Shown one piece after another: positions 1 to 64,000 of a DNA stretch of 64,000 nt. Under the pieces are notes generated by a model, which ran no database searches, had not been told where the DNA came from, and saw only the letters and a program-made list of their open reading frames with translations. The DNA is from a virus (taxonomy: Duplodnaviria; Caudoviricetes), in the IMG/VR virus record IMGVR_UViG_3300001598_000002, positions 51,864-115,863 of that record; one strand, written 5' to 3'. The number at the start of each line of letters is the position of its first letter. Within the stretch, counting starts at the first letter, position 1. Position numbers and translations under genes: made by a program.

Positions 1-155
1 TCATCTTCATTGTATCGCTTGATATAGAGTTCATTATCATGTCCATTGTATCGCGTGCGCGCCATGTGTTCTTTAACTCCAATAGCTTCAATTAGATTGC
101 GCGCCCATCCAATAGCTTCTTCTTCTTTGGTATAGATAATAAACAGCGTCTTCAT
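1..155 (-). CDS. Small hypothetical protein, truncated by the window edge (MKTLFIIYTKEEEAIGWARNL...)
   Basis: Read manually. ATG at 155 on the - strand follows a purine-rich RBS (AAGGAAG) and the frame is open to position 1. Confidence 0.55.
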   Translation of the reverse strand, partial: MKTLFIIYTKEEEAIGWARNLIEAIGVKEHMARTRYNGHDNELYIKRYNED

Positions 156-238
156 TGATATAGCTTCCTTTCTTGTTACGATAGGTGATACTTGTTACTA
201 CTAATACAGTGCATTGGTGCCCGGGCGGACCGGATGGC

Positions 239-643
239 TTAGGCTCTCGCTCTAAGCCATTCGACCATCTCTCTGCCCTCTGCTTTGAGTCTCATCTTAA
301 CCGCTCCGCCATTGGACTGGCTCTCTCTTGTGACCGTTCCGAAGAGGCTTGCAAACTCAAACCACTCGTCAGCGCTCATCAGGTACATCACGGTGAAGCT
401 GGCATTTACATAACCGTAGCGGTTAGCACCATCCATTGCGATGTGAGCCTTGATGTCAGTGCCGTGGCAAACCGTAGCGCGTGCGCTCTTGATTTGGATG
501 TCACCGCAATCACCGCCAGCGGTGAAGGGCTTGTTATCAGCCTTGCACACCTCACCCGTGAGCGTGTAGCGTGCGACTTGTTCGGCGTGCTGTCCGTTGT
601 TCTTGTACTGTCTGGTGAGTTCTTTGAGTTCGATAGTAGTCAT
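239..643 (-). CDS. Hypothetical early protein, possibly a PD-(D/E)XK nuclease fold
   Basis: 134-aa ORF with an RBS (GGAAAGGA) and a consensus promoter upstream. Contains the motif GDCGDIQIKS. GC is about 50%, above the window average. Confidence 0.7.
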   Translation of the reverse strand: MTTIELKELTRQYKNNGQHAEQVARYTLTGEVCKADNKPFTAGGDCGDIQIKSARATVCHGTDIKAHIAMDGANRYGYVNASFTVMYLMSADEWFEFASLFGTVTRESQSNGGAVKMRLKAEGREMVEWLRARA

Positions 644-678
644 TTGAGTGACCGTCCTTTCCTTACCTTGTGACTATA

Positions 679-707
679 TTATACACCCGGGTTTCGGATT
701 TGTCAAG
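679..707 (-). promoter_or_regulatory. Consensus sigma70/sigmaA promoter TTGACA-N17-TATAAT
   Basis: The - strand reads TTGACA aatccgaaacccgggtg TATAAT, upstream of 239..643. Confidence 0.85.
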
Positions 708-945
708 GGGTTTTTGAAAAAAAATAAAAAAATTTTTTTAATTATTTTTTCTGTGATTTGTGGCGCGGTCGTGTTGTGGTGGGGCGGGTCGGTCTGGCTT
801 AGGTGCAGGCCGTAGGCCGGGGTAGGTTTTGGGAACTTCAGCACTTTAGTGTGATAAAGTGGACGGCCCTGGAGCATTTTCCTTACGAAACAAAAATTAT
901 AAAATTCCCTATGAAATAAAATTTTATTTCTCCTATCCCGAAAAC

Positions 946-974
946 TTGAATTTTACCCCAAAATCGTGTATAAT
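946..974 (+). promoter_or_regulatory. SigmaA-type promoter TTGAAT-N17-TATAAT
   Basis: TTGAAT tttaccccaaaatcgtg TATAAT, upstream of 1051..2382 and divergent from the promoter at 679-707. Confidence 0.75.
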
Positions 975-1050
975 GTAATTAAAGAATAAAAGAAGCCAGT
1001 CCTATCTGGCACATTAAAGGAGAGGCCAGACCTGATCTGGCGTATTAAAA

Positions 1051-2382
1051 ATGAGTCAAAATCGCTTAAATTTAAATTGGAAAATTTCGCTTCGTGATGA
1101 ACGTGCTCAGTTCATCCAAGATTATATACGTGCAATTCCTTTTACCCCAACAGATGAAGAACTTGAAATGATGGGCAACTACATTCTTTGGGGAAAACTC
1201 AATCAATCCGATAAAGACGGTCCATCCCGATTAAAAGACGAAGGTCTTTATATACCTACTCGCGCAAATGATTGGGTAGATGATAATGTAGAAAGTTTAG
1301 ATGCACTTATCGAAACACCTGGTTTTACGGAAACTCAAATCCTTGCGCCAGGTATGCCTCCCACCAAAAAAGTACGTCAAGTTTTTTCACGTGAAGAAGC
1401 TCGAAAATCTGCGCCGCCTGATATTCTTTCATCACTCGAATCGCTTTGGCGCCAAATTGATCAACTTGAACTCATCATCTCTTTCTATGATCTTCATCAT
1501 CAACGTCGAACCGCGCCAATTCGTCAACCTCTACTCGATCGTTTCACGCAATTAGAACTTCAACAATTACAAGAACGCGCCCAATCTCTTAAACAGTACA
1601 ACTACTTTAAACTTAAACATCAATTAATCGAATTGCGCCAACAGCAATATACATATCAAGATTCTTATAAACAAACAATCTTACCACAAAATGAACGCGC
1701 TCCGCACATTGAGGAAGAACCACTTCAATTTGGTACAGATATAACTGTTTTACCATTTGGTATTCATTATGCGCGCCCGATTTTTGATAAAATTTTTAAT
1801 CAAACGCGTTTTCCAATTCCATCTGACTTTTCAGAAAATGAACTTAATGAACTTTCTTCAATTTTATGGAGTCGCGCGCCACAAAACCAACAAATCTTTG
1901 ATTTTACAAATCCACAACATTTATATCAACTTTATAATTTATTTTCCGAGTTTATTATTGCAGAAGAAGATTCAAAAGATCAACTAAATCAAACACTTCA
2001 TCAATTTTTACAGGTTGCGCGCACATATCAATCTTTAACAAAACTTGAACCATTCCAACAAGACATACTTAACCTAAAAATTCAAAAAAAATCTAACCAA
2101 GAAATCTCACAATTTATTGAAGAAAAATATCATCATAAATATCAATTCAATTATATTTCAACTCTTTATTGTAAAAAAATTTTACCTCAAATTGCAGAAA
2201 CTGCCGCTTTTCATAAAGAAGTTTGTGAAAATTTATTTTTCCCGGAGAACTTCAAAAAGTGTATTGACTGTGGAGAAATTCTACTTTTAACTGAAAAGAA
2301 TTGGGTGCGTAGACGGCGCGCCAATGATGGATTTGCGCCAAGATGTAAAAAATGTGAAAAAATTAGGCGCAAAGGAGGATAA
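1051..2382 (+). CDS. Putative DNA-binding or transcription regulator (sigma region-4-like HTH plus C-terminal Zn ribbon)
   Basis: LEPFQQDILNLKIQKKSNQEISQFI resembles a sigma4/LuxR HTH. CIDC...CKKC at the C-terminus. Confidence 0.5.
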   Translation: MSQNRLNLNWKISLRDERAQFIQDYIRAIPFTPTDEELEMMGNYILWGKLNQSDKDGPSRLKDEGLYIPTRANDWVDDNVESLDALIETPGFTETQILAPGMPPTKKVRQVFSREEARKSAPPDILSSLESLWRQIDQLELIISFYDLHHQRRTAPIRQPLLDRFTQLELQQLQERAQSLKQYNYFKLKHQLIELRQQQYTYQDSYKQTILPQNERAPHIEEEPLQFGTDITVLPFGIHYARPIFDKIFNQTRFPIPSDFSENELNELSSILWSRAPQNQQIFDFTNPQHLYQLYNLFSEFIIAEEDSKDQLNQTLHQFLQVARTYQSLTKLEPFQQDILNLKIQKKSNQEISQFIEEKYHHKYQFNYISTLYCKKILPQIAETAAFHKEVCENLFFPENFKKCIDCGEILLLTEKNWVRRRRANDGFAPRCKKCEKIRRKGG

Positions 2383-2649
2383 ATGAAAGAAACATTAACA
2401 CAAAAATTTATTAAAGAGATTGCAAGGATTAAATCTCCTGAAGTTTTTTTAGGGGTTGCACGAGTTTTAAAGGTGCAATTAATGGAAGATAAAGAAACCC
2501 CATATGAGTTTACTAAAATTTTTAGTGATACAGTAGAGGCTTTTGATAAAGCAGGCCGTGCTCGAAAAAAAGAACTTCTTAAAATTTTAGTTCAAGCTAA
2601 TCAGTATAAGGAGTGTGAGGTAAATGGCGGTACAAAAGAAAAAAATTAA
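2383..2649 (+). CDS. Hypothetical protein
   Basis: 88-aa ORF with AAAGGAGG RBS, translationally coupled to the upstream gene. Confidence 0.75.
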   Translation: MKETLTQKFIKEIARIKSPEVFLGVARVLKVQLMEDKETPYEFTKIFSDTVEAFDKAGRARKKELLKILVQANQYKECEVNGGTKEKN

Positions 2650-3226
2650 AGATTTTGAAAACTATTATATTTATAGTGATGGCCGTGTTCAAAATTGTAA
2701 TACCAATCATTTTTTAAAATATGCCTCTGATAAGAATGGTTATTTAAAAGTACGTTTATATAAAGATAAGCATCAACATACTTTATTAGTACACAGACTG
2801 GTTGCTTTGACATTTTTACCAAATCCAGATAATTATCCACAAGTTAATCACAAAGACGAAAATAAACATAATAATGATATATCTAATTTGGAATGGTGTA
2901 CCATTAAGTATAATGCTAACTATGGTACAAGAAATGAGCGAATACAAAAGCAATTAAAGCAAAACGCCACTTTGCCAGACAATCGGAAAAAGGTTAATAT
3001 GTATACATTAGACGGAACCTTTATACGTCAGTTTGATAGTCTAAAAGAAGCAAAAATATTTTTAAATAAGCCAATTACTGAAGCTCATATTTCACAATGC
3101 TGTAATGGAATTCGTAAGACCGCTTATGGATATAAATGGATAAAAGCTTCTGAATGTAATGGAGGTGATTATTATTCCTATTGTTCCAAAAATTCCACAG
3201 AAACAGTTTCTAACCAAAAAATGTAA
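2624..3226 (+). CDS. Free-standing HNH homing endonuclease (HNH_3 plus NUMOD1-like DNA-binding domain)
   Basis: VHRLVALTF...QVNHKDENKHNNDISNLEW HNH motif. C-terminal FDSLKEA...ISQCCNG..KTAYGYKW is NUMOD1-like. Confidence 0.92.
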   Translation: MAVQKKKIKDFENYYIYSDGRVQNCNTNHFLKYASDKNGYLKVRLYKDKHQHTLLVHRLVALTFLPNPDNYPQVNHKDENKHNNDISNLEWCTIKYNANYGTRNERIQKQLKQNATLPDNRKKVNMYTLDGTFIRQFDSLKEAKIFLNKPITEAHISQCCNGIRKTAYGYKWIKASECNGGDYYSYCSKNSTETVSNQKM

Positions 3227-4169
3227 CCATTGCGGCGGCACTCTCTCTACTGATGAATTTGCTCAAACTCATTCTCCATTTTATTTAGATGGATATTTAC
3301 CTATTTGTAATGGATGCATCAATCAAATTCTTCAAGATAATGATTATAGTTGGGATATTATTGATAGGCTGTGTCAGTATGCTGGAATTCCATTTATTGT
3401 AAAAGAATGGACTCGATTAGAAGAAATGAACGGGCAAGCAAAAACATGGAATGTTTATTCAAAAGTTTTTGCTCAAGATATTTATGAAGAGTTCGGTTGG
3501 AGTGATTATAATAAACAATATATTAAATTACGACAGGCTGGATTATTAGAAGAAGAAATTCCATTAGTTAATGAATTTCATTTGCGCGAACTCCGTAAAA
3601 AATGGGGTGGCAATTATGATGAAGAAGCACTTAATTATCTTGAAGATTTATATAAAGGATTATTATTAACTCAAAATGTCAATGGCGCACTTCAAATCGA
3701 TCAAGCACAAAAGATTTGTAAGTTATCATTTGAGATTGATAGTAGAATTCGTTCTGGAGATAAAGATGTTGATAAATTTTTATCGTCATATGATAAATTA
3801 GTAAAGACAGCCGAGTTTACTCCAAAGAATACAAAAAATGCGGTTGACTTTGATAGTTTTGCTGAAGTTGGGCATTGGCTTGAGAAGAGAGGACGTCAAA
3901 ATAAATTCTATGATGGCGCCACTCGCGATGTAATTGATGAAACAATTAAGAATGTAGAAAATTATAATCAACGACTTTATATTAATGAAGGCGGTATTGG
4001 TGATGAAATTACCCAAAGATTAAATGCGCTTAAAAATGCAAACGAAGCTGAACAAAGCATTTATGGATTAGAAGAAAATTATAATTTAGATGAATATGAT
4101 AATGCAGGCTTCAATTTTGAAGTAACTGATGAATTTATCGCGGAGGAAGGCACCAATGGAGACGAATAA
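3159..4169 (+). CDS. Zn-finger protein preceding terminase (candidate terminase small subunit or packaging accessory); true start may be ATT at 3174
   Basis: CNHC...CNGC motif. Lies immediately upstream of, and overlaps, the large terminase. Confidence 0.6.
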   Translation: MEVIIIPIVPKIPQKQFLTKKCNHCGGTLSTDEFAQTHSPFYLDGYLPICNGCINQILQDNDYSWDIIDRLCQYAGIPFIVKEWTRLEEMNGQAKTWNVYSKVFAQDIYEEFGWSDYNKQYIKLRQAGLLEEEIPLVNEFHLRELRKKWGGNYDEEALNYLEDLYKGLLLTQNVNGALQIDQAQKICKLSFEIDSRIRSGDKDVDKFLSSYDKLVKTAEFTPKNTKNAVDFDSFAEVGHWLEKRGRQNKFYDGATRDVIDETIKNVENYNQRLYINEGGIGDEITQRLNALKNANEAEQSIYGLEENYNLDEYDNAGFNFEVTDEFIAEEGTNGDE

Positions 4170-5979
4170 ATTTGCTCACGCCGCGCCAGACGTCATCAAA
4201 TTACGTGATCCAGACGATTCCACTTTTAATCAGCATGAACGTATTTATCGTGATGGTATTGAATTAGATAAAGGAACCGTAATTACAGAACAATGGCTTC
4301 AAAAAAATGAAGAACTTTTATACGATTGCTGGAACATTTATACTGTTTATCCAGATATTTATTTAGACTTAATTAAACCAGTCGAATCTAATTTTAATTT
4401 ATTCCCATATCAAAGAATGTTTTTACGTGTATGCATGAGATATACTCATATTTATATTACTGCTGCACGTGCAACATCGAAAACCTTTTTGTCAATTCTT
4501 GCCAAATATCTTCAATGTGTATTTTTACCTGGACATGTAGGTTCTATTGTTGCGCCAAACAAATCTCAGGCTGCGAAAATTACTAAACAAAAAGTTCAAG
4601 AGATTTGGCGCATTTGGCCGTTGCTTAAAAATGAACTTGAATTATATAATGGTGAACCGCATGCAAATTTTGGTAAAGATTATACAGAATTATATTTTAA
4701 GAATGGCAGCAAATTAAGTGTAGTTGGTGCATTAGACTCTGATCGTGGTATTCGTACTCATGCTACTTTAATTGATGAAGCACGTGATCAAGATGGCGAT
4801 GCAATTGCGGAAATTATTCTTCCACAGATGAACGTTTCACGCCGTACAGCAAATGGCCTAGTCAATAATAAAGAAGCAATTAATACTCAAGTAATCTATG
4901 CCACTTCTGCTGGAATGAAGTCTTCATTTGCTTATGAGGCTTTATTAGATTATTTTGAAGAGTCTATTCTTGACCCTTCTCGTGCCTTTACAATGGGGCT
5001 TGATTATCGTATTCCTATGATGCATGGTTTGATTGATGCGGCGCACGTCAAAAATTTAAAGATGTCGCCTTCTTATAATGAACAAACTTTTGCAAGTGAG
5101 TATATGGGTACATGGCTTGGCGGAAGTGAAGAATCTTGGTTTGATTTTGAAAAAATTTCAAAATATAGAAAAATTAAAAATCCAGAATGGTCTCAAAAAT
5201 TTAGAGGGGACACAAATATTTTCTACTTAATATCAGTGGACGTCGGAAGACTTTCAGACCAAACTGTTGCATGTATTTGGCGAATCAATATTCGAGACAA
5301 TAAATATTATTCTACCTTAGTAAATATTTTTGTTCTTGGGCGTCAAGCTGAAACCAAAACCTTTGTACAACAGTCAATTGATTTAAAGCGATTAATTGAA
5401 CAATTTAATCCGCGCGAAGTAGTTATTGACTGTAATGGTTTAGGTATTGGTTTAGCAGATGAAATGATTCGTACTCAAACTGATGAAATTGGAAATACTT
5501 ATCCCGCTTATGGATTTTTTAATAATGAAGATTATAAGAAAATCCAACCTAAAGATGCAGCATGCATCTTATATTCAATGAAAGCAAACGGGCCTTTAAA
5601 TTCAAAGATCCATAGTAATGCATATACTCGTTTAAATAGTGGCATGATTAGATTTTTGATTACTGAACAAGAAGCACGTTCTGCTTTGCTTGCAACAAAA
5701 GTTGGCGCGAAAATGTCTTTTGAAAAACGTGTTAAGCGTTTAATGCCCCACGAACTTACAACCAAACTATTTGAAGAAATGGCAAATTTACGTTTAAAAA
5801 GAAGTGGAATGGATATTGTTCTTGAACAGATTAATTCTCGTTTCCCTAAAGATAAATATTCTGCATTTGCATATGGCCAATGGAGAATTAAGGAATTAGA
5901 AGAAGAAGCTTATCAAAAACAAAAACGGCGTTCCATTATTGGCGGTCGTAAATTAGTGTTCTTCTCAGGAGGAGTATAA
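4156..5979 (+). CDS. terL: Terminase large subunit
   Basis: Q motif LFPYQ, Walker A AARATSKT, Walker B TLIDE, ATS coupling motif, nuclease ISVDVG...KDKYSA. RBS GGAGG precedes ATG 4156. Confidence 0.92.
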   Translation: METNKFAHAAPDVIKLRDPDDSTFNQHERIYRDGIELDKGTVITEQWLQKNEELLYDCWNIYTVYPDIYLDLIKPVESNFNLFPYQRMFLRVCMRYTHIYITAARATSKTFLSILAKYLQCVFLPGHVGSIVAPNKSQAAKITKQKVQEIWRIWPLLKNELELYNGEPHANFGKDYTELYFKNGSKLSVVGALDSDRGIRTHATLIDEARDQDGDAIAEIILPQMNVSRRTANGLVNNKEAINTQVIYATSAGMKSSFAYEALLDYFEESILDPSRAFTMGLDYRIPMMHGLIDAAHVKNLKMSPSYNEQTFASEYMGTWLGGSEESWFDFEKISKYRKIKNPEWSQKFRGDTNIFYLISVDVGRLSDQTVACIWRINIRDNKYYSTLVNIFVLGRQAETKTFVQQSIDLKRLIEQFNPREVVIDCNGLGIGLADEMIRTQTDEIGNTYPAYGFFNNEDYKKIQPKDAACILYSMKANGPLNSKIHSNAYTRLNSGMIRFLITEQEARSALLATKVGAKMSFEKRVKRLMPHELTTKLFEEMANLRLKRSGMDIVLEQINSRFPKDKYSAFAYGQWRIKELEEEAYQKQKRRSIIGGRKLVFFSGGV

Positions 5980-5983
5980 TTAA

Positions 5984-7465
5984 ATGGTAGATAGAGCATT
6001 TGATATAACTACCTTCCAAAAAATGCAAGGTGAAATGATTGCGAAGAATGAGCAATCATGGAATAGTAATTATTATTCTAACTCAACCTCTCGTACTCGT
6101 GATTACTCTTTAGAAGAAATTAAACAAATTATTAATTCATCTTCTTTAGCCTCACAACAAAAGCTTTCTCGTAACTATTTTGACAAGAATGGTTTTTATA
6201 AACGTATTATTCTTTATTATGCAACAATTTTGACTTATTCGGGTTTACTAATCCCTAATCCAAGTTTTGGTAAACAACTCTCCAGTCCGCATATTTCAAA
6301 ACGTTATTATGCTGCATTAGATTACGTAGATAAAATCAATCTTGCTGAAATGTTAACAAGAATGTCTGTTCGTGCATTAATTGATGGTAGTTATTATGGA
6401 ATTATTCAAACTTTAACGAAGGATGATTTTATTTTATTTGATTTACCTTCTGGTTATTGTCGTTCTCGTTATGTTGATATTTATGGCAATGATATTATAG
6501 AGTTTGATGTAAGATATTTTAGAACAATTACTGATAAAGAAATGCGCAAAGAGGCTTTAAATACATACCCAAAAGTAGTAGCTAATTATTTTAATCAATA
6601 TGATAAAGGAAAAGTTACTAATCCATGGGTAAAATTACCTACTGATATTGGCGTTTGTTTTCCTTTTTTTGATGATGGGCGCCCATTGTTTTTAAATGTT
6701 ATTCCCGCAACTATTCAATACGATGATGCAGTAGAAACCGAACGAGAAAGAGAACTTGAAGAAATTAGAAAAATTATTGTTCAGAAAATTCCTCATCTTA
6801 ATGATGGACAATTATTATTTGAGCCAGAAGAAGCAGTAGAAATCCATAAAGGCACCGTTGGCATGATGAAAGGAAACAAAAATCTCTCAATCCTTACAAC
6901 CTATGCAGATGTTGATGCAATTGTTTCAAAAACTTCTGCTGAAAATGTTTCTACTTCATTAGAAAAGATGTTACAAAATGTCTATTCTGAAGCTGGCGCG
7001 AGTGCACAATTATTTGCACCTACTGGTACGCAAGCATTATCCACATCTATCACTAATGATATGTCGTTAATGATGATTTTGGGTAATAAATATTCTCGTT
7101 TTATAAGCCAAATTATTAATTTATTATTTAGTAATGCAAATATTACTTTTAAGTATTCTATTTTGCCAATTAGTTTATATAATAGAAGTGATTACATTAC
7201 TGATACTTTAAAATTGGCGCAAAGCGGTTATAGTTTTTTATTACCTGCTTTAGCATCTGGATTAAGTCAACGAGAATTAGTAAATATTAAATCATTAGAA
7301 AATGATGTATTGAAATTAAATGAAGTTTTACTTCCATTATCATCTTCATATACACAATCTAATAATGAAGTTGGCGCGCCAGAAAAAAAAGATGAGGATA
7401 AAGCAGTTAAAACAATTCAAAATGAAGATGCAATAGACCATCAAGGTCAAGGAGGCTCTGAATGA
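5984..7465 (+). CDS. Portal protein
   Basis: 493 aa, directly after terL and before the protease and capsid genes. C-terminal GAPEK tail is typical of portals. Confidence 0.75.
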   Translation: MVDRAFDITTFQKMQGEMIAKNEQSWNSNYYSNSTSRTRDYSLEEIKQIINSSSLASQQKLSRNYFDKNGFYKRIILYYATILTYSGLLIPNPSFGKQLSSPHISKRYYAALDYVDKINLAEMLTRMSVRALIDGSYYGIIQTLTKDDFILFDLPSGYCRSRYVDIYGNDIIEFDVRYFRTITDKEMRKEALNTYPKVVANYFNQYDKGKVTNPWVKLPTDIGVCFPFFDDGRPLFLNVIPATIQYDDAVETERERELEEIRKIIVQKIPHLNDGQLLFEPEEAVEIHKGTVGMMKGNKNLSILTTYADVDAIVSKTSAENVSTSLEKMLQNVYSEAGASAQLFAPTGTQALSTSITNDMSLMMILGNKYSRFISQIINLLFSNANITFKYSILPISLYNRSDYITDTLKLAQSGYSFLLPALASGLSQRELVNIKSLENDVLKLNEVLLPLSSSYTQSNNEVGAPEKKDEDKAVKTIQNEDAIDHQGQGGSE

Positions 7466-8835
7466 ATAAAAACCAAATAGAGTTTCCGATTAGTATTTAT
7501 GGTACTGTAGAGAAATTTAATGACACATTATCTAAAGCCCGTTGTAGAATTTTTTATAAGGGTGGAAATAGAAATGGTACTTTTATTACTGATGAATTTG
7601 CTAAAGAACTAATTTCTACACTTCATTATGTTCCTGTTAAAGGTATTTATGATACTGATGATTATACAGATCATGGCAAAAAGCGTAGTGAAGGACGTAT
7701 CTATGGTATTGTTCCAGAAACAAATAATTTTGCATGGGAGCAACATTTAGATGATGATGGCGTAGAACGTACCTATGCTTGTACAGATGTATATCTATTT
7801 ACAGCACTATATCCTGAAGCTTCTGAAATTGTTGATAAAGGACAATCAATGGAACTTTATGAGCCATCTTTAAAATACCATACTGCAATTATGCAGGGAC
7901 AAAAATATGTGGTGTTTGAACATGGTAGTTTTTTAGGTTTACAAGTATTAGGAGATGACGTTGAACCTTGTTTTGAAGGTGCTTCATTCTTTACTCTACA
8001 GAAATCAATTGAAGATACTATCCAAAAGATTAAAGAATATAGTAATATAGGAGGAAAATCGGAAATGCCAAAAATTAATTTTAAACTTTCCGACGATCAG
8101 AAGTATCGTTATATTTGGGAATTACTCAATCCTAATTATAATGAAGAAGGCGATTGGACTTGTGATTATTCCGTATGTGAAGTTTATGATGAATATGCTT
8201 TAGCCTTCAATTACGAAGCTGGTTGTTATGAACGTGTTTATTATACTAAAGATGATAGCAATGACAGTGTAGTTTTAGGTGAAAAAGTTAAGGTATTTGT
8301 AGTAGATGTAACTGAAAATGAAAAGTCTACTTTAGATACTCTGCGCGCCCTTAATGGGGATACTTATGAATTAGTAAATGAAAATTTAACTAATGCTGAA
8401 AAAAATGCAAATGATTGCGCAGAATTTAGCACCAAAATTGAAGAGTTAAATAATACAATTGCTACTTTAAATACGGAAGCAGAAAATGCTCAGGCGAAAA
8501 TTGCTGAGGTCGAAACCCAATACAACGATGCCCAGGCACAGAATTCTGCACTCTCAGAAGAGAATGAATCTTTAAAGACTTATAAGAAGAATATTGAGGA
8601 CCAGTCCAAAGAGACTGTGGTAGCTGAGTATACTGATAAACTAGCAGAAGATGTATTAAACGCATATAAGTCCAAGTTTGATGAATATACGGCAGAAGAA
8701 CTTGATATGCATCTTGCTTATGAGTTAAAGAAGACAAATGCTTCTGTTTTCACTCAAGCGCCAAGTGGGCGTATTCCTAAAGACAACGCTGGACGTTCTG
8801 GTGTTGAAGAAATTTTAGCTCGTTATAAACGATAA
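7462..8835 (+). CDS. Prohead protease-scaffold fusion
   Basis: N-terminal HK97-like protease motifs (NRNGT, QSMEL, LG..VEPCFEGA) followed by an acidic coiled coil. Confidence 0.75.
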   Translation: MNKNQIEFPISIYGTVEKFNDTLSKARCRIFYKGGNRNGTFITDEFAKELISTLHYVPVKGIYDTDDYTDHGKKRSEGRIYGIVPETNNFAWEQHLDDDGVERTYACTDVYLFTALYPEASEIVDKGQSMELYEPSLKYHTAIMQGQKYVVFEHGSFLGLQVLGDDVEPCFEGASFFTLQKSIEDTIQKIKEYSNIGGKSEMPKINFKLSDDQKYRYIWELLNPNYNEEGDWTCDYSVCEVYDEYALAFNYEAGCYERVYYTKDDSNDSVVLGEKVKVFVVDVTENEKSTLDTLRALNGDTYELVNENLTNAEKNANDCAEFSTKIEELNNTIATLNTEAENAQAKIAEVETQYNDAQAQNSALSEENESLKTYKKNIEDQSKETVVAEYTDKLAEDVLNAYKSKFDEYTAEELDMHLAYELKKTNASVFTQAPSGRIPKDNAGRSGVEEILARYKR

Positions 8836-8850
8836 TGGAGGTTAAGTATA

Positions 8851-9420
8851 ATGGCTATCAAAAGATTAACTATTGATGGTTATGGCCAAATTGAATTAAA
8901 TAATGTGGCCTTCCGTCGTGACGGTCGTATCGAAGCTCAGTGCGCTCCTGATACAACTGATTTCTCTAGTGCCAAGGTAGAGAATGGTATGCTTTTAGCA
9001 GTTGATGGCGCAAACCGTAAGGTTAAGTTTGCTGTAGATGGTTCTCTTCCTATTGCACTTAATTACAGTGCTGAACACATGTATGATGAAAGAACTCCCG
9101 GTCTAAAGAATTTCTACTTAAATGGTAATGGTAAAGAAGATTTCCTTCCTCGTTTAGGTTATCTTTCTGTTGGTGATAAATTTACCACTAACTGTATTTG
9201 TTATGATTCTACTGTAGATACTGATTGGACTACTGAGAGTGCATTTGTTAGTGCATTAGCTAGCTATAAGACCACTGCACTTTATGGTGGTATTAGTTCT
9301 AAAGGTGCTATTTTAGTATCTGCTACTGCTCCTACTGTTGGACCAAAGCTCAAGGTTATTGAGAAGACTACTATGCCTGATGCAACTCTTGGCGTTAAGT
9401 TCCAAGTTCTTGTTGACTAA
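8851..9420 (+). CDS. Capsid decoration or stabilising protein
   Basis: Lies between scaffold and major capsid. Contains the ENGMLL motif and highly biased codons. Confidence 0.6.
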   Translation: MAIKRLTIDGYGQIELNNVAFRRDGRIEAQCAPDTTDFSSAKVENGMLLAVDGANRKVKFAVDGSLPIALNYSAEHMYDERTPGLKNFYLNGNGKEDFLPRLGYLSVGDKFTTNCICYDSTVDTDWTTESAFVSALASYKTTALYGGISSKGAILVSATAPTVGPKLKVIEKTTMPDATLGVKFQVLVD

Positions 9421-9439
9421 TTAAAGGAGGGTTAATATA

Positions 9440-10528
9440 ATGACTATTGCTGAATTAAAAGATATTGCCCTTCATGCAGCAAAGGGTACTATTCCTGCTA
9501 ACTTTACTGCGCAGGGTGAAAATGCAAGTGACTATGATGTCAATGCTGCTTTTATTGATGGTTTAAATGAACTGGCTGGTTCTGTTAATCAGTTTATGAA
9601 GAACCGTTATGATATTTACGAAATTGTTGTCGAAACTATTGATAAGATTATGCCTAAGAATGTTATCGCTGCATTAAGTCCTTTTGCAGAGGTACAGGTT
9701 ATTGAGCAAGGTAAGAAGGCTATCTTTAAGCAGAAAGTTGGTAAGATGCGTGCCAAGAAGTTCCTTACTCAGGTTGGCCTTTCTGGCGTGTATGAAACTT
9801 TCCGTCTTGATTCTAAGACTTTTGAACTGGCTGCACATGCAGTTGGTGGCGGCGCTACTATTGACTTCGAAAGAATGCTTGATGGTGCCGAATCTTTAGC
9901 CGAGGTTATGGAAGTTATCACTACTGGTTTAACCGATGCTGTATTTGTTGAAGTTTCTAAGGCTATGCGCGCTGCTTATGACGTTGCAGATGTTCCTGAG
10001 GCCAACCGTAAGACTGGTGATACTTTTGAGGCTGATAAGATGGTTGCTCTTATGAACGTTGTCCGTGCATATGGTAATCCCGTTATCTTTGCTCCTCCAG
10101 AATTTATCGCTAATATGGGTGCCGATGCTATTGTTCCTATTGGTACTTATGGTTCTGGTGCTACTGCAAGCGCTATTCCTGGTGTATATTCTCCCGATGA
10201 TATTGAAGCCATCCATAAGACTGGTTACATCAATATTTTCCGTGGTGCTCCTATTGTTCAAATTCCTCAGTCCTTCGTTGATGAGAACAATGACAAAACA
10301 TATGTTGATCCTCAGCTAGCATATGTACTTCCTGGTGGACAGGAAAAGGTTGTTAAAGTTGTATTAGAAGGTCAAACTCAGATTCGCGACTTCGAAAATA
10401 GAGATAACTCTATGGAAGTTTATGCATGGAAGAAGATGGGTTGTGCAATCCTTACTTATTACAACTGGGGTATCTATAAGAACACTGGTATCACTCAAAC
10501 CTATCATAATCCTTACGAGAATATCTAA
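9440..10528 (+). CDS. Major capsid protein
   Basis: 362 aa with strong RBS and highly expressed codon usage, followed by a terminator. Position fits the head module. Confidence 0.8.
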   Translation: MTIAELKDIALHAAKGTIPANFTAQGENASDYDVNAAFIDGLNELAGSVNQFMKNRYDIYEIVVETIDKIMPKNVIAALSPFAEVQVIEQGKKAIFKQKVGKMRAKKFLTQVGLSGVYETFRLDSKTFELAAHAVGGGATIDFERMLDGAESLAEVMEVITTGLTDAVFVEVSKAMRAAYDVADVPEANRKTGDTFEADKMVALMNVVRAYGNPVIFAPPEFIANMGADAIVPIGTYGSGATASAIPGVYSPDDIEAIHKTGYINIFRGAPIVQIPQSFVDENNDKTYVDPQLAYVLPGGQEKVVKVVLEGQTQIRDFENRDNSMEVYAWKKMGCAILTYYNWGIYKNTGITQTYHNPYENI

Positions 10529-10534
10529 GTTCAA

Positions 10535-10570
10535 GCGGGGGAGGGTAACTCCCTCTCCCGCAATTTTATT
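10535..10570 (+). terminator. Intrinsic terminator after the capsid gene
   Basis: GCGGGGGAGGG-taac-TCCCTCTCCCGC hairpin followed by a T-rich tract. Confidence 0.75.
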
Positions 10571-10596
10571 ATAATGGAGTAAAAGGAGTTATTATT

Positions 10597-11070
10597 ATGA
10601 GTAAAATTAATGTTAAAAGTTTAGCAATTGGAGAGGTTAGTGTTTTTCAACCATCTATTCCCTTTAAGGCATCTTGGCCTTCCAAAGGTAGCACTCGTCA
10701 AATTGAGGAAGATGTTTTAGAACAGTTAATGTATACTCCTGGTTTTGAATATATGATTAACAATGGCATTTTATATATTGAAGATATGGACGCCAAGAAG
10801 AGACTTGGTATCGAGCCAGAAGATGCTACAGCACCGGTTAATGTTATTGTATTAACTGATGCTGATAAGCGTAAATATATGGTTAACTATGATTTTAATA
10901 AATTTAAAGAGCAAGTTAAAAAGTTAGGTTATGAACAAGTTCGTGATTTAGCTGAGTTTGCTATCCAAAATAAACTTGCTGATTTTGAAAAATGTGAATT
11001 TATTAAGGAGATTTGCGGAAAGGATATTATCCAAGCAATCCGTTTAAGTAGCAAGAATAAGGAGGAATAA
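10597..11070 (+). CDS. Hypothetical virion-assembly protein
   Basis: 157-aa ORF with AAAGGAG RBS in the head-neck region. Confidence 0.7.
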   Translation: MSKINVKSLAIGEVSVFQPSIPFKASWPSKGSTRQIEEDVLEQLMYTPGFEYMINNGILYIEDMDAKKRLGIEPEDATAPVNVIVLTDADKRKYMVNYDFNKFKEQVKKLGYEQVRDLAEFAIQNKLADFEKCEFIKEICGKDIIQAIRLSSKNKEE

Positions 11071-11071
11071 T

Positions 11072-11503
11072 ATGACCTCTTTTGATGTCGTTTACACCGC
11101 ATTTCTAAGTAAGATTTTAGACGATGAATGGGACACATGGACAGAAGCAGAAGTAGAAGAAGATTTATTTACTTTATTGCAGGCGGCCATTGTGCGTTTT
11201 AAATTTCCACGTGTCTCTTTAGAATATACAAGTGAAGGTTTTACCGATACCTTAACAAATGATGAAGTGCAAATTTTAGCTTCTTATATGAAATGTGAGT
11301 GGTTAAATAGAAATATTCTAACTTGGGAGAATGTTAAACCCCTATATGAAGAACGTGATTTTTCACAGGCAAATTTATTAGATAAGTTTAATAATATGCT
11401 CGCCGCGGAACAATCACAAGCTGCAAAATTAGAGGCGATTTACTATCGTTCTGTAAAAAAGCGGCCTTTTGAATATAGGCGTTTAGCGCAACAAGATGAT
11501 TAA
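11072..11503 (+). CDS. Putative head-tail adaptor
   Basis: 143-aa helical protein at the adaptor position (DFSQANLL motif). Confidence 0.55.
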   Translation: MTSFDVVYTAFLSKILDDEWDTWTEAEVEEDLFTLLQAAIVRFKFPRVSLEYTSEGFTDTLTNDEVQILASYMKCEWLNRNILTWENVKPLYEERDFSQANLLDKFNNMLAAEQSQAAKLEAIYYRSVKKRPFEYRRLAQQDD

Positions 11504-11771
11504 AGAAGTCCAAGAAGGATATCGCAATAAGTTAAAGAGTAAATTATTTGGTTTATTATGTGAGTTTGAAAAAAATGGTGAGTGGGAAGCATTTCTTGAA
11601 TCTATTGAAATCGAACTCGCTGGGATACCAGAAAATGCGCGAACCATTAATTATTTAACTCTTTGCAATAAAATTAATGCACTTCGTTATCTAAAATATG
11701 AATATTTCAGAAAAACCATCTTTGATTGTATGAGTTTATTATCCAAAGGTGATGAAGATGGAATATTATGA
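11496..11771 (+). CDS. Hypothetical protein
   Basis: 91-aa ORF overlapping both neighbours. Confidence 0.65.
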   Translation: MIKEVQEGYRNKLKSKLFGLLCEFEKNGEWEAFLESIEIELAGIPENARTINYLTLCNKINALRYLKYEYFRKTIFDCMSLLSKGDEDGIL

Positions 11772-12486
11772 TATTTATAAGAAAAGGTTAAATCGGTATG
11801 GCCTTGATTATCAATCACGTATACAAAATAAACGTGAAAATGAGTTTCAACTTTATTTAGCAAAAAGTGTATATCAAGTTGAATTTACATATAATAGTGC
11901 GACTATTATAGGTAGTTTTGAAAAATATAAACAAGATGAAACGGAAACTTTACATTATTTATTAACTGATATAGATGTAAATATTCCAAATGGAACCATT
12001 CTTCAAATACCAAATAAAGATGGCATATTAAAACCTTGGATGGTTTATTATCTTGAACATATTAAAGCAAGTGGATATAATCGTTATATTATGTTACGTA
12101 TGACTCATTATCTAACATGGATTGCACGCGATAAATCCACACAAACTTCTTGGGCATATATGTATGGACAAGAAGATAATATGTTAAAAGATGAATTAAA
12201 ATCTCGCAGTAGAATGGATACTTTATATACTGAAAACTTAAAGGCTAGTTTTTTCGTAATGCCTAAAAATCAGTATATAAAAAAAGATGACTATTTTATT
12301 GTTGGTGAGCAGCCATTTCAAGAGTATTATCGAGTAACTGGATATGATATTCAATCAAGCGAAGGTATAGAATATGTTACGATTGATCCTATTTATGAAT
12401 ATGATTTAACGCCTGCGCCACAACAGAGTTCCACTGATGATCCAGAAGATTTCTTCTGGCTCAATGGAGGACAAATAAATGATTAA
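11749..12486 (+). CDS. Putative head-closure or neck protein
   Basis: 245-aa beta-rich ORF in the neck region. Confidence 0.5.
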   Translation: MMKMEYYDIYKKRLNRYGLDYQSRIQNKRENEFQLYLAKSVYQVEFTYNSATIIGSFEKYKQDETETLHYLLTDIDVNIPNGTILQIPNKDGILKPWMVYYLEHIKASGYNRYIMLRMTHYLTWIARDKSTQTSWAYMYGQEDNMLKDELKSRSRMDTLYTENLKASFFVMPKNQYIKKDDYFIVGEQPFQEYYRVTGYDIQSSEGIEYVTIDPIYEYDLTPAPQQSSTDDPEDFFWLNGGQIND

Positions 12487-13303
12487 TATTGCTGATAAAT
12501 ATGGTTTACGCGATATTATGAATGGCACTTTATATAGTATTGATAAAGAAGGATTGCCTGTAAAACCAGTATTGTTTTTAGATACATTAAAAGTATCTAC
12601 AATTGAAACTCATTGTGAAACTACTTTGGCTGAAGGCGGTAAGGGATATGCGCCATTAATTAGTTGGGACTATCAAAGAGATATTACTATCAATTTAACT
12701 GATGCTTTATTCTCTGTTAAATCATTAAGCTGTTTAAGCGGCGCTTTTATTGAGACAGAAGGTAACGTTATTCGTAAAGCTATTCCTTTTAGAGGCACTA
12801 CTATACCAGTAGTATTTAAAGGACCAAATAATAAATCGTACTTTGTACCAAGTACTCGCACTATTTATGATATATATGGCAACAAAGTATCGTCAACTGA
12901 TTTAATTGATAAGAATGATTATTTATGTTGTTTTAATTTAACTCCTCGTACATATCAAGGTTTAGAAATTAAATCAAATATTTATAGTGGTTTATATTAT
13001 TTTACTGGCGATGTTTGCGCGCGCGACTTAGAAACTAATAAAGATTTACCTTGTCAATTCATTATTCCTAAAATGAAAATTACTTCAAATTTTGATTTTT
13101 CGTTTGGTGGAACAGAGGCAACAATCTTTAATTTTACGGCACGGGCGCTTACTCAACGAGATGGTCGTATGATGTCATTGATACAATATACCATTAATGA
13201 ACCTGGTGGAGAACCACTTCAAACAATTAATGGAGAAGATATATTTGATATTATTGACCGTAGATTACTAGGTCGATGGAAGGAGGGACAATTATCATGG
13301 TAA
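12479..13303 (+). CDS. Tail-tube protein paralogue
   Basis: Near full-length similarity to 14530..15279 (KPVLFLDTLKVSTIE, GGKG.APLI.WDY, DALFS.KS, QFIIPK). Confidence 0.8.
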   Translation: MINIADKYGLRDIMNGTLYSIDKEGLPVKPVLFLDTLKVSTIETHCETTLAEGGKGYAPLISWDYQRDITINLTDALFSVKSLSCLSGAFIETEGNVIRKAIPFRGTTIPVVFKGPNNKSYFVPSTRTIYDIYGNKVSSTDLIDKNDYLCCFNLTPRTYQGLEIKSNIYSGLYYFTGDVCARDLETNKDLPCQFIIPKMKITSNFDFSFGGTEATIFNFTARALTQRDGRMMSLIQYTINEPGGEPLQTINGEDIFDIIDRRLLGRWKEGQLSW

Positions 13304-13785
13304 GAAATTTAGAAGAATTAGGTCCCAATCTTCAAAAAATTGTTACTCGTCTACAGACAAACCAAAATTTATTGAAGTTACTTTATTATACTGATAAGGA
13401 TCCTTATTCAAAAGCTGATTTAACTACTGCGCAAATTAAAGATGAAGTATTTGAAAAACTAATTAAAGTCGTTCCTCGCGTTGGCCCGAAGGAAACTGCA
13501 AATAGTATTGTTTCTTTGCGAGTCGTGCGCGGCCCTATAGATTCAAAGAATAGTGAATTTCGTAATATTAATCTTGGAATTGAAGTTTTTGTACCATTAA
13601 CACAATGGTTTATAAAAGATACGAATTTACGTCCATTCTGCATTATGGGTGAAATACAGAAGTCTTTAAATGGTAAGGTTATTAATGGTCTTGGGAAGAT
13701 AGAAGGTGGAGACTTCTCTTTAAACTTTTTAACAGAAGAAATGTCATGCTATGAAATGACATTTAGGTTTACTGAATATGATTAA
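13297..13785 (+). CDS. Putative tail terminator or completion protein
   Basis: AGGAGG at 13281 precedes ATG 13297. Size and position before the tail tube fit. Confidence 0.55.
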   Translation: MVRNLEELGPNLQKIVTRLQTNQNLLKLLYYTDKDPYSKADLTTAQIKDEVFEKLIKVVPRVGPKETANSIVSLRVVRGPIDSKNSEFRNINLGIEVFVPLTQWFIKDTNLRPFCIMGEIQKSLNGKVINGLGKIEGGDFSLNFLTEEMSCYEMTFRFTEYD

Positions 13786-14509
13786 CACTGGTTTTCTACT
13801 GGGATATCCAGTTGATTTTAAACATATTTGTATGGTTTATCCACCGAAAGTTAAGGACATTGTAACTAATCAAAATTATAGTATTTATTCTCGATTACTT
13901 ACTTTTTCACAAGAAGAAATTGAAGACGAATATGTAAAAGCGCAGTTAGATTTAAAAGAACTTCTTTCACCATTTGAGTATATTTTAAATAATGCTTATA
14001 ACAATCCTCAATTTAAACAATTATTAGAGCAAGCATTCTTTTTATTTACTCATGAGCAGATTATGATTTTGTTTGAGCAAAAACAAATTGTGATAGGAGA
14101 CATTAAAGAAATTAAATCAGTTAATGAATTAAGAATACTTAAAGAAGAAGATTATTTTGAATTTCAAAATTTAATTCGTGAAGCAATTGGAGGAAAGATG
14201 ATTCCTCCACCTAATCCGAATGAAGATCCGCGTGTAAAAGCAATTAAAGCCAAAGCACGTTATCGTGATTATTTAAAAGCAAAACAAGGCAAGGGTTTAA
14301 ATTTAAAAACAACTTTGTCATCAATTTGTTGTATGGGATTTGGCTTAAATCCACTTAATATTGGAGAGTTAAGCTATGCCGCAATTCCGGCCTTAATCGC
14401 TACTTATCAAGAAAAAGAAAAGTACGAATTAGATGTGGATAGTCTATTGGCTGGCGCGGACGCTAAAAAGGTAAAACCAAAATATTGGATTAGAAATTTG
14501 GATGAATAA
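13778..14509 (+). CDS. Hypothetical tail assembly protein (chaperone-like)
   Basis: 243 aa with C-terminal LLAGADAKKVKPKYW. Located in the tail module. Confidence 0.5.
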   Translation: MINTGFLLGYPVDFKHICMVYPPKVKDIVTNQNYSIYSRLLTFSQEEIEDEYVKAQLDLKELLSPFEYILNNAYNNPQFKQLLEQAFFLFTHEQIMILFEQKQIVIGDIKEIKSVNELRILKEEDYFEFQNLIREAIGGKMIPPPNPNEDPRVKAIKAKARYRDYLKAKQGKGLNLKTTLSSICCMGFGLNPLNIGELSYAAIPALIATYQEKEKYELDVDSLLAGADAKKVKPKYWIRNLDE

Positions 14510-14529
14510 AATTAGGAGGCTATATTACA

Positions 14530-15279
14530 ATGGCTAATATCTTAGAAAAGTATGGCATTAAAGAAGTTGCTGATGTCATGTTTTACGAAATTGACAGCAA
14601 CGGCGCGGCTGGCAAGCCAGTTCTTTATCTTGATACCTTAAAGGTCTCCACTATCGAGCAGACTGCCGAGGAAGCCTCTGCAAATGGTGGTAAGGGCAAT
14701 GCTCCTCTTATCATTTGGGACTATGGTAAAGAGATTACTGTTACTCTTGAAGACGCATTATTCTCTGCTAAGTCTATGGCGATTATGTTCGGTGATGGCG
14801 ATATTAGTTCTTCTGTTAGTTCTTTAAAGAAGACTATTGCTTGGACTGCTGCTAGTGCTTCTCCTGCTGTTCCTACTTATTTTGAAGGACCCCAAGGTAA
14901 GAAATACGCTGTTCCTACTGGCGCGGTTACTTATGATGCAACTGGTGCTTCTGTAACTAGCTATACTGCTGGTCAGATTTATTATACTACTTTTGATATG
15001 GCAGTTACTGATGTTAGTGAGATTGAAATCTCTGCTAACTCTTTCCCTGGCACTTATTATGTAACTGGTGATACTTATGCTCGTTCTGAAAAGAATGGCG
15101 TTGATGAATTCTTCCAGTTCATTATTCCTAAGGCTAAGGTTCAGTCTGAAAATACTATTACTCTTGAAGCAGATGGCGATCCTTCTGTATTCAACCTTAA
15201 TCTTCGCGTTCTTCGTCCTGCCGGTGGCGGCGCGATGATGAGACTGGTTAAGTATGATATGACCGAAATCAGCGGCTAA
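14530..15279 (+). CDS. Major tail tube protein
   Basis: Strong RBS, codon usage like the capsid gene, followed by a terminator and upstream of the tape measure. Confidence 0.75.
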   Translation: MANILEKYGIKEVADVMFYEIDSNGAAGKPVLYLDTLKVSTIEQTAEEASANGGKGNAPLIIWDYGKEITVTLEDALFSAKSMAIMFGDGDISSSVSSLKKTIAWTAASASPAVPTYFEGPQGKKYAVPTGAVTYDATGASVTSYTAGQIYYTTFDMAVTDVSEIEISANSFPGTYYVTGDTYARSEKNGVDEFFQFIIPKAKVQSENTITLEADGDPSVFNLNLRVLRPAGGGAMMRLVKYDMTEISG

Positions 15280-15298
15280 TATAAGTTAACGGCTTATG

Positions 15299-15330
15299 GA
15301 TGGTGGAGGCTTTGCTTCCACCATCTTTTT
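15299..15330 (+). terminator. Intrinsic terminator
   Basis: GATGGTGGAGGC-ttt-GCTTCCACCATC followed by TTTTT. Confidence 0.85.
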
Positions 15331-15339
15331 ATTGGAGTT

Positions 15340-16140
15340 ATGGAGGAATTTGAAATGGAAAATATGTTTTCATTCAAAGATTTAGAGAAGGTTAGAATAA
15401 AAGCTACTTATAATATGAAGATTGGAGATAGAGAAATCTTAGAGGGTGAAACAATTGCGTTATTTGATAAGATTCAAATTTCCAATTTTAAAGAGGTTAG
15501 TTCAAAAGTAAGTGCTAATGGTGGTTTTGATAATCGAGCACGAGTATTTTGGGATACAACTGAAAAAGTTCAATTAAACTTTACTCAAGGAGTATTTTCA
15601 AAAGAACAATTTAGTTTAATGATTAATGCTCGAATGATTGGGCCAACTAATTCTTCAACTGTTTTAATTACAGAACAGGAAGAATTGGAAAGTAATGAAG
15701 AAGGCAAATTTGAATTAAAGTTTGAGCCAGTTAAAGATTTGTTTATTTATAATAAAGAAACTGGTAGTAAAATTAGTGAATATACAATAAATGAAAAAGA
15801 AATTACATTAGAGGTTCCTTTTACTGATGTAATTGTAACATATGTATACGAATATAAAAATTCAAATGTGGAATATTTAATTGGTCAGAATGTTCTGGCG
15901 GGATTTGTGGAGTTAGAAGGAAGGACAAGAATTAAGGATGATACAACTGGGCAAGTTGTAACTGGAATTTTAAAAATTCCGCACTTAAGGTTAATGTCTG
16001 ATTTATCTATAAGACTGGGCGCACAAGCAACACCTGTAGTTGGAAATTTTGTTGCAGAAGGCACTCCAGTTGGGTCAAGAGGAAACACCTATGTAAGTGA
16101 ATTCTTTATTTTAGGTGATGATATTGAAAGTGACCTATAA
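15340..16140 (+). CDS. Tail protein, divergent tail-tube-like
   Basis: Shares SANGG...WD...FS and the C-terminal IP...S.L.I.L pattern with 14530..15279. Confidence 0.6.
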   Translation: MEEFEMENMFSFKDLEKVRIKATYNMKIGDREILEGETIALFDKIQISNFKEVSSKVSANGGFDNRARVFWDTTEKVQLNFTQGVFSKEQFSLMINARMIGPTNSSTVLITEQEELESNEEGKFELKFEPVKDLFIYNKETGSKISEYTINEKEITLEVPFTDVIVTYVYEYKNSNVEYLIGQNVLAGFVELEGRTRIKDDTTGQVVTGILKIPHLRLMSDLSIRLGAQATPVVGNFVAEGTPVGSRGNTYVSEFFILGDDIESDL

Positions 16141-16144
16141 GATG

Positions 16145-16172
16145 ATCGGCATTAACATAAGTTAATGCCGAT
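16145..16172 (+). terminator. Hairpin or terminator before the tape measure gene
   Basis: ATCGGCATTAAC-ataa-GTTAATGCCGAT is a perfect 12-bp stem, followed by TTATTT. Confidence 0.75.
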
Positions 16173-16194
16173 TTATTTATTAGGAGGATATATA

Positions 16195-19100
16195 ATGGGA
16201 GCTAATGCAAAAACAATTCAGGTTACATTAAAAACTGTTGCTGATGTAAGTGATGTGACTAGTAATGTTAAACAGATTCAAAAAGTTATTAATCAATTAA
16301 AGCTACCAGAAAATTTAAAATCTAACTTTACCAAGGTCTTTTCAGAAATTGAAAAAAGTGCAGATAAAGCCTCACAAGCATTAGCATCTGGATTTAAAAC
16401 TAAAGGTGACGTTAGTACCTTTACTAAAAATATGGATAGAATTAATACTCTTATGGTTCAATTACAGAGCAATATGAGTAAAATTTCTCCCGATATTCTT
16501 AAAAATTCATTAGATATTGATACAACTAAATTAGAAGCAGCGAAAAAAGCAATTACAGACATTCGACAACAATTAGCGCAAAAAATCGATGCTTCGGGTT
16601 TGCAAAAAGTAGAGCAAGCCGCGGCAAATTTGTCTAAAGTATCTAAGGCGAAATCCATACAAAATTTTGTTGATGCTTTTAAATCAGGTAACTTTGATGA
16701 AGCAGAGAAAGCTTTACAGAAACTTGAACAAGGATTATCTAAAGTTACTGATCCATCTAAATTAAATATATATAAAACTGCTGTTGATGCAATGCGAAAT
16801 TCTTTAACGCAATTGGCATCAAATGGGGATATTCAAAATTTACAAACGCAATTAAATACTGCACAACAAGCTTTACAAGATTTAGGACAAACAGAGTTAA
16901 ATGATCTCTTAGCATCTTTCCAGCAATTAGTTACAAATGCATTGCCAAAAACGATTCAAGAAACTAATAATTATGCACATGCTACTAATAATGCTAACGT
17001 AGCACAGCAACAATTAAATTCTGAACTAGAACAATTTAAATCACGAATTACTTACTTCTTTGGTATGAGTAATGCAGTTAATTTATTTCAGCGTGCGATT
17101 CGTTCTGCATATGAAACTGTTAAAGATTTAGATGCAGTTATGACGGAAACGGCAGTTGTTACTGATTTCTCAGTTGGAGATATGTGGTCGCAATTACCAG
17201 AATACACTCGGCGCGCGAATGAATTAGGTGTATCTATTCATAGTGCATACGAAGCTGCTACAATTTATTATCAGCAAGGTTTAAAGACTAACGAGGTCAT
17301 GGCCATTTCAAATGAAACCTTAAAAATGGCTCGTATCGCTGGGTTAGACGCTGCCACTGCTACCGATCGTATGACCAACGCATTGCGTGGTTTTAATATG
17401 GAACTAAATGAAACCAACGCGCAGCGTATTAATGATGTATATTCAAAACTAGCTGCGATTACGGCCTCTGACACAGATGAAATTTCAACCGCCATGACTA
17501 AAGTAGCGTCTCTTGCTAATAATGCTAATATGGAGTTTGAAACAACTTCTGCATTCTTGGCGCAGATGATTGAAACCACCCGTGAATCTGCAGAAACTGC
17601 TGGTACTGCATTGAAAACAGTTGTTGCTCGTTTTTCTGAAGTTAAGGAATTATTTAGTGAAGGCAAATTATTAGGTACCGATAGTGAAGGTGAAGCAATT
17701 GATGTAAACAAAGTTTCCACTGCTTTAAGAACTGCTGGTATTAACTTAAATGAATATTTAACTGGTATGAAGGGCCTGGACGATATTTTTATTGAATTGG
17801 CTCAGAAATGGGATTCTCTTGATATCATTCAGCAAAGATATATTGCTACTATGGCGGCAGGTTCTCGTCAACAGTCTCGTTTCATTGCTATGATGTCTGA
17901 CTATGATCGCACAATGGAATTAGTCGAAGCTGCGAATAATAGTTCAGGTGCTTCTAATGAACAGTATCAGAAAACGCTCGAATCTTTAGAAACCAAATTA
18001 ACAAAACTGAAAAACGCCTGGGATGAATTTACAATGGGACTAGCAAATAATACTATTGTTAAGGGTGCTATTGATCTAATTACTTGGCTCATTGATAAAT
18101 TAAATATGCTAACTTCGGCTTTTGGTGATACTGGTAGTGCTATCGCAAAATTACTGTTAGCCTTTGTTGGGTTAAAAGTTGGAAAAGCGTTATTTAGTAA
18201 ATTTATAGATAATTTATTATCTCAGTTTTTAACTGCTGGGGAACAAAGTGGCACCTCATTTATGGATGGTTTTAAAGAGAAAATTAATAGTTCAAATTTA
18301 AAGTCATTCTTTAAGAAAGAGGTTTCTAATTTTTCTTCAGCAATGAGTAGCGCGTTAAAAAATAATACTGACTTATCATTAGCATCCTTCTTTAACACCA
18401 ATTCATTTACTGCTCAAGAATTAACACCAATTATGGATGATATTGAACAACAGTTTAAGACCAAAGTTAATTTTGGCCAGTTAACTGGGCAAGAACTTGG
18501 TACTGCTAATCAGGCAATTAATGATTTTAGAACTGCCGTTACTACAGGAGTTGGCGATGCGGGGCAAGCTATTGATGGTATGAATCAATTATTAAGTACT
18601 ACCAATCAGCAACTTGAAATTACTCTCCGCATGGCAGAGAATAGCGGCAGACAATTGTCGCAAAGTTTTATGAGTGCTGCCGCAGCTGCTGGTGCTGCCG
18701 CGATGGCTTTAGGATTGATTGCTAATGGATTAGAAAAATTAGGTGTTAGTAAAGAAGTAACTAATAGTATTAGAAAATTGTCTACTGCTTTTGGTGTTTT
18801 AGCTGGTATTTTAATGGTATTACCTGCTTTATGCAAAGCAGTTGGAATTGCGATTGAAACTATTCCTATTATTGGTTGGATTGCTGCAATTATTACGGCA
18901 CTAATTACTCTTGGTTCTATTATCGCTGATTTTATTGAGACTGATAGTGAAAAAACCGAAAGACTAGCGGATGCTGCACGAGAGGCGGCAGAAGCTGCAG
19001 AGACAGCATCAGAGGCATTTAGCCATTTACAGGATAGTTTAGATGGTTTAGATGAACGAAGCAATGAAATTAAAGAACTTGCATATGGTACAAAGGAATG

Positions 19101-22100
19101 GAGAGAAGCAACCTCTGAATTAAATAAAGAAATTTTAGATTTAGTAGATCAGTATCCAGAATTAGCGGCTTTGGTGACTTCTAAAGGTGGTGTGCTACAC
19201 ATTGATTTAGAAAGTGATGATATACAAAAAGTATTGACAAAATATAAAAATGCAACGCGCGCAGCAGATAGCGCAGCATTAAATTTAAAAATTGCAGCAA
19301 ATAATGCTGCAATGAACGAACAATATGGCAAATTAGGTAATGCATATAGACAAGGCGCGCAAGCAGGTCAATGGGTAGGCTATGGGAAAGACCGTACTTG
19401 GATGGGTAACCAAAAAGTCACTGAACAAATGGCTAAGGCATTGGCTGGTGACCAAGAAGCAATAGAAGCTTTTAATGCCAAGGGCATTGTCCAAATGGGA
19501 GACGATGTAGTTACTTTTGCTCAACGGATGGCAGAGGCAGAAGGCGTACAATTTAATGCTACTTCTGAAAATATAGAGGCATTAAAGAATTTTGGCCAAA
19601 CATTAATCGCTACTTCCAATGAAATCTCTATTTATTATCAAGGGATGATTAATAATGCTTTAGTTGGTCTAGAGGGATATACTAAGCAACAAATCGAGAC
19701 TTTAAGCAACTATTACTCTACTAATCAAATTGAAGCAAAAATTACAAAAATAGAAGATGATTTAGAAGGTAAAAAGTATAGTAGTTATACCGAAGAAGAT
19801 AAAGCAGATTATGAAGAATATTTCAAATCTGTCTATGGAGACAATTTTAAAGAAATTGGTGCATATGGTAAGGTTGTATTGCGTGAAGGCGATGATATAG
19901 ATGCAGATAGTGCACACCGCATGTATGCCGCCGCAAAGGCTACTGAAGAAACAACTGAAGATTTAAAAGTACTTGATCAAGCATTAGAAAAATTATCTAA
20001 GTCCAGTAATAACAAAGATAAAAATGAAGCATTATCTAAAGTGTTCGCAAAGTCTGAAGGGGCGGCGCTAACTCAAGGTGATTTAAAAGCTATTGGATTT
20101 GATGGTGAAGTTACAGATACATTAAAGAATGAACTGAGTCAAATGTATCAAGGCCTTAGCGATAATGAAAAAGCAGTATTGGGTACTGAAGATGATTTTA
20201 TAAAAAAGTATACTGATAACTTAACTAATGCATATAATGCCTTTACTATTGCAACACAAAACTTAGATTCAGTTAGTTCAGACCTTAATCTATCTTCCTT
20301 AGATGGTTTAAGCGCAGGGGCGTTAAAGGGTTTCTCTGATAACTTATTAACCGTTATTTCTTCAAGTGGAGAGGATGCTGCACAGGCATTAATTAATACT
20401 TTTGCAGATGTCACTAGTAATCTTGACGCAGAGGATACAGAAAAATTTGCTTCTGCTTTAAATTCTATTGATTGGAAAGATGCAGATGCTATTGATGATT
20501 TTAATACACTATTAGATGAAATGGGTGTGCAGATTGATAAAAATTCTTCTGAATATACCGATTTTATTAGTGAATTAAAAACTGGCGCGAAAGCTATTCG
20601 TTCTGTTGATTTCGAAGCATTAAATGAACAAGTACAATCTCTTTCTTCAATTTTACGAAATATTAAAGCGGATCCTAACAACCGTACTTTCTCTGAAGAT
20701 GATTACAATTCATTAATTGCTGCAGAAGCAGATTTGGCCAGCCAGTTTGTAAAAAATCTTGATGGCGAATACGTTTATATTGGTTCTACAATGGAAACAT
20801 TGACAGGAGCAATTATTGATAATACTTCAGCATTATTGGGTGAAACTGAAAGTCAATTAGAGAATCGTATTGATGCGGCAGACTTAGTTGAAACTTTTGC
20901 AGAGCGTTTTGCTTTGAGTGACGGCTCAAAGGCTAATTTAGGAGAACGTGGTTCCTGGGAAAGCGACGCATTTGCTACTAATGCACGTGAGTATCTAAGT
21001 GCTTATATTGGTAAGGCAGTAAAGCAGGGAATTGATTTAAGTCAATTGGGCATTGCTGGTCTATCTAATACGACTACCATGAGTAGTCTAACCGATACAG
21101 ATGTATCTCGTATCCTTGACGCATTATATCAAGTTTTACTTGACAAAGATACCAACCAAACTAACTTAGCCAATGTACAAAATCAAGGTAAAACTCTTAC
21201 TGCACAATTAAATTCGCCAGCATATAATGCTGGACAAATCAATGGCGAAGATAAAGAATTGTATATCGATGCCTTAACCGCTCAAGCCACCGGTGCTAGT
21301 GTCGCAGAACAATGGATTCAAGGATTTAGACAACAAATAGAAGATCCTAATGCGACTGAAGAATTACGAACGGCCGTGGCTAATCAATTGGCTGGACTAA
21401 CCGATATTTATAATGAAGCGACAGCCTGGGGAGTAGATCAAGAATTACTTGAAACCATGGGCAACCAATTTGTTGAAACTTATGGAATGGCTGCGGATAT
21501 GGCATATAGATTAGCCTTATCTAATATTAATCTAAATCAAGGTGTGTCTGATCTTGTTGGTAGTTATGGTGACTGGAGTGATGTATTAAAAGCAGCCAAA
21601 ACTGACGCAGCAGTAAAAGAAACCGCAGAATATGCTCAAATAATTTTAGATTTGAAGAAAAACATTAAACAAATGTTTAGTATTCAAGGAGATTTGAGCG
21701 ATTCTTTGGTCGAAGCGGCTGATGCTGCTGGGTTATTGGAAGCAATTGCTACTGGTGATATGGAGGCTATCGACAAATTGCGAGCTATGGCCGCGGAGGA
21801 CATTAGATTAAACTGGCATTTAGATAGTAACTTAAATGAGGAATTAACTAATTTAGAGAATCAATTAATTGATTTTGCTTCTCAATGGGATGGTTTTACT
21901 ATTGACGCGAAATTTGATGATTCTCAGGCCATTGAAGCTATGAATAATCTATTAAAATCTGGCGCGGTCACCGTAGAGCAGATGCAAGATTATTTTAATA
22001 GCCTTGGATATACACCAGAAGTTGAATATGATTACTCAGAACAACAAGTACGCCATGTTGGATCTATACCCCATTTAGTGCAAAATGGTGAAGATTTTTC

Positions 22101-24072
22101 TGTTGAGTTTATTCCTTATGATTCTACTGTAACAGAAATGGTTGCAGTACCTTCAATTACAAGCCTGCAATACAATGGTCCTTCTGCTCCAAAAATTAAT
22201 ACCTCAACTAAGACCAGGGCTACTGGTAACCAGCCAAAAACTTCTGGCGGAGGAGGTTCGTCTGAAAAACCCTCTTATTGGGAAAATCCTTATGATGAAC
22301 TCTATAACCTCCAAGAACGAATTAACGAGTCTCTTCGTACTCGTGAGGCGCTTGAACGTCGTTATCAAAAACTCTTAAAGAAAACTGCAACTTCTTTATC
22401 CGAAATCCGCAAAGCTTACTATGATCAAATTAAACAGCTGCGCGCTGAAGCCAACCTCCAGCAGGCAATGGCACAAGGCCGCGCACGTCAACTTAGCAAT
22501 ATTGCTAATGAGACATATACCGACTCTGAAGGTGTCCAACGTTCCTTTGCTTCAATGGGAGTTACTAAATATGCATCTTATGATTCATCAACTGGTGTAA
22601 TCACTATTGATTGGGCAGGCCTCGATGCAATTTCTCATGATGCAAGTCGAGAAGAAGAAGGTAATGCTGCGGAAGCCTATATTAGTCGCTTAGAAGAATT
22701 AGTTGAAGGCTACGAAGAAATTCGCGATGAGTTATGGGAAATTGAAGACAAAATTGAGGAATTGAGGGATGAAGCAGTTCAAACCTATCTTGATTTTGAA
22801 GATCGTGTAATGGAAGCGGTTGTTAATGAATATCAAGAGCAAATTGATGCTTTTGAAGCCATGAGCGATGAAATCAGTGATGCTACCGATAAAGTACTTG
22901 ACTCCATTAAAGAAGAAATTGACCTCGCACGGCAAATTCGAGATAATACGAAAACCGAAGAAGAAATTTCTGATATGGAAAATCGTCTTGCTTATCTTCG
23001 TAGAGATACTTCTGGTGCAAATGATCTCGAAATTATGCAATTAGAGAAAGACTTGGAAGATGCTCGTCAGAATTATACTGATACATTGATTGACCAGGCG
23101 CTTGATCAAATGCAACGAGACGCAGATCTCGCAGCAGAACAGCGTGCTAAACAGCAAGAAACCCTTCAAAATCAACTTGATATTATGAAAGAGAATGGAA
23201 GTTTATGGGATAGGGTTTATACGTTAATTCGTAACGCAGAAGGACCAGACGGTAGTTTTTCTCAAAATTCCGAACTTGTTAAGTTACTAAAGTCCAATGA
23301 AGGATTTGATAATTTCAGTAATATTGGAAAGGCCAAATGGTGGGAAGAAGCAACTGCTGCATATAAAGCTGCAATGGTTGGTAAGGACGAGGCAGAAGAT
23401 AAATATGGTGTCGATGCCGACAATGATGGAATTATTGCTAATACTGGTACTCAAAAAGCAATTGATGATGTCGGTAAACAATCAACTACAGTAACTCCTG
23501 CGCCAGCCACTACAACAACCACGACTAAACCAGCACGTACTGACAAGGAAAAGTATGGTGTTGCTCTTGCAATTATTAATGGTGGCTATGGTTGGGGTTC
23601 TGGTACAACTCGTAAGAATAATCTTGAAGCTAAAGGCTTTAACTATAGTGAAGTTCAAGGTATTGTTAATAAGTTAATTGCCGAAGGTAAAGTAAATTCT
23701 GGCGCGTGGGTTGGTGCTTACTACGGTATTAGAGATTTAAGTCCTTATGCTATGAGTAAGTTTAAATCTGGTGGTTTAGCCGACTTCACTGGACCTGCTT
23801 GGCTAGATGGTACTAAATCTCACCCAGAGTTAGTACTTGATGCAACAGATTCACAGAACTTTATCACATTGAAAAATATCCTTGCTCAATTGCTTAATGG
23901 ACAGGGCGCCGGAGCCATTGGCTCTGGTGGTGGAGATAATTACTTTGATATTGATATTTCTGCGGAACTTGGTTCTGATTATGATGTAGATCAACTTGCT
24001 GATCGCATTAAAAAGCAGATTTACGATAATGGTACTTATCGTAATGTCAATACGATGAACTATCTAAGATAA
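16195..24072 (+). CDS. Tape measure protein (about 2,626 aa)
   Basis: Very long helical Ala/Gln-rich ORF with a TP901-type TMP core (ETTRESAETAGTALKT, RQQSRFIA), hydrophobic segments and a C-terminal GGLADFTGPAWLDGT motif. AGGAGG precedes ATG 16195. Confidence 0.92.
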   Translation: MGANAKTIQVTLKTVADVSDVTSNVKQIQKVINQLKLPENLKSNFTKVFSEIEKSADKASQALASGFKTKGDVSTFTKNMDRINTLMVQLQSNMSKISPDILKNSLDIDTTKLEAAKKAITDIRQQLAQKIDASGLQKVEQAAANLSKVSKAKSIQNFVDAFKSGNFDEAEKALQKLEQGLSKVTDPSKLNIYKTAVDAMRNSLTQLASNGDIQNLQTQLNTAQQALQDLGQTELNDLLASFQQLVTNALPKTIQETNNYAHATNNANVAQQQLNSELEQFKSRITYFFGMSNAVNLFQRAIRSAYETVKDLDAVMTETAVVTDFSVGDMWSQLPEYTRRANELGVSIHSAYEAATIYYQQGLKTNEVMAISNETLKMARIAGLDAATATDRMTNALRGFNMELNETNAQRINDVYSKLAAITASDTDEISTAMTKVASLANNANMEFETTSAFLAQMIETTRESAETAGTALKTVVARFSEVKELFSEGKLLGTDSEGEAIDVNKVSTALRTAGINLNEYLTGMKGLDDIFIELAQKWDSLDIIQQRYIATMAAGSRQQSRFIAMMSDYDRTMELVEAANNSSGASNEQYQKTLESLETKLTKLKNAWDEFTMGLANNTIVKGAIDLITWLIDKLNMLTSAFGDTGSAIAKLLLAFVGLKVGKALFSKFIDNLLSQFLTAGEQSGTSFMDGFKEKINSSNLKSFFKKEVSNFSSAMSSALKNNTDLSLASFFNTNSFTAQELTPIMDDIEQQFKTKVNFGQLTGQELGTANQAINDFRTAVTTGVGDAGQAIDGMNQLLSTTNQQLEITLRMAENSGRQLSQSFMSAAAAAGAAAMALGLIANGLEKLGVSKEVTNSIRKLSTAFGVLAGILMVLPALCKAVGIAIETIPIIGWIAAIITALITLGSIIADFIETDSEKTERLADAAREAAEAAETASEAFSHLQDSLDGLDERSNEIKELAYGTKEWREATSELNKEILDLVDQYPELAALVTSKGGVLHIDLESDDIQKVLTKYKNATRAADSAALNLKIAANNAAMNEQYGKLGNAYRQGAQAGQWVGYGKDRTWMGNQKVTEQMAKALAGDQEAIEAFNAKGIVQMGDDVVTFAQRMAEAEGVQFNATSENIEALKNFGQTLIATSNEISIYYQGMINNALVGLEGYTKQQIETLSNYYSTNQIEAKITKIEDDLEGKKYSSYTEEDKADYEEYFKSVYGDNFKEIGAYGKVVLREGDDIDADSAHRMYAAAKATEETTEDLKVLDQALEKLSKSSNNKDKNEALSKVFAKSEGAALTQGDLKAIGFDGEVTDTLKNELSQMYQGLSDNEKAVLGTEDDFIKKYTDNLTNAYNAFTIATQNLDSVSSDLNLSSLDGLSAGALKGFSDNLLTVISSSGEDAAQALINTFADVTSNLDAEDTEKFASALNSIDWKDADAIDDFNTLLDEMGVQIDKNSSEYTDFISELKTGAKAIRSVDFEALNEQVQSLSSILRNIKADPNNRTFSEDDYNSLIAAEADLASQFVKNLDGEYVYIGSTMETLTGAIIDNTSALLGETESQLENRIDAADLVETFAERFALSDGSKANLGERGSWESDAFATNAREYLSAYIGKAVKQGIDLSQLGIAGLSNTTTMSSLTDTDVSRILDALYQVLLDKDTNQTNLANVQNQGKTLTAQLNSPAYNAGQINGEDKELYIDALTAQATGASVAEQWIQGFRQQIEDPNATEELRTAVANQLAGLTDIYNEATAWGVDQELLETMGNQFVETYGMAADMAYRLALSNINLNQGVSDLVGSYGDWSDVLKAAKTDAAVKETAEYAQIILDLKKNIKQMFSIQGDLSDSLVEAADAAGLLEAIATGDMEAIDKLRAMAAEDIRLNWHLDSNLNEELTNLENQLIDFASQWDGFTIDAKFDDSQAIEAMNNLLKSGAVTVEQMQDYFNSLGYTPEVEYDYSEQQVRHVGSIPHLVQNGEDFSVEFIPYDSTVTEMVAVPSITSLQYNGPSAPKINTSTKTRATGNQPKTSGGGGSSEKPSYWENPYDELYNLQERINESLRTREALERRYQKLLKKTATSLSEIRKAYYDQIKQLRAEANLQQAMAQGRARQLSNIANETYTDSEGVQRSFASMGVTKYASYDSSTGVITIDWAGLDAISHDASREEEGNAAEAYISRLEELVEGYEEIRDELWEIEDKIEELRDEAVQTYLDFEDRVMEAVVNEYQEQIDAFEAMSDEISDATDKVLDSIKEEIDLARQIRDNTKTEEEISDMENRLAYLRRDTSGANDLEIMQLEKDLEDARQNYTDTLIDQALDQMQRDADLAAEQRAKQQETLQNQLDIMKENGSLWDRVYTLIRNAEGPDGSFSQNSELVKLLKSNEGFDNFSNIGKAKWWEEATAAYKAAMVGKDEAEDKYGVDADNDGIIANTGTQKAIDDVGKQSTTVTPAPATTTTTTKPARTDKEKYGVALAIINGGYGWGSGTTRKNNLEAKGFNYSEVQGIVNKLIAEGKVNSGAWVGAYYGIRDLSPYAMSKFKSGGLADFTGPAWLDGTKSHPELVLDATDSQNFITLKNILAQLLNGQGAGAIGSGGGDNYFDIDISAELGSDYDVDQLADRIKKQIYDNGTYRNVNTMNYLR

Positions 24073-24077
24073 AATTC

Positions 24078-24107
24078 GAGGACTACGGAAACGTAGTCCT
24101 CAATTTT
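24078..24107 (+). terminator. Intrinsic terminator after the tape measure gene
   Basis: GAGGACTACG-gaaa-CGTAGTCCTC followed by AATTTT. Confidence 0.85.
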
Positions 24108-24187
24108 CTATACACAAATCAAATAAAATCTACTTATTAAAGAGAGATAAAGGAGAAAATTAAATCGAGTTAAAGGAGGATTTAAAA

Positions 24188-25066
24188 ATGAAACAAGATT
24201 TTTTTGGCTTCCAGTACTGTGGAGTCCATACCTCTGATCTAAACATAGTTCGTGTTAGTGACGGCTCTCGATATAGTGAGAATTTATCTCCTGTATTCCA
24301 AGATAAGACCGCACAAATGCCAGGGAGTGATGGAACACTGTACTGGGAGTCTTTTGATGTTAATAAGCCATGGCCAATTCAAGTGGCGTTTGACGAGTTA
24401 AGTGAGGCACAATATAGACGTTTGCGCCAAGTCTTTAATGGAAAGGCTATTGGAGAATTAATTTTTGATGAACTGCCATTTAAGGCATATACTGCAAAAG
24501 TACAGTCTCCTCCTCAATTTAAAACTATTTGTTTTGATACACCAGATGGTACGCGTGTCTATAAAGGCGAAGGAACTATTAATTTTATTGCTTATTATCC
24601 ATATGCAAAAAGCGTATATAAATTTTTAAATGAATTTAGTGATGAAGAATATGATAATAAAGTGCAATGGGCGGCCGCGTCTGGTATGAAACCAACTCGT
24701 GCGTCATATGATGGAACTGGTACTACTATTAATCTTTATAATGCAGGGGATCTTGAAACGGATTGGCAAGCATTCTATCCAATTAATTCATCTGGTTCTG
24801 CACTGACATCTATTTCACTTAATAGTGGTGTAGATGGTCAAATGGTATTTTCTTCCATTTCGCGCAAGAAAACCAATGATGCGTATATCCGAATTAATTC
24901 TCGAACTAATTTAATTGAAGGATGTGATTCTTCTAAAAATCCAACTGGAAGTTTATATAATGAATTTTTAGTTGCTGGTGATTTCTTTAAAATTCCATTA
25001 GGAGAGTCTACATTTGTCTCAAATACGGGATGTAGTGAGATTAAATATGATTATTTATATTACTAA
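24188..25066 (+). CDS. Distal tail protein (Dit-like)
   Basis: Immediately after the TMP. GF.Y.G...DL and GELIFDE.P.KAY motifs, C-terminal Y.YLYY. Confidence 0.75.
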   Translation: MKQDFFGFQYCGVHTSDLNIVRVSDGSRYSENLSPVFQDKTAQMPGSDGTLYWESFDVNKPWPIQVAFDELSEAQYRRLRQVFNGKAIGELIFDELPFKAYTAKVQSPPQFKTICFDTPDGTRVYKGEGTINFIAYYPYAKSVYKFLNEFSDEEYDNKVQWAAASGMKPTRASYDGTGTTINLYNAGDLETDWQAFYPINSSGSALTSISLNSGVDGQMVFSSISRKKTNDAYIRINSRTNLIEGCDSSKNPTGSLYNEFLVAGDFFKIPLGESTFVSNTGCSEIKYDYLYY

Positions 25067-25077
25067 GGAGGCATTTA

Positions 25078-28000
25078 ATGAAAGATAAATATGAAATTTC
25101 ATTATGGGAAGATTATCTTGTTCCTGCCTCTGCAACAGTGCCGGCGCACTATGAAGAAAGAAAACTTGGTGTAATTGGTTCTGATTCTATTACTGCGCCA
25201 TGCCGTGCATTTGAGCCTCGACTAGTTGAAAATACGAATGGCACTCATACACTTACTTTTAAGATGTATTATACATTCAAAGAAAATAACATTGAAGAAA
25301 TGATACATCAGTTTACAACTGTGTCAGACCAAGATTTAAAAGACTCAAATTCTTATTATCTCGTTTGGAAAGAACTTGGTTTTAATGGAGAATCTTATCA
25401 AAATCCATTTCTTTCTTTATTGGTAAATGAAAGAAAAGTAAAGGCATTTTGGAAGGGTGAATGGTATGATTTAGTAATTAAGAATTGTCAAGAAGACTCA
25501 AATGGCAAATCTATTACTTATACTTGTACTGATTTATATATTAATGAACTATCCAAGACTGGTTTTGATATTGTATTAAATGCAGAATTAAACAATAATA
25601 GCGGTACTGCAGTTGAGCTGGCACAAACAGTACTTGAAGGAACAGATTGGAATTTAGATGCAGATGGTTCTGATACTGTGCGCCAAGAAAAAGAAGAACC
25701 AGTATATGAAGTATATACTACTCGTTCTTGGTCAGTCACAGATGAGACTTCCAGTTCTTCTGCTACCATTCCTAATAATTCAAAAATTCTTGTGTTTTAT
25801 AATGAAATTCAAGATTTTCTTGATAGTGGAACTGTGCAGAAAAATATGTATACTCAGTTTGCTTATGCCTCTACCTATGAGCGCGATACAAATACGCAAA
25901 GAGTAATCAACGCTCATTGTTATTCTACTACAGTAACTTGGTTAAAGACTCAGCATGAAGGTGCGAATTGTATTCAATTTGGAACTGGTAGTACGATTTA
26001 TGGATATGTATACTATAGTGGCGGCGTCTCTAATAATTATAGGGCTTCGCGCCTTGTAAAGAGTCAATTAAATAAATTTGACTCATTAACTGGTAAATAT
26101 TGTAACGTCTGGAAAGCAACTCGTAATGGTACGGGTGATTACGCTGGTGCTATTTCAATTAATGACTTGATTTATGAATATAAAACTACAGAATGGAATG
26201 ACGCCTTAGTTGTAAATAACTTAGTTATTAACTCTAAAGATTTTATTACGACTGAAGGCTGGTTAGGCGATTCAAATCTTGCTTTTCAATTGTATCCTCC
26301 ATATACATCATCTACTGATATTTCTACATATAGCGCGAAGTCATACTTAAAATTAACTAGTGGTGTTGATTTTTATAACGCTGGTATTCGTCAATCATCC
26401 AGTTATCTACCAAATGGATTTTCTATTGGTGAAACCTTTATTTTTAGGTATAAGGCGCGCGCTAATAGTGGAAGTGGGCCTGCAGCAACTTATATTTCTT
26501 CTGGTATTACACCTACTATTTGTACTTATCAAGACAGTGGCGAACAGAAAATTATTGATACAAGTGGACCGGTTTATTTTAATGTAACAACTTTATCTGG
26601 TCAAGATGGATGGAATGAATTTCGTTTAACTTGTAAAAAATCTGCTACGCGTAATGATTTCTATGATAAAAAAATTGGTTTGTTTTTGAAAGTAACTACA
26701 ACCTGTTGGCTTGAAGAAGCACAACTCTTCCAAGAGATTTATGGCGTAGGTACTCAACGTATTAATCCTGGTGATATTGATGTTCAATCAGTATCTACTA
26801 TTAAGTATGTTTATTATAACCACACTAAAAGTGATGGGTTATTAAGCGCGGCAGACGTTATGCCATTATGGTCCAGTAAAGATGATTGGAATTATGATGG
26901 AATGATTGCGCTCTATAATGAGAATTTTGAGAAGATTAGACCGATTGATGCGAAGCAATCAAATAGATTTAATTTGTTACAAACAATTGCAGAGACATTT
27001 GAATGTTGGGTTCAGTTTCAAATTAATCACGATTCTACTGGTCGTACTATTTATAATGTTGATGGTACGCCGCAGAAATATGTAAGATTTAAACAAGAAA
27101 TTGGACAACAAACCGGTATTGGATTTGTATATGGAATTGATTTAAAGGCAATCTCTCGTACAATTCAATCCGATCAAATTGTAACTAAAACAATTGTTAG
27201 TGCAAATAATAATCAATTTGCTACAAATGGTTTTTGTACTATTTCTCGTAGCGAACAAAACTATCCGCGCGCGACCTTCTTATTAAACTTTGATTATTAT
27301 ATTAATCAAGGATTAATTAATGGTGGAATTTTAAATAATGATTTATATGATTCTACTGGTGAAATTGGTTATTTTTATTGGCTGAATAAATATAATACTG
27401 AATATGATAGTTTAACTGATGAGATTGCGGCAAAGCAAACAGAATTAACTAAACAGTTAAGTTATCAAACCGTATATGAAGGTATAATCACTTCATTACA
27501 AGAAAGTATTCAGAATATTCGCGCAGAATTAATTAATATGGCTGGTGTAACTACTTGGTCTGCGGCGACTTCGTACATTAAAACAAATGCCACTGCAGTT
27601 GCGGTATCAAGTCGAATGAATGCTATTCAAACTCAAGAAGCTTCATTAATTTCTTATTCAGAAATGAAGACAAAACTTGATAATTCAGTAGTAACACTCC
27701 AAAATTTAATTACAACGCATACAGAGCGCCAAGAAGAACTGCTTACATTAATTAAAGCTCTTGATTTTAAGTTCTATAAGAAATATTCTCGTTTTATTCA
27801 AGAAGGCTCTTGGGTAAATGAAAATTATATTGATGATAATCTATATTATTTAGATGCACAATCTGTCGCGTATACGTCTTCGCGCCCACAAATTAGTTAT
27901 AATATTTCTGTATTAAGAATTAGTGGGATTGAAGGCTTTGAGAATAAGGTATTCCATTTGGGCGACATTGCATTTATTCAAGATACTGAATTTTTTGGAT

Positions 28001-29373
28001 ATACTTATATTAATGGTGTTAAAACTCCATACAAGGAAAAAGTTTTAGTATCTGAGATTACATCCTATTTTGATGAGCCAGAGAAAGATACATTTAAAAT
28101 TCAAAACTATAAAACTCAATTTGAAGATTTATTCCAACGTATTACAAGCACAACGCAAGCGCTTCAATATGCATCTGGCGAATATGCACGCGCGGCCGCG
28201 ACCGTTGAGACAAATGGAACGATTAATCCCGAAACATTACAGAACTCCATTGCGTTGAATGAACAATTAGTATATAGTGCGCAAAATGAAGCAATTGTTA
28301 CTGATTCAACTGGTTTAACGGTTACCGATACAACCAATCCGAACAAAAAGACTAAGTTGACTTCTGGTGGTATTTTTATTACTACCGATGGCGGCGCTAC
28401 ATGGAAGAATGCCGTACGTGGTGAAGGTATCGCAACTCAATATTTAACTACTGGCTCCATCAACACAAGTTTCATTAATATTATGGATGGAAGTTTTAAA
28501 GCCTTTCGATGGGATGAAAGTGGTATTAATGCTTATTATCAATTACCAAATGATGGTGGTATTAACTTATCAAAATTCGTGAGGTTCGACCACTATGGCG
28601 TTTATGGCGTTGATATTGGTAGTGGTGAAGGTAATTATACACCCGAGAGCGAAGACGATATTTGGGACGATGCCAAGTTTGGTATGACTTGGAAAGGTTT
28701 CTTTGTCAAGAATAAATATGGAACTCATTATGTCGAAGTATCAAGCGAAAATGATATTCAAGTTGTAAAGGGTAGTATTCCAGTTATTAAAATTGGTCAG
28801 TTAGATGCAGAAGAAGATATTTATGGTATTCGTATTTCTAATGCATCCGGCGCGCCAGTCATGGAAACTAACGATCTTGGAGATTTATGGCTACGAAATC
28901 GTCTTAATATTTCTTCTACTGATGAAGATTTTAGCATTGGCGTTGGATACTTAGATGGTACTAAACAAGTGCTTGGCGCGGAAATCCATGAAGTCTTTAA
29001 TGCAAATGATAAGTTTATGGTTTACGAAGATGGATCAATGAAAGCAACCGATGGCGAGTTTACTGGCACAATTTATGCAACTGGTGGTAAAATTGGCAAT
29101 ATGACCATTGATGAAATTGAACAATCCGTATATAAAGTAATTATCGAAAGTAGTAATGGAACTATTTTTAAAAATGGACAAGGCAGTAAAACCTTAACTG
29201 CAAAACTTTATGAAGGAGATAGTGAAGTTACTACAGGTACATTTACCTATATGTGGTTTAAAAATAATATTCAACAACAACAAACTACCAAACAAATTAC
29301 TGTAACTGCGGATTCTACTGATGCAGTTTATACATATACGTGCAGGATTACATATACTCCTGCGCAGAGTTAA
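25078..29373 (+). CDS. Baseplate hub or Tal-like large minor tail protein
   Basis: 1431 aa after Dit, with a coiled coil, a LGD.. module and a C-terminal Ig-like segment. Confidence 0.7.
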   Translation: MKDKYEISLWEDYLVPASATVPAHYEERKLGVIGSDSITAPCRAFEPRLVENTNGTHTLTFKMYYTFKENNIEEMIHQFTTVSDQDLKDSNSYYLVWKELGFNGESYQNPFLSLLVNERKVKAFWKGEWYDLVIKNCQEDSNGKSITYTCTDLYINELSKTGFDIVLNAELNNNSGTAVELAQTVLEGTDWNLDADGSDTVRQEKEEPVYEVYTTRSWSVTDETSSSSATIPNNSKILVFYNEIQDFLDSGTVQKNMYTQFAYASTYERDTNTQRVINAHCYSTTVTWLKTQHEGANCIQFGTGSTIYGYVYYSGGVSNNYRASRLVKSQLNKFDSLTGKYCNVWKATRNGTGDYAGAISINDLIYEYKTTEWNDALVVNNLVINSKDFITTEGWLGDSNLAFQLYPPYTSSTDISTYSAKSYLKLTSGVDFYNAGIRQSSSYLPNGFSIGETFIFRYKARANSGSGPAATYISSGITPTICTYQDSGEQKIIDTSGPVYFNVTTLSGQDGWNEFRLTCKKSATRNDFYDKKIGLFLKVTTTCWLEEAQLFQEIYGVGTQRINPGDIDVQSVSTIKYVYYNHTKSDGLLSAADVMPLWSSKDDWNYDGMIALYNENFEKIRPIDAKQSNRFNLLQTIAETFECWVQFQINHDSTGRTIYNVDGTPQKYVRFKQEIGQQTGIGFVYGIDLKAISRTIQSDQIVTKTIVSANNNQFATNGFCTISRSEQNYPRATFLLNFDYYINQGLINGGILNNDLYDSTGEIGYFYWLNKYNTEYDSLTDEIAAKQTELTKQLSYQTVYEGIITSLQESIQNIRAELINMAGVTTWSAATSYIKTNATAVAVSSRMNAIQTQEASLISYSEMKTKLDNSVVTLQNLITTHTERQEELLTLIKALDFKFYKKYSRFIQEGSWVNENYIDDNLYYLDAQSVAYTSSRPQISYNISVLRISGIEGFENKVFHLGDIAFIQDTEFFGYTYINGVKTPYKEKVLVSEITSYFDEPEKDTFKIQNYKTQFEDLFQRITSTTQALQYASGEYARAAATVETNGTINPETLQNSIALNEQLVYSAQNEAIVTDSTGLTVTDTTNPNKKTKLTSGGIFITTDGGATWKNAVRGEGIATQYLTTGSINTSFINIMDGSFKAFRWDESGINAYYQLPNDGGINLSKFVRFDHYGVYGVDIGSGEGNYTPESEDDIWDDAKFGMTWKGFFVKNKYGTHYVEVSSENDIQVVKGSIPVIKIGQLDAEEDIYGIRISNASGAPVMETNDLGDLWLRNRLNISSTDEDFSIGVGYLDGTKQVLGAEIHEVFNANDKFMVYEDGSMKATDGEFTGTIYATGGKIGNMTIDEIEQSVYKVIIESSNGTIFKNGQGSKTLTAKLYEGDSEVTTGTFTYMWFKNNIQQQQTTKQITVTADSTDAVYTYTCRITYTPAQS

Positions 29374-29385
29374 AGGAGGATTAGA

Positions 29386-32379
29386 ATGGCTACAGGAACA
29401 TATGGCGGTTCTATTACACTGGCTTCTGTATCTGATGGTTCGAGTGGCCAGACTCTATATACTTGGATTCGGTATGCTGATGATGGGCAAGGGACTCATA
29501 TGAGTCCCACGCCACTTTCAACTACGAAGTATATAGGTATTGCTAATAATAAACAATCACAAACACCATCTGAAGATTATAGAGATTATGTTTGGTCAGA
29601 ATATGTGGGTAAGGATGGCGAAGACGGCGCAGATGGACGTGGAATTAGTTCCGTTGAAATTCGTTATGCAATTGGTGATTCTGGTACTGTCGCGCCAAGT
29701 ACTGGTTGGCAAGAAGCAGTACCTGCAGTGCCACAAGGTAAATTTCTTTGGACGCGTACTGTAACAACTTATACTTCCGGAAATCCTACTACTACTTATA
29801 GCGTGAGTTTTTTTGGTACTGATGGTGATGAGACTGTTTATGATATTCAGTCTGGACATGAGAAGATTTATAAATTCTTTTCATCTATTTCGTCGAGTGT
29901 GGTATATTCACCAGAAGCAATTGCTTTTCAAGCATATAAGATTGAAGAGGGTCAAAGCATTCTGATGAATCCAAATTCTGAGTATGATACTGATATTGCA
30001 ATGGCGGGATACACAACTGACTTTGGACATATTTGGAGTTTTTTAAATAGATTAACTGGACAGAAGCAAGATGAGTCTGACGAACCAGTAAACTTATTGA
30101 CGGTTGCGCGAACGATTGGTGTAGATACTGTTCAATTTAATTTTGGAGAATTAAATTATTATTCTGTTACGGAAGAATTGGGTAATACTCAAGCAGATGT
30201 TAATCTATTTAATAAGTTTATTAAGTTATTGAATGAAGAAAATATCTACTTTATTTATAAAATATTTACATACCATTCTCATGCGTTAGAGCCAGCAAGT
30301 GGAGATTTACTTGCGATGAAAGCCATCCCTCTTGAATTTGGTACAAGTGAGGATATGGCGCGCTTTGCATTAACTGCTAATGCGATTCAAATGGCGGTTA
30401 ATAACTCTAAACTAGTATTCGATGCAACATATGGATTAACCATTCAAAATGGCGGTTTGCGCATTATTGGTATGGATGGTACTACCACTTTAATGGAGTA
30501 TGATCCTACTGGAAACGCATTGAGGATTGTTGGTAATGGTGAATTTACAGGTACAGTTCATGCAACAGAAGGCTTATTTACTGGCGATGTAAGTGCGAAC
30601 ACATTAAAAGCGCGTGGCGGCGATATTGGTGGGTTCATCATTCAAGATAATGGACTTTATTCTAAGAGTGGCGCCGATGAAACAGAAACTGGATATGACA
30701 CGGATGGTTCATTTATTAAATTATTGGGTGAAAATGGGCGTATTGATGCTGAAAATATTAATTTGGGCGTTGGCGCACACATTAATAAATATATTAAATT
30801 AGGAAGCGCATTTCTTTGGAATCCAGATGATGAGGATGCTAATGATACACTTTTAGAGGCTGGCGCAGTAAAATTAAGCCAGACCGGTGAATTAAGACTT
30901 GGACAGATTACATTGAATGGTCCTGGTTCAGAGATTTATGGTAATTCATTTTCAATTAAGCCAGATCAAGCAAACTTTAGTAACATTAATGCGTCTGGTA
31001 AAATTTCTACGGTAGTATTTGAACAAAATCACTTACAATCTGTTGGTGGTTCGATGATGTTTAAACCATCTTATAAGATTGTTGAGCAATCAAATAATAC
31101 GCTAATCCTTGATGAAGAGTTTTTGGGAAATGAAGGTAATTATGTTTATTTGGTTAAAGCAGATGGTAGTACAATTCCTGGATTAACGCAAATTGGTTTA
31201 AAGAGAGGAAATACGGTTACCGTTTCCACACAGTTACCTGCGGAGACACTAGTCAGTTTAATTGATTTAGGTGCTTATGGAGATTTAATTATTGGTATTA
31301 ACTCCAATGATGGCGAGGCAAACTATTTAAAACCACGCGGCATGACCATTTCCGAATTTTATATTAGTGGTGATGGATTGCTCGCTAAAGGCGATGTTGC
31401 TGGTACATATGTTGATGTTATAGTACGTGGAGAGGATGGAAGTGAATCATTATTTGCCTCGGATGGACGTATTGATACTTCTCAGAATCCGAAGGTCTTC
31501 TTAGGAGACTTGGATAAGTCTGGTATTAACTTTATGAGTGATGAAATCACGCATAAGGGATTTGGTCTTTACTCTGAAAACGTCTATTTAACCGGTTCTC
31601 TTACAACAAAAGTAGTTAGTAGTTCTGGTCCAACATTTGCTGGTGTCAATACATTAAATAGCGCAAGTGCAACTAAATTCATTAGTGAGTCCGGTACGGT
31701 AGATGATACATCCAAAATTGTATTCTGGGCGGGTTCTGCAAGTACAGCGAACGCAGATATTCAGCAATCTCCTTTTCAAATTACAGAACGTGGTTCCTTA
31801 TATGCGGCGCAAGGTCTTTTTGAAGGCGCGATTATTACAAAGTCCCGTATTCAAGGCGCAGATATCTATGCAGCGCGTATTCATGGTACTGGGCGCGAAG
31901 ATCATAATGATTATGGATTAGCATTTTATGATGCAGATGATGGATTAGTTTTCTATAATGGAGATACCGAAGATGAAACACCACCAGTTGAAGTTTTTTC
32001 AATTGGTACTTATGGATTAAAACGTGGTTCAAAATATTTTATTCGAGTTGATAATAATCAGGTTATTTTTGAAGGCGATGCAATTCACATTCCTGAGTGC
32101 TATACTGATACTACGCAATCATATTATTTGCATTTAGATAAAAATCAGATTTTTGGTTCACATACTGGCGATAATGATTTGGAAGAGATTCAAGCGAATA
32201 TTAAATTTAGTGAACAAAAATTGAGTATGGGACTTGGACAGAATAGTGAAGATATTGTAGTAGATGTAGATGAGATTGGATTAAGAAGTGAAGTTGTAAG
32301 GATGAATAAGACGGTATTATTTGGAGAACAATTAAAATATGAACAAGTTAGTAATGGATATAACTTATATGTATTTTAA
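29386..32379 (+). CDS. Tail fibre or spike-like structural protein
   Basis: YTWIRYADD, a short collagen stretch GKDGEDGADG, PAVPQGKFLWTRT and G.F.G beta-helix repeats. Confidence 0.7.
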   Translation: MATGTYGGSITLASVSDGSSGQTLYTWIRYADDGQGTHMSPTPLSTTKYIGIANNKQSQTPSEDYRDYVWSEYVGKDGEDGADGRGISSVEIRYAIGDSGTVAPSTGWQEAVPAVPQGKFLWTRTVTTYTSGNPTTTYSVSFFGTDGDETVYDIQSGHEKIYKFFSSISSSVVYSPEAIAFQAYKIEEGQSILMNPNSEYDTDIAMAGYTTDFGHIWSFLNRLTGQKQDESDEPVNLLTVARTIGVDTVQFNFGELNYYSVTEELGNTQADVNLFNKFIKLLNEENIYFIYKIFTYHSHALEPASGDLLAMKAIPLEFGTSEDMARFALTANAIQMAVNNSKLVFDATYGLTIQNGGLRIIGMDGTTTLMEYDPTGNALRIVGNGEFTGTVHATEGLFTGDVSANTLKARGGDIGGFIIQDNGLYSKSGADETETGYDTDGSFIKLLGENGRIDAENINLGVGAHINKYIKLGSAFLWNPDDEDANDTLLEAGAVKLSQTGELRLGQITLNGPGSEIYGNSFSIKPDQANFSNINASGKISTVVFEQNHLQSVGGSMMFKPSYKIVEQSNNTLILDEEFLGNEGNYVYLVKADGSTIPGLTQIGLKRGNTVTVSTQLPAETLVSLIDLGAYGDLIIGINSNDGEANYLKPRGMTISEFYISGDGLLAKGDVAGTYVDVIVRGEDGSESLFASDGRIDTSQNPKVFLGDLDKSGINFMSDEITHKGFGLYSENVYLTGSLTTKVVSSSGPTFAGVNTLNSASATKFISESGTVDDTSKIVFWAGSASTANADIQQSPFQITERGSLYAAQGLFEGAIITKSRIQGADIYAARIHGTGREDHNDYGLAFYDADDGLVFYNGDTEDETPPVEVFSIGTYGLKRGSKYFIRVDNNQVIFEGDAIHIPECYTDTTQSYYLHLDKNQIFGSHTGDNDLEEIQANIKFSEQKLSMGLGQNSEDIVVDVDEIGLRSEVVRMNKTVLFGEQLKYEQVSNGYNLYVF

Positions 32380-32392
32380 GGAGGGAAGATAA

Positions 32393-35300
32393 ATGGCTAC
32401 ATATGAAGCATATTTTGAATATAACAGCACCCCTGGCCTAGAACGGCAAAAGTTAAAATTAGCTTATAGTTTAAGTAGTATATCGGTTAGTGGTACTACA
32501 GCTTCTGCTACTTTAACATATACACTATCTGTTGCACGTGATAGTTATGGGCCAACTTATGGTCTTGCACAATCTGGTTGGATAAAACTAAATGGTACCG
32601 AAATTAAATCAATATCTGGCACTTGCCCCAAAATTGGAACAAGTTATGTAACAATTGCCAGTGGAACACAAAAAATAACATATAATGCTAGTACAACTTA
32701 TACTGGCAATTTAACAGCATCTTATTCTATTGGCAGCAATAATAAACTAAAAGGCTTAAAATTGCCGCCTACAACGAGTGGTACCTCATTTAAAAGTGTA
32801 AGTCACACCGGCAGTTTGACTTTTACATTAGCTAAACAAACTTCAGCCTGCTCTGCTCCAACATCAGTAAATGCGTCTGGATATATATCTCCTTCTGGCT
32901 CATTTACTGTTTCTTGGTCGGGGGCTAATGGTGGTATAAATAATAGTATTTCAAGTTACCAAATTTATTGGCGCGTGACATCTAATGGCGCGGCGCCTAC
33001 AACATCAACATATACAGGAACCAAAAACGTAACCTCTACCTCATCTTCTGGTTCAACAACTATTACACTTTCATCTGCAACTCGAGGATATAAAGTGGTT
33101 TGTGGAGTTGTTACACGAGGATCGGCAGGTTCAAGTTATTACTCTGGGATTAAAACTGGTGGATCAGTTACGATAAACCATCTTCCAAATGTGCCTACTG
33201 TCTCTGCTAGTACTACACGAATTCCTTCTACTGGCACAACAGTTAAATTTACAGTTAGCGCCGGTTCAGATAGTGATGGACAATCATGCACCTTATATTA
33301 TGCAACATCGAGTTCTGGAACTAAAACCAAATTTGTTTCTCCATTATCTAAAACTGTCACTTCTGCTTCTACTTATTATTTTTATACATATGATGGTATT
33401 GAATATAGTTCGGCCACAAGTGTTTCACTTTCTTTAAATACAAAACCTTCTATTACTTCTGTTACCGCCCATTCTCTCTTTTCTTATAACGCCCATGGAG
33501 GCGATGGCAAATCTGGGTATCAATATGGATATGCATATGCAGTTACTCCAAAAATTTCTGTTAATAAGACCGGCACATTAATGGTCACAGCAGAATTAGA
33601 ATATTGGAACGATACTTCTTCTCAATTTGCCAAAGATTATGATTATAGTTTTCCAAATTATTCCATGACCTCAACTTCTAATGTTGTATTAAATAACTAT
33701 GACCTTCATACTGCTGCAGTTGCCAAAGTGGCTGAGTCAACTCGTCAATCCTATGACGTGCGCTGGAGATTAAAATTTGTTTTAAGTGATGACTCAGAAC
33801 AAAGTGATGCAGTTTATTGGCCTTCGAGTGGATACTATTATACGATTGCAAAACCGCCTACTTTAACTGCTTCTTATAACCAATTTGCAGATTCTAATAT
33901 TACTGGTACTAATACTGGCCAAGTCTGGCGCCAAGTTCGCATGAAATTCTATAATGATACTTCTGTTACGACTGTTTCAGTCGCGGCAACTGCTGGCGGA
34001 ATTGCCGTTTCTCCAACTTCAACTACATCAGTTAATGGTAATTACCGATATGTAGATGTAACTCTTCCAGATAATATTGCTGGTAGTTCTGCGATTGTAA
34101 TTACTGCTTCGCTTACAAATACATCTGCTTCTATCACAAAAAAAGTAACTTGTAATGTAACTGAATCTCCTGCGCCGACTATGGGGAGTATTACTCATGG
34201 AGCATCGACTATTTATCCATTTACTGAAACTGGTACTTATCAAGTTTCAACTGTGTGGCCATTTGGTAGTTATTCTACCGTAGATAGTACGACTCTTCGT
34301 GCATATAACTGTAGCACAACTACATCAGATGTAATTAAATTTGTTCATGCAAGTAATACATCTGGTGCGAATCAAGTTGTAAAAACACTTACTTGGGCGA
34401 AGTCTGGTGATAATTTCGCGGCGACGATGGATCGAGCAACGGCTTATGGATGGAATCATGAATTGGGATATACTACTTATGTAGGAAGTCAGACTTATTA
34501 CTGTCAGTTACAGATTACCAATTTATTTGGTAAGACATTTACTTCAGGTTGGTTGAGTAGAACATTTAATTTTAATGAATTAGCGCAAACACCAACTATT
34601 TCAACCGTCCAGTGGGCGCAAACAAATACTGCATCTACCTCATGGACCACATTCCGAACTGGTGCAAGTGGTGACGCAATTCAAGAGTCGCTTTATTTGC
34701 GATTTGGACTTAATTTTGGATTGTTCACAGAAGATAAAATTACTGTAAATTTAAGGCTTACGAACGATGCTGGTACAAATACTGTATTAACCCAAGAGTT
34801 CCAAGCAAGCGAATTATCGCGCGCGACTGGTAGAACAGCGGCATCGAACACGGTTTACCTTGTGTATGGACCGGTTAGCAATATTTCTACATCTAATAAC
34901 CGTAAATGGGCATTCCAAGTTACAACCACACGAGGTACTGCCACATCTGCAGAAATCACGATGCGCGCGCAAAAACAAACCGCGCCGGCTATAAATTTCT
35001 TAGTGTGCTCTACTACTCAAGATTATGACTTAACTTATCAGTTTACACAAACCGATACTGGCGGTGGAACAATTACCAATTATCTCTATGGTGAAGGGGC
35101 TAATTTATCTGGTGTGATTACCAATACGTCTGGTACTGTACATTCGCTTGTAACTGGTTGGGATGTAAAATCAATTTGTATCAAATCGGTTTCAACTGTA
35201 ACAGGCCTTATTACACGAACAGTTAATTATTATTCAAACTACATTATTGTTTATCAGTTAAGTCCCACAGTCGCGTATCGAAAGAACCAATTAGGTGTTA

Positions 35301-35497
35301 ATACAAATGCACCGACATCCGGCGCGGCAGTTGATATTCATCAATCTACTGGTGCAGATTCAATCCTATTCCAAGGGCGCGATGCAAATGGTAATACTGT
35401 TAAATTTGATATGAATATTTTAAATGGTACAATTAAATTCTATGTGAATGGAACTGTAAAGCATACGCTTGATATGGTAAATGGTACATTAATATAA
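32393..35497 (+). CDS. Ser/Thr-rich Ig/FN3-like tail structural protein
   Basis: 1034 aa, beta-rich. FN3-like APTSV...VSWSGA...SYQIYW. Confidence 0.65.
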   Translation: MATYEAYFEYNSTPGLERQKLKLAYSLSSISVSGTTASATLTYTLSVARDSYGPTYGLAQSGWIKLNGTEIKSISGTCPKIGTSYVTIASGTQKITYNASTTYTGNLTASYSIGSNNKLKGLKLPPTTSGTSFKSVSHTGSLTFTLAKQTSACSAPTSVNASGYISPSGSFTVSWSGANGGINNSISSYQIYWRVTSNGAAPTTSTYTGTKNVTSTSSSGSTTITLSSATRGYKVVCGVVTRGSAGSSYYSGIKTGGSVTINHLPNVPTVSASTTRIPSTGTTVKFTVSAGSDSDGQSCTLYYATSSSGTKTKFVSPLSKTVTSASTYYFYTYDGIEYSSATSVSLSLNTKPSITSVTAHSLFSYNAHGGDGKSGYQYGYAYAVTPKISVNKTGTLMVTAELEYWNDTSSQFAKDYDYSFPNYSMTSTSNVVLNNYDLHTAAVAKVAESTRQSYDVRWRLKFVLSDDSEQSDAVYWPSSGYYYTIAKPPTLTASYNQFADSNITGTNTGQVWRQVRMKFYNDTSVTTVSVAATAGGIAVSPTSTTSVNGNYRYVDVTLPDNIAGSSAIVITASLTNTSASITKKVTCNVTESPAPTMGSITHGASTIYPFTETGTYQVSTVWPFGSYSTVDSTTLRAYNCSTTTSDVIKFVHASNTSGANQVVKTLTWAKSGDNFAATMDRATAYGWNHELGYTTYVGSQTYYCQLQITNLFGKTFTSGWLSRTFNFNELAQTPTISTVQWAQTNTASTSWTTFRTGASGDAIQESLYLRFGLNFGLFTEDKITVNLRLTNDAGTNTVLTQEFQASELSRATGRTAASNTVYLVYGPVSNISTSNNRKWAFQVTTTRGTATSAEITMRAQKQTAPAINFLVCSTTQDYDLTYQFTQTDTGGGTITNYLYGEGANLSGVITNTSGTVHSLVTGWDVKSICIKSVSTVTGLITRTVNYYSNYIIVYQLSPTVAYRKNQLGVNTNAPTSGAAVDIHQSTGADSILFQGRDANGNTVKFDMNILNGTIKFYVNGTVKHTLDMVNGTLI

Positions 35498-35512
35498 GAT
35501 ACTGGTGTTGAA

Positions 35513-35551
35513 ATGTTTCGCGCGAAGGCTTGGACTTTCGCGCGAGGCATT
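35513..35551 (+). terminator. Hairpin or terminator
   Basis: AATGTTTCGCGCGAAG ... TTTCGCGCGAGGCATT inverted repeat after 32393..35497. Confidence 0.6.
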
Positions 35552-35625
35552 AAAAACATGGAGTTTATAAAGAAAAAAATAACTTATATATAGATAGGAC
35601 AAACCTATCTAAGGAGGAATAAAGA

Positions 35626-37179
35626 ATGGCTGAAAGGACTCGGTTAGATTTTACAGGGCCAGAGATTGATGATATTCTTGAAGGTATTGAGTCTCATGTG
35701 TCTTTTGCAATTGAACAAGAAACTGATGCCACACAAAAGGCACGAGCGCGAACTAACATCGGCGCGCAAGGCGAAGTTGATGCTGTTGAGACAGTAGAAC
35801 AAGATCGTACTGATGCAGAAAGGACACGCGCACGAACTAATATTGGCGCAGTTGCACCAGATGCCATTAATGAAGTGGCACAAACCAGCAGGGAGTTAGA
35901 TAATACATTAAATAATAAAATTGATTTTACTCAAGCACAGGAATTAAGTGCCGAGCAACATCGACAAGTTCAAGAGAATTTGGGGTTAAATATTAAAGAG
36001 AAGACTTCTAAAATGATTTTACCAGTAGGTAGAGATAGTAGTGGTAAGCTTTGGACTTATGATATGTCTAAACCATTAAACCCAGATACATGGGAAGATG
36101 TTGGTAAGATTCTTGAGAGAGGTCTGGCATCAGAATATTGGGAACCTGGTGACCAGTTAAAAGTAAAGAAGACTATTGGTTCTACTACTGAGGAATTAAT
36201 TTTTGATATTCTTGGATTTGATTATGATACACCTATTGATGCGAATATTAAGCACACGATGAGCCTGGCAATGCATAGCGTCTATAGTTATAATGAAATT
36301 CCTTTTGACCCGGTAGAAGCTACTTTCTATTTTGCAAATGGGTTGCCTGCAGGCACCTATACCTATAAGTATAATGGTACTGACTATTCCTTTACGTTAA
36401 CAACTGGATGGAGTCCCAATACGCAAGTTACTGGTTCTACTGCTCAGTTGACACCTTATATTAAAGGCGCACTTAATGCTTCTGGCGAAGAAACGCCAAC
36501 CGCGGCTGCGGGTACAGAAGGAACTTCTTTAGGTACTGCTGTAAATAATACTGGTAGTTCTACAACTCTTACAATTAATGGTGTTAATTATCCTGTCGAA
36601 ATGAATGCATGTTATAGAGTCTCTTATGGGTCAAATAGATGGGAAACTTCAAGTGATCGTCAATACTTAAATAGTAATGCTGCGGGCGCTGCTTCTGGTC
36701 AGATTGCTAGTTGGTGGACACCTCAAACTGGATTTGATAGACCCACTAAATCCACTAAACCAGGTTTCCTTTATGGTATTGAACAAGGATTTTTAGATTT
36801 ACTTGTAGATGTAAAGAAAAGAACTCGTTTATTTAATGCGGGTGATGTTACTGGAACATATAAAGATAGTGACGAAAAGGTATTTTTCCTTTCACAGACA
36901 GAAGTCAATTTAAATATGGAAGGTAATGTAAGAGAGAATTCATTTGGTACTGACAGAACTTTTACAAATGTACTTACTACACCTTACCCTTTATATGTCG
37001 GAGCTGGAAATGCTGATAGAATTAAGTACCAAGGATCTACTGCAAGATATTGGTGGCTTCGTGGTCCTTATCCGTCTAGCGCTCGCACTGTTCGTGGTGT
37101 CAATACGGATGGTAGTTTGGGCAGCGGCTATGCCAGCGGTTCCGGTGGCGTTGTCCCGGCCCTGTGCGTAGGACGCTAA
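35626..37179 (+). CDS. DGR target protein 1 (receptor-binding; C-terminal C-type-lectin-like/DUF6273-type domain carrying VR1)
   Basis: Ends YWWLRGP...GGVVPALCVG. The 3' end matches the TR. N-terminal Q..ARTNIGA repeats. Confidence 0.88.
   Translation: MAERTRLDFTGPEIDDILEGIESHVSFAIEQETDATQKARARTNIGAQGEVDAVETVEQDRTDAERTRARTNIGAVAPDAINEVAQTSRELDNTLNNKIDFTQAQELSAEQHRQVQENLGLNIKEKTSKMILPVGRDSSGKLWTYDMSKPLNPDTWEDVGKILERGLASEYWEPGDQLKVKKTIGSTTEELIFDILGFDYDTPIDANIKHTMSLAMHSVYSYNEIPFDPVEATFYFANGLPAGTYTYKYNGTDYSFTLTTGWSPNTQVTGSTAQLTPYIKGALNASGEETPTAAAGTEGTSLGTAVNNTGSSTTLTINGVNYPVEMNACYRVSYGSNRWETSSDRQYLNSNAAGAASGQIASWWTPQTGFDRPTKSTKPGFLYGIEQGFLDLLVDVKKRTRLFNAGDVTGTYKDSDEKVFFLSQTEVNLNMEGNVRENSFGTDRTFTNVLTTPYPLYVGAGNADRIKYQGSTARYWWLRGPYPSSARTVRGVNTDGSLGSGYASGSGGVVPALCVGR
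37063..37159 (+). repeat. DGR variable repeat VR1
   Basis: 97 nt, 89/97 identical to the repeat at 40086-40182. Confidence 0.92.
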
Positions 37180-37309
37180 TGTTAATGAGTTCGCTTTAAA
37201 ATTTCGCTTTATCACTAAAATCACCAAAAATTTTGAGGAGTCTTTTTACTTCTCTACTTAATAATAGAACGGGTAAAGACTCCTCTAATTCTTATATAGG
37301 AGGCATATA

Positions 37310-39127
37310 ATGGCAGAATATGTATTAGCCATGACCGGTGAAGCAGTTAATGCCGCACTTACTAAGGCACAAACTGACGTTTCATTTAGTCAAGCGCAGT
37401 CATTAACCGATGCGCAAAAAGCAATTGCACGAAATAATATCGGTGCAATGGAAACTAAATCAGTTGTTGAATATACTACTCAATCCTTAAACGATCAGCA
37501 AAAACAAGTTGCTCGTCAAAATATTGGTGCAGGCAGTGCAACAGACGTTACTACTCTTGGCACCACAGTAAGTAATCTTCAAACCGCTTCTGGTCATAAA
37601 CTTGATTATACACAAACACAGACTTTAACGGATGCTCAAAAAACTCAAACTCGTCAGAATATTGGACTAAATCCAGTTGCTTCTGATGTATCTATGACAA
37701 TGCCAGTTGGTATTGATGCCAATGGACAATTATGGGCAGAATCTCTTGAAGAACCAGATATTACGAATTGGGCACAAGTCGCACAAATTATTAAGTCTGG
37801 CGCAGCATCCAAATTTTTTGAAGCAGGTGATCAGTTTGTTGTTAACAAGGCAACTTCTGTAACTGCTGCAGTTAAGGGTAATATTACTGGCGCGACAGTA
37901 AGTCTACCAACATTTATTACTCAAATGAATGAAGCTGAAGCTAAGTCTTATACTTTTTCATTTATTAATGGTCAATGGGTTTATAATGGTAATGCAGTTA
38001 TATTAAGTGATTACGGTATTACTGTTACTGGTACTCCTGCAAGTTTAGATACAATTGTTATTACAGAAACAATTGAAAAAATTACTTTTGACGTATTAGA
38101 TTTTGATTATGATACACCTGTCACCGAAGGAATTAATCATACAATGAGTTTGCTTGCTCATGATGTATATAGTTATAGCGAAATTCCTTTTGATGCAAGT
38201 GAAGCATTATTTTATGTAGATCCAGAAACTTATCCAAGTGGATTACCAGTTGGAACTTATCATGTAACACTTGACCATGGTACATATGGTGAGAGCACTG
38301 CTCAAGATGGTACATATCAATTTACTACAACTCAAATTGTTCCTGCTGGCGGATTAATTCGTCATACTACGATGGGTGTTTATCAATCTAGCAGTTATAC
38401 AAAGGCACAGATTACTGGCGGTAAATTTGTTACTTATAATACTGAATATACTCAACTTGAATCGTTAACTACTACAGAAGGTTCTGGCGGTACTTCATTA
38501 GGCACGACTACTGCGCGTAGGCAATCTTATCGTACTAATGAATTATTGAATTTTACCGAAAGGAATGCTTATGGTTCCAATAACTGGTTAAATTCAAGCG
38601 ATCGTCAGTATTTGAATTCTGACGCGGCTGGTGCTGCATCTGGCGCAATTGCAAGTTGGTGGACTTCTAAAAATATTTGGGATATGCCAGTTAAGTCTAC
38701 TAAACCTGGTTTCTTATATGGCTTAGATCCATCTTTCCGTGCAATTCTTCAAACTGTTAAAAAGAGAAATAGATTAACACTTGCAGATTATGGTAGTAGT
38801 TCTGTTAAGCATATTGATAATGATGAAAGAGTTTTCTTTGTATCTCAAACAGAAGTTAATTTAACTCGCGAAGATAGTGTATATGAGAACTCTTTTGGAA
38901 CTGATAAGACATTTACTACTATTAAGACTACTCCTTATGCACTTTATGCATCTGCTGGAAACGCTGATAGAATTAAGTATCAGAATGGAACGGCTCGTTA
39001 TTGGTGGCCTCGTGGTCCTCGTCCGTCTTACGCTGGCCGTGTTCGTCTTGTATATACGGATGGTAGTTTGGACTACAACAATGCCAGCGATTCCAGTGGC
39101 GTTGTCCCGGCCCTGTGCGTAGGATAA
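37310..39127 (+). CDS. DGR target protein 2 (paralogue of target 1, carrying VR2)
   Basis: Same C-terminal domain (SSDRQYLNS.AAGAASG.IASWWT, KSTKPGFLYG). Three QSLTDAQK..RQNIG repeats. Confidence 0.88.
   Translation: MAEYVLAMTGEAVNAALTKAQTDVSFSQAQSLTDAQKAIARNNIGAMETKSVVEYTTQSLNDQQKQVARQNIGAGSATDVTTLGTTVSNLQTASGHKLDYTQTQTLTDAQKTQTRQNIGLNPVASDVSMTMPVGIDANGQLWAESLEEPDITNWAQVAQIIKSGAASKFFEAGDQFVVNKATSVTAAVKGNITGATVSLPTFITQMNEAEAKSYTFSFINGQWVYNGNAVILSDYGITVTGTPASLDTIVITETIEKITFDVLDFDYDTPVTEGINHTMSLLAHDVYSYSEIPFDASEALFYVDPETYPSGLPVGTYHVTLDHGTYGESTAQDGTYQFTTTQIVPAGGLIRHTTMGVYQSSSYTKAQITGGKFVTYNTEYTQLESLTTTEGSGGTSLGTTTARRQSYRTNELLNFTERNAYGSNNWLNSSDRQYLNSDAAGAASGAIASWWTSKNIWDMPVKSTKPGFLYGLDPSFRAILQTVKKRNRLTLADYGSSSVKHIDNDERVFFVSQTEVNLTREDSVYENSFGTDKTFTTIKTTPYALYASAGNADRIKYQNGTARYWWPRGPRPSYAGRVRLVYTDGSLDYNNASDSSGVVPALCVG
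39014..39110 (+). repeat. DGR variable repeat VR2
   Basis: 97 nt, 78/97 identical to the repeat at 40086-40182. Confidence 0.92.
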
Positions 39128-39164
39128 GTTCGCTTGATAAGTTTGCTTTAAAATTTCGCTTAGT

Positions 39165-39650
39165 ATGGAGGAATTACAAATGATTTATATTTCCCAAAAA
39201 GAAAAAATCCGTAGCCTCCAACGTGAAAATGAGGCTCTCCGTGCCAAAGCTACTGACACGGAGTTAGCCTCCAATATTACATTTGTTACTCTTGCAGAAA
39301 ATGGCGCGATTGATGAAGTCACGGCTACAGAACACTTAAGTGTATTTGCTGCTTGGGAACCAGGTGTAGCATATTCCGTTGGTATGCTTCGTAAATATGA
39401 AGATGTTTTATATAAATGTGTTCAAGCACACACTTCACAGATTGATTGGTCACCAGATAAAACCCCTGCATTATGGGCGAAAGCCGGTGATCCTGCGGTT
39501 GAATATCCTGAATGGTCTCAACCTATTGGCGCACAAGATGCTTACATGACCGGAGATAAAGTGTCTCATTCCAACAAGCATTGGGTATCTACTGTTGATA
39601 ATAACGTGTGGGAACCTGGTGTTTATGGATGGGAAGAAGTAACTGAATGA
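39165..39650 (+). CDS. Carbohydrate-binding module protein (CBM5/12, ChiC-BD-like)
   Basis: AWEPGVAYSVG...YKCVQAHTSQ.DW.P...PALW and AY..GDKVSH..KHWVS..DNNVWEPGVYGW. Confidence 0.8.
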   Translation: MEELQMIYISQKEKIRSLQRENEALRAKATDTELASNITFVTLAENGAIDEVTATEHLSVFAAWEPGVAYSVGMLRKYEDVLYKCVQAHTSQIDWSPDKTPALWAKAGDPAVEYPEWSQPIGAQDAYMTGDKVSHSNKHWVSTVDNNVWEPGVYGWEEVTE

Positions 39651-40063
39651 GCGTCCGTTCTGGAGATCGCTCCCAAGGTCATGTACAAGTTTTAAATTCA
39701 ATGCGCATATTGGAAGAATATACATTTCAAATTTGCATGAATGAAAATATTTTTCCTAATGAAATTGGTTTAGTATTTGCTTTGCAAATATTAGATAAAT
39801 GTTTGGATGCTGGTGCGGAGTTAGCAGATGCTTTTCATACAAATCCAATCTTGCCGGACGATTTGCTTACAAGGCGGGCGCACCAGACCGAATGTCATTC
39901 ACACCTAAATTCTTTACTTCATTTAATCGAAAATGCTTGGAAAGCATGCCATATTCCGTCACGGCGGATCGAATATTGGACCGGTTTGGTTGTTGTAACC
40001 GAGAAGAATTTAGATGTTTGGATAGCTTCAGACTTAAGGCGATATAGACGCCTAACAAAATAA
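39647..40063 (+). CDS. avd: DGR accessory variability determinant (Avd-like four-helix bundle)
   Basis: 138 aa directly upstream of TR and RT. MSV...YT..IC.NE..FP and RR..Q...IEYWTGLV...W..SD..RY pattern of Bacillota Avd proteins. Confidence 0.8.
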   Translation: MSVRSGDRSQGHVQVLNSMRILEEYTFQICMNENIFPNEIGLVFALQILDKCLDAGAELADAFHTNPILPDDLLTRRAHQTECHSHLNSLLHLIENAWKACHIPSRRIEYWTGLVVVTEKNLDVWIASDLRRYRRLTK

Positions 40064-40085
40064 TAAGTCTTCAGATATTTACTAC

Positions 40086-40182
40086 GGTCCTAATCCGTCT
40101 TACGCTCGCAATGTTCGTAGTATCGGTACGGATGGTAGTTTGGGCAGCGGCTATGCCAGCGGTTCCGGTGGCGTTGTCCCGG
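40086..40182 (+). repeat. DGR template repeat (TR), positionally canonical but adenine-depleted
   Basis: Non-coding copy between avd and RT. Diverges from the VRs at the 3' end (CCCGGACTGT vs CCCGGCCCTGT), as expected for IMH*/IMH. Confidence 0.88.
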
Positions 40183-40373
40183 ACTGTATATGGTAGCGGC
40201 GTAGATAAATACTCAATCGCTCCATAATACACTATATAAAACTTCTGCACAGAAACTATCTACAGAAACTACTAAAATATACAGGGAGTAAATGTCCGGC
40301 CTCCGAGTTATCCATAAAATAGGAGGGAACAGTTTAATGACGTAGTTGTCGCTTTGTAGAACTACTATTAGCA

Positions 40374-41459
40374 TTGATGTTGAGAGTTATGAAAAAGAAT
40401 GAATATTTTGATGATGCAATCTCATTTGAGAATTTATATAGTGGATTAAGGAAAAGTTGCCGCAATGTTCGGTGGAAAGATAGCGTCGTTACTTATGAAT
40501 TTAACGGCCTAAAGAACACCTATAACTTGCGGCAACATTTTTTAGATGAAACCTATGAGATTAGTCCATATCATGAATTTATAATTTATGAACCTAAAAT
40601 AAGAGAGATTGTTGCTACTCGTATTCGAGATAGACAATTTCAGCGTTCATTATGCGATAATGGATTATATGTAGATTTAACGGAATCTTTTATTAAAGAG
40701 AATCCTGCTTGCCAGCGTGGTAAAGGTAATGATTGTGCATTAGATTGCTTGACACAAAACTTATGTAAATATTATCGTGAACATGGTAATATTGGTTGGT
40801 TTTTAAAGTGTGATATTCATCATTATTTTCCATCAACAGACCATGAAATTGCATCAAAAGCAATTCATAAGCGTACTACTGATTCAAGGGCGGCCGCGGC
40901 TGTAGATCAGATTATTGATTCTTTTGGTCATGATGGTGTTGGTATTGGCCTGGGTAGTCAAGTTAGTCAATTAATTGAACTTTGCATTTTAGATGATTTA
41001 GATCATTTTATTAAAGAAAAACTTCATATCCATTATTATGTTCGATATATGGATGATTTTGTATTAATTGATCCAGATAAACAAAAACTTGAATGGTGTT
41101 GGAAACAAATTGAACTCTTTTTAAAGGATTATAAACTTGAATTAAATGAAAAAACTACATTACAACCATTGAGTTCCGGAATTCGATTCTTAAAATGGCG
41201 TTTTGTATTAACTGAAACTGGTCGCGTCTTACGCTTAATGGACTATAACAAAGTTACCGTTGAAAAGCAAAAGCTTCAAAAACTTTGGGCAAGAGAGCAA
41301 GAAGGTACTGTACCAGTTGGCGCGACAGAGGGAAGTCTTGATTCATGGATCGCTAATGCAGACCGCGGCGATACATTTGCATATAAAAAAGAGTTGGTTA
41401 CATTTTACTGTCGTCTTACAAATCGACAATATAAATATAAGAAGAAAAAGAAAGGATAG
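40374..41459 (+). CDS. DGR reverse transcriptase
   Basis: LKCDIHHYFPS, GIGLGSQVSQ (the DGR-type GxxxSQ motif) and YVRYMDDF. Start may be ATG 40377 or 40389. Confidence 0.95.
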   Translation: MMLRVMKKNEYFDDAISFENLYSGLRKSCRNVRWKDSVVTYEFNGLKNTYNLRQHFLDETYEISPYHEFIIYEPKIREIVATRIRDRQFQRSLCDNGLYVDLTESFIKENPACQRGKGNDCALDCLTQNLCKYYREHGNIGWFLKCDIHHYFPSTDHEIASKAIHKRTTDSRAAAAVDQIIDSFGHDGVGIGLGSQVSQLIELCILDDLDHFIKEKLHIHYYVRYMDDFVLIDPDKQKLEWCWKQIELFLKDYKLELNEKTTLQPLSSGIRFLKWRFVLTETGRVLRLMDYNKVTVEKQKLQKLWAREQEGTVPVGATEGSLDSWIANADRGDTFAYKKELVTFYCRLTNRQYKYKKKKKG

Positions 41460-41479
41460 GTATTATAACCTATCCTTTT
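41451..41479. terminator. Bidirectional terminator at the convergence of the two genome arms
   Basis: AAAGGATAGGT-attata-ACCTATCCTTT, flanked by A and T tracts. Confidence 0.85.
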
Positions 41480-41481
41480 AT

Positions 41482-41865
41482 TTATTCAGTAATAAACGGG
41501 AAAAGTAGATCAAATTCTTCAATAGATAACTCTAATTTATCTAATTCTTCAAGAGTAAAACTTACATCTGGAACATCTACATCTAAATTCCATAATTCAT
41601 TACATTTTTCTTGAACTAAATCAATATATTCTTTTTGTAACTGAACTCCAGTCCCATTATCAATCATCTTCGGCGCGCCTGTCTCATCACGTTCTGCATA
41701 TTCCATAATTAACTTATTTAATTCTTCACTATAAAATCGTGCTTCTTTATCAAGAACATTAAATAATTTACTAAATTTATATGCAGTTTTAACTGGAAGA
41801 ACCTGCGCCTTAACTTTTTGATAGATTGGATTAAGGTTCAATACTTTTGCCATTTTAATTTGCAT
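41482..41865 (-). CDS. Hypothetical protein
   Basis: 127-aa acidic helical ORF coupled to the upstream resolvase gene. Confidence 0.75.
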   Translation of the reverse strand: MQIKMAKVLNLNPIYQKVKAQVLPVKTAYKFSKLFNVLDKEARFYSEELNKLIMEYAERDETGAPKMIDNGTGVQLQKEYIDLVQEKCNELWNLDVDVPDVSFTLEELDKLELSIEEFDLLFPFITE

Positions 41866-41869
41866 TTCC

Positions 41870-42589
41870 TTACTCCCAATTTACAATTTCAGTTTTCTTT
41901 TTATGTGTGTCAGAAACATATTTTCCAATACCAACAGCATCCGCAATATCATCACTAACACTTACATCATACCATTCTTTTACAAGTAATTGCATTGATT
42001 TTTTACGATCTGCTCTTGCCTTCCCCTTAACTCCACAGTGCGCGCGCCATGTATTTGTTGGACAAATAATATACGGAATATTTAATTCAATACATAAATC
42101 CATTAAAATACCTTGTAAACGTGCGAGTGTTTGGAATGTTGTAACACCCATATTCTGTTGAAATTGAATACCTTCAATTCCTACAATATCTGGCTTCCAA
42201 TTATTAATCATAGAAATTAGCCAAATTCGGATCTCATGAAAACGTTTTCCTTCGTCTTCACCTTCTACTACAAATGTTCCATAAGTAGTTAATTGATTCC
42301 CATCAAAAATACTGTATCCAGTAGTATATGATGCTTGATCTAAAGCCAGAATACGATTTTCACCTTTTGGTTTGGGTTTAATGATATTCAAATTTTGCTT
42401 AAACTGGTTTTGTTTGCATACAGGACATTCGCGCTTGGTGCGCAGATGCGCCCAATTGGCATATACTAAATGACCTTCTGGGCATTGAAACTGCATCTGC
42501 GCATCTAAATTTTGATAGTCTGTAGATACAACTTTCCAATTATCTTGCGCGAGTTCCTGCACGATATCCTCTAATTTTATTCGTGCCAT
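41870..42589 (-). CDS. ruvC: RuvC-like Holliday junction resolvase with N-terminal Zn ribbon
   Basis: ILALDQAS..TGYS, GIEG and DDIADAVGIG catalytic motifs. CPEGH...CPVC at the N-terminus. Confidence 0.82.
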   Translation of the reverse strand: MARIKLEDIVQELAQDNWKVVSTDYQNLDAQMQFQCPEGHLVYANWAHLRTKRECPVCKQNQFKQNLNIIKPKPKGENRILALDQASYTTGYSIFDGNQLTTYGTFVVEGEDEGKRFHEIRIWLISMINNWKPDIVGIEGIQFQQNMGVTTFQTLARLQGILMDLCIELNIPYIICPTNTWRAHCGVKGKARADRKKSMQLLVKEWYDVSVSDDIADAVGIGKYVSDTHKKKTEIVNWE

Positions 42590-42607
42590 TCACTCACTTT
42601 CCATTAA

Positions 42608-43507
42608 TTATTTTAAGCCAGTACTTCCAAAACCACCATTACGATTGTCTCCAATTTCTTGGACGCTATCGACGCGATAAAATGCGACTTTTGGAACTTC
42701 ACAAAGCACTAACTGACAAAACTTTTCGCCCTTACCAATAGTAAAATCACGACCATACTCAATAGAAGTAATTTCCATATGGTCTATGAAACCATTCTCT
42801 TTCATAATTGTATTAGTTGTAATATCTCGAATAGGCGGTTCCACATTTTCAATAATTACTTTGATTTCATCGCGATAAGCCTGATCAATTGTGCCAGGAG
42901 TATTAGCCACTCTAAGCTTGGTCTTTAAGGCGCGGCCGCTCTTGGGACGTACTTGAAGTTCAAATCCTACTGGTAATGCAACCTTAATTCCAGTTGGAAC
43001 AAGAACCGTTTCACCTGGATGTACTGTAATATCATCAAGTGCATAAACATCCATTCCGCTATCACTAATATGGGCATACTGCGGAATTTTTGCATCAGGA
43101 TGACAAAGTTCAATAGCAACAGGCACATTTCGTTTAGCAATACCTTCAGTATCATTAATACAATTAACGATAGACGCAAGCATTTCCTTTAAGAAATCGC
43201 GTTTAGGTTTAGAAAGATTTGTCTTATCTACTTCATCACTAAGAGTTAAAAACGCTTCTGTGACATCTTCTGCTTTACCACCAGTTGCATTAAGGGCTTG
43301 GACAAGTGCAATTTTATCATTTGGATTGTTTAGAGACTGCTGATAGGATTGCATGATACCCGGCGCCAAAATCTCAAATTGGTCTTCTGGTACGCTTAAA
43401 AGACGAATAACTGAATCCATTAAATCATTGGCTTTAGTGTCATCTCCAACCACATTTTTCATTGTAGTAGTTAATTCATGAAGTTGATTCTTTGTAATAT
43501 CTGCCAT
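42608..43507 (-). CDS. dut: Trimeric dUTPase with N-terminal extension
   Basis: SGMDV, RPKSG, GTIDQAYR, KFCQL and RNGGFGSTG motifs I-V. Confidence 0.92.
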   Translation of the reverse strand: MADITKNQLHELTTTMKNVVGDDTKANDLMDSVIRLLSVPEDQFEILAPGIMQSYQQSLNNPNDKIALVQALNATGGKAEDVTEAFLTLSDEVDKTNLSKPKRDFLKEMLASIVNCINDTEGIAKRNVPVAIELCHPDAKIPQYAHISDSGMDVYALDDITVHPGETVLVPTGIKVALPVGFELQVRPKSGRALKTKLRVANTPGTIDQAYRDEIKVIIENVEPPIRDITTNTIMKENGFIDHMEITSIEYGRDFTIGKGEKFCQLVLCEVPKVAFYRVDSVQEIGDNRNGGFGSTGLK

Positions 43508-43725
43508 TAAACTAAATCCTCCCAAATGTCTCCAAAAATCTGAGTAATAGATACAATCCAGGCTTCAGCAATTATTTCGCCTTTTGCTTTTTTAGTCTTA
43601 TACTCATAACCAGCCTTCTTTACAATATATCCTTTTTGTGATGCTTCTGCGCGAAACTGTTCAATCATATCCTTTGCTGCGATTTCAGTTTCTGCACGAA
43701 ATTTACTTGTTGTTTCTAAAAGCAT
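43507..43725 (-). CDS. Hypothetical protein
   Basis: 72-aa ORF with AAGGAG RBS, coupled to its neighbours. Confidence 0.7.
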   Translation of the reverse strand: MLLETTSKFRAETEIAAKDMIEQFRAEASQKGYIVKKAGYEYKTKKAKGEIIAEAWIVSITQIFGDIWEDLV

Positions 43726-44010
43726 TTATTTATCTCCTTGGCACTCGCCAATAATATGGTTTGATGTTTCAATTACTGTATTTCCAATAGAATTGGTATC
43801 AGTACAATAAATATATGGAGTTGTATCAAACGGTTTTTCATTATAGATAATAGGCGGATAATATGGTGTGGTAATAATTGGGTTACCAGTCCACACCCTT
43901 GTCCCTTCCGCGCGACCTTCTTCATATACATCATTAATTAGTTTTTCTAATTCTTGCCTTGTAAATTCAATTTTATCATCTTTATTGGGATAAAAATATT
44001 TAATTAACAT
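43726..44010 (-). CDS. Hypothetical protein
   Basis: GGAGG RBS precedes ATG 44010. Confidence 0.6.
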   Translation of the reverse strand: MLIKYFYPNKDDKIEFTRQELEKLINDVYEEGRAEGTRVWTGNPIITTPYYPPIIYNEKPFDTTPYIYCTDTNSIGNTVIETSNHIIGECQGDK

Positions 44011-44022
44011 TATATCCTCCAA

Positions 44023-44445
44023 TTATTTTAGAACTTCTTCTTTAACAAATGAGCCATCCCAATCTGTATAATAAATTCGTTTTATACCTAAATCATGAAT
44101 AAGCGCACTACATGCTTCACAAGGCTTGGCACAACTAATTTTTCCATCTTTATGCTCTCTATAAATATATAATTCAGTTTTAGACCAGTTAATTGAATTA
44201 TTGTTGAGCAAAGGACTAAGTGCTGCAATCTCAGCATGCACCTTGGGAATACAATAAGTTCCTTCATCAAAATGACGATATTTATTATATTTATCTTGGA
44301 CTGGTGAAGTTTTCGTAGAATTACATCCAGTAGAAATTATCCTATTACCATCTACTACAACTGCGCCAATTCGTGCCTTTTTAAAATCACTTAAAAGACT
44401 TACTTCGCGCGCGATATTAAAAAAGCGTTTCTGCTTATTTGTCAT
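44023..44445 (-). CDS. Cytidine/dCMP deaminase-family Zn protein
   Basis: HAE...KPCEAC motif, IGAVVV..NRIISTGCN. Start MTNKQK follows GGGAG. Confidence 0.85.
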   Translation of the reverse strand: MTNKQKRFFNIAREVSLLSDFKKARIGAVVVDGNRIISTGCNSTKTSPVQDKYNKYRHFDEGTYCIPKVHAEIAALSPLLNNNSINWSKTELYIYREHKDGKISCAKPCEACSALIHDLGIKRIYYTDWDGSFVKEEVLK

Positions 44446-44473
44446 AAGATTACTCCCTTCATTTTCTAATATA

Positions 44474-44502
44474 ATTATATCAAAAAATGAAGGGAAAATC
44501 AA
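44474..44502 (-). promoter_or_regulatory. SigmaA-type promoter TTGATT-N17-TATAAT
   Basis: Seen on the - strand between the permease and deaminase genes. Confidence 0.7.
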
Positions 44503-44505
44503 ATT

Positions 44506-45765
44506 TTACTTATCCTTTAATACTAAATTGAGTCCAAAGCCAAGTATCATCGCAAGCGCCACACCAGTAAGAGATTCATTAAATAAAAAGATACCACTAA
44601 TTCCACTCGTTAAAATTACAGATGTAATAATTAATGTTTTATTATTATCTAAATCAATTTTATTACGAATTAGAACTTTTAGACCGCTACAAGCAATATA
44701 ACCATATAGAATTAATGCACAACCACCAAAGACACAAGAAGGAATAGTTTGGATAAAAGCACTAACTGGGCCAATAAATGAAAGAAGAATTAGCATAATA
44801 GCAGTTGTAAAACTAACCCATACTGATGCAACTCTACTAAATCCAATAGTTGCAATAGATTCACCATAAGAAGTATTAGGAAGTCCAGCAATTACAGTAC
44901 CAACTGCACTAGCAACGCCGTCACCAATAAGTGTCTTATTTAATCCTGGCTTATGAATTAAATCTTCACTAATAATATTGGATAAACATTGATGGTCAGA
45001 ATAATGTTCCATAATTGAACAAAGCGTAACTGGAATAAATAAAATAATTACTTGAAGTAAATTGGACCATGAAAAATCGTTAATATTCCATTTGAAACAA
45101 GTTAAATCTGGATACCACTGAATAGATTTAAAAGCATCAAAATTAATTAATTGCGCCCATCCAATCCAAGTTACAACTAAAGCAAGAATATAACCAACAA
45201 TTAATCCAAATAACAGTGGTATAGTCTTTTTAAATCCTTTGAAATAATGGCTACAAAGTGCTGTTACAAACATAACAATGATAGCAATTACAACTTCCCA
45301 TGTATTACTATTATGAGTATATGTCCCCATAAACATTGCCAAATTTAAACCGATTAAAATAGTAATTGAACCAACAATATAGGGTGGAAACAATTTGTTA
45401 ATTTTTTCAATTCCAAATTTTGATGCGGCCGCGCCAAATAAACAATAAATAATTGCAATAAATCCACCACCAATTGCAACCATTAAGTAGTTTTGTGGAC
45501 TTGCGCCTGGCATTGCTAATGCTCCAATAACTGCCGAACACGTCGCGCCACAACTTGAAATAAACATTGGAGATTTAAATCCCGTAATTAATTCATAAAT
45601 AATTGTTGCAATGCCTGCGCCGAGTAAACAGGAACTAATAGGTGTGCCACAAATATTTGCAATTAACACTGTTGCTACAAATACAGCCAAAAGCATTTGT
45701 AAAGTATATAAAGACCATTCTTTTAATGAATGAGGTTTTTCATTAACTTTATAAATTAAATTCAT
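44506..45765 (-). CDS. uraA: NCS2-family uracil/xanthine permease
   Basis: Many TM helices. EH..D, L.KTLIGDG and the NCS2 signature PNTSYGESIA....RVAS. Confidence 0.88.
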   Translation of the reverse strand: MNLIYKVNEKPHSLKEWSLYTLQMLLAVFVATVLIANICGTPISSCLLGAGIATIIYELITGFKSPMFISSCGATCSAVIGALAMPGASPQNYLMVAIGGGFIAIIYCLFGAAASKFGIEKINKLFPPYIVGSITILIGLNLAMFMGTYTHNSNTWEVVIAIIVMFVTALCSHYFKGFKKTIPLLFGLIVGYILALVVTWIGWAQLINFDAFKSIQWYPDLTCFKWNINDFSWSNLLQVIILFIPVTLCSIMEHYSDHQCLSNIISEDLIHKPGLNKTLIGDGVASAVGTVIAGLPNTSYGESIATIGFSRVASVWVSFTTAIMLILLSFIGPVSAFIQTIPSCVFGGCALILYGYIACSGLKVLIRNKIDLDNNKTLIITSVILTSGISGIFLFNESLTGVALAMILGFGLNLVLKDK

Positions 45766-45766
45766 T

Positions 45767-46279
45767 TTAAAACTCCTTTGCTACAGTCTTTAGTTTTTCA
45801 ATCGCATCTTCAATATTGCTAACTAACCATCCACTTTGTTTAATTAATCCAGTAACATATAGATTTTGATAACTATACTGTTGCTCTCCAAGAGATTGTG
45901 CGCCGCCCCAGTTCTTCTCTGAAGAATGGGTTAGATACATTTGTCGATTATCAGTACAAATTCCAATAATATACTTATGATCACCACGGCGAATTTTTTC
46001 TCTAACCACGCCAATTTCTGCACTTGTACCTGCTGGGACCACATCCCCATCAATACAAGCAATTAGCACATCGGTCTTATCTAAGCGTTCATTGTCACCG
46101 TTAGCAATTTCTTGAGAGCCAGCAAACTTTTTTTTGCCTTCTGACCCGTTGATTTCTGTATTTTCGATTGGGCTATATAACTCAATTCCAGGAATGGCTT
46201 CTCTTATCTTTTTTGCCCATTCAGTATTACGTAACTGGTCCCCATAGCAAAAGATGCCTCCTGCTAAATATGCTTTCAT
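45767..46279 (-). CDS. Nucleoside 2-deoxyribosyltransferase or nucleotide N-hydrolase family protein
   Basis: YLAG..F, YSP, D...DVLIAC.DG...GTSAEIG and NLYVTG. Confidence 0.82.
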   Translation of the reverse strand: MKAYLAGGIFCYGDQLRNTEWAKKIREAIPGIELYSPIENTEINGSEGKKKFAGSQEIANGDNERLDKTDVLIACIDGDVVPAGTSAEIGVVREKIRRGDHKYIIGICTDNRQMYLTHSSEKNWGGAQSLGEQQYSYQNLYVTGLIKQSGWLVSNIEDAIEKLKTVAKEF

Positions 46280-46713
46280 TTTTCCAATCCTCCATCAAAA
46301 TAATAAATAATTTTATCTAATGATTTAGCAAATTCAATTTCTTTTTTGGTAGATTCTCCAATATAATGATCGGGATTTACTATATATACAACATCTGCCA
46401 TCATAATTTTTTGACGATGAAGTTTGTCTAATTTTTCTTTTTCTTTATCAGTGATAGTATCGCCAGAATGTCCCCAAACACCAGGCATTAACACAATTGC
46501 GCCTTGTTTAGTAAATTCTCGATTCATTTGCATAAATAATTCTTTAAATCGGGTACTACCACATAGACATACAATCCAGGAATGGTCATTTACTAATTTT
46601 GCTTGTTCTTCGGTCAGATGATATTTATATCGATTCATATAATCCACAGTGACATTCTCCTTTATATCCATTTTGTACCTTCTCACGAAAATCTTTGCAC
46701 ATACATTTTGCAT
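46276..46713 (-). CDS. NDT-like Rossmannoid protein (start may be 46671 or 46638)
   Basis: CLCGSTRF...H..KI.MAD.VY.VN...YIGEST..EI.FA. Confidence 0.65.
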   Translation of the reverse strand: MQNVCAKIFVRRYKMDIKENVTVDYMNRYKYHLTEEQAKLVNDHSWIVCLCGSTRFKELFMQMNREFTKQGAIVLMPGVWGHSGDTITDKEKEKLDKLHRQKIMMADVVYIVNPDHYIGESTKKEIEFAKSLDKIIYYFDGGLEK

Positions 46714-46816
46714 CTGGAGTTTTTTCTAACGAACAAGGGCAATATCCATCGTTTTCAATCAATTGCTTTTTTGCCTCGCGCGCCAAGTCCTGATCACTAT
46801 TAATACGTATATTCAT
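46625..46816 (-). CDS. Ferredoxin:thioredoxin reductase catalytic-subunit-like protein
   Basis: GYCPC...CMC...CHCGLY matches the FTR-c CPC/CPC/CHC pattern. Confidence 0.82.
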   Translation of the reverse strand: MNIRINSDQDLAREAKKQLIENDGYCPCSLEKTPDAKCMCKDFREKVQNGYKGECHCGLYESI

Positions 46817-47342
46817 TGCAAAACTCCTTTCCATATTGATTATTACTTGCTAAATATATTCCTAAAACTTCATCAAAATGTTTTTCTTGACTTGGTCTAA
46901 AACGCCCAAACTTTACAATAATACCATATCGCTGTAAATATTGCCATTGATCTGCAAACATTTGATTATGTTCTTTTTTATAACTATATCCATAAGTTCC
47001 TTGATTTAATTCTTCTTCTGTATATCCAGTATAAATAATTACAGGATCTTTACATTTATATTGACGTCTAAAACAATCAATGAAAGGTAATAAATCAATC
47101 ATGCTGTCAAATGGTTCTAATCCAGCAAGTACGATACCTTTCGTAATTGGATTATTTATATACCGTTGAATTAAATCTTCTTTACTAATTTCAATATCTG
47201 GTTCTTTAGCAAGCGCGCTATTTTGGCATAGCGCGCAGCCATTTTCAATATCACATTTAAAGGTACATGATGGAAAGGCAATATACATTACTGGCTCTTT
47301 ATAATCAGTAAAGCATTCATCTGTAATTCCTTTAATTTTCAT
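46800..47342 (-). CDS. nrdG: Anaerobic RNR activase (radical SAM)
   Basis: CTFKC....CALCQN, GLEPF, YTGY..EE, KFGRF and LASNNQ. Confidence 0.85.
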   Translation of the reverse strand: MKIKGITDECFTDYKEPVMYIAFPSCTFKCDIENGCALCQNSALAKEPDIEISKEDLIQRYINNPITKGIVLAGLEPFDSMIDLLPFIDCFRRQYKCKDPVIIYTGYTEEELNQGTYGYSYKKEHNQMFADQWQYLQRYGIIVKFGRFRPSQEKHFDEVLGIYLASNNQYGKEFCNEYTY

Positions 47343-47559
47343 TTTTCTCTTTATCCTTTAGTCCAGCCAAATATCCATTTGTATAGCAATCATTAGCATA
47401 TTTTTGAATATTATTCCATACAGTAGGAAATAGCGCAGTTAGAATAAATTGTAATGAAATTTCTGTATCATCATCTAAATCACTCGCGCGCGATACAACT
47501 TTACGTAATTGACTTAGTGGAACAGTAGGCATTTTTTCGGTTGTTTTAATTGGATTCAT
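47332..47559 (-). CDS. Hypothetical protein
   Basis: 75-aa ORF overlapping nrdD and nrdG, with GGGAGG RBS. Confidence 0.6.
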   Translation of the reverse strand: MNPIKTTEKMPTVPLSQLRKVVSRASDLDDDTEISLQFILTALFPTVWNNIQKYANDCYTNGYLAGLKDKEKNEN

Positions 47560-49468
47560 TTACTGCCTCCCACTCTCTCATTTTATATTCTTCTTTCCGT
47601 TTAGCAGACCAAGTTTTAATAGGAGTATAGAAGCCTACAATTCTTGTGTATTCTGTTTCTACTGGTCCACCACAAAGCGGGCAAATATCTCCAAAAAACG
47701 CGTGATTATGTTTACAAGCTTGAATTTTGGTATTAAAGGCAAAATAAGTTAAACCTTGATCAGCAATATATTCAGTCATTTCCCATGCCTTTTCAAAATT
47801 ATCAAATGGGGCTTCGATATTAATATGAGCAATAGAGCCACCATTACAATATGAATCAAAAAGACTAGCAATACGAACCCGTTCTTGTAGAGTAGTCTTA
47901 ATTCCAAGTGGAATAAATTGATTACCATAAAGTGGCAGATCTTTTACTACAGTTTCTGGATATAACAATTCATCCGCTTGTTGGAATTTTGCTGCACATT
48001 GCTCTCCCGGAATTTGTTCAAGATTAATTTTGTAATCTTTATCAAGAGCAAATTGGTCTTTAGTCCGATGAACTACATCAAAGATTTTTTTACCAAAATT
48101 ATCTGCTTGTGACGTATAAAAAGAGTTACCAAAAACATCAGTGGTTACATATCCAAAATGCTTCATGGTTTCATAAACGCCAATAATACCAATTGTATTA
48201 TAAAGATGCTCAAAATCAACTAGTCCTTTTGAAAAATTAGGTAACAGTCCTTTCTCAACATTACGCTGAATAATATGCCGTACTACATCTAAGGCTTTAC
48301 AGTTTAATTCTACAGTATCTCGTAGCTTTACTAAAAATTCTTGTTCGGTAGCGCTCTCTAGCGCAATTCGCGCGAGATTAACAGTAGACACTTTAACAGA
48401 GCCAACTTTCAATGCTGTACCGCCAATACTGTTAAAATATCCTAAATCTTCAATATTGCTTTTTAAACGGCAACAATTAGAAAGACTTGTAACACTATCA
48501 TCAATAAATAAATTACTATCATTCCATTTACGGTTATGCTCAACGCCCCAACGTGCAAATTCTTCATCTACAAATTTACCATTTTGACGCAGTAAAGAAA
48601 TTGTCAATACTGGAAAAGTAAACATATTGTGCTGACGAATTTCTGCAACAACTTCCATAAACATAATTTGGAATTGTTTGATTTCATCTAATTCATCTAC
48701 CATAAATGTTCCATCTGGAAATTCGGCGCCACCAAAAAGTGCATCAAGATAAGGCCCATCAAATACTGAAACATTAGTAAAAGCGGATTGCGTGCCATCG
48801 CGCACATATGGCTGATTTACAGCATAAATAAAACGCTGAATTTGTTGGCGCGCGTAATAATCTGGATTTTTTGTTGCATATCCATTTTCGCAGTCCTTCT
48901 TCCAAAAATAATACATATAAGGAATGAGATTAGGAAGTCCAACCGCACCAGACGATCTATTAGAGGCAAAACTAATATATTCTTTTACAAAATCAATAAA
49001 AGTCGATAAATGCTTAGGAGGCTCTGCATTAAAATTATTTAAGAAAAATAGTCCTCTTTCAGCAAGATCCTTTAAATCATATGCAAAACAATAGTGAAGA
49101 AATGTAGATGTATCAGCATCATGCATATAAAGTGCCTTAGTCCATTCTTTATTTAACCAATCATTGGCAGTTTTAAAACCATACTTCTTATTAAGTTCAT
49201 AATAAATTTTGTTATATGCGAGAAGCTTTCGATGAGACTTAGGCATCTCATTCATAAGCGTGCGCATATCCTTACTACCAACATTGGCGTTGCCATCTAC
49301 ACTGGCATCAGCAACAGTTTCTGCATCAATAAAATTATCAATAAAATCAGTATAAGATAATTGTGCATCATCAAAACCATTTAATCGTGCGAATTCATCG
49401 CCGTATTCACTCAACATTTTATTAAATTGTGTAGTGAAATTTTTATTTAGACGAATATTAATATTCAT
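47546..49468 (-). CDS. nrdD: Class III (anaerobic) ribonucleotide reductase, no ATP cone
   Basis: YMHD...YCF, FTFP, SNCCRL, Zn motif CKHNH...CPLC and the glycyl-radical loop TRIVGF. Confidence 0.93.
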   Translation of the reverse strand: MNINIRLNKNFTTQFNKMLSEYGDEFARLNGFDDAQLSYTDFIDNFIDAETVADASVDGNANVGSKDMRTLMNEMPKSHRKLLAYNKIYYELNKKYGFKTANDWLNKEWTKALYMHDADTSTFLHYCFAYDLKDLAERGLFFLNNFNAEPPKHLSTFIDFVKEYISFASNRSSGAVGLPNLIPYMYYFWKKDCENGYATKNPDYYARQQIQRFIYAVNQPYVRDGTQSAFTNVSVFDGPYLDALFGGAEFPDGTFMVDELDEIKQFQIMFMEVVAEIRQHNMFTFPVLTISLLRQNGKFVDEEFARWGVEHNRKWNDSNLFIDDSVTSLSNCCRLKSNIEDLGYFNSIGGTALKVGSVKVSTVNLARIALESATEQEFLVKLRDTVELNCKALDVVRHIIQRNVEKGLLPNFSKGLVDFEHLYNTIGIIGVYETMKHFGYVTTDVFGNSFYTSQADNFGKKIFDVVHRTKDQFALDKDYKINLEQIPGEQCAAKFQQADELLYPETVVKDLPLYGNQFIPLGIKTTLQERVRIASLFDSYCNGGSIAHINIEAPFDNFEKAWEMTEYIADQGLTYFAFNTKIQACKHNHAFFGDICPLCGGPVETEYTRIVGFYTPIKTWSAKRKEEYKMREWEAVNESN

Positions 49469-49675
49469 TTATTCCTCCATTGAATTAATCCATTTTACGG
49501 CATAAGAAAAATCCAATAACGATTGATCTACTTGGAGCATTGGTGCCATTTTAATATTTAATTTTAACATTTCATTAATATCATTGCACTCTTCATATTG
49601 AATTTTTTTCTGTTCTAATTTGGTTTTTAGTACTTTACATCGTGGACAATTTGTACTATATAAAATAACTTTCAT
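49469..49675 (-). CDS. Glutaredoxin/NrdH-like redoxin
   Basis: LYST.CPRC..LK..L...APML. Confidence 0.85.
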   Translation of the reverse strand: MKVILYSTNCPRCKVLKTKLEQKKIQYEECNDINEMLKLNIKMAPMLQVDQSLLDFSYAVKWINSMEE

Positions 49676-49890
49676 TATTCTACCTCTTTATCACAATAAA
49701 TACAAAAACCTAATTCATTATATTCATGCGGACAAATATTACGCAGATGTTTGTTTTCTTCAACTGCTGTCTTCGCGCGCTTACTAAGCGTAAAAAGTCC
49801 ATTTTTAGCCTCTTCTTCAATTATTGTAAGATTAGCCGTAATTTTTGCTTGAATTTCAGGACCATTCATTAACAAATTGACCTCCTTCAT
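49675..49890 (-). CDS. Small Zn-binding hypothetical protein
   Basis: CPH...CIYC motif. Confidence 0.6.
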   Translation of the reverse strand: MKEVNLLMNGPEIQAKITANLTIIEEEAKNGLFTLSKRAKTAVEENKHLRNICPHEYNELGFCIYCDKEVE

Positions 49891-51001
49891 ATTTTACTGC
49901 ATCCCATTCGTAAAACATTTTAAATAAATCATAATTTTTAATGCGTACATATTGAAATGCATTTTGAATTTCCTCAAAACTTAATTTAATTGTCATAAAT
50001 TCCCATGTTGTATAATGTAAATATGAATTATCACGACAAAACATGTATAATGGTTGAGAGTGTGGAGCAAAGTCTTCATGCCATTGAAAACTTAACCAAC
50101 AGTTCCATAGTTCAATTAAATCGCGTAATTCTTTAGCTACTGGAAATTCATCACTACATTTAAGTAGAATTTTTACATGTGCTCTCCTCAAAAATAATGT
50201 CTGAATAAAAATTTTTGGTAGACGATGCATTAAAAAATCATTCTCGTTTGAACATCCATATGAGATTTCATAATAAATCTGTTTAGCCATTCGAACATTA
50301 TCCATACAAAGTTTATAAAGAATATCATCATTCATCAAACCATAATATTCTAAAAAGAATGCATTTGGTATCGTGACAATTTTAAGCCAACGAGCTAATT
50401 CTTCTGAAGAATATATTTTTATTGGATATTTATTGCCAACTGGATAAGGATTGATACCATGTTTAGTTTTAAATTCACGCTGATTTTGCAATTCTAAAAT
50501 TAAATCATATGCTTTTAAATTTGCTAAATCATAATCATGTAAAAAAATTCCAGTGGTTTTATTATTAAAGTACGGTTGTAATTCTTGAAAGGACAACAGA
50601 TCATGTGAATTAGGCGCAAGACGCATGTGCGCGCAATTTAAAATACGTTTAATTTGTATTTTTTCTGCATTCTTCTTCCCAAAATGATCAATATATTGGT
50701 CATAAATATGCATATTTGGAACTGTTTGTTCAATTTTCTTATCAAGCGGAATATATTGTTCACTATTAAATGCGCGACCGCCATATATACAATTAGGCAA
50801 AAATAGTTCTCTTGGAAAAACTCCATCATCATATTCTTTACGAACAATAAATTTTGTATATGGTTCTGGTGTCAATGATGGCACCAGAACCGCTAATTCA
50901 TTATGTTGTCGATAATAAGTAATAAGCTTCGCGCACTCTAAATTAGGAATAACATTTTCATAATTAAAAAAGTCATAATCATAAATACCATAAACAGCCA
51001 T
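49856..51001 (-). CDS. Hypothetical protein (N-terminus resembles phage radical-SAM-like proteins; no CxxxCxxC)
   Basis: GIYDYD...PNLE..KL..YY...YGG.AF...LDKKIE...PN..IY. Confidence 0.6.
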   Translation of the reverse strand: MAVYGIYDYDFFNYENVIPNLECAKLITYYRQHNELAVLVPSLTPEPYTKFIVRKEYDDGVFPRELFLPNCIYGGRAFNSEQYIPLDKKIEQTVPNMHIYDQYIDHFGKKNAEKIQIKRILNCAHMRLAPNSHDLLSFQELQPYFNNKTTGIFLHDYDLANLKAYDLILELQNQREFKTKHGINPYPVGNKYPIKIYSSEELARWLKIVTIPNAFFLEYYGLMNDDILYKLCMDNVRMAKQIYYEISYGCSNENDFLMHRLPKIFIQTLFLRRAHVKILLKCSDEFPVAKELRDLIELWNCWLSFQWHEDFAPHSQPLYMFCRDNSYLHYTTWEFMTIKLSFEEIQNAFQYVRIKNYDLFKMFYEWDAVKYEGGQFVNEWS

Positions 51002-51003
51002 TC

Positions 51004-54000
51004 TTATTCCTCATTTGATCTACTACGAGTGGTTACTATTCCATTATTAATAGAAGTAATTAATTCTACATGATGATATGGCGTATTCTTATAAGTTTTT
51101 GCTCGAAACTCATTTTCTCCATCTCGAATGCCAGTAACAATGATTTTGTTACCTCGTGTAAACATAGACTTTTCGATAACGTGTTTCTTTCCATCGGCGC
51201 CTTTTTCGCTAATTTGCTTATCATACTGTTGAAAGACGCCATAAATTTTAACAGTTACTACACCATCAGTTGTAAGTAAAGTAACCATTTTCTTTGATTT
51301 GTCTCGATCCAATACCGTACCTGCAATACGATTCAATTTAAAAATGGGAATCATTTTACCTTTAATAGGAATATATCTATCAATTTGAGGCTCGGTTGAC
51401 AAATCTCCAAATCGATCTAATTCACAAGCATCATAAATTAATTCATTTAATTCATGCTCATGTATATAACAACTCGTTGCATCCATTTCCCATTTACTGA
51501 TTGAACCAGTACAATATTTATTCCACATATCACCAATTAATCTATCATTAATTGCATTTAACAATTCAACGTTATGTGACTTGATGTATGGTCTAATAAT
51601 ATCCATATGATGTTGATAAATATTATCCCATTTTACTTGTTTAATTTTTAACTGGCTTTCGGAGGATTCGGATGGCTCCAATAAATCCATATCAAAATTA
51701 TTACTATAAAAATCAAATGCAATGTTATCCAATCCATAATAATTGTTATCTTCTTTTAACTTTTTTAAATATTTGTTAAAGTTATATACTCGACGCTGCA
51801 AATCATATTCATCCGGAATTAGTTCAAAATCAATAAGCATTTTCATATTTTGAAGAGTTACTCGTTTTTTACAATCGCTTACTGACATAATATAATCTTT
51901 CATAATAGTAAAACGATCTCCAAATCTATCAAAAGCGCCAGCCTTGATTAAATTTACCATTTGCGGCTTATTAATCTTGACTTTTTTAAGAAAATCGTCA
52001 ATTCCATTGTATGGGCGATTTAGAATAATAGTTTTAATAAGATCTTCACCAATTCTTGTAATACCATTTAAACCATATCTAATGGTATTATTTGCAATAT
52101 CTGGAGAGAAAGTATATTTAGATTCATTAATATCTGGCGCAGATACTTTAACACCAGTTGATGAAATTTTACCTATAGCAGAAGCAATTTTACCATAGTT
52201 AGTTGCTTTAACTTTTTTCTTTTTCTTGCCTTCGGCGGTTTTAATTACTTCTGCAGGATAGCCATCACAATCTTCTTCTTCATAACTGTCTTCTGCTTCA
52301 TCTTCTTCTTCATTAAACTCTTCCATTTCATTAGAATAAGTTTCTTCTATTTTTAATTCTTCTTCGGCTTCTTCATCTATTTCAGTTTCATCATTGCCAC
52401 CGGCATCACTAATAAGACAAGCACAGTTCCAAAACATAATTGGATATTTAAAAGCCAAATTCATTTCTTGAAGTGCAACAAGACTATAAGCATGAGTGTG
52501 ACTTGCATTAAAAGAATAGCCGCGCTGAGGTTTAAATACAACATCCCAAACATAGTGGACAAGAGTCATATCACAACCTTTTTCTTCTGCATTCTTAAAA
52601 TAAAATTCTTCGCATTCTTCAAAAAGTTTACCTTGCTTTTTTGCAATTGCTTTACGGCATTTATCTGCAAAAGTCAGGTCATTCGCGCCAAGTCGTTCTT
52701 CTTGTACAAGAGACATAAGCCCTTCTTGAGATTCACAAATTCCATCATGAATAGCACTATGGTTGGCTAACCAATTAATTTGTTCATCATTTAAGCCATA
52801 CATTTTCATTTCATTATACCAGATAGTTATATCTTGACGATAGCGCGCCCACATATCAAGAGGCTGTTCAGCACCTTTCTCAGATGCCATTAACCTAATA
52901 ACTGAATTCAAAACAGCAAGTTCATCAATTTTACGAGGTTTTGCAATTGCTATACCCTGAATACCAGACTGTTTTTCCATCTGGAATAAAGAACCAATTT
53001 CATGATGAAGCACCATATCCCACATTTGTGAATTATCACGTTCAAGTGTATATATTCCTACAATTGATTCATAGGTTTCGCGCAAAGTTGATTTACGTTC
53101 AGCATATCCATATTCACAAAGTAAATCAATACAATTATGAATCTTATCCATTGCTTCTACAGAAAGCAAGTCAATTTTAATCAAAGAAACGTCTTCACAA
53201 TCATGAAGTTCAAATGCTGTACAGATTGTGCCATCAGGCGCGCGCATTAATCCAGTAGATTCCGTAAATGGTTCATCAACAAAGATAATACCACCTGCAT
53301 GAATACCACTACCACAAATTAATCCCTCAATTCCTTTGGCTACATTCCAAAGATCGGGATAATTCTCTGTCATTTCATATACAAACTGCTTAATTGGCGC
53401 CCAACCATTCTCTTCGTCACCATTCATGCACTGATCCAGACTACGAAGTTGTCCACGATCGGCAGGGATTAGTGATGCAATATATTGTGCAATATCAACA
53501 TCAATACCAAGACCACGTGCGGCAGTTAATACTGCACTCTTACTTTTTTCAGTTCTAAATGTAGCGACATTCGCAACACGATCTTCACCATAAACCTCGC
53601 GTAGATGCTGAAGAACCTGGGCGCGCTTGCCACCTTCAATATCAGTATCAATATCAAGAACGGACACACGCTGCGGATTCAAAAATCTCCAAGGGAACAT
53701 GGGAGTAGGCTCGCGTAGACAATTCATCTGAATAACATCAAGGCAATACAGAAGAACAAACCCACCACCAGAACCACGCGCCGGACCAACAATAGTGCCT
53801 GCATTCCAACATTCATCAATATTTTTTTGAAGATTTAAATAATAAGCAGACCATCTTGCTTTATTAACTTCTGATGATTCCCAAGTCCTCTGAAGATTGT
53901 CTTCGAGGGCGGCGTAGGCTTCATCATTTTGAAGATCGGAATGACGTTTAATTCCATCAATTACGGCATTAACAAGATATTTATCACTCTTATATTCCGA

Positions 54001-54993
54001 ATTTAAAAACTTTTCAAGCGTAGGCATTTTTTTGAACCATTCTGGATATTCTGTATAATAACTAATTACGTTACGCCATTGAAGCTCTGGGATCTTTAAT
54101 GGTTTCATTAAACTAAAATCTTCACACATATCGGCAATTGCTTGAATCGATTCATATGCATGACTTAAATCAGATTTTGTAAAATAGGGAAAGAATGATT
54201 CAAGTTCTTCTGTCCCCATCATATACGTTGTTGCATAGAAATCATCAACTTCACGGTCACCATTCTGTGCATTCAAATACGCCTTATGGATAATTCTATC
54301 TTCTTTTTTAAGATAGTGGCTATCGGTTGTGATAATATATGGAATCTGAAACTCATGTCCAAAGTCATATAACTTTTTATTTACAAGAATTTGTTCTTTA
54401 TTATTACTCGGTTGCATTTCCAAGAAGAAATTACCATGGCCAAAAATCTGATCCATCTGTCCAATCCAGATACGAAGTTTATCATCACTTGTTCCTCTTA
54501 AGATCTGCGTGCCGAGCGCGCCACCTAAACAAGCGGTAGAACCAATAACATGGCCAGGATTTGCTCCAATAATATCCAATAAATCTTGATAATATGTTGG
54601 AACACGACGCATACCGCGCGCCATATAACTGCGTTGCCATGCACGAGTGGAGATTTCAAAAATTTGTTTTGCTCCTATAAGGTCTTTAGCTAAAAGAATA
54701 AAGTGATAATATTTATCATTATCTTTGTTAAAATTCTGTGCATTTAATCCATTTCTACAAAGATAAATTTCATTTCCACGAATCACTTTTAGATCTGGAT
54801 GCTTTTTCATTGCTTTTTCAATTTTGATCCAAGATGATACAGTTTCATGGTCTGTAAAACCAATAACTTTATGCCCTAGTTCTTCTGCATAATTTAACAT
54901 ATCATCAATTTTATTTATACTGTCTCTTAAGCGCAGATTAGAGTACTCTGTGTGATTATGAAGTCCACCATAATATTGCTCCATTGTTTCCAC
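51004..54993 (-). CDS. dnaE: DNA polymerase III alpha subunit (DnaE-type)
   Basis: PHP domain (HNHTEYS, TDH, TTDSHY), RGSGGG, catalytic DIDTD, HAGG, KIDLL and GYSFNASH. Confidence 0.95.
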   Translation of the reverse strand: METMEQYYGGLHNHTEYSNLRLRDSINKIDDMLNYAEELGHKVIGFTDHETVSSWIKIEKAMKKHPDLKVIRGNEIYLCRNGLNAQNFNKDNDKYYHFILLAKDLIGAKQIFEISTRAWQRSYMARGMRRVPTYYQDLLDIIGANPGHVIGSTACLGGALGTQILRGTSDDKLRIWIGQMDQIFGHGNFFLEMQPSNNKEQILVNKKLYDFGHEFQIPYIITTDSHYLKKEDRIIHKAYLNAQNGDREVDDFYATTYMMGTEELESFFPYFTKSDLSHAYESIQAIADMCEDFSLMKPLKIPELQWRNVISYYTEYPEWFKKMPTLEKFLNSEYKSDKYLVNAVIDGIKRHSDLQNDEAYAALEDNLQRTWESSEVNKARWSAYYLNLQKNIDECWNAGTIVGPARGSGGGFVLLYCLDVIQMNCLREPTPMFPWRFLNPQRVSVLDIDTDIEGGKRAQVLQHLREVYGEDRVANVATFRTEKSKSAVLTAARGLGIDVDIAQYIASLIPADRGQLRSLDQCMNGDEENGWAPIKQFVYEMTENYPDLWNVAKGIEGLICGSGIHAGGIIFVDEPFTESTGLMRAPDGTICTAFELHDCEDVSLIKIDLLSVEAMDKIHNCIDLLCEYGYAERKSTLRETYESIVGIYTLERDNSQMWDMVLHHEIGSLFQMEKQSGIQGIAIAKPRKIDELAVLNSVIRLMASEKGAEQPLDMWARYRQDITIWYNEMKMYGLNDEQINWLANHSAIHDGICESQEGLMSLVQEERLGANDLTFADKCRKAIAKKQGKLFEECEEFYFKNAEEKGCDMTLVHYVWDVVFKPQRGYSFNASHTHAYSLVALQEMNLAFKYPIMFWNCACLISDAGGNDETEIDEEAEEELKIEETYSNEMEEFNEEEDEAEDSYEEEDCDGYPAEVIKTAEGKKKKKVKATNYGKIASAIGKISSTGVKVSAPDINESKYTFSPDIANNTIRYGLNGITRIGEDLIKTIILNRPYNGIDDFLKKVKINKPQMVNLIKAGAFDRFGDRFTIMKDYIMSVSDCKKRVTLQNMKMLIDFELIPDEYDLQRRVYNFNKYLKKLKEDNNYYGLDNIAFDFYSNNFDMDLLEPSESSESQLKIKQVKWDNIYQHHMDIIRPYIKSHNVELLNAINDRLIGDMWNKYCTGSISKWEMDATSCYIHEHELNELIYDACELDRFGDLSTEPQIDRYIPIKGKMIPIFKLNRIAGTVLDRDKSKKMVTLLTTDGVVTVKIYGVFQQYDKQISEKGADGKKHVIEKSMFTRGNKIIVTGIRDGENEFRAKTYKNTPYHHVELITSINNGIVTTRSRSNEE

Positions 54994-55025
54994 TTATTCT
55001 TTCCTCCTTTTTACTTTCTATAATA

Positions 55026-55054
55026 ATTATATCAAAAATTTATGAATTTTTCAA
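55026..55054 (-). promoter_or_regulatory. SigmaA-type promoter TTGAAA-N17-TATAAT upstream of dnaE
   Basis: Seen on the - strand. Confidence 0.75.
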
Positions 55055-55064
55055 ATTACAATGC

Positions 55065-55136
55065 GCCGGTCATTAATTCGCAATTATACATAAAATAAAT
55101 TTGTGGTTCTTTTATGTCTGCGAATTAATGGCCGGC
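55065..55136. repeat. Long inverted repeat (17/18-bp outer stem plus 8-bp inner stem)
   Basis: GCCGGTCATTAATTCGCA...TGCGAATTAATGGCCGGC, with inner ACATAAAA/TTTTATGT. Confidence 0.85.
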
Positions 55137-55141
55137 CGCGC

Positions 55142-55768
55142 TTAATGCTTTTTACTCCAAAGCCAATGCAACTTTGTTTCCTTTTCCACTTTTGTTAAAT
55201 CCCAATAATACCAAGCATAAGCCTGAATACTATCTGGTTTAATAGATAAATCACCGTTCTTATAACAAGCTACTCTATCTATATATACATATACATCAGA
55301 AGGTGGGTTATCTTTTAAAATATTGTTATATCTACCTTGCCCTTCTAAAAACTGAAGACGGCCAAACATAAGGACCCCTTTGGTTGCAATTTCTAAAGAA
55401 CGAATAACAAAAGGCTCAATTAATTTAAATGGAGGATTCATTATTACATAATCACTAATAAAATATGGATAGTCATCTGCTAAATAATCCAAACCATATG
55501 TTAAAACAAGATTAGAATTATTATACCCTCTATCTTTAATATCTGTTCCAATAATTTTGGTGGCACCATATTTTAAAATTCCTTCGATCATATGGCCGCC
55601 TCCACAACAAGGCTCTAAAATTGTAGAATCTTGAAGGTCTTCCTTATTGAGAATTTCTAAAATATTGGTTACCTCTTCGGTAGGTGTTGAATAATAGTCT
55701 AATGCTTCACGCTCTTTATGATTTTTGTCATAGGCAGAATATAAACCCTTTTTACTATATTTTCCCAT
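55142..55768 (-). CDS. Amino (N6-A/N4-C) DNA methyltransferase
   Basis: DYYSTP, LEPCCGGG (motif I) and MNPPF (motif IV). Start MGKYSK at 55768. Confidence 0.88.
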   Translation of the reverse strand: MGKYSKKGLYSAYDKNHKEREALDYYSTPTEEVTNILEILNKEDLQDSTILEPCCGGGHMIEGILKYGATKIIGTDIKDRGYNNSNLVLTYGLDYLADDYPYFISDYVIMNPPFKLIEPFVIRSLEIATKGVLMFGRLQFLEGQGRYNNILKDNPPSDVYVYIDRVACYKNGDLSIKPDSIQAYAWYYWDLTKVEKETKLHWLWSKKH

Positions 55769-55769
55769 A

Positions 55770-57515
55770 TTAAAACTCCAATAAATTATCTTCCATAATC
55801 TGATATTGTTCAATAAAGATTTGAGGAGTGACAGTACCGTTCCAATAATTAAGATTGGCCTTACCGACAACTTCCATTTTTATTTCGTCATACTGATTAA
55901 GTTCTTCAATCATATCTTTAGCAAAGAATTTCATATATGCGATACCATTTTTAACAATTTTAATAGTATCTTGATTTCTACCCATAATTTGAACATCTTT
56001 TCGTGTGAAATGAAGATCTTTAATATAAATTAATGGTTCATCGTTTTGTTGACTCCAAACATCTTTAAAATTAGCTAATTCAGTAATTAAATTACTTAAA
56101 TCGTCATTGAGCGCCTGACGTTCAAAATTTACTTCATAATAATCTTCGCCAAAATCATATTGCGCTAAATCTATATTCGCACGTCTATGAAGTTCATCTA
56201 AATCATTATTTTTAATACTACAACCCGCAGCATTGTCGTGTCCTTGTACATATTCAAATAATCCAGTAGAGTCAAGATACCCCTTAAAAGAAGATAATTC
56301 AGAATTAGATAAGCCACGAATAGAACCGCGTACATATCCTTGTGAATTCAGGCGTGCCACAATAGTTGGTCGCTTATATTTTTGACTTAATTGCATTGCA
56401 ATTAATCCATTTAATTCACTTGGAAATTTATCTTCATCATCGAGACGTACAAAAAGAATTTTATTTTCTAATAAGTCATGTTTAAAGATCTTTTGTTCAA
56501 GGCGCGCTACCGCATCATCCTTAAACTTGTTTTGATGGGTACGCGCATTAACACATTCTCGTGTTGATTCAATAGCAGCCTCTTCAAATGTGCCTTTCGC
56601 GCCACGTTTTAGGCATGGAATCATTTTATGCCCATCGAGGAATGCGGTTAACATACGCTGTTTTTCTTCCATTGTACCAACTCGTACCATTGCATTAATT
56701 AATGGTACAATATAAAATGCTACTGAAATTGGATTTAATGCTTTAATTAATTCATTATCACTTGGATTCATCGCACCGGTAATAGAATAGCCTTGTTTGC
56801 GCGCGATAGAAAGAAAGAAATAATTATTAATTTGACTAAATCCCTTTTTCCATAAATATTGATTTTCAATTTCTAGACCACTCATCATATCGCCGCAGAT
56901 TCCTAATGCTGCTAGGTCGATATAATCATCTGCCCAAGTATGCTCAAAATAATAATCCATTGCCCTACAAAATTGATAGGCCATACCCGCGCCAGACAAA
57001 TTTTTGTTTTCATATTTATCAGAAAGTTGATTATTAATTACTACTAAATTGGCTGCAAAATTGGTATCTTCTACAATATGGTGATCAATTACAAGAATAG
57101 GACAATCAATCTCTTTAGCATAATTAGAATCATTACTACCTGCATCTGGTACAATGACTAAATCATAATGCGAATCTCGAATATCTTCCCAATGTTCCTC
57201 TAATCCATGCGCTTTTCCATCATGAATATAATAAGAAATATTAAAATTATTTGAATGTCGTTTAAGATACTGCCCAATAATAGAGGCACTTGTAAAACCA
57301 TCAACATCACAGTCAACAATAATACCAATATTGGCTTCTGGTGTTAATTTACTAATAAGATTAATACCATCATCAATACAATTTAAATCGCGCCAAGATT
57401 GTAAGCAATATTCATTCGGATAAAGGAAACACTCTACATCTTTTACGCCTCGGGCGCGGAGTAAATTGCGCCCATAATCAGATGTAATTGAATCATTAAT
57501 TAATTTAATTTTCAT
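55770..57515 (-). CDS. recJ: RecJ-like ssDNA exonuclease (DHH)
   Basis: DCDVDG, HG, PDAG, IDHH, RGSIR and QGHDNAAG. Confidence 0.92.
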   Translation of the reverse strand: MKIKLINDSITSDYGRNLLRARGVKDVECFLYPNEYCLQSWRDLNCIDDGINLISKLTPEANIGIIVDCDVDGFTSASIIGQYLKRHSNNFNISYYIHDGKAHGLEEHWEDIRDSHYDLVIVPDAGSNDSNYAKEIDCPILVIDHHIVEDTNFAANLVVINNQLSDKYENKNLSGAGMAYQFCRAMDYYFEHTWADDYIDLAALGICGDMMSGLEIENQYLWKKGFSQINNYFFLSIARKQGYSITGAMNPSDNELIKALNPISVAFYIVPLINAMVRVGTMEEKQRMLTAFLDGHKMIPCLKRGAKGTFEEAAIESTRECVNARTHQNKFKDDAVARLEQKIFKHDLLENKILFVRLDDEDKFPSELNGLIAMQLSQKYKRPTIVARLNSQGYVRGSIRGLSNSELSSFKGYLDSTGLFEYVQGHDNAAGCSIKNNDLDELHRRANIDLAQYDFGEDYYEVNFERQALNDDLSNLITELANFKDVWSQQNDEPLIYIKDLHFTRKDVQIMGRNQDTIKIVKNGIAYMKFFAKDMIEELNQYDEIKMEVVGKANLNYWNGTVTPQIFIEQYQIMEDNLLEF

Positions 57516-58567
57516 TTAACTCGTACACGTCCTTTCAATAATTGTTCAAAAATAATTTGTCCATTATCACTGGGACTATCTTTCATTTTTGATAATCCTT
57601 GTCTATCATATATAAAACTCATGTTTGCATAATTTATATATTTTTTACACATACTATAGAGTTTATTAAAATATTTATCTTCGCCATTCTTCTCTTCATT
57701 ATCATAGCACACAATAATTTCATGAGGATGGCAATACCTAACCAATAAATCTATTTGAAACTTATTCAGGTTACTACCACAACTAGCAACCGCGCAATTT
57801 GGTAGATTAAAGGATTCAAACTGTAAGACACTCTTTTCACTTTCAAAAATATAACAAATACCAGTTTTAATAATATTTTCTTTCGTCCAGTTTAAACCAT
57901 AAAGATTAAGACTTAGTGGATGACTATACCATTTATTTTCAATTTGAACCGGCATATATTTACCAAATTGTTCAACTTCTTGAATATTCAACGCGCGGCC
58001 TCTAATCCCAATTAATTCACCATTAATATTATAATGTGGAATAATAATTTTATTTTGAGAAATAGAATATCTAATATTAAATTTATCCATAACTTGTTCA
58101 GTAATATGATCATTTAACCATTCATAAGGATACTCTTTTACAAAAGTTTCTATTAATCCATTTGGATAAATAGGCAATTCTTTTCTCAATTTTTGTGGTA
58201 GATAATCATCGCGCTTACTTTTATAAATACTTGGGTTTGATGCCTCGCGCGCGGTAGAAGCAGAACAATTAAGAATGACTTGAAGAATATCATTATACCA
58301 ATCATAAGTAATTTGTCTTGCATCATAATAATTCTTCAAAAATTTAAAAATACTCATACTTCCTTCATCCGTATAACAATAAAAAATATGAGTGTCTCTA
58401 TAATAATAGAGTTTCATTGAAGCATCAGAACTATCTTCATTATGGCAAATAGTGGGGAAAATTATAGCTTTATCAGTCTCTTTATATCGGTCTACGCCAA
58501 GACTTTGCATTAAAGCAATAATTTTATCATCTTCTAATTCTTCAATAATAGCTTGATAATCTATCAT
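57512..58567 (-). CDS. dnaG: DNA primase (TOPRIM)
   Basis: ICH...CYT Zn region, IIIPH...GIRGR, FESEKS and CYDNE. Confidence 0.85.
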   Translation of the reverse strand: MIDYQAIIEELEDDKIIALMQSLGVDRYKETDKAIIFPTICHNEDSSDASMKLYYYRDTHIFYCYTDEGSMSIFKFLKNYYDARQITYDWYNDILQVILNCSASTAREASNPSIYKSKRDDYLPQKLRKELPIYPNGLIETFVKEYPYEWLNDHITEQVMDKFNIRYSISQNKIIIPHYNINGELIGIRGRALNIQEVEQFGKYMPVQIENKWYSHPLSLNLYGLNWTKENIIKTGICYIFESEKSVLQFESFNLPNCAVASCGSNLNKFQIDLLVRYCHPHEIIVCYDNEEKNGEDKYFNKLYSMCKKYINYANMSFIYDRQGLSKMKDSPSDNGQIIFEQLLKGRVRVK

Positions 58568-60120
58568 TTAAGTTCATTCACCACTTTCAATTGCGCAGTT
58601 AATTCTGTTACTATATCTTCTTCCCAACTTGTCTGATAATTAAAACTGCCACCAACATCATTTAGTACTTCCATACGCGCATTTGTAACGAACAAATCTC
58701 TTTTTCTTAAATTCCCAAGATTTACGTCACTCCAAATACGGACTTGGTTCCATTCGCCACTTCTGACCTTATATATATCTGTTACAATATTGGGTTGAAA
58801 CGAAATACCATCTTCATTTTGTAAAAACTCAAGTTCTTCTTTAGTTGGGCGCGCCATAATTGCGCCAATATCCGCCTTATTAATAATAGAACGTGATCCA
58901 GCAATAGAACCTTCATTACGGATATTTTGATTATTATCAGCATTCGCATTGACCTGAGTAGATGACATCATAAAAATATTCAATTCTACTGCTAAATCTT
59001 TTAAAGCGGTGGAAAACATCAACAAAATTTCATCATTGCGCAAGTTAAATCCTTTAAATTCATTTAATAATGATGGCGAGATAAAAATATAATCATAAAA
59101 AACATATTCAATATCATGCATCATTACATTTTCTCTAACAATAGTTTTAACTAATTCAATTGTTGGATTAGGCATTCTTACAATATAAAAATTGTTTTGA
59201 TACTGCTCCATAACCCATAAGGCTTGCTTAATAATTAACTGTTCTTGCTCTGTAAAACCGCCATATCGAAATTTAGTTTCATTAAATCCGGTTAGATACG
59301 CCAATATCATTTTTTGAATTTCTTTTGCATTTTGTTCAGTTGCAATAAATAGAACCTTTTTATTACTACCTTCTTGTACCCATTTATGATTATTTATATC
59401 ATATCTAAACGGAAACGCAAGATAACATGCATCACCTACCGCTTGACGAGTTTTTGATACACCAGAGCTACCAGATCTTAGTACAAAAATACCTTTTCGG
59501 GCGCCCGCGCAAACCTCATTAAAAATTTCACCTTGAATCGGCGCACCTACATCTGCTTGGGCTTCTGCATCTTCAAGAATATTTTTAATTCCTTCAAAAA
59601 CATTAACTGTTTCAGTAGTATCATTTTGAATAAACTCGCGCTCTACACCAAGTAATTTCCGTTTAATACCATCAACAATATCATTAATTTCTAATTTTTC
59701 AAATTTTTCATTAATGGCTTGTGCGGCAGGTGTAATTGCATCTTCTACATAAAATTCAGTAATATCAAAGCCTTTATCTTTGAAAGATTCAAGCAAATTA
59801 AATTTTTTTAATTTTTTATAATAATATGGAAAATTTGTTTCTTCTGATAAATATTCTGCATCTTGTAGATATTCAATACCTTTTTGCTGTTTAAAAATTG
59901 ATTTAGCACTTTCATTAGTATTTAAATAATTTTCTACATCAATCGGTTGAATACGTTCTGCTCCATTTCGATATAGGCTATCAATCGCTGCAAAAATATA
60001 TTTATCTAATCTATAATAGAAATCGTCTGGAGTTAGGTTATATTTATCAGATTCACTAAGATATTGAGGATGCTGCATAAGGCAACCAAAAATTTGTAGA
60101 ATTGTTGGCTTATCAACCAT
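58564..60120 (-). CDS. dnaB: Replicative DnaB-like helicase
   Basis: SSGVSKT Walker A, FYDYI Walker B, SSTQVN and KADIG. Confidence 0.88.
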   Translation of the reverse strand: MVDKPTILQIFGCLMQHPQYLSESDKYNLTPDDFYYRLDKYIFAAIDSLYRNGAERIQPIDVENYLNTNESAKSIFKQQKGIEYLQDAEYLSEETNFPYYYKKLKKFNLLESFKDKGFDITEFYVEDAITPAAQAINEKFEKLEINDIVDGIKRKLLGVEREFIQNDTTETVNVFEGIKNILEDAEAQADVGAPIQGEIFNEVCAGARKGIFVLRSGSSGVSKTRQAVGDACYLAFPFRYDINNHKWVQEGSNKKVLFIATEQNAKEIQKMILAYLTGFNETKFRYGGFTEQEQLIIKQALWVMEQYQNNFYIVRMPNPTIELVKTIVRENVMMHDIEYVFYDYIFISPSLLNEFKGFNLRNDEILLMFSTALKDLAVELNIFMMSSTQVNANADNNQNIRNEGSIAGSRSIINKADIGAIMARPTKEELEFLQNEDGISFQPNIVTDIYKVRSGEWNQVRIWSDVNLGNLRKRDLFVTNARMEVLNDVGGSFNYQTSWEEDIVTELTAQLKVVNELK

Positions 60121-60665
60121 TATATGTCCTCCAAACTCCATTTAGTTTTATCTTTTTTGATAGAATCTTTCCGTTGAATCTGTTGTACTGGACGTGATTG
60201 TCTTTGTTTAATTTGTTGAATAATAGCTTCTAATGTACCAGTTTTTCGTGTTTCTAAATCAATCCAATAACGAGCAGAATCATTATATATATTGGGAACT
60301 ATTCCAATACCACCCTGTGATTTATCAATATCGCCATGTAATATATCATAATAATATCGGATAGCAAAATAAATTCCTTTTGGAGTCATTTTTCTATCTG
60401 GCTTTGTAAAATTTTCCCACTGACCTTGTAATTTTGTAAAGTTAATAGACATTTTAATATCTCGATATAAATAGTCAACTAAACTTTCATACCAAAAATC
60501 ATCTTCATACCCACTGGCTTTTAGATTATTTCTATTTGCTTTCCAATCTTCATAACAAGTTCTATGATAATAACATCTTGGATTAGGCATGATCCATTCT
60601 TTTACAGATAATTTTTCTGTATCAAATTGTTGTTTACAAATTCTACATTTTACAATATGTGCCAT
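60120..60665 (-). CDS. Zn-finger replication protein (possible helicase loader)
   Basis: CRIC...H..C motif. TAATG coupling to the helicase gene. Confidence 0.55.
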   Translation of the reverse strand: MAHIVKCRICKQQFDTEKLSVKEWIMPNPRCYYHRTCYEDWKANRNNLKASGYEDDFWYESLVDYLYRDIKMSINFTKLQGQWENFTKPDRKMTPKGIYFAIRYYYDILHGDIDKSQGGIGIVPNIYNDSARYWIDLETRKTGTLEAIIQQIKQRQSRPVQQIQRKDSIKKDKTKWSLEDI

Positions 60666-60697
60666 ACCAATCTCCTTTCTTATAACTTTCTATATAT

Positions 60698-60726
60698 ATT
60701 ATAATCGTTTTTTTGAAAAAAGTCAA
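60698..60726 (-). promoter_or_regulatory. SigmaA-type promoter TTGACT-N17-TATAAT
   Basis: Seen on the - strand upstream of 60665. Confidence 0.75.
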
Positions 60727-60773
60727 ATTAAAAGAGCATAGATATAATCTATACTCTCATTAATTATTTATTC

Positions 60774-61745
60774 TTAAAGCATGTCGCGCATATCAAGAAC
60801 TACCAAATGCATTAAATCACATTGATCTTCTGTAAATTCTGAAAGCTTCATACGATGTCCCATAGTCATCTCAATCTTCTTTAAAATCACAGAAGCATTA
60901 TCTGGATTATTTTGAGTTAATTTTTGCCATAGATCTTGGGCTTCGGTGCGAACCGTTGCAAAATCTAAATGCTCACCGATAGCAGTAAGTCCAGCATTAT
61001 CTACTACCTTTACGCCATCTTGTTTTTCAGCCATATCAATAGCCTCAGCAATTGCATCAACTAATTCTTGATAACCAAATTTAATTTTTGGCGCAAGATA
61101 TTTAAATCGAGAGCCAGCAAAAAGAGTAGGAGTTTCTCTTGTATAAAGATAGCGAGTAAAATTCTTATCTGTATCATATTCGCCACCAATATAGCCAATA
61201 ATATCTACAAGACCATTACAAATTTCACTAGCACGTTTAGGCATTTCTGGCGAAATAATTTCTACTTCACTACCATCCGCTGTTTTTTCAACACGAGCGG
61301 CGCTATGTGCAATTAAAACAATACCATAACCAAGCATAGTAATTTTTCTAAGTACGCCTTCAAATTCTTTCTTGCAAGCAGAATATCCTCCGCCCCAAGG
61401 AATGTCATTAATTTTTTGTACTCCATTTTGTGCACAAATATATTGTTCACAATAATCCCATGCAATAGAAATTGTATCAATAATAATTGTTTCATACATT
61501 TTCTGCGCTTCTGGTTTTTCTAATTGGCGTAATACCATTTTCCAATCAGCCCATTTGGTAATGTCAACGGCGCGAACACCACCAATAGCATTATACCCTC
61601 GTTCAAATGCTACTAAGAGTGAATTTGGAAAAGCACAAGCGGCAGTTGTTTTGCCGCTTTTTGGCTTTCCATAAAGAAGAACATACTTTCCTCTTAGATC
61701 ACGAGAAATAACACTTGGCTGGATACTTAAAATATCAATTGCCAT
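60774..61745 (-). CDS. AAA_24 / Sak4-like ATPase (recombination)
   Basis: YGKPKSGKTT, IIIDT and LIAH motifs, next to an SSB-like gene. Confidence 0.8.
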   Translation of the reverse strand: MAIDILSIQPSVISRDLRGKYVLLYGKPKSGKTTAACAFPNSLLVAFERGYNAIGGVRAVDITKWADWKMVLRQLEKPEAQKMYETIIIDTISIAWDYCEQYICAQNGVQKINDIPWGGGYSACKKEFEGVLRKITMLGYGIVLIAHSAARVEKTADGSEVEIISPEMPKRASEICNGLVDIIGYIGGEYDTDKNFTRYLYTRETPTLFAGSRFKYLAPKIKFGYQELVDAIAEAIDMAEKQDGVKVVDNAGLTAIGEHLDFATVRTEAQDLWQKLTQNNPDNASVILKKIEMTMGHRMKLSEFTEDQCDLMHLVVLDMRDML

Positions 61746-61764
61746 AGTGGTTCCTCCTTAATAA

Positions 61765-62697
61765 TTAAAATCCAAGATCGAGTTTTCCCTTACTGGTATT
61801 CTGGGCAGGAGTCTGCTTCTGCATAGACTTCTTACCACTCTTAAGATCGTTTAAACGATCATTACGTGCAGCCATACCTGCCTTTACATCACTGAGGTCA
61901 AAGGCAAAATCTCCATCAAGCGCAGCCTGAGAACCACCAGTAATAATAAACTCACTTACATTAATAGTACGAACCTTTGTCTGAGCCTCGCCAAAATCAA
62001 CCTCTTCAACAACCTCTTCTGTACGAGAAGTAAAGTTAAGACGTCCATTTGCCTTATAACATCCGCCTGCTTCCCAATAATTTTCAACTGCATTAATAAC
62101 ATTATTAGATACAGCATAAAGAGGAACAAGGTCTACATTCATAGTAGTAGCATTAGGCGCGGTATACTGAGGTACAATAACCTGTACATTAAGACGAGGA
62201 GGATCAACTTCTACACCTTCAGCATCCGTTACACGCGCGACGCTTGATACCATAAATTCAAGACTAAAACTTGCTTCAGGCTTAAATTCGCCAACTGCGC
62301 GAGAAACAAATGATGCATGAACTCGTGGCTGAGATACAATCTGTCCATTCTGTCCTACAAATTCATTCATGCGAATATCGGCATTAGTAATACGTACACG
62401 ATCTGCTTGTGCAGAGCTACCTGCTGCAGCAATAGATACGAATTCCTTCATAACCTTTTCAATAGATTCATAAGAAGGATTTACCTTGCCTGCCTTAGTA
62501 TATTTGCTTGAGAACATATAAACGGGGATTTCAAGCGTCTTCGCTTCACCATTAATCTCCTGTTCTACAAGAACTTTAATATTACCACCGATAGATTCGA
62601 TAGTTTCACCATTCTTTACGAAAGAGCCATATTTAAGATCTGTTTCTGCGAGAATTCCTTCAATCTTTACTCTATTTTCTGCCTGTCTAAAAGCCAT
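61765..62697 (-). CDS. Putative single-stranded DNA-binding protein
   Basis: OB-fold-like beta pattern, C-terminal LDLGF, highly expressed codon usage and position beside the Sak4-like gene. Confidence 0.6.
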   Translation of the reverse strand: MAFRQAENRVKIEGILAETDLKYGSFVKNGETIESIGGNIKVLVEQEINGEAKTLEIPVYMFSSKYTKAGKVNPSYESIEKVMKEFVSIAAAGSSAQADRVRITNADIRMNEFVGQNGQIVSQPRVHASFVSRAVGEFKPEASFSLEFMVSSVARVTDAEGVEVDPPRLNVQVIVPQYTAPNATTMNVDLVPLYAVSNNVINAVENYWEAGGCYKANGRLNFTSRTEEVVEEVDFGEAQTKVRTINVSEFIITGGSQAALDGDFAFDLSDVKAGMAARNDRLNDLKSGKKSMQKQTPAQNTSKGKLDLGF

Positions 62698-62767
62698 AAT
62701 AATTTCTCCTTAAAGTTTTGTTAAATTTGTTTTAATTAATGATTTTGTTACATTTAAGAGAAGGAAA

Positions 62768-62791
62768 GGGGATTCGGAGAACCGAATCCCC
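62768..62791 (-). terminator. Intrinsic terminator
   Basis: GGGGATTCGG-agaa-CCGAATCCCC, with TTTCCTT following on the - strand. Confidence 0.8.
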
Positions 62792-62807
62792 ATTTGAACT
62801 ATATAAA

Positions 62808-63062
62808 TTAGTCCTCGTCCTCAGAAGGAACAAAATTAAGACCAGCATCGGTAAGAGTAACAATAGTAATCTTCTTACCGTCTTCAGTCTTACCACCATC
62901 TTCAGTGGTAGCCAGACCATTCTTTACAAGACTATTAACGCGTCCAGTAACAGAAGCGATCTTTTCGAGGCCAAGGCCCTCCATAATTTCAGAAGTCTTG
63001 CAGCTACCGCCATGATTCTTAATGTAATCAAATGCTTCCTGAGTCTTTTCCTTAAGTACCAT
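62808..63062 (-). CDS. Winged-helix DNA-binding protein
   Basis: TSEIMEGLGLEKIASVTGRVNSLVKNGL...LTDAG is MarR-like. Confidence 0.7.
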   Translation of the reverse strand: MVLKEKTQEAFDYIKNHGGSCKTSEIMEGLGLEKIASVTGRVNSLVKNGLATTEDGGKTEDGKKITIVTLTDAGLNFVPSEDED

Positions 63063-63167
63063 AATAATCTCCTTTTATCCGCCTTTCATTTATTTTTAAT
63101 TTTATTTTTTATTATTCGTTGGGCGGCCAACTACTTTTTGAAAGTCTTTTCTTAACTTTCTATATAT

Positions 63168-63196
63168 AGTATATCAGAAAATTCTGATATTTTCAA
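63168..63196 (-). promoter_or_regulatory. SigmaA-type promoter TTGAAA-N17-TATACT
   Basis: Seen on the - strand. The spacer is itself palindromic (ATATCAGAA..TTCTGATAT). Confidence 0.7.
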
Positions 63197-63199
63197 ATT

Positions 63200-64000
63200 T
63201 TATAAGCTAGCCAAATTCATTACTTTTGAATTTTCAGCTAATTTAATTGCTCTAACTCCTTGTGCGCCCCTACCTAAAATAGGTACATCATTAAGTTTTA
63301 AACGAATTTGCGCAATAGATGATACCACTAAAATGTCATTATCATTATAGAGCGGCAAAAAATCACATAAGTTTTCAACTTTTTGAAGTTTTACACCTTT
63401 GGTCGCGCGCCCTGTAAGTTTAAATTCAGAGATAGAACTACGCTTTATATATCCATCCTCTGACACAGAAGCAATTTCTTTAGTTTCAGTTCCAATTACT
63501 TTTGCGCTTATGACTTCGTCGCCTTCGTTAAGTTTCATTCCAATTACGCCACGCGCAACTCTTCCAATGGCATTAATGTCATCTGTTTTAATCATAATGA
63601 ATTGACCTTGCATAGAAGCAATACCAATTTTATCATTATCAGTTAAAATAATTGATGCAATTTGATCGCCTTCATCGAGTTTAATGGCGGTCGCGCCAGT
63701 ATTGCGCTTTAGATTATATTCATCCAATTCAGATTTCTTTAAAATACCATTTTTCGTAACAAAAATTATATATTTTTTTCTACGAGATTTATCACAAATT
63801 GCCGCTGAAACAATACGTTCATAAGGAAGTAAATTTACAAAATTATAAAGATATTGTTTTTCATCAATAACAAAATCACTCATTTTGGTATGATAGAAGT
63901 TGCCATGTGAAGTAAAGAAAAGAATTTCATCGGTATTCTTTCCAATAATACTATCAATTATAAATTCTTCTTTATCAAGTTTAAACTTTGTGCCAACACC
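63200..64000 (-). CDS. gyrA: DNA gyrase/topoisomerase II subunit A, C-terminal pinwheel (5' part outside the window)
   Basis: Repeated GR..GV..IKL blades. The frame stays open to position 64000. Confidence 0.88.
   Translation of the reverse strand, partial: GVGTKFKLDKEEFIIDSIIGKNTDEILFFTSHGNFYHTKMSDFVIDEKQYLYNFVNLLPYERIVSAAICDKSRRKKYIIFVTKNGILKKSELDEYNLKRNTGATAIKLDEGDQIASIILTDNDKIGIASMQGQFIMIKTDDINAIGRVARGVIGMKLNEGDEVISAKVIGTETKEIASVSEDGYIKRSSISEFKLTGRATKGVKLQKVENLCDFLPLYNDNDILVVSSIAQIRLKLNDVPILGRGAQGVRAIKLAENSKVMNLASL

Follow-up and report, generated by a model that had tools for sequence, protein, structure and literature searches.

Results

Features of the window

The stretch of DNA analysed here (the window, 64,000 nt, 34.9% GC) is part of an AT-rich gut phage genome of 115,863 bp (G000) that uses the standard genetic code. 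It contains the following features.

1..64000, no strand: excess of alternating G/C words over the whole window, part of a signature covering the entire 115.9-kb genome
1051..2382, plus strand: word-dense gene of 443 aa with a C-terminal sigma-factor-like match; 18 GCGC in 14 separate sites
2315..2322, no strand: octamer GGCGCGCC, also at 7373, 28849, 41672 and 58848; five in the window
2624..3226, plus strand: HNH/NUMOD4 homing-endonuclease gene, inside a gap free of GCGC and CGCG
24671..24678, no strand: octamer GCGGCCGC, also at 28192, 40890, 42932 and 45425; five in the window
35626..41459, plus strand: accessory DGR cassette with two DUF6273 targets, a CBM5/12 gene and a reverse transcriptase
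41580..43700, minus strand: second word-dense stretch, with RuvC-like and dUTPase genes; 14 GCGC in 11 separate sites
55142..55870, minus strand: NPPF amino-methyltransferase gene; 0 GCGC and 0 CGCG in 729 nt

Size and reality of the excess

GCGC occurs 292 times in the window against 59.4 copies expected from mononucleotide composition (4.9x), CGCG 200 times (3.4x composition) and GCGCGC 46 times. The excess of GCGC is also seen against a first-order (2.86x) and a second-order (1.34x) Markov model. The whole genome holds 556 GCGC (~4800 per Mb) and 90 GCGCGC against 2.9 expected (~780 per Mb, about 30-fold), and alternating G/C words lie several- to thirtyfold above chance, depending on the word. 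The original prediction had reported a genome-wide excess from hand counts in the two dense stretches and from the two octamers. Both counts (14 and 11 separate sites) and all ten octamer positions were exact, and the excess itself is larger than claimed. No tandem repeat accounts for the sites in 1051..2382.

The sites had also been placed in both arms and attributed to synonymous codon choices, and both statements hold. In the coding DNA of the genome, separated from intergenic DNA with a crude ORF caller, GCGC is found 508 times against 223 in synonymous-codon shuffles (2.3-fold, z 23-24) and 165 in whole-codon shuffles (z 30). Shuffles likewise fail to reproduce the counts of GCGCGC (84 vs 18, z 16), GGCGCGCC (10 vs 1.1, z 8) and GCGGCCGC (5 vs 0.5, z 7), while the negative controls gave z near 0. 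GCGC is enriched in all three reading frames (2.1x, 2.1x and 2.8x). Between genes there are 48 GCGC against 8.3 (z 14), or 29 against 5.7 when the regulatory region is left out. This intergenic excess stands against within-segment shuffles (z 10-14), and hairpins contain only 12 of the 89 intergenic sites. Everywhere in the genome, 2 kb of DNA carry 3-21 GCGC. The alternating-G/C excess is genuine and acts at the DNA level. Amino-acid order adds a little, as the two types of shuffle indicate (223 and 165), but the shuffles, the enrichment in all frames and in intergenic DNA, the uniform density and the controls refute an artefact, whether of codon usage, of dipeptides or of heterogeneous local GC, which keeps practically no probability.

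An alternating GCG/CGC step, not a palindrome

The excess had been described as one of GC-only palindromes, which proved to be the wrong class. GGCC, CCGG and GGGCCC never exceed expectation, or are absent, and the non-palindromic CGCGCC/GGCGCG (66 per word) are enriched as much as the palindromes. The unit of the excess is the alternating GCG/CGC step, whose core trimer reaches 2.0x composition. GCGC is the primary tetramer and CGCG is enriched only in overlap with it; isolated, A/T-flanked CGCG occurs 42 times against ~43 expected, and GCGC in the same setting 79 times against 43. The chance that a G/C tract gains another G/C rises with tract length from 0.32 to ~0.6 (0.61), and C follows GCG with a probability of 0.47. 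Because tract extension becomes more probable with length, 6- to 8-mers reach 12- to 100-fold; longer tracts are enriched 5-100x. Among the 541 alternating runs of the genome, 286 are of 4 nt, 150 of 5 nt, 73 of 6 nt, 20 of 7 nt, 10 of 8 nt and 2 of 9 nt.

Around the words we found no flanking motif, the flanks being weak and nothing being defined beyond 3-4 bases. No spacing rule was detected either: inter-site distances fit an exponential distribution (Poisson-like, CV 1.05), with long gaps slightly too frequent for random spacing. Also, there is no strand polarity along the genome, nor any orientation bias beyond the coding G>C skew.

A third-order Markov model accounts for most hexamer and octamer counts. 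GGCGCGCC occurs 11 times in the genome against 5.0 under this model and is largely a by-product of the lower-order excess; its counts in four relatives are 12 in G402, 1 in G410, 6 in G404 and 1 in G423. GCGGCCGC, with 6 copies against 0.46, is lineage-specific (12 in G402, 0 in G410, G404 and G423). The NotI and AscI octamers may be by-products combined with lineage drift.

Turnover and conservation of the sites

Strains at 88-96% identity do not share 19-33% of the sites, and at 3.5% divergence 19% already differ. Where a word is not shared, its counterpart reads GTGC/GCAC in 75 of 160 cases; words come and go mainly through C<->T changes of the inner CpG cytosine, and density is kept. GTGC/GCAC themselves are not depleted (0.94-0.96 of shuffle). 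G/C inside words diverges less than other G/C, both at codon position 3 (0.18-0.32 vs 0.39-0.45) and in intergenic DNA (0/44 vs 0.15), and at 9-12% divergence the retention of GCGC is the highest among GC-rich tetramers. At 3.5% divergence the word bases have no protection (0.118 vs 0.127).

Distribution among relatives, newcomer genes and bacteria

All 31 loci with a TerL identity of at least 57% share the excess (2.1-6.1x), TAG-recoded ones included, and distant relatives have no GCGC excess. One of the latter, L057, was found in the same sample series as the clade member L061. Four whole relatives gave GCGC z values of 12-22. The genetic code differs in two of them and their GATC avoidance goes from 0.02x to 1.2x, yet the excess is present in all. 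For G402 and G404, coding density rises from 0.70-0.73 to 0.92-0.93 only when TAG is recoded. Across this deep clade the trait has persisted in phages from several animal hosts and with either of two genetic codes. Among 401 bacterial genomes sampled from one phylum, none reaches the GCGCGC density of the phage, and the densest have 50-62% GC.

Newcomer and mobile genes are word-free, and accessory genes carry a weaker signature. The HNH gene lies in a 1.2-kb gap with neither GCGC nor CGCG (2367-3584), and in the DGR cassette the signature is about 2.3x against 4.4x in core genes. The RecJ and DnaE genes flank a variable slot in which the NPPF amino-methyltransferase gene sits, a recent, strain-specific arrival. 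In this sense the signature tells how long a gene has resided in the genome, and the methyltransferase gene, the HNH gene and the DGR cassette are word-poor, newly acquired islands.

Discussion

Phages and prokaryotes normally avoid short palindromes and runs of alternating G and C in their genomes. The opposite holds in these uncultured phages of gut and rumen, which form a deep, abundant clade and carry a signature so strong that it imposes rare codons on genes. We tentatively favour, with a confidence that falls a little short of an even chance, a lineage-level directional fixation bias on duplex DNA, in which the words have no site-specific function and the methyltransferase is uninvolved. 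This reading is supported by the uniformity over frames, strands and intergenic DNA, by the cooperative extension of the tracts, by turnover at kept density and by the word-free newcomers. A new G or C beside an existing GC step would be preferentially retained and existing ones would be lost more slowly, the bias presumably acting on duplex DNA resident in the lineage. The most likely agent would be context-biased mismatch correction in replication and recombination, working like the ratchet put forward for alternate HIPs of cyanobacteria, but with no methylase. If the ratchet were simple T:G-to-C:G repair, GTGC/GCAC should be depleted; their undepleted state counts against a fixation bias, and the genome yielded no repair enzyme able to cause one. 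Purifying selection would explain the lower divergence of G/C inside words as well as biased repair does, and weak selection for a property of the duplex would be expected to give the same pattern. If biased repair is the cause, the phage illustrates cleanly how a context-dependent fixation ratchet can shape the genome of a virus in nature, and host prediction from k-mers and motif hunting call for caution.

Selection may instead hold the density of alternating-GC tracts high because they are bound as a recognition word by a phage or host factor, with self-marking of phage DNA, compaction, or the organisation of replication and packaging as suggested roles. The stronger conservation of word G/C at codon position 3 and between genes is consistent with this possibility, as are the top retention of GCGC at 9-12% divergence and the persistence of the trait over the deep clade, its hosts and its two codes; furthermore, conservation of HIP1 sites has been interpreted as selection (PMC5861425). 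We nevertheless consider it unlikely. A recognition word would be hard to reconcile with a motif undefined beyond 3-4 bases, with isolated tetramers that are barely enriched and an enrichment that climbs smoothly with tract length, with random spacing that leaves slightly too many long gaps, or with the 19% of sites that differ already at 3.5% divergence; also, no candidate binding protein was found. It is a shade less probable still that selection keeps the tracts, at about one per 200 bp and with no methyltransferase, as a 'self' mark in large siphophages of the gut that form a widespread clade, and we are just as doubtful that such a mark is read by a phage factor or shields the AT-rich genome from a host system. 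If selection is the cause, phage biology includes an undescribed reader of (GC)n tracts.

Imposition by the host, to which we give the same low probability as to a recognition word, supposes that a Firmicutes-like host carries this excess itself, or that it methylates sites of the GCGC type and corrects T:G mismatches at them, and that the phage mirrors it. Phages commonly mirror the oligonucleotide usage of their hosts, and the turnover falls mainly on the inner CpG cytosine, the position of GCGC that HhaI-type enzymes methylate. The undepleted GTGC/GCAC argue against it, as does the constancy of the trait across sub-lineages with sharply different restriction-avoidance footprints. In addition, mobile genes in this genome lack the signature, the non-enriched L057 shares its sample series with L061, and 0 of the 401 genomes of the sampled phylum match the phage. 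In the literature, each cyanobacterial alternate HIP, all-GC words included, has a cognate host methylase (PMC4390886), but in prokaryotes suppression of alternating-GC hexamers is the general rule (PMC4060949).

A structural role, with the tracts clamping an AT-rich genome by forming Z-DNA or stabilising the duplex, is very improbable. The preference for strictly alternating G-C, its cooperative extension and the strand symmetry would agree with it, but 436 of the 541 runs are of only 4-5 nt, 12 reach at least 8 nt, and spacing is not regular. The B-Z transition needs alternating purine-pyrimidine runs of roughly 8-12 bp or more, so the runs are too short and Z-DNA formation is unlikely.

The original prediction had proposed as partner of a HIP1-like, methylation-driven signature the phage methyltransferase encoded at 55142-55870, and for this we see hardly any probability. 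Only adjacency in one genome and the cyanobacterial precedent speak for it. The DYYSTP, EPCCGGG and NPPF motifs of the protein are those of gamma-class amino-methyltransferases, NPPF and DYYSTP pointing to an enzyme of the exocyclic-amino type, adenine is absent from GCGC, and the gene itself has no GCGC or CGCG and sits in a variable hot spot. Of the 26 clade records searched, only this genome has a homologue; the 17 others that are near-complete, all GCGC-rich, lack one. This phyletic distribution, with the enzyme in one record and the excess in all clade members, refutes the proposal. C5-cytosine methyltransferases (PF00145) were found neither in this genome nor in 25 relatives, and the strain-specific NPPF enzyme is the only methyltransferase seen.

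A Chi-like protection signal, also suggested originally and taken here as acting against a host nuclease of the AddAB/RexAB type, is equally improbable and is rejected. GCGCGTG is enriched 7.5x, and Firmicutes Chi sequences contain GCG. However, among the 16 GCGCGNN words GCGCGTG comes only 10th, its copies are symmetric (8 forward, 8 reverse), AGCGG is at expectation, and there is no orientation bias by genome half, the strand bias being that expected from the coding G>C skew.

Comparison with known systems

A likeness to HIPs is the closest known description of the phage signature. HIP1 is GCGATCGC (Elhai 2015, PMC4390886; Xu et al. 2018, PMC5861425), and all-GC alternate HIPs include GGCGCC in Calothrix PCC 7103 and GCsGC in Cyanothece PCC 7822 (Elhai 2015, PMC4390886). 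As with HIPs, which occur at about 1000-2000 per Mb or more and well above composition, the words are short, GC-rich or all-GC and very abundant (GCGC ~4800 per Mb, GCGCGC ~780 per Mb), the signature is frame-independent, lies in and between genes and is lineage-specific, and its cause is debated between a by-product of biased repair and selection. The originally proposed likeness to HIP1 stands for abundance, frame independence and intergenic presence, but not for a single word or a cognate methyltransferase. Unlike HIPs, the phage has a graded word family with no dominant palindrome and with equally enriched non-palindromic variants, and the signature resides in a virus, not in a cyanobacterium. 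Its spacing is Poisson with no periodicity, although the reported HIP1 periods of 10-90 kb exceed the reach of a 116-kb genome. No cognate methyltransferase was found in this genome or the clade records searched. The case bears on the HIP debate because a HIP-like signature occurs here with no cognate methyltransferase encoded in the genome that carries it.

Very-short-patch repair in E. coli leaves an excess of CCWGG and a deficit of CTWGG/CTAG. If repair is the cause, the phage would resemble it in a non-adaptive excess of a short symmetric word and in C<->T turnover. The phage differs in showing no GTGC/GCAC deficit and a far larger effect, and no equivalent of Vsr or Dcm was identified in it. 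With the Chi sites of L. lactis (GCGCGTG) and B. subtilis (AGCGG) it shares a GC-rich, over-represented sequence with a GCG core; Chi is asymmetric and polar, while the phage signature is symmetric and does not prefer GCGCGTG.

By habitat and genome size the clade may also be related to the stop-codon-recoded gut phage clades such as 'Agate' (Borges et al., bioRxiv 10.1101/2021.08.26.457843), in which animal-gut genomes of about 110-150 kb with codes 11, 15 and 4 occur together. Finally, the phage words belong to the same sequence class (GC6, GC8) as the alternating G-C, Z-DNA-prone patterns for which a survey of prokaryotes found general suppression (Huang and Mrazek 2014, PMC4060949), and in the phage this class is not suppressed but about 30-fold enriched.

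Over-representation of GCGC words

GCGC occurs 292 times in the window, where base composition predicts 59, alongside 200 CGCG and 46 GCGCGC, and the site counts and coordinates of the original prediction were all correct on recount. The GCGC observed/expected ratio was 2.9 under a first-order and 1.34 under a second-order Markov model. Codon-preserving shuffles, run as a refutation test, did not reproduce the counts: we found 508 GCGC against 223 when synonymous codons were permuted within genes (z ~24) and against 165 when whole codons were permuted (z 30), while the identical pipeline gave z near 0 in three distant relatives. The excess therefore stands, and a codon-usage artefact is rejected as its cause. 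Among all 256 tetramers, GCGC was by far the top positive deviation from the synonymous shuffle, followed by CGCG and GGCG. The signal is also independent of reading frame, being 2.1-, 2.1- and 2.8-fold in the three codon registers and 5- to 6-fold over within-segment shuffles in intergenic DNA (z 10-14). Terminator hairpins do not explain the intergenic sites, since hairpin stems hold only 12 of 89.

The proposed class of GC-only palindromes was, in turn, wrong: GGCC, CCGG, GGGCCC and GCCGGC are at or under expectation, and the non-palindromic CGCGCC/GGCGCG (66 per word) is comparable to GCGCGC (90) and CGCGCG (61). The signal is built on one pair of reverse-complementary trimers, GCG/CGC, which has the highest over-representation of any trimer (2.0x composition, 1.5x first-order), and most hexamer counts are accounted for by a third-order Markov model. 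Isolated GCGC is enriched 1.8-fold, A/T-flanked CGCG is not enriched (42 vs ~43), and all-G/C tracts of 5, 6 and 8 nt reach roughly 4.5-, 12- and 100-fold. Tracts extend cooperatively: a G or C comes next with probability 0.32 after A/T, increasing to 0.61 once seven G/C precede, and C comes next with probability 0.47 after GCG and 0.52 after CGCG. Site flanks are nearly information-free, with A disfavoured at position -1, inter-site distances fit an exponential distribution (CV 1.05) and density is even along the genome (3-21 GCGC per 2 kb). No strand polarity appeared, as word/reverse-complement asymmetry did not exceed the coding-strand G>C skew and the genome halves were without polarity. 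No tandem repeat was found that explains the ~64-nt site spacing in 1051-2382.

The two GC-only octamers singled out originally mostly follow from the lower-order excess. Under the third-order model GGCGCGCC occurs 11 times against 5 expected and GCGGCCGC 6 times against 0.46, so that the latter has some excess of its own; it is found in the source record (G000) and one relative (G402) and is missing from three others (G410, G404, G423). At window 35518-35545, directly after a 1034-aa tail gene, two TCGCGCGA octamers pair into a hairpin with a 9-bp stem that looks like an intrinsic terminator made of the same GC words.

Genome and gene content

The source virus record is complete with direct terminal repeats (115,863 bp, 34.3% GC), and the window spans its bases 51,864-115,863. 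It has the genes of a large Gram-positive-type siphophage, including a terminase that shares 42% identity with the Geobacillus virus E3 enzyme. The main features are as follows.

Window 185-673: stretch of 53% GC, overlapping ORFs on both strands
Window 44506-46279, minus strand (also L056, L057, L091, L092): uracil/xanthine permease and nucleoside 2-deoxyribosyltransferase pair
Window 55142-55870, minus strand: methyltransferase ORF, phage methyltransferase family phrog_799
Window 55142-57515 (also close-strain loci L088, L089, L090): RecJ-DnaE mobile-gene hot spot with 208-aa NPPF methyltransferase, Dam-type gene (PF02086) or GIY-YIG and LAGLIDADG endonucleases
Window 63200-64000: GyrA, continuing past the record end
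Genome 2131-3981: GyrB, at the record start
Genome 4832-5980 (L093:4832-5980), minus strand: Mom-family protein, 382 aa (PF25680, E 5e-40)
Structural genes: 2,635-aa tape-measure ORF; tail and Dit/Tal-like proteins with a DGR cassette
Minus arm: RuvC, dUTPase, dCMP deaminase, uracil permease, nucleoside deoxyribosyltransferase, NrdD/NrdG, DnaE-type polymerase, RecJ, primase-like protein, DnaB, GyrA

The linear record breaks inside the gyrase operon, beside the terminal repeat, with GyrA running off its end and GyrB at its start. The genome has at least four homing-endonuclease genes (GIY-YIG or HNH), and a search of it for tRNA genes found none. The GC-rich start of the window (185-673) had no match in Pfam, PHROG or Rfam, and GCGC is not in excess of its own composition there. 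A family-2 glycosyltransferase and a dNMP-kinase-like protein are encoded near the Mom-family gene (loci L093:4832-5980 and L093:11780-13347), and together the genes give a hint of modified DNA bases. Three complete relatives lack the Mom-like gene, and none of the three genes could be linked to the G/C words. The permease-deoxyribosyltransferase pair is kept on many phage contigs, at identities down to 44%, and is lacking in the close strains L088 and L089; on one NCBI MAG contig with the pair, the recorded protein is reproduced only if TGA is read as W.

We also found a repeated element, GCCCGGGC, whose 11 copies fall within 7 kb (genome 45269-52082, window -6594 to 226) where 0.09 would be expected; one copy lies inside the window (219-226). 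The copies are mostly intergenic, spaced 550-1500 bp apart and usually of the form TTG(C)-GCCCGGGC, and relatives carry 19, 8 and 10 of them. The arrangement suggests an operator or promoter element that recurs across the early-gene region.

Distribution among relatives

GCGC was enriched 2.1-6.1x and CGCG 1.4-4.7x in 31 of 31 IMG/VR loci with terminase identity of 57-100%, and four fully read relatives gave z of 12-22 against synonymous shuffles. GCGCGC counts in two relatives were 183 in 121 kb and 188 in 94 kb. Two loci at 37-39% terminase identity (29% GC) reached 1.2x, and distant phages with the deoxyribosyltransferase-permease pair have no excess; one of these non-enriched loci (L057) and a clade member (L061) belong to a single sample series. 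Metagenomes containing near-identical DNA come from the gut of horse, pig and other animals and from manure, bioreactors and landfill; an exact TerL protein look-up for further near-identical strains gave no match.

The clade is heterogeneous in other respects. GATC ranges from near-total avoidance (0.02x) to 1.2x, a single sub-lineage (G410, G423) has purged CGGCCG and CCGCGG, and CTAG (0.26), AGCT (0.56), GATC (0.62) and CAGG (0.56) are depleted against the shuffle in the source genome, with AGCT depletion in only a few relatives (loci L001-L033). Judged from these counts, the depletions look like restriction-avoidance footprints that vary by sub-lineage. Two relatives, G402 (L069-L074) and G404 (L081-L087), have recoded TAG: reading through it raises coding density from 0.70-0.73 (table 11) to 0.92-0.93, in keeping with the recoded clades of gut phages described by Borges et al. 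(bioRxiv 10.1101/2021.08.26.457843); G000, G410 and G423 use the standard code.

The methyltransferase

The methyltransferase had been proposed as a candidate partner of the words. It contains DYYSTP, EPCCGGG and NPPF, in the order and with the motifs of gamma-class exocyclic-amino methyltransferases, a class made up mostly of N6-adenine enzymes; GCGC lacks adenine. A six-frame search found a homologue in 1 of 26 clade records, G000 alone, and in 0 of 17 other genomes at least 90% complete, so that the excess does not co-occur with the enzyme. The gene itself has neither GCGC nor CGCG in 729 nt (~6 expected at genome density), and in close strains the RecJ-DnaE slot holds alternately this methyltransferase, a Dam-type gene or homing endonucleases. 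Its distribution among relatives settles the question: the enzyme is a recently arrived passenger and not the partner. A search for C5-cytosine methyltransferases in G000 and 25 relatives detected none, and the positive controls worked.

Site turnover and residence time

The unshared fraction of GCGC sites is 19% relative to a strain with 96.5% identity and 20-33% relative to strains with 88-91%. Since sites are gained and lost on both sides, it is density that is kept and not position. Of 160 unshared sites, 75 have GTGC/GCAC as their counterpart and 30 have ACGC/GCGT, changes that are transitions, mainly at the inner CpG cytosine. A VSP-type footprint was sought and not seen, GTGC/GCAC being at 0.94-0.96 of shuffle expectation. 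At 9-12% divergence, G/C within GCGC/CGCG diverge less than other G/C, both at codon position 3 (0.18-0.32 vs 0.39-0.45) and in intergenic DNA (0/44 vs ~0.15); no such difference is seen at 3.5% divergence, the two comparisons covering different genome regions. A polarisation of the recent G000-L001 differences by outgroups at 74% identity was discarded, as only 121 of 745 could be polarised and parsimony bias was obvious (W>S 90 vs S>W 27).

Genes missing from three complete relatives have a weaker excess, 3.4x against 4.4-6.7x. The DGR cassette shows ~2.3x, the deoxyribosyltransferase genes ~1x and the HNH and methyltransferase genes none, and several of the longest word-free gaps fall on such accessory genes. 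As newcomers are word-poor, the signature accumulates with residence time in the lineage.

Discussion

The enrichment is graded, tract-length-dependent, indifferent to palindromy and randomly spaced, and its sites turn over. For these reasons we tentatively favour, with somewhat less than even confidence, an origin in repair or fixation bias in which the words have no site-specific function. Substitutions would be fixed in duplex DNA with a directional, cooperative bias, where G/C adjoining an existing GC step would be favoured and such bases lost more slowly.

Two live alternatives carry equal and clearly lower confidence: selection acting through a reader of (GC)n tracts, and a signature imposed by the host. 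The host reading is weakened, but not removed, by genome counts. Among 401 genomes of one phylum, that of an Izimaplasma MAG, the GCGCGC maximum was 565 per Mb, below the 777 per Mb of the phage at 34% GC; the twelve densest genomes read (at least ~180 per Mb) have 39-62% GC, and the densest five 51-62%. Moreover, alternating G-C hexamers are generally suppressed across prokaryotic phyla (PMC4060949). That MAG provided the single find in a scan of cellular genome contigs, a contig with a distant relative of the phage. An 8-kb stretch had no megablast match among known phages, the "provirus" record G423 is phage sequence throughout, uracil permease and NrdD homologues are all on phage contigs, and an Atlas search with the lysin returned viral clusters only. 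Readings based on Chi, Z-DNA or the phage methyltransferase were rejected or judged unlikely.

The closest described case to the repair or fixation bias that we favour is that of the cyanobacterial "alternate HIPs", which include the all-GC words GGCGCC and GCsGC. For these, Elhai proposed a methylation-dependent mismatch-repair ratchet, with the words possibly as by-products (PMC4390886); Xu et al. took the conservation of HIP1 sites as evidence of selection (PMC5861425). Unlike the alternate HIPs, the phage has no single word, no cognate methylase in its genome and no periodicity, and the carrier of the signature is a virus.

Follow-up and report, generated by a model that had tools for sequence, protein, structure and literature searches.

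Diversity-generating retroelements (DGRs) pass sequence in one direction only, from a template that stays invariant to a target that varies. The DGR described here raises the question of how a template (TR) can come to differ from its own variable repeats (VRs) at sites other than its adenines, and of which copy has changed. The element lies in the window, a stretch of 64,000 nucleotides that corresponds to positions 51864-115863 of IMG/VR record IMGVR_UViG_3300001598_000002. The record is a complete phage genome of 115,863 bp with direct terminal repeats.

Results

Organisation of the DGR cassette

A complete phage DGR cassette occupies 35626-41459 on the + strand of the window. Judged from sequence, its architecture is that of a canonical member of the DGR family, with the following features.

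35626..37179, + strand: DGR target gene 1, an ORF of 517 aa with a C-terminal DUF6273 domain (Pfam PF19789, E=4.7e-14)
37063..37159, + strand: VR1 core, 97 nt, with an IMH-like flank following at 37160-37173
37310..39127, + strand: DGR target gene 2, an ORF of 605 aa with a C-terminal DUF6273 domain (Pfam PF19789, E=7.5e-12)
39014..39110, + strand: VR2 core, 97 nt, with an IMH-like flank following at 39111-39124
39165..39650, + strand: CBM5/12 carbohydrate-binding-module gene (Pfam PF02839, E=2.2e-17)
39647..40063, + strand: avd (accessory variability determinant), 138 aa (phrog_3206 'Avd protein of DGR', E=8e-8)
40086..40182, + strand: TR core, 97 nt, non-coding and eroded, between avd and RT
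40183..40388, + strand: IMH*-like flank (40183-40196) and TR-RT spacer, together 206 nt
40389..41459, + strand: DGR reverse transcriptase (RT), 356 aa from ATG (Pfam RVT_1; phrog_1423, E=4e-84)

The two target genes are tandem paralogues (repeat families D1-D6), with VR1 ending 20 nt and VR2 ending 17 nt from the respective stop codon. Pfam DUF6273 is the only fold label for the target domain, since a search of solved structures with its sequence gave no match. The CBM5/12 gene lies inside the cassette from target 2 to avd and overlaps the avd start by 4 nt; this position is kept in all relatives with enough sequence. Pfam profiles gave no match to avd. The RT reading frame is intact and includes the YMDD box, and 1308 RT homologues were retrieved at E<=1e-50. 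A GC-rich block of 13-14 nt is common to the TR (40169-40182) and the VRs. Past this block the VR flank CCCTGTGCGTAGGA and the TR flank ACTGTATATGGTAG diverge, and are putative IMH and IMH*-like elements. A GC-rich inverted repeat or hairpin was found downstream of neither VR1, VR2 nor the TR. Such a repeat 3' of the VR occurs in only 34% of DGRs and so is not strictly defining (PMC5758913).

The cassette resembles the DGR of Bordetella phage BPP-1, which also consists of a target with a C-terminal VR, avd, TR, spacer and RT (PMC3240598, PMC5703328). Both elements have A-specific differences at positions 1-2 of AAY codons, and in both a GC-rich block in TR and VR is followed by diverged IMH and IMH* flanks. 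Unlike BPP-1, the window has two tandem targets, a CBM5/12 gene within the cassette and no GC-rich hairpin after its VRs.

The TR and its own VRs do not follow the adenine rule

Realignment of the three 97-nt repeats reproduced all counts of a first-pass annotation of this DNA. There are 13 A and two AAY codons in the window TR and 15 A in VR2. Of the 8 sites at which TR and VR1 differ, 5 are TR adenines; at the other 3, which are not A in the TR, VR1 has A. TR and VR2 differ at 19 sites, 7 at TR adenines and 12 elsewhere, with A in VR2 at 9 of the 12. Codon 14 of the TR is GGT and matches neither VR (AAT and TAT). The variable sites are all at codon positions 1-2 except 40124, at codon position 3. 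Measured against the window's own TR, the DGR rule that TR/VR differences fall at TR adenines only is broken. The complete 115,863-bp phage genome has these three copies of the repeat and no more. Exact-pattern scans of viral and metagenome contigs gave no further TR or VR copy, but as they also missed the JGI contig of a near relative (L085), they say nothing about absence.

How unusual this is can be judged from a survey of 58 homologous DGR loci with TR/VR pairs. The survey loci were fetched from IMG/VR via RT homology (at most 59% identity), and, as their TRs cannot be aligned with that of the window, they were used for this purpose alone. With the exception of L006 and L078, each TR/VR pair has 0-2 non-A mismatches, and the VR has A opposite a TR non-A at no more than one site; the TR/VR pairs of L078 are confounded by repeats. 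The window pattern is a clear outlier among the surveyed loci, far from what chance would give. In L006 (55% RT identity), comparison of 4713-4841 with 4099-4227 gives 19 TR/VR mismatches at A sites and 12 at non-A sites. Unlike in the window, its VR has A at only 1 of the 12 non-A sites, and these mismatches may reflect drift or misaligned flanks.

The TR changed after both VRs had been written

No close relative of the phage was found in the phage GenBank collection. Relatives were instead located through the RT (a 90%-identity cluster of 12 sequences) and through an identical Avd protein (18 contigs). The avd-TR-RT region was available in relatives from 14 other samples (L084-L087, L089, L090, L096-L099, L102, L103, L105 and L106), whose RTs are about 97-99% identical to that of the window. 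L091, with an RT 71% identical, served as the outgroup. Twelve of the 14 relatives are identical in their TR core, the canonical one, which contains 29 A and 13 AAY codons; that of L086 differs from it by one C>T, a non-adenine change. The remaining relative, L106 (ENA ERZ27313626, 1954-2088), has a canonical TR apart from one A>T in the first AAY codon (AAT>TAT, core site 6). VR2 of L106 has GTT at this codon, hence the TAT in its TR is no copy of its own VR2; the change may represent template erosion in its smallest form, or simply a point mutation of the usual kind.

The outgroup TR keeps all 29 adenines. Since the 14 relatives and an outgroup with 71% RT identity are all A-rich, the AAY-rich TR is the ancestral state. 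The reverse polarity, with the window TR as the ancestral state, was considered and is ruled out by the A-rich outgroup. The first-pass annotation had postulated an ancestral AAY-rich TR and offered a 36-nt string for it; that string is the exact start of the TR core in the 14 relatives and the outgroup. The window TR differs from the canonical TR at 18 of 97 core sites, and 17 of these are canonical adenines (Fisher p=2.1e-10), as expected from the annotation's further claim that the TR was overwritten by mutagenised sequence. The changes at adenines comprise 14 A>G, 2 A>T and 1 A>C; the remaining change is a G>A at 40122. Invariance of the TR between strains is a feature of DGRs, BPP-1 included, that is broken by these 17 A-to-N changes relative to 14 sister assemblies.

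Outside the TR there is little change. The surrounding avd, spacer and RT DNA is 96.5-99.5% identical to that of the relatives. The 206-nt flank and spacer differ at a single site, 40335, where the window has T and all nine readable relatives have C (ten were compared, L098 being shifted by an indel). At 40073, 13 nt upstream of the TR core, the window alone has a G>A change, with G in all ten relatives compared. The RT has three unique substitutions (L51F, A254E and E315G), and there are no other window-only changes nearby. Elsewhere in the cassette, target 1 outside its VR (35626-37040) is about 92.6-92.9% identical to L084 and L086; in the same comparison, target 2 is 95-96.6%, avd together with the CBM gene 98-99% and the RT 96.5-97.6% identical.

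The VRs follow the canonical TR rather than the present one. VR1 differs from the canonical TR at 18 sites, all 18 at TR adenines, and VR2 at 16 sites, 15 of them at adenines. Both VRs keep A where the window TR now has G or T. Because the A-to-N rule fits the canonical and not the present TR, VR1 and VR2 were written before the TR changed. This supports the earlier suggestion that VR2 preserves the older state.

In the DGR family of the relatives, each VR carries 15-21 adenine changes and 0-1 other change. The window TR, with 17 of 29 adenines changed and one other change, has a normal single-VR load, so one full-length event could explain the whole TR. The share of A>G is 14/17 in the window TR, compared with 49% in the VRs of the relatives. 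The substitutions common to TR and VR1 are also G-biased (14 of 17-18 are A>G), and they encode a Gly/Ser-rich motif. Very probably, the element's own RT produced adenine-mutagenised sequence that ended up in the TR.

The two halves of the eroded TR differ in their relation to VR1

The eroded TR is divided into two segments by its relation to VR1.

40127..40182, + strand: 3' segment of the TR, 56 nt identical to VR1 37104-37159
40101..40126, + strand: 5' changed segment of the TR, with 6 A>N and 1 G>A

The 3' segment agrees with VR1 at 17 of 17 canonical-adenine sites, comprising 11 common A>N changes and 6 retained A. The chance of such identity under independent mutagenesis is about 10^-8.4. 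Adenines that are normally mutable were left unchanged in this half (40128, 40146, 40153 and 40158), which favours a faithful rather than a mutagenic transfer; a mutagenic copy of the 3' half has a relative likelihood of about 0.01-0.12. The first-pass annotation held that the 3' part of VR1 was recopied after the TR had changed. The 56-nt identity fits this proposal, with the amendment that copying, if from the TR, was probably faithful and not mutagenic.

The 5' segment looks like an independent mutagenised copy. It has three substitutions in common with VR1 and two with VR2, and for an independent copy the probability of three or more shared substitutions is P = 0.19. GG at 40125-40126 and A at 40122 are absent from both VRs. 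Recombination with the VRs of this genome could not have produced the 5' half, as it matches neither VR and both predate the change. Two simpler origins were also rejected. A simple VR1/VR2 mosaic is ruled out by the same GG and A, and the first-pass annotation had correctly dismissed it on the ground that codon 14, GGT, occurs in neither VR. A copy of the present VR1 over the whole TR is ruled out by the 8 differences, at 3 of which VR1 has the ancestral A. All changes in the TR stop short of the 14-nt invariant block at 40169-40182, and the IMH* flank is untouched. The sequence comparisons thus show a TR that changed after VR1 and VR2 were written and a tract that was then shared faithfully by TR and VR1.

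Proposed route of mutagenised sequence into the TR

What we infer is the route, the order of its two steps and the enzymes. The route that we favour, at somewhat better than even probability, is entry of mutagenised cDNA into the TR followed by faithful gene conversion between TR and VR1. In the first step, a full-length mutagenised cDNA made from the ancestral AAY-rich TR would integrate in the TR and not in a VR, changing 17 of 29 adenines in one event. This step is favoured because it accounts for a mutation load typical of one event and for a 5' half that is unique. In the second step, TR and VR1 would become identical over their 3' 56 nt through faithful gene conversion. States written from the old template would persist in VR2 and in the 5' half of VR1. 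The favoured route needs two events and leaves the G-heavy spectrum (14/17) unexplained.

Entry of the cDNA could have occurred in two ways. It may have been off-target self-retrohoming at the common GC-rich block and IMH*, through leaky recognition of IMH*, or IMH-independent annealing aided by phage recombination proteins. In BPP-1, replacing IMH* with IMH makes the TR variable. IMH* of BPP-1 is reported to keep the TR from being a recipient (PMC4891356, PMC3240598, PMC5703328), and cDNA integration in BPP-1 starts at the block corresponding to 40169-40182 (PMC3240598). No change in the IMH* flank sets the window apart from relatives with intact TRs. This speaks against the favoured route, since the flank does not account for the TR having become a recipient.

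With regard to IMH-independent annealing, the phage genome yielded a single recombination-mediator candidate, a Sak4-like AAA_24 protein (61104-61688, - strand, E=1e-44). A RuvC-like Holliday-junction resolvase (41870-42589, - strand) adjoins the RT. Searches of the phage genome for the RecT, ERF and RecA families found none. The Sak4-like AAA_24 and RuvC-like proteins are candidate helpers in IMH-independent recombination of cDNA or repeats.

The same two proteins are also available to a purely recombinational origin, which is a serious but less probable account. According to this explanation, homologous recombination or gene conversion placed normally mutagenised VR sequences in the TR, and no cDNA entered it directly. 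The donor of the 3' half would be VR1 of this genome, and that of the 5' half would be the VR of a sibling genome copy within the cell or of a co-infecting strain. Such an origin readily accounts for a 3' 56 nt that is a perfect copy of VR1, unmutated adenines included, and experiments have shown that TR and VR can recombine independently of the RT (bioRxiv 10.1101/2025.03.24.644984). However, the canonical TR and the VRs are exactly identical over at most 15-16 nt, and the right-hand crossover would be confined to the 14-nt block. The 5' half matches no VR here and would require an unseen donor, and the resemblance of the load (17/29 adenines) to that of a single cDNA would be a coincidence.

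It is improbable that DGR events alone produced the TR in a stepwise ratchet. Self-homing would have introduced the 14 substitutions common with VR1, a mutagenic rewrite of VR1 would have added four, and a second self-homing would have added T at 40101 and GG at 40125-40126 to the TR. Every site is then explained by A-to-N changes plus one G>A, and repeated hits would suggest a predisposition, for which the window-only SNPs at 40073 and 40335 are candidates. Three events are needed, though, and two of them would have a low load (4/15 and 3/15 adenines) compared with about 60% in VRs of the family. The VR1 rewrite would also have to leave every mutable adenine of the 3' half unchanged. Entry of cDNA followed by faithful conversion remains the preferred reading.

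The eroded TR is very probably a real sequence

A further explanation is that the real TR is canonical and that VR1-derived reads were collapsed or chimerically joined at the TR, so that the eroded TR is an artefact of assembly or library construction. TR and VRs are repeats, VRs can vary within a population, and the eroded TR occurs in one sample only. The first-pass annotation had itself named a consensus artefact as the result that would overturn its proposal. An independent de Bruijn assembly gives the same sequence. The same RT protein is found on a Logan contig from SRR1221442, and two Logan contigs from this run are 100% identical to the window, L095 over 37130-40156 and L092 over 40153-47459. 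Each Logan contig is a path through exact 31-mers that occur two or more times, and no consensus step is involved (PMC12424806). Exact k-mers chain the eroded TR up to 40156 to avd, and from 40153 they chain it to the TR-specific flank and the RT.

L095 and L092 each end exactly 30 nt (k-1) within the 56-nt TR/VR1 block. Contig ends at k-1 inside the block, on both sides, are the signature of a true exact repeat. In samples with a canonical TR, the Logan contigs pass straight across the TR. The longest exact identity of the canonical TR with any VR is 15-16 nt, below 17 nt, so no path in a k=31 graph could make the eroded join. Moreover, the 5' half of the TR is unique and present in neither VR. 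The exact-k-mer re-assembly, anchored on both sides, makes an artefact very unlikely. The eroded TR is known from one strain, through the IMG/VR record and SRR1221442, which are possibly one read set; if SRR1221442 holds the IMG/VR reads, the support is independent of the assembler and not of the reads. A minority canonical TR may co-exist in the sample, as Minia pops bubbles.

Least probable of all is a decayed pseudo-template with ordinary mutations, with a functional TR elsewhere (for example in the host) acting in trans, the latter being the alternative offered by the first-pass annotation. In its favour, drift is the usual interpretation of non-A-to-N mismatches in inactive DGRs (PMC3521204), and avd-TR-RT can act in trans under experimental conditions (PMC5758913). 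Against it, 17 of 18 changes at adenines (p=2e-10) with nearly unchanged flanks are not drift, the complete phage genome holds no other TR copy, the avd-TR-spacer-RT position is the same as in all relatives, and neither RT nor avd is damaged.

Discussion

The change in the template has a large predicted effect on the output of the element. The TR now has 2 AAY codons where it had 13, and 13 adenines where it had 29, and the theoretical amino-acid repertoire has shrunk from about 1.3e17 to 5.9e7. By this reckoning, most of the power to vary both target proteins is gone from the window TR. With an undamaged RT and Avd, the element probably retains activity, though the range of its output would be far more limited. 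On any further homing, both targets would take on the fixed Gly/Ser/Tyr-rich state of the TR, and the process would work as a ratchet.

An experimental parallel is provided by DGRec, in which mutagenised cDNA overwrites the template locus with A-specific changes (bioRxiv 10.1101/2025.03.24.644984). When integration is IMH-independent, self-overwriting of the dgrRNA locus is about as frequent as overwriting of the target (bioRxiv 10.1101/2025.03.24.644984). DGRec is an artificial system that combines the BPP-1 RT and Avd with the RecT recombinase in E. coli and has no IMH requirement, whereas the case described here is natural and comes from a phage that has IMH/IMH* differentiation and lacks RecT. 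In the literature searched, mostly outside subscription journals and therefore a weak basis, no description was found of a natural TR with the footprint of its own A-mutagenesis.

Surveys have reported non-A-to-N TR/VR mismatches in 23-46% of DGRs and ascribed them to RT infidelity, integration errors, and drift or independent mutation (PMC5758913, PMC6642488). As in the window, non-A mismatches occur in the surveyed DGRs alongside a full-length RT (Wu et al. 2018; Yan et al. 2019, PMC6642488). The highest non-A-to-N count for one target was 11 in the survey of Wu et al. 2018 (PMC5758913), compared with 12 for VR2 of the window, and in the present case comparison with sister strains places the changes in the TR. 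The favoured class of non-A-to-N mismatch in the survey was TR G opposite VR A (PMC6642488).

Natural loss of diversification has been described for inactivated DGRs with a broken RT and intact TR/VR (Schillinger et al. 2012, PMC3521204). The window likewise represents a natural route to such loss, but here the damaged part is the template, with RT and avd undamaged. Two relatives provide the contrast. The RT of L086 (6001-7071) has TGG>TGA at codon 320 (W320*), with a loss of 37 residues and a near-canonical template, and the RT of L099 (922-1709) has a frameshift after about codon 123 and a canonical TR. From their reading frames, both are cases of the classical decay route through RT breakage.

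We tentatively propose, as a generalisation that we hold at rather less than even probability, that retrohoming of DGRs into their own template occurs naturally, though rarely, with irreversible loss of adenines, either as a self-limiting ratchet or as a 'template update'. In a template update, if it occurs, a used variant would be written in, fixing a successful binding site and narrowing diversification to the remaining adenines. If such self-retrohoming takes place, DGRs in general would have a means of decay or tuning that has so far gone unnoticed, and part of the non-A-to-N mismatches in surveys would be explained.

The locus is a clean natural counter-example to the invariant template, with known polarity. 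It implies that the directionality of IMH and IMH* can leak in nature, or that recombination can bypass it. RT infidelity or drift should not be the default reading of TR/VR mismatches at non-adenine sites, and a practical rule for DGR-detection tools is to polarise mismatches with sister strains. Erosion of the template is a route to lost or narrowed diversification that is distinct from breakage of the RT.
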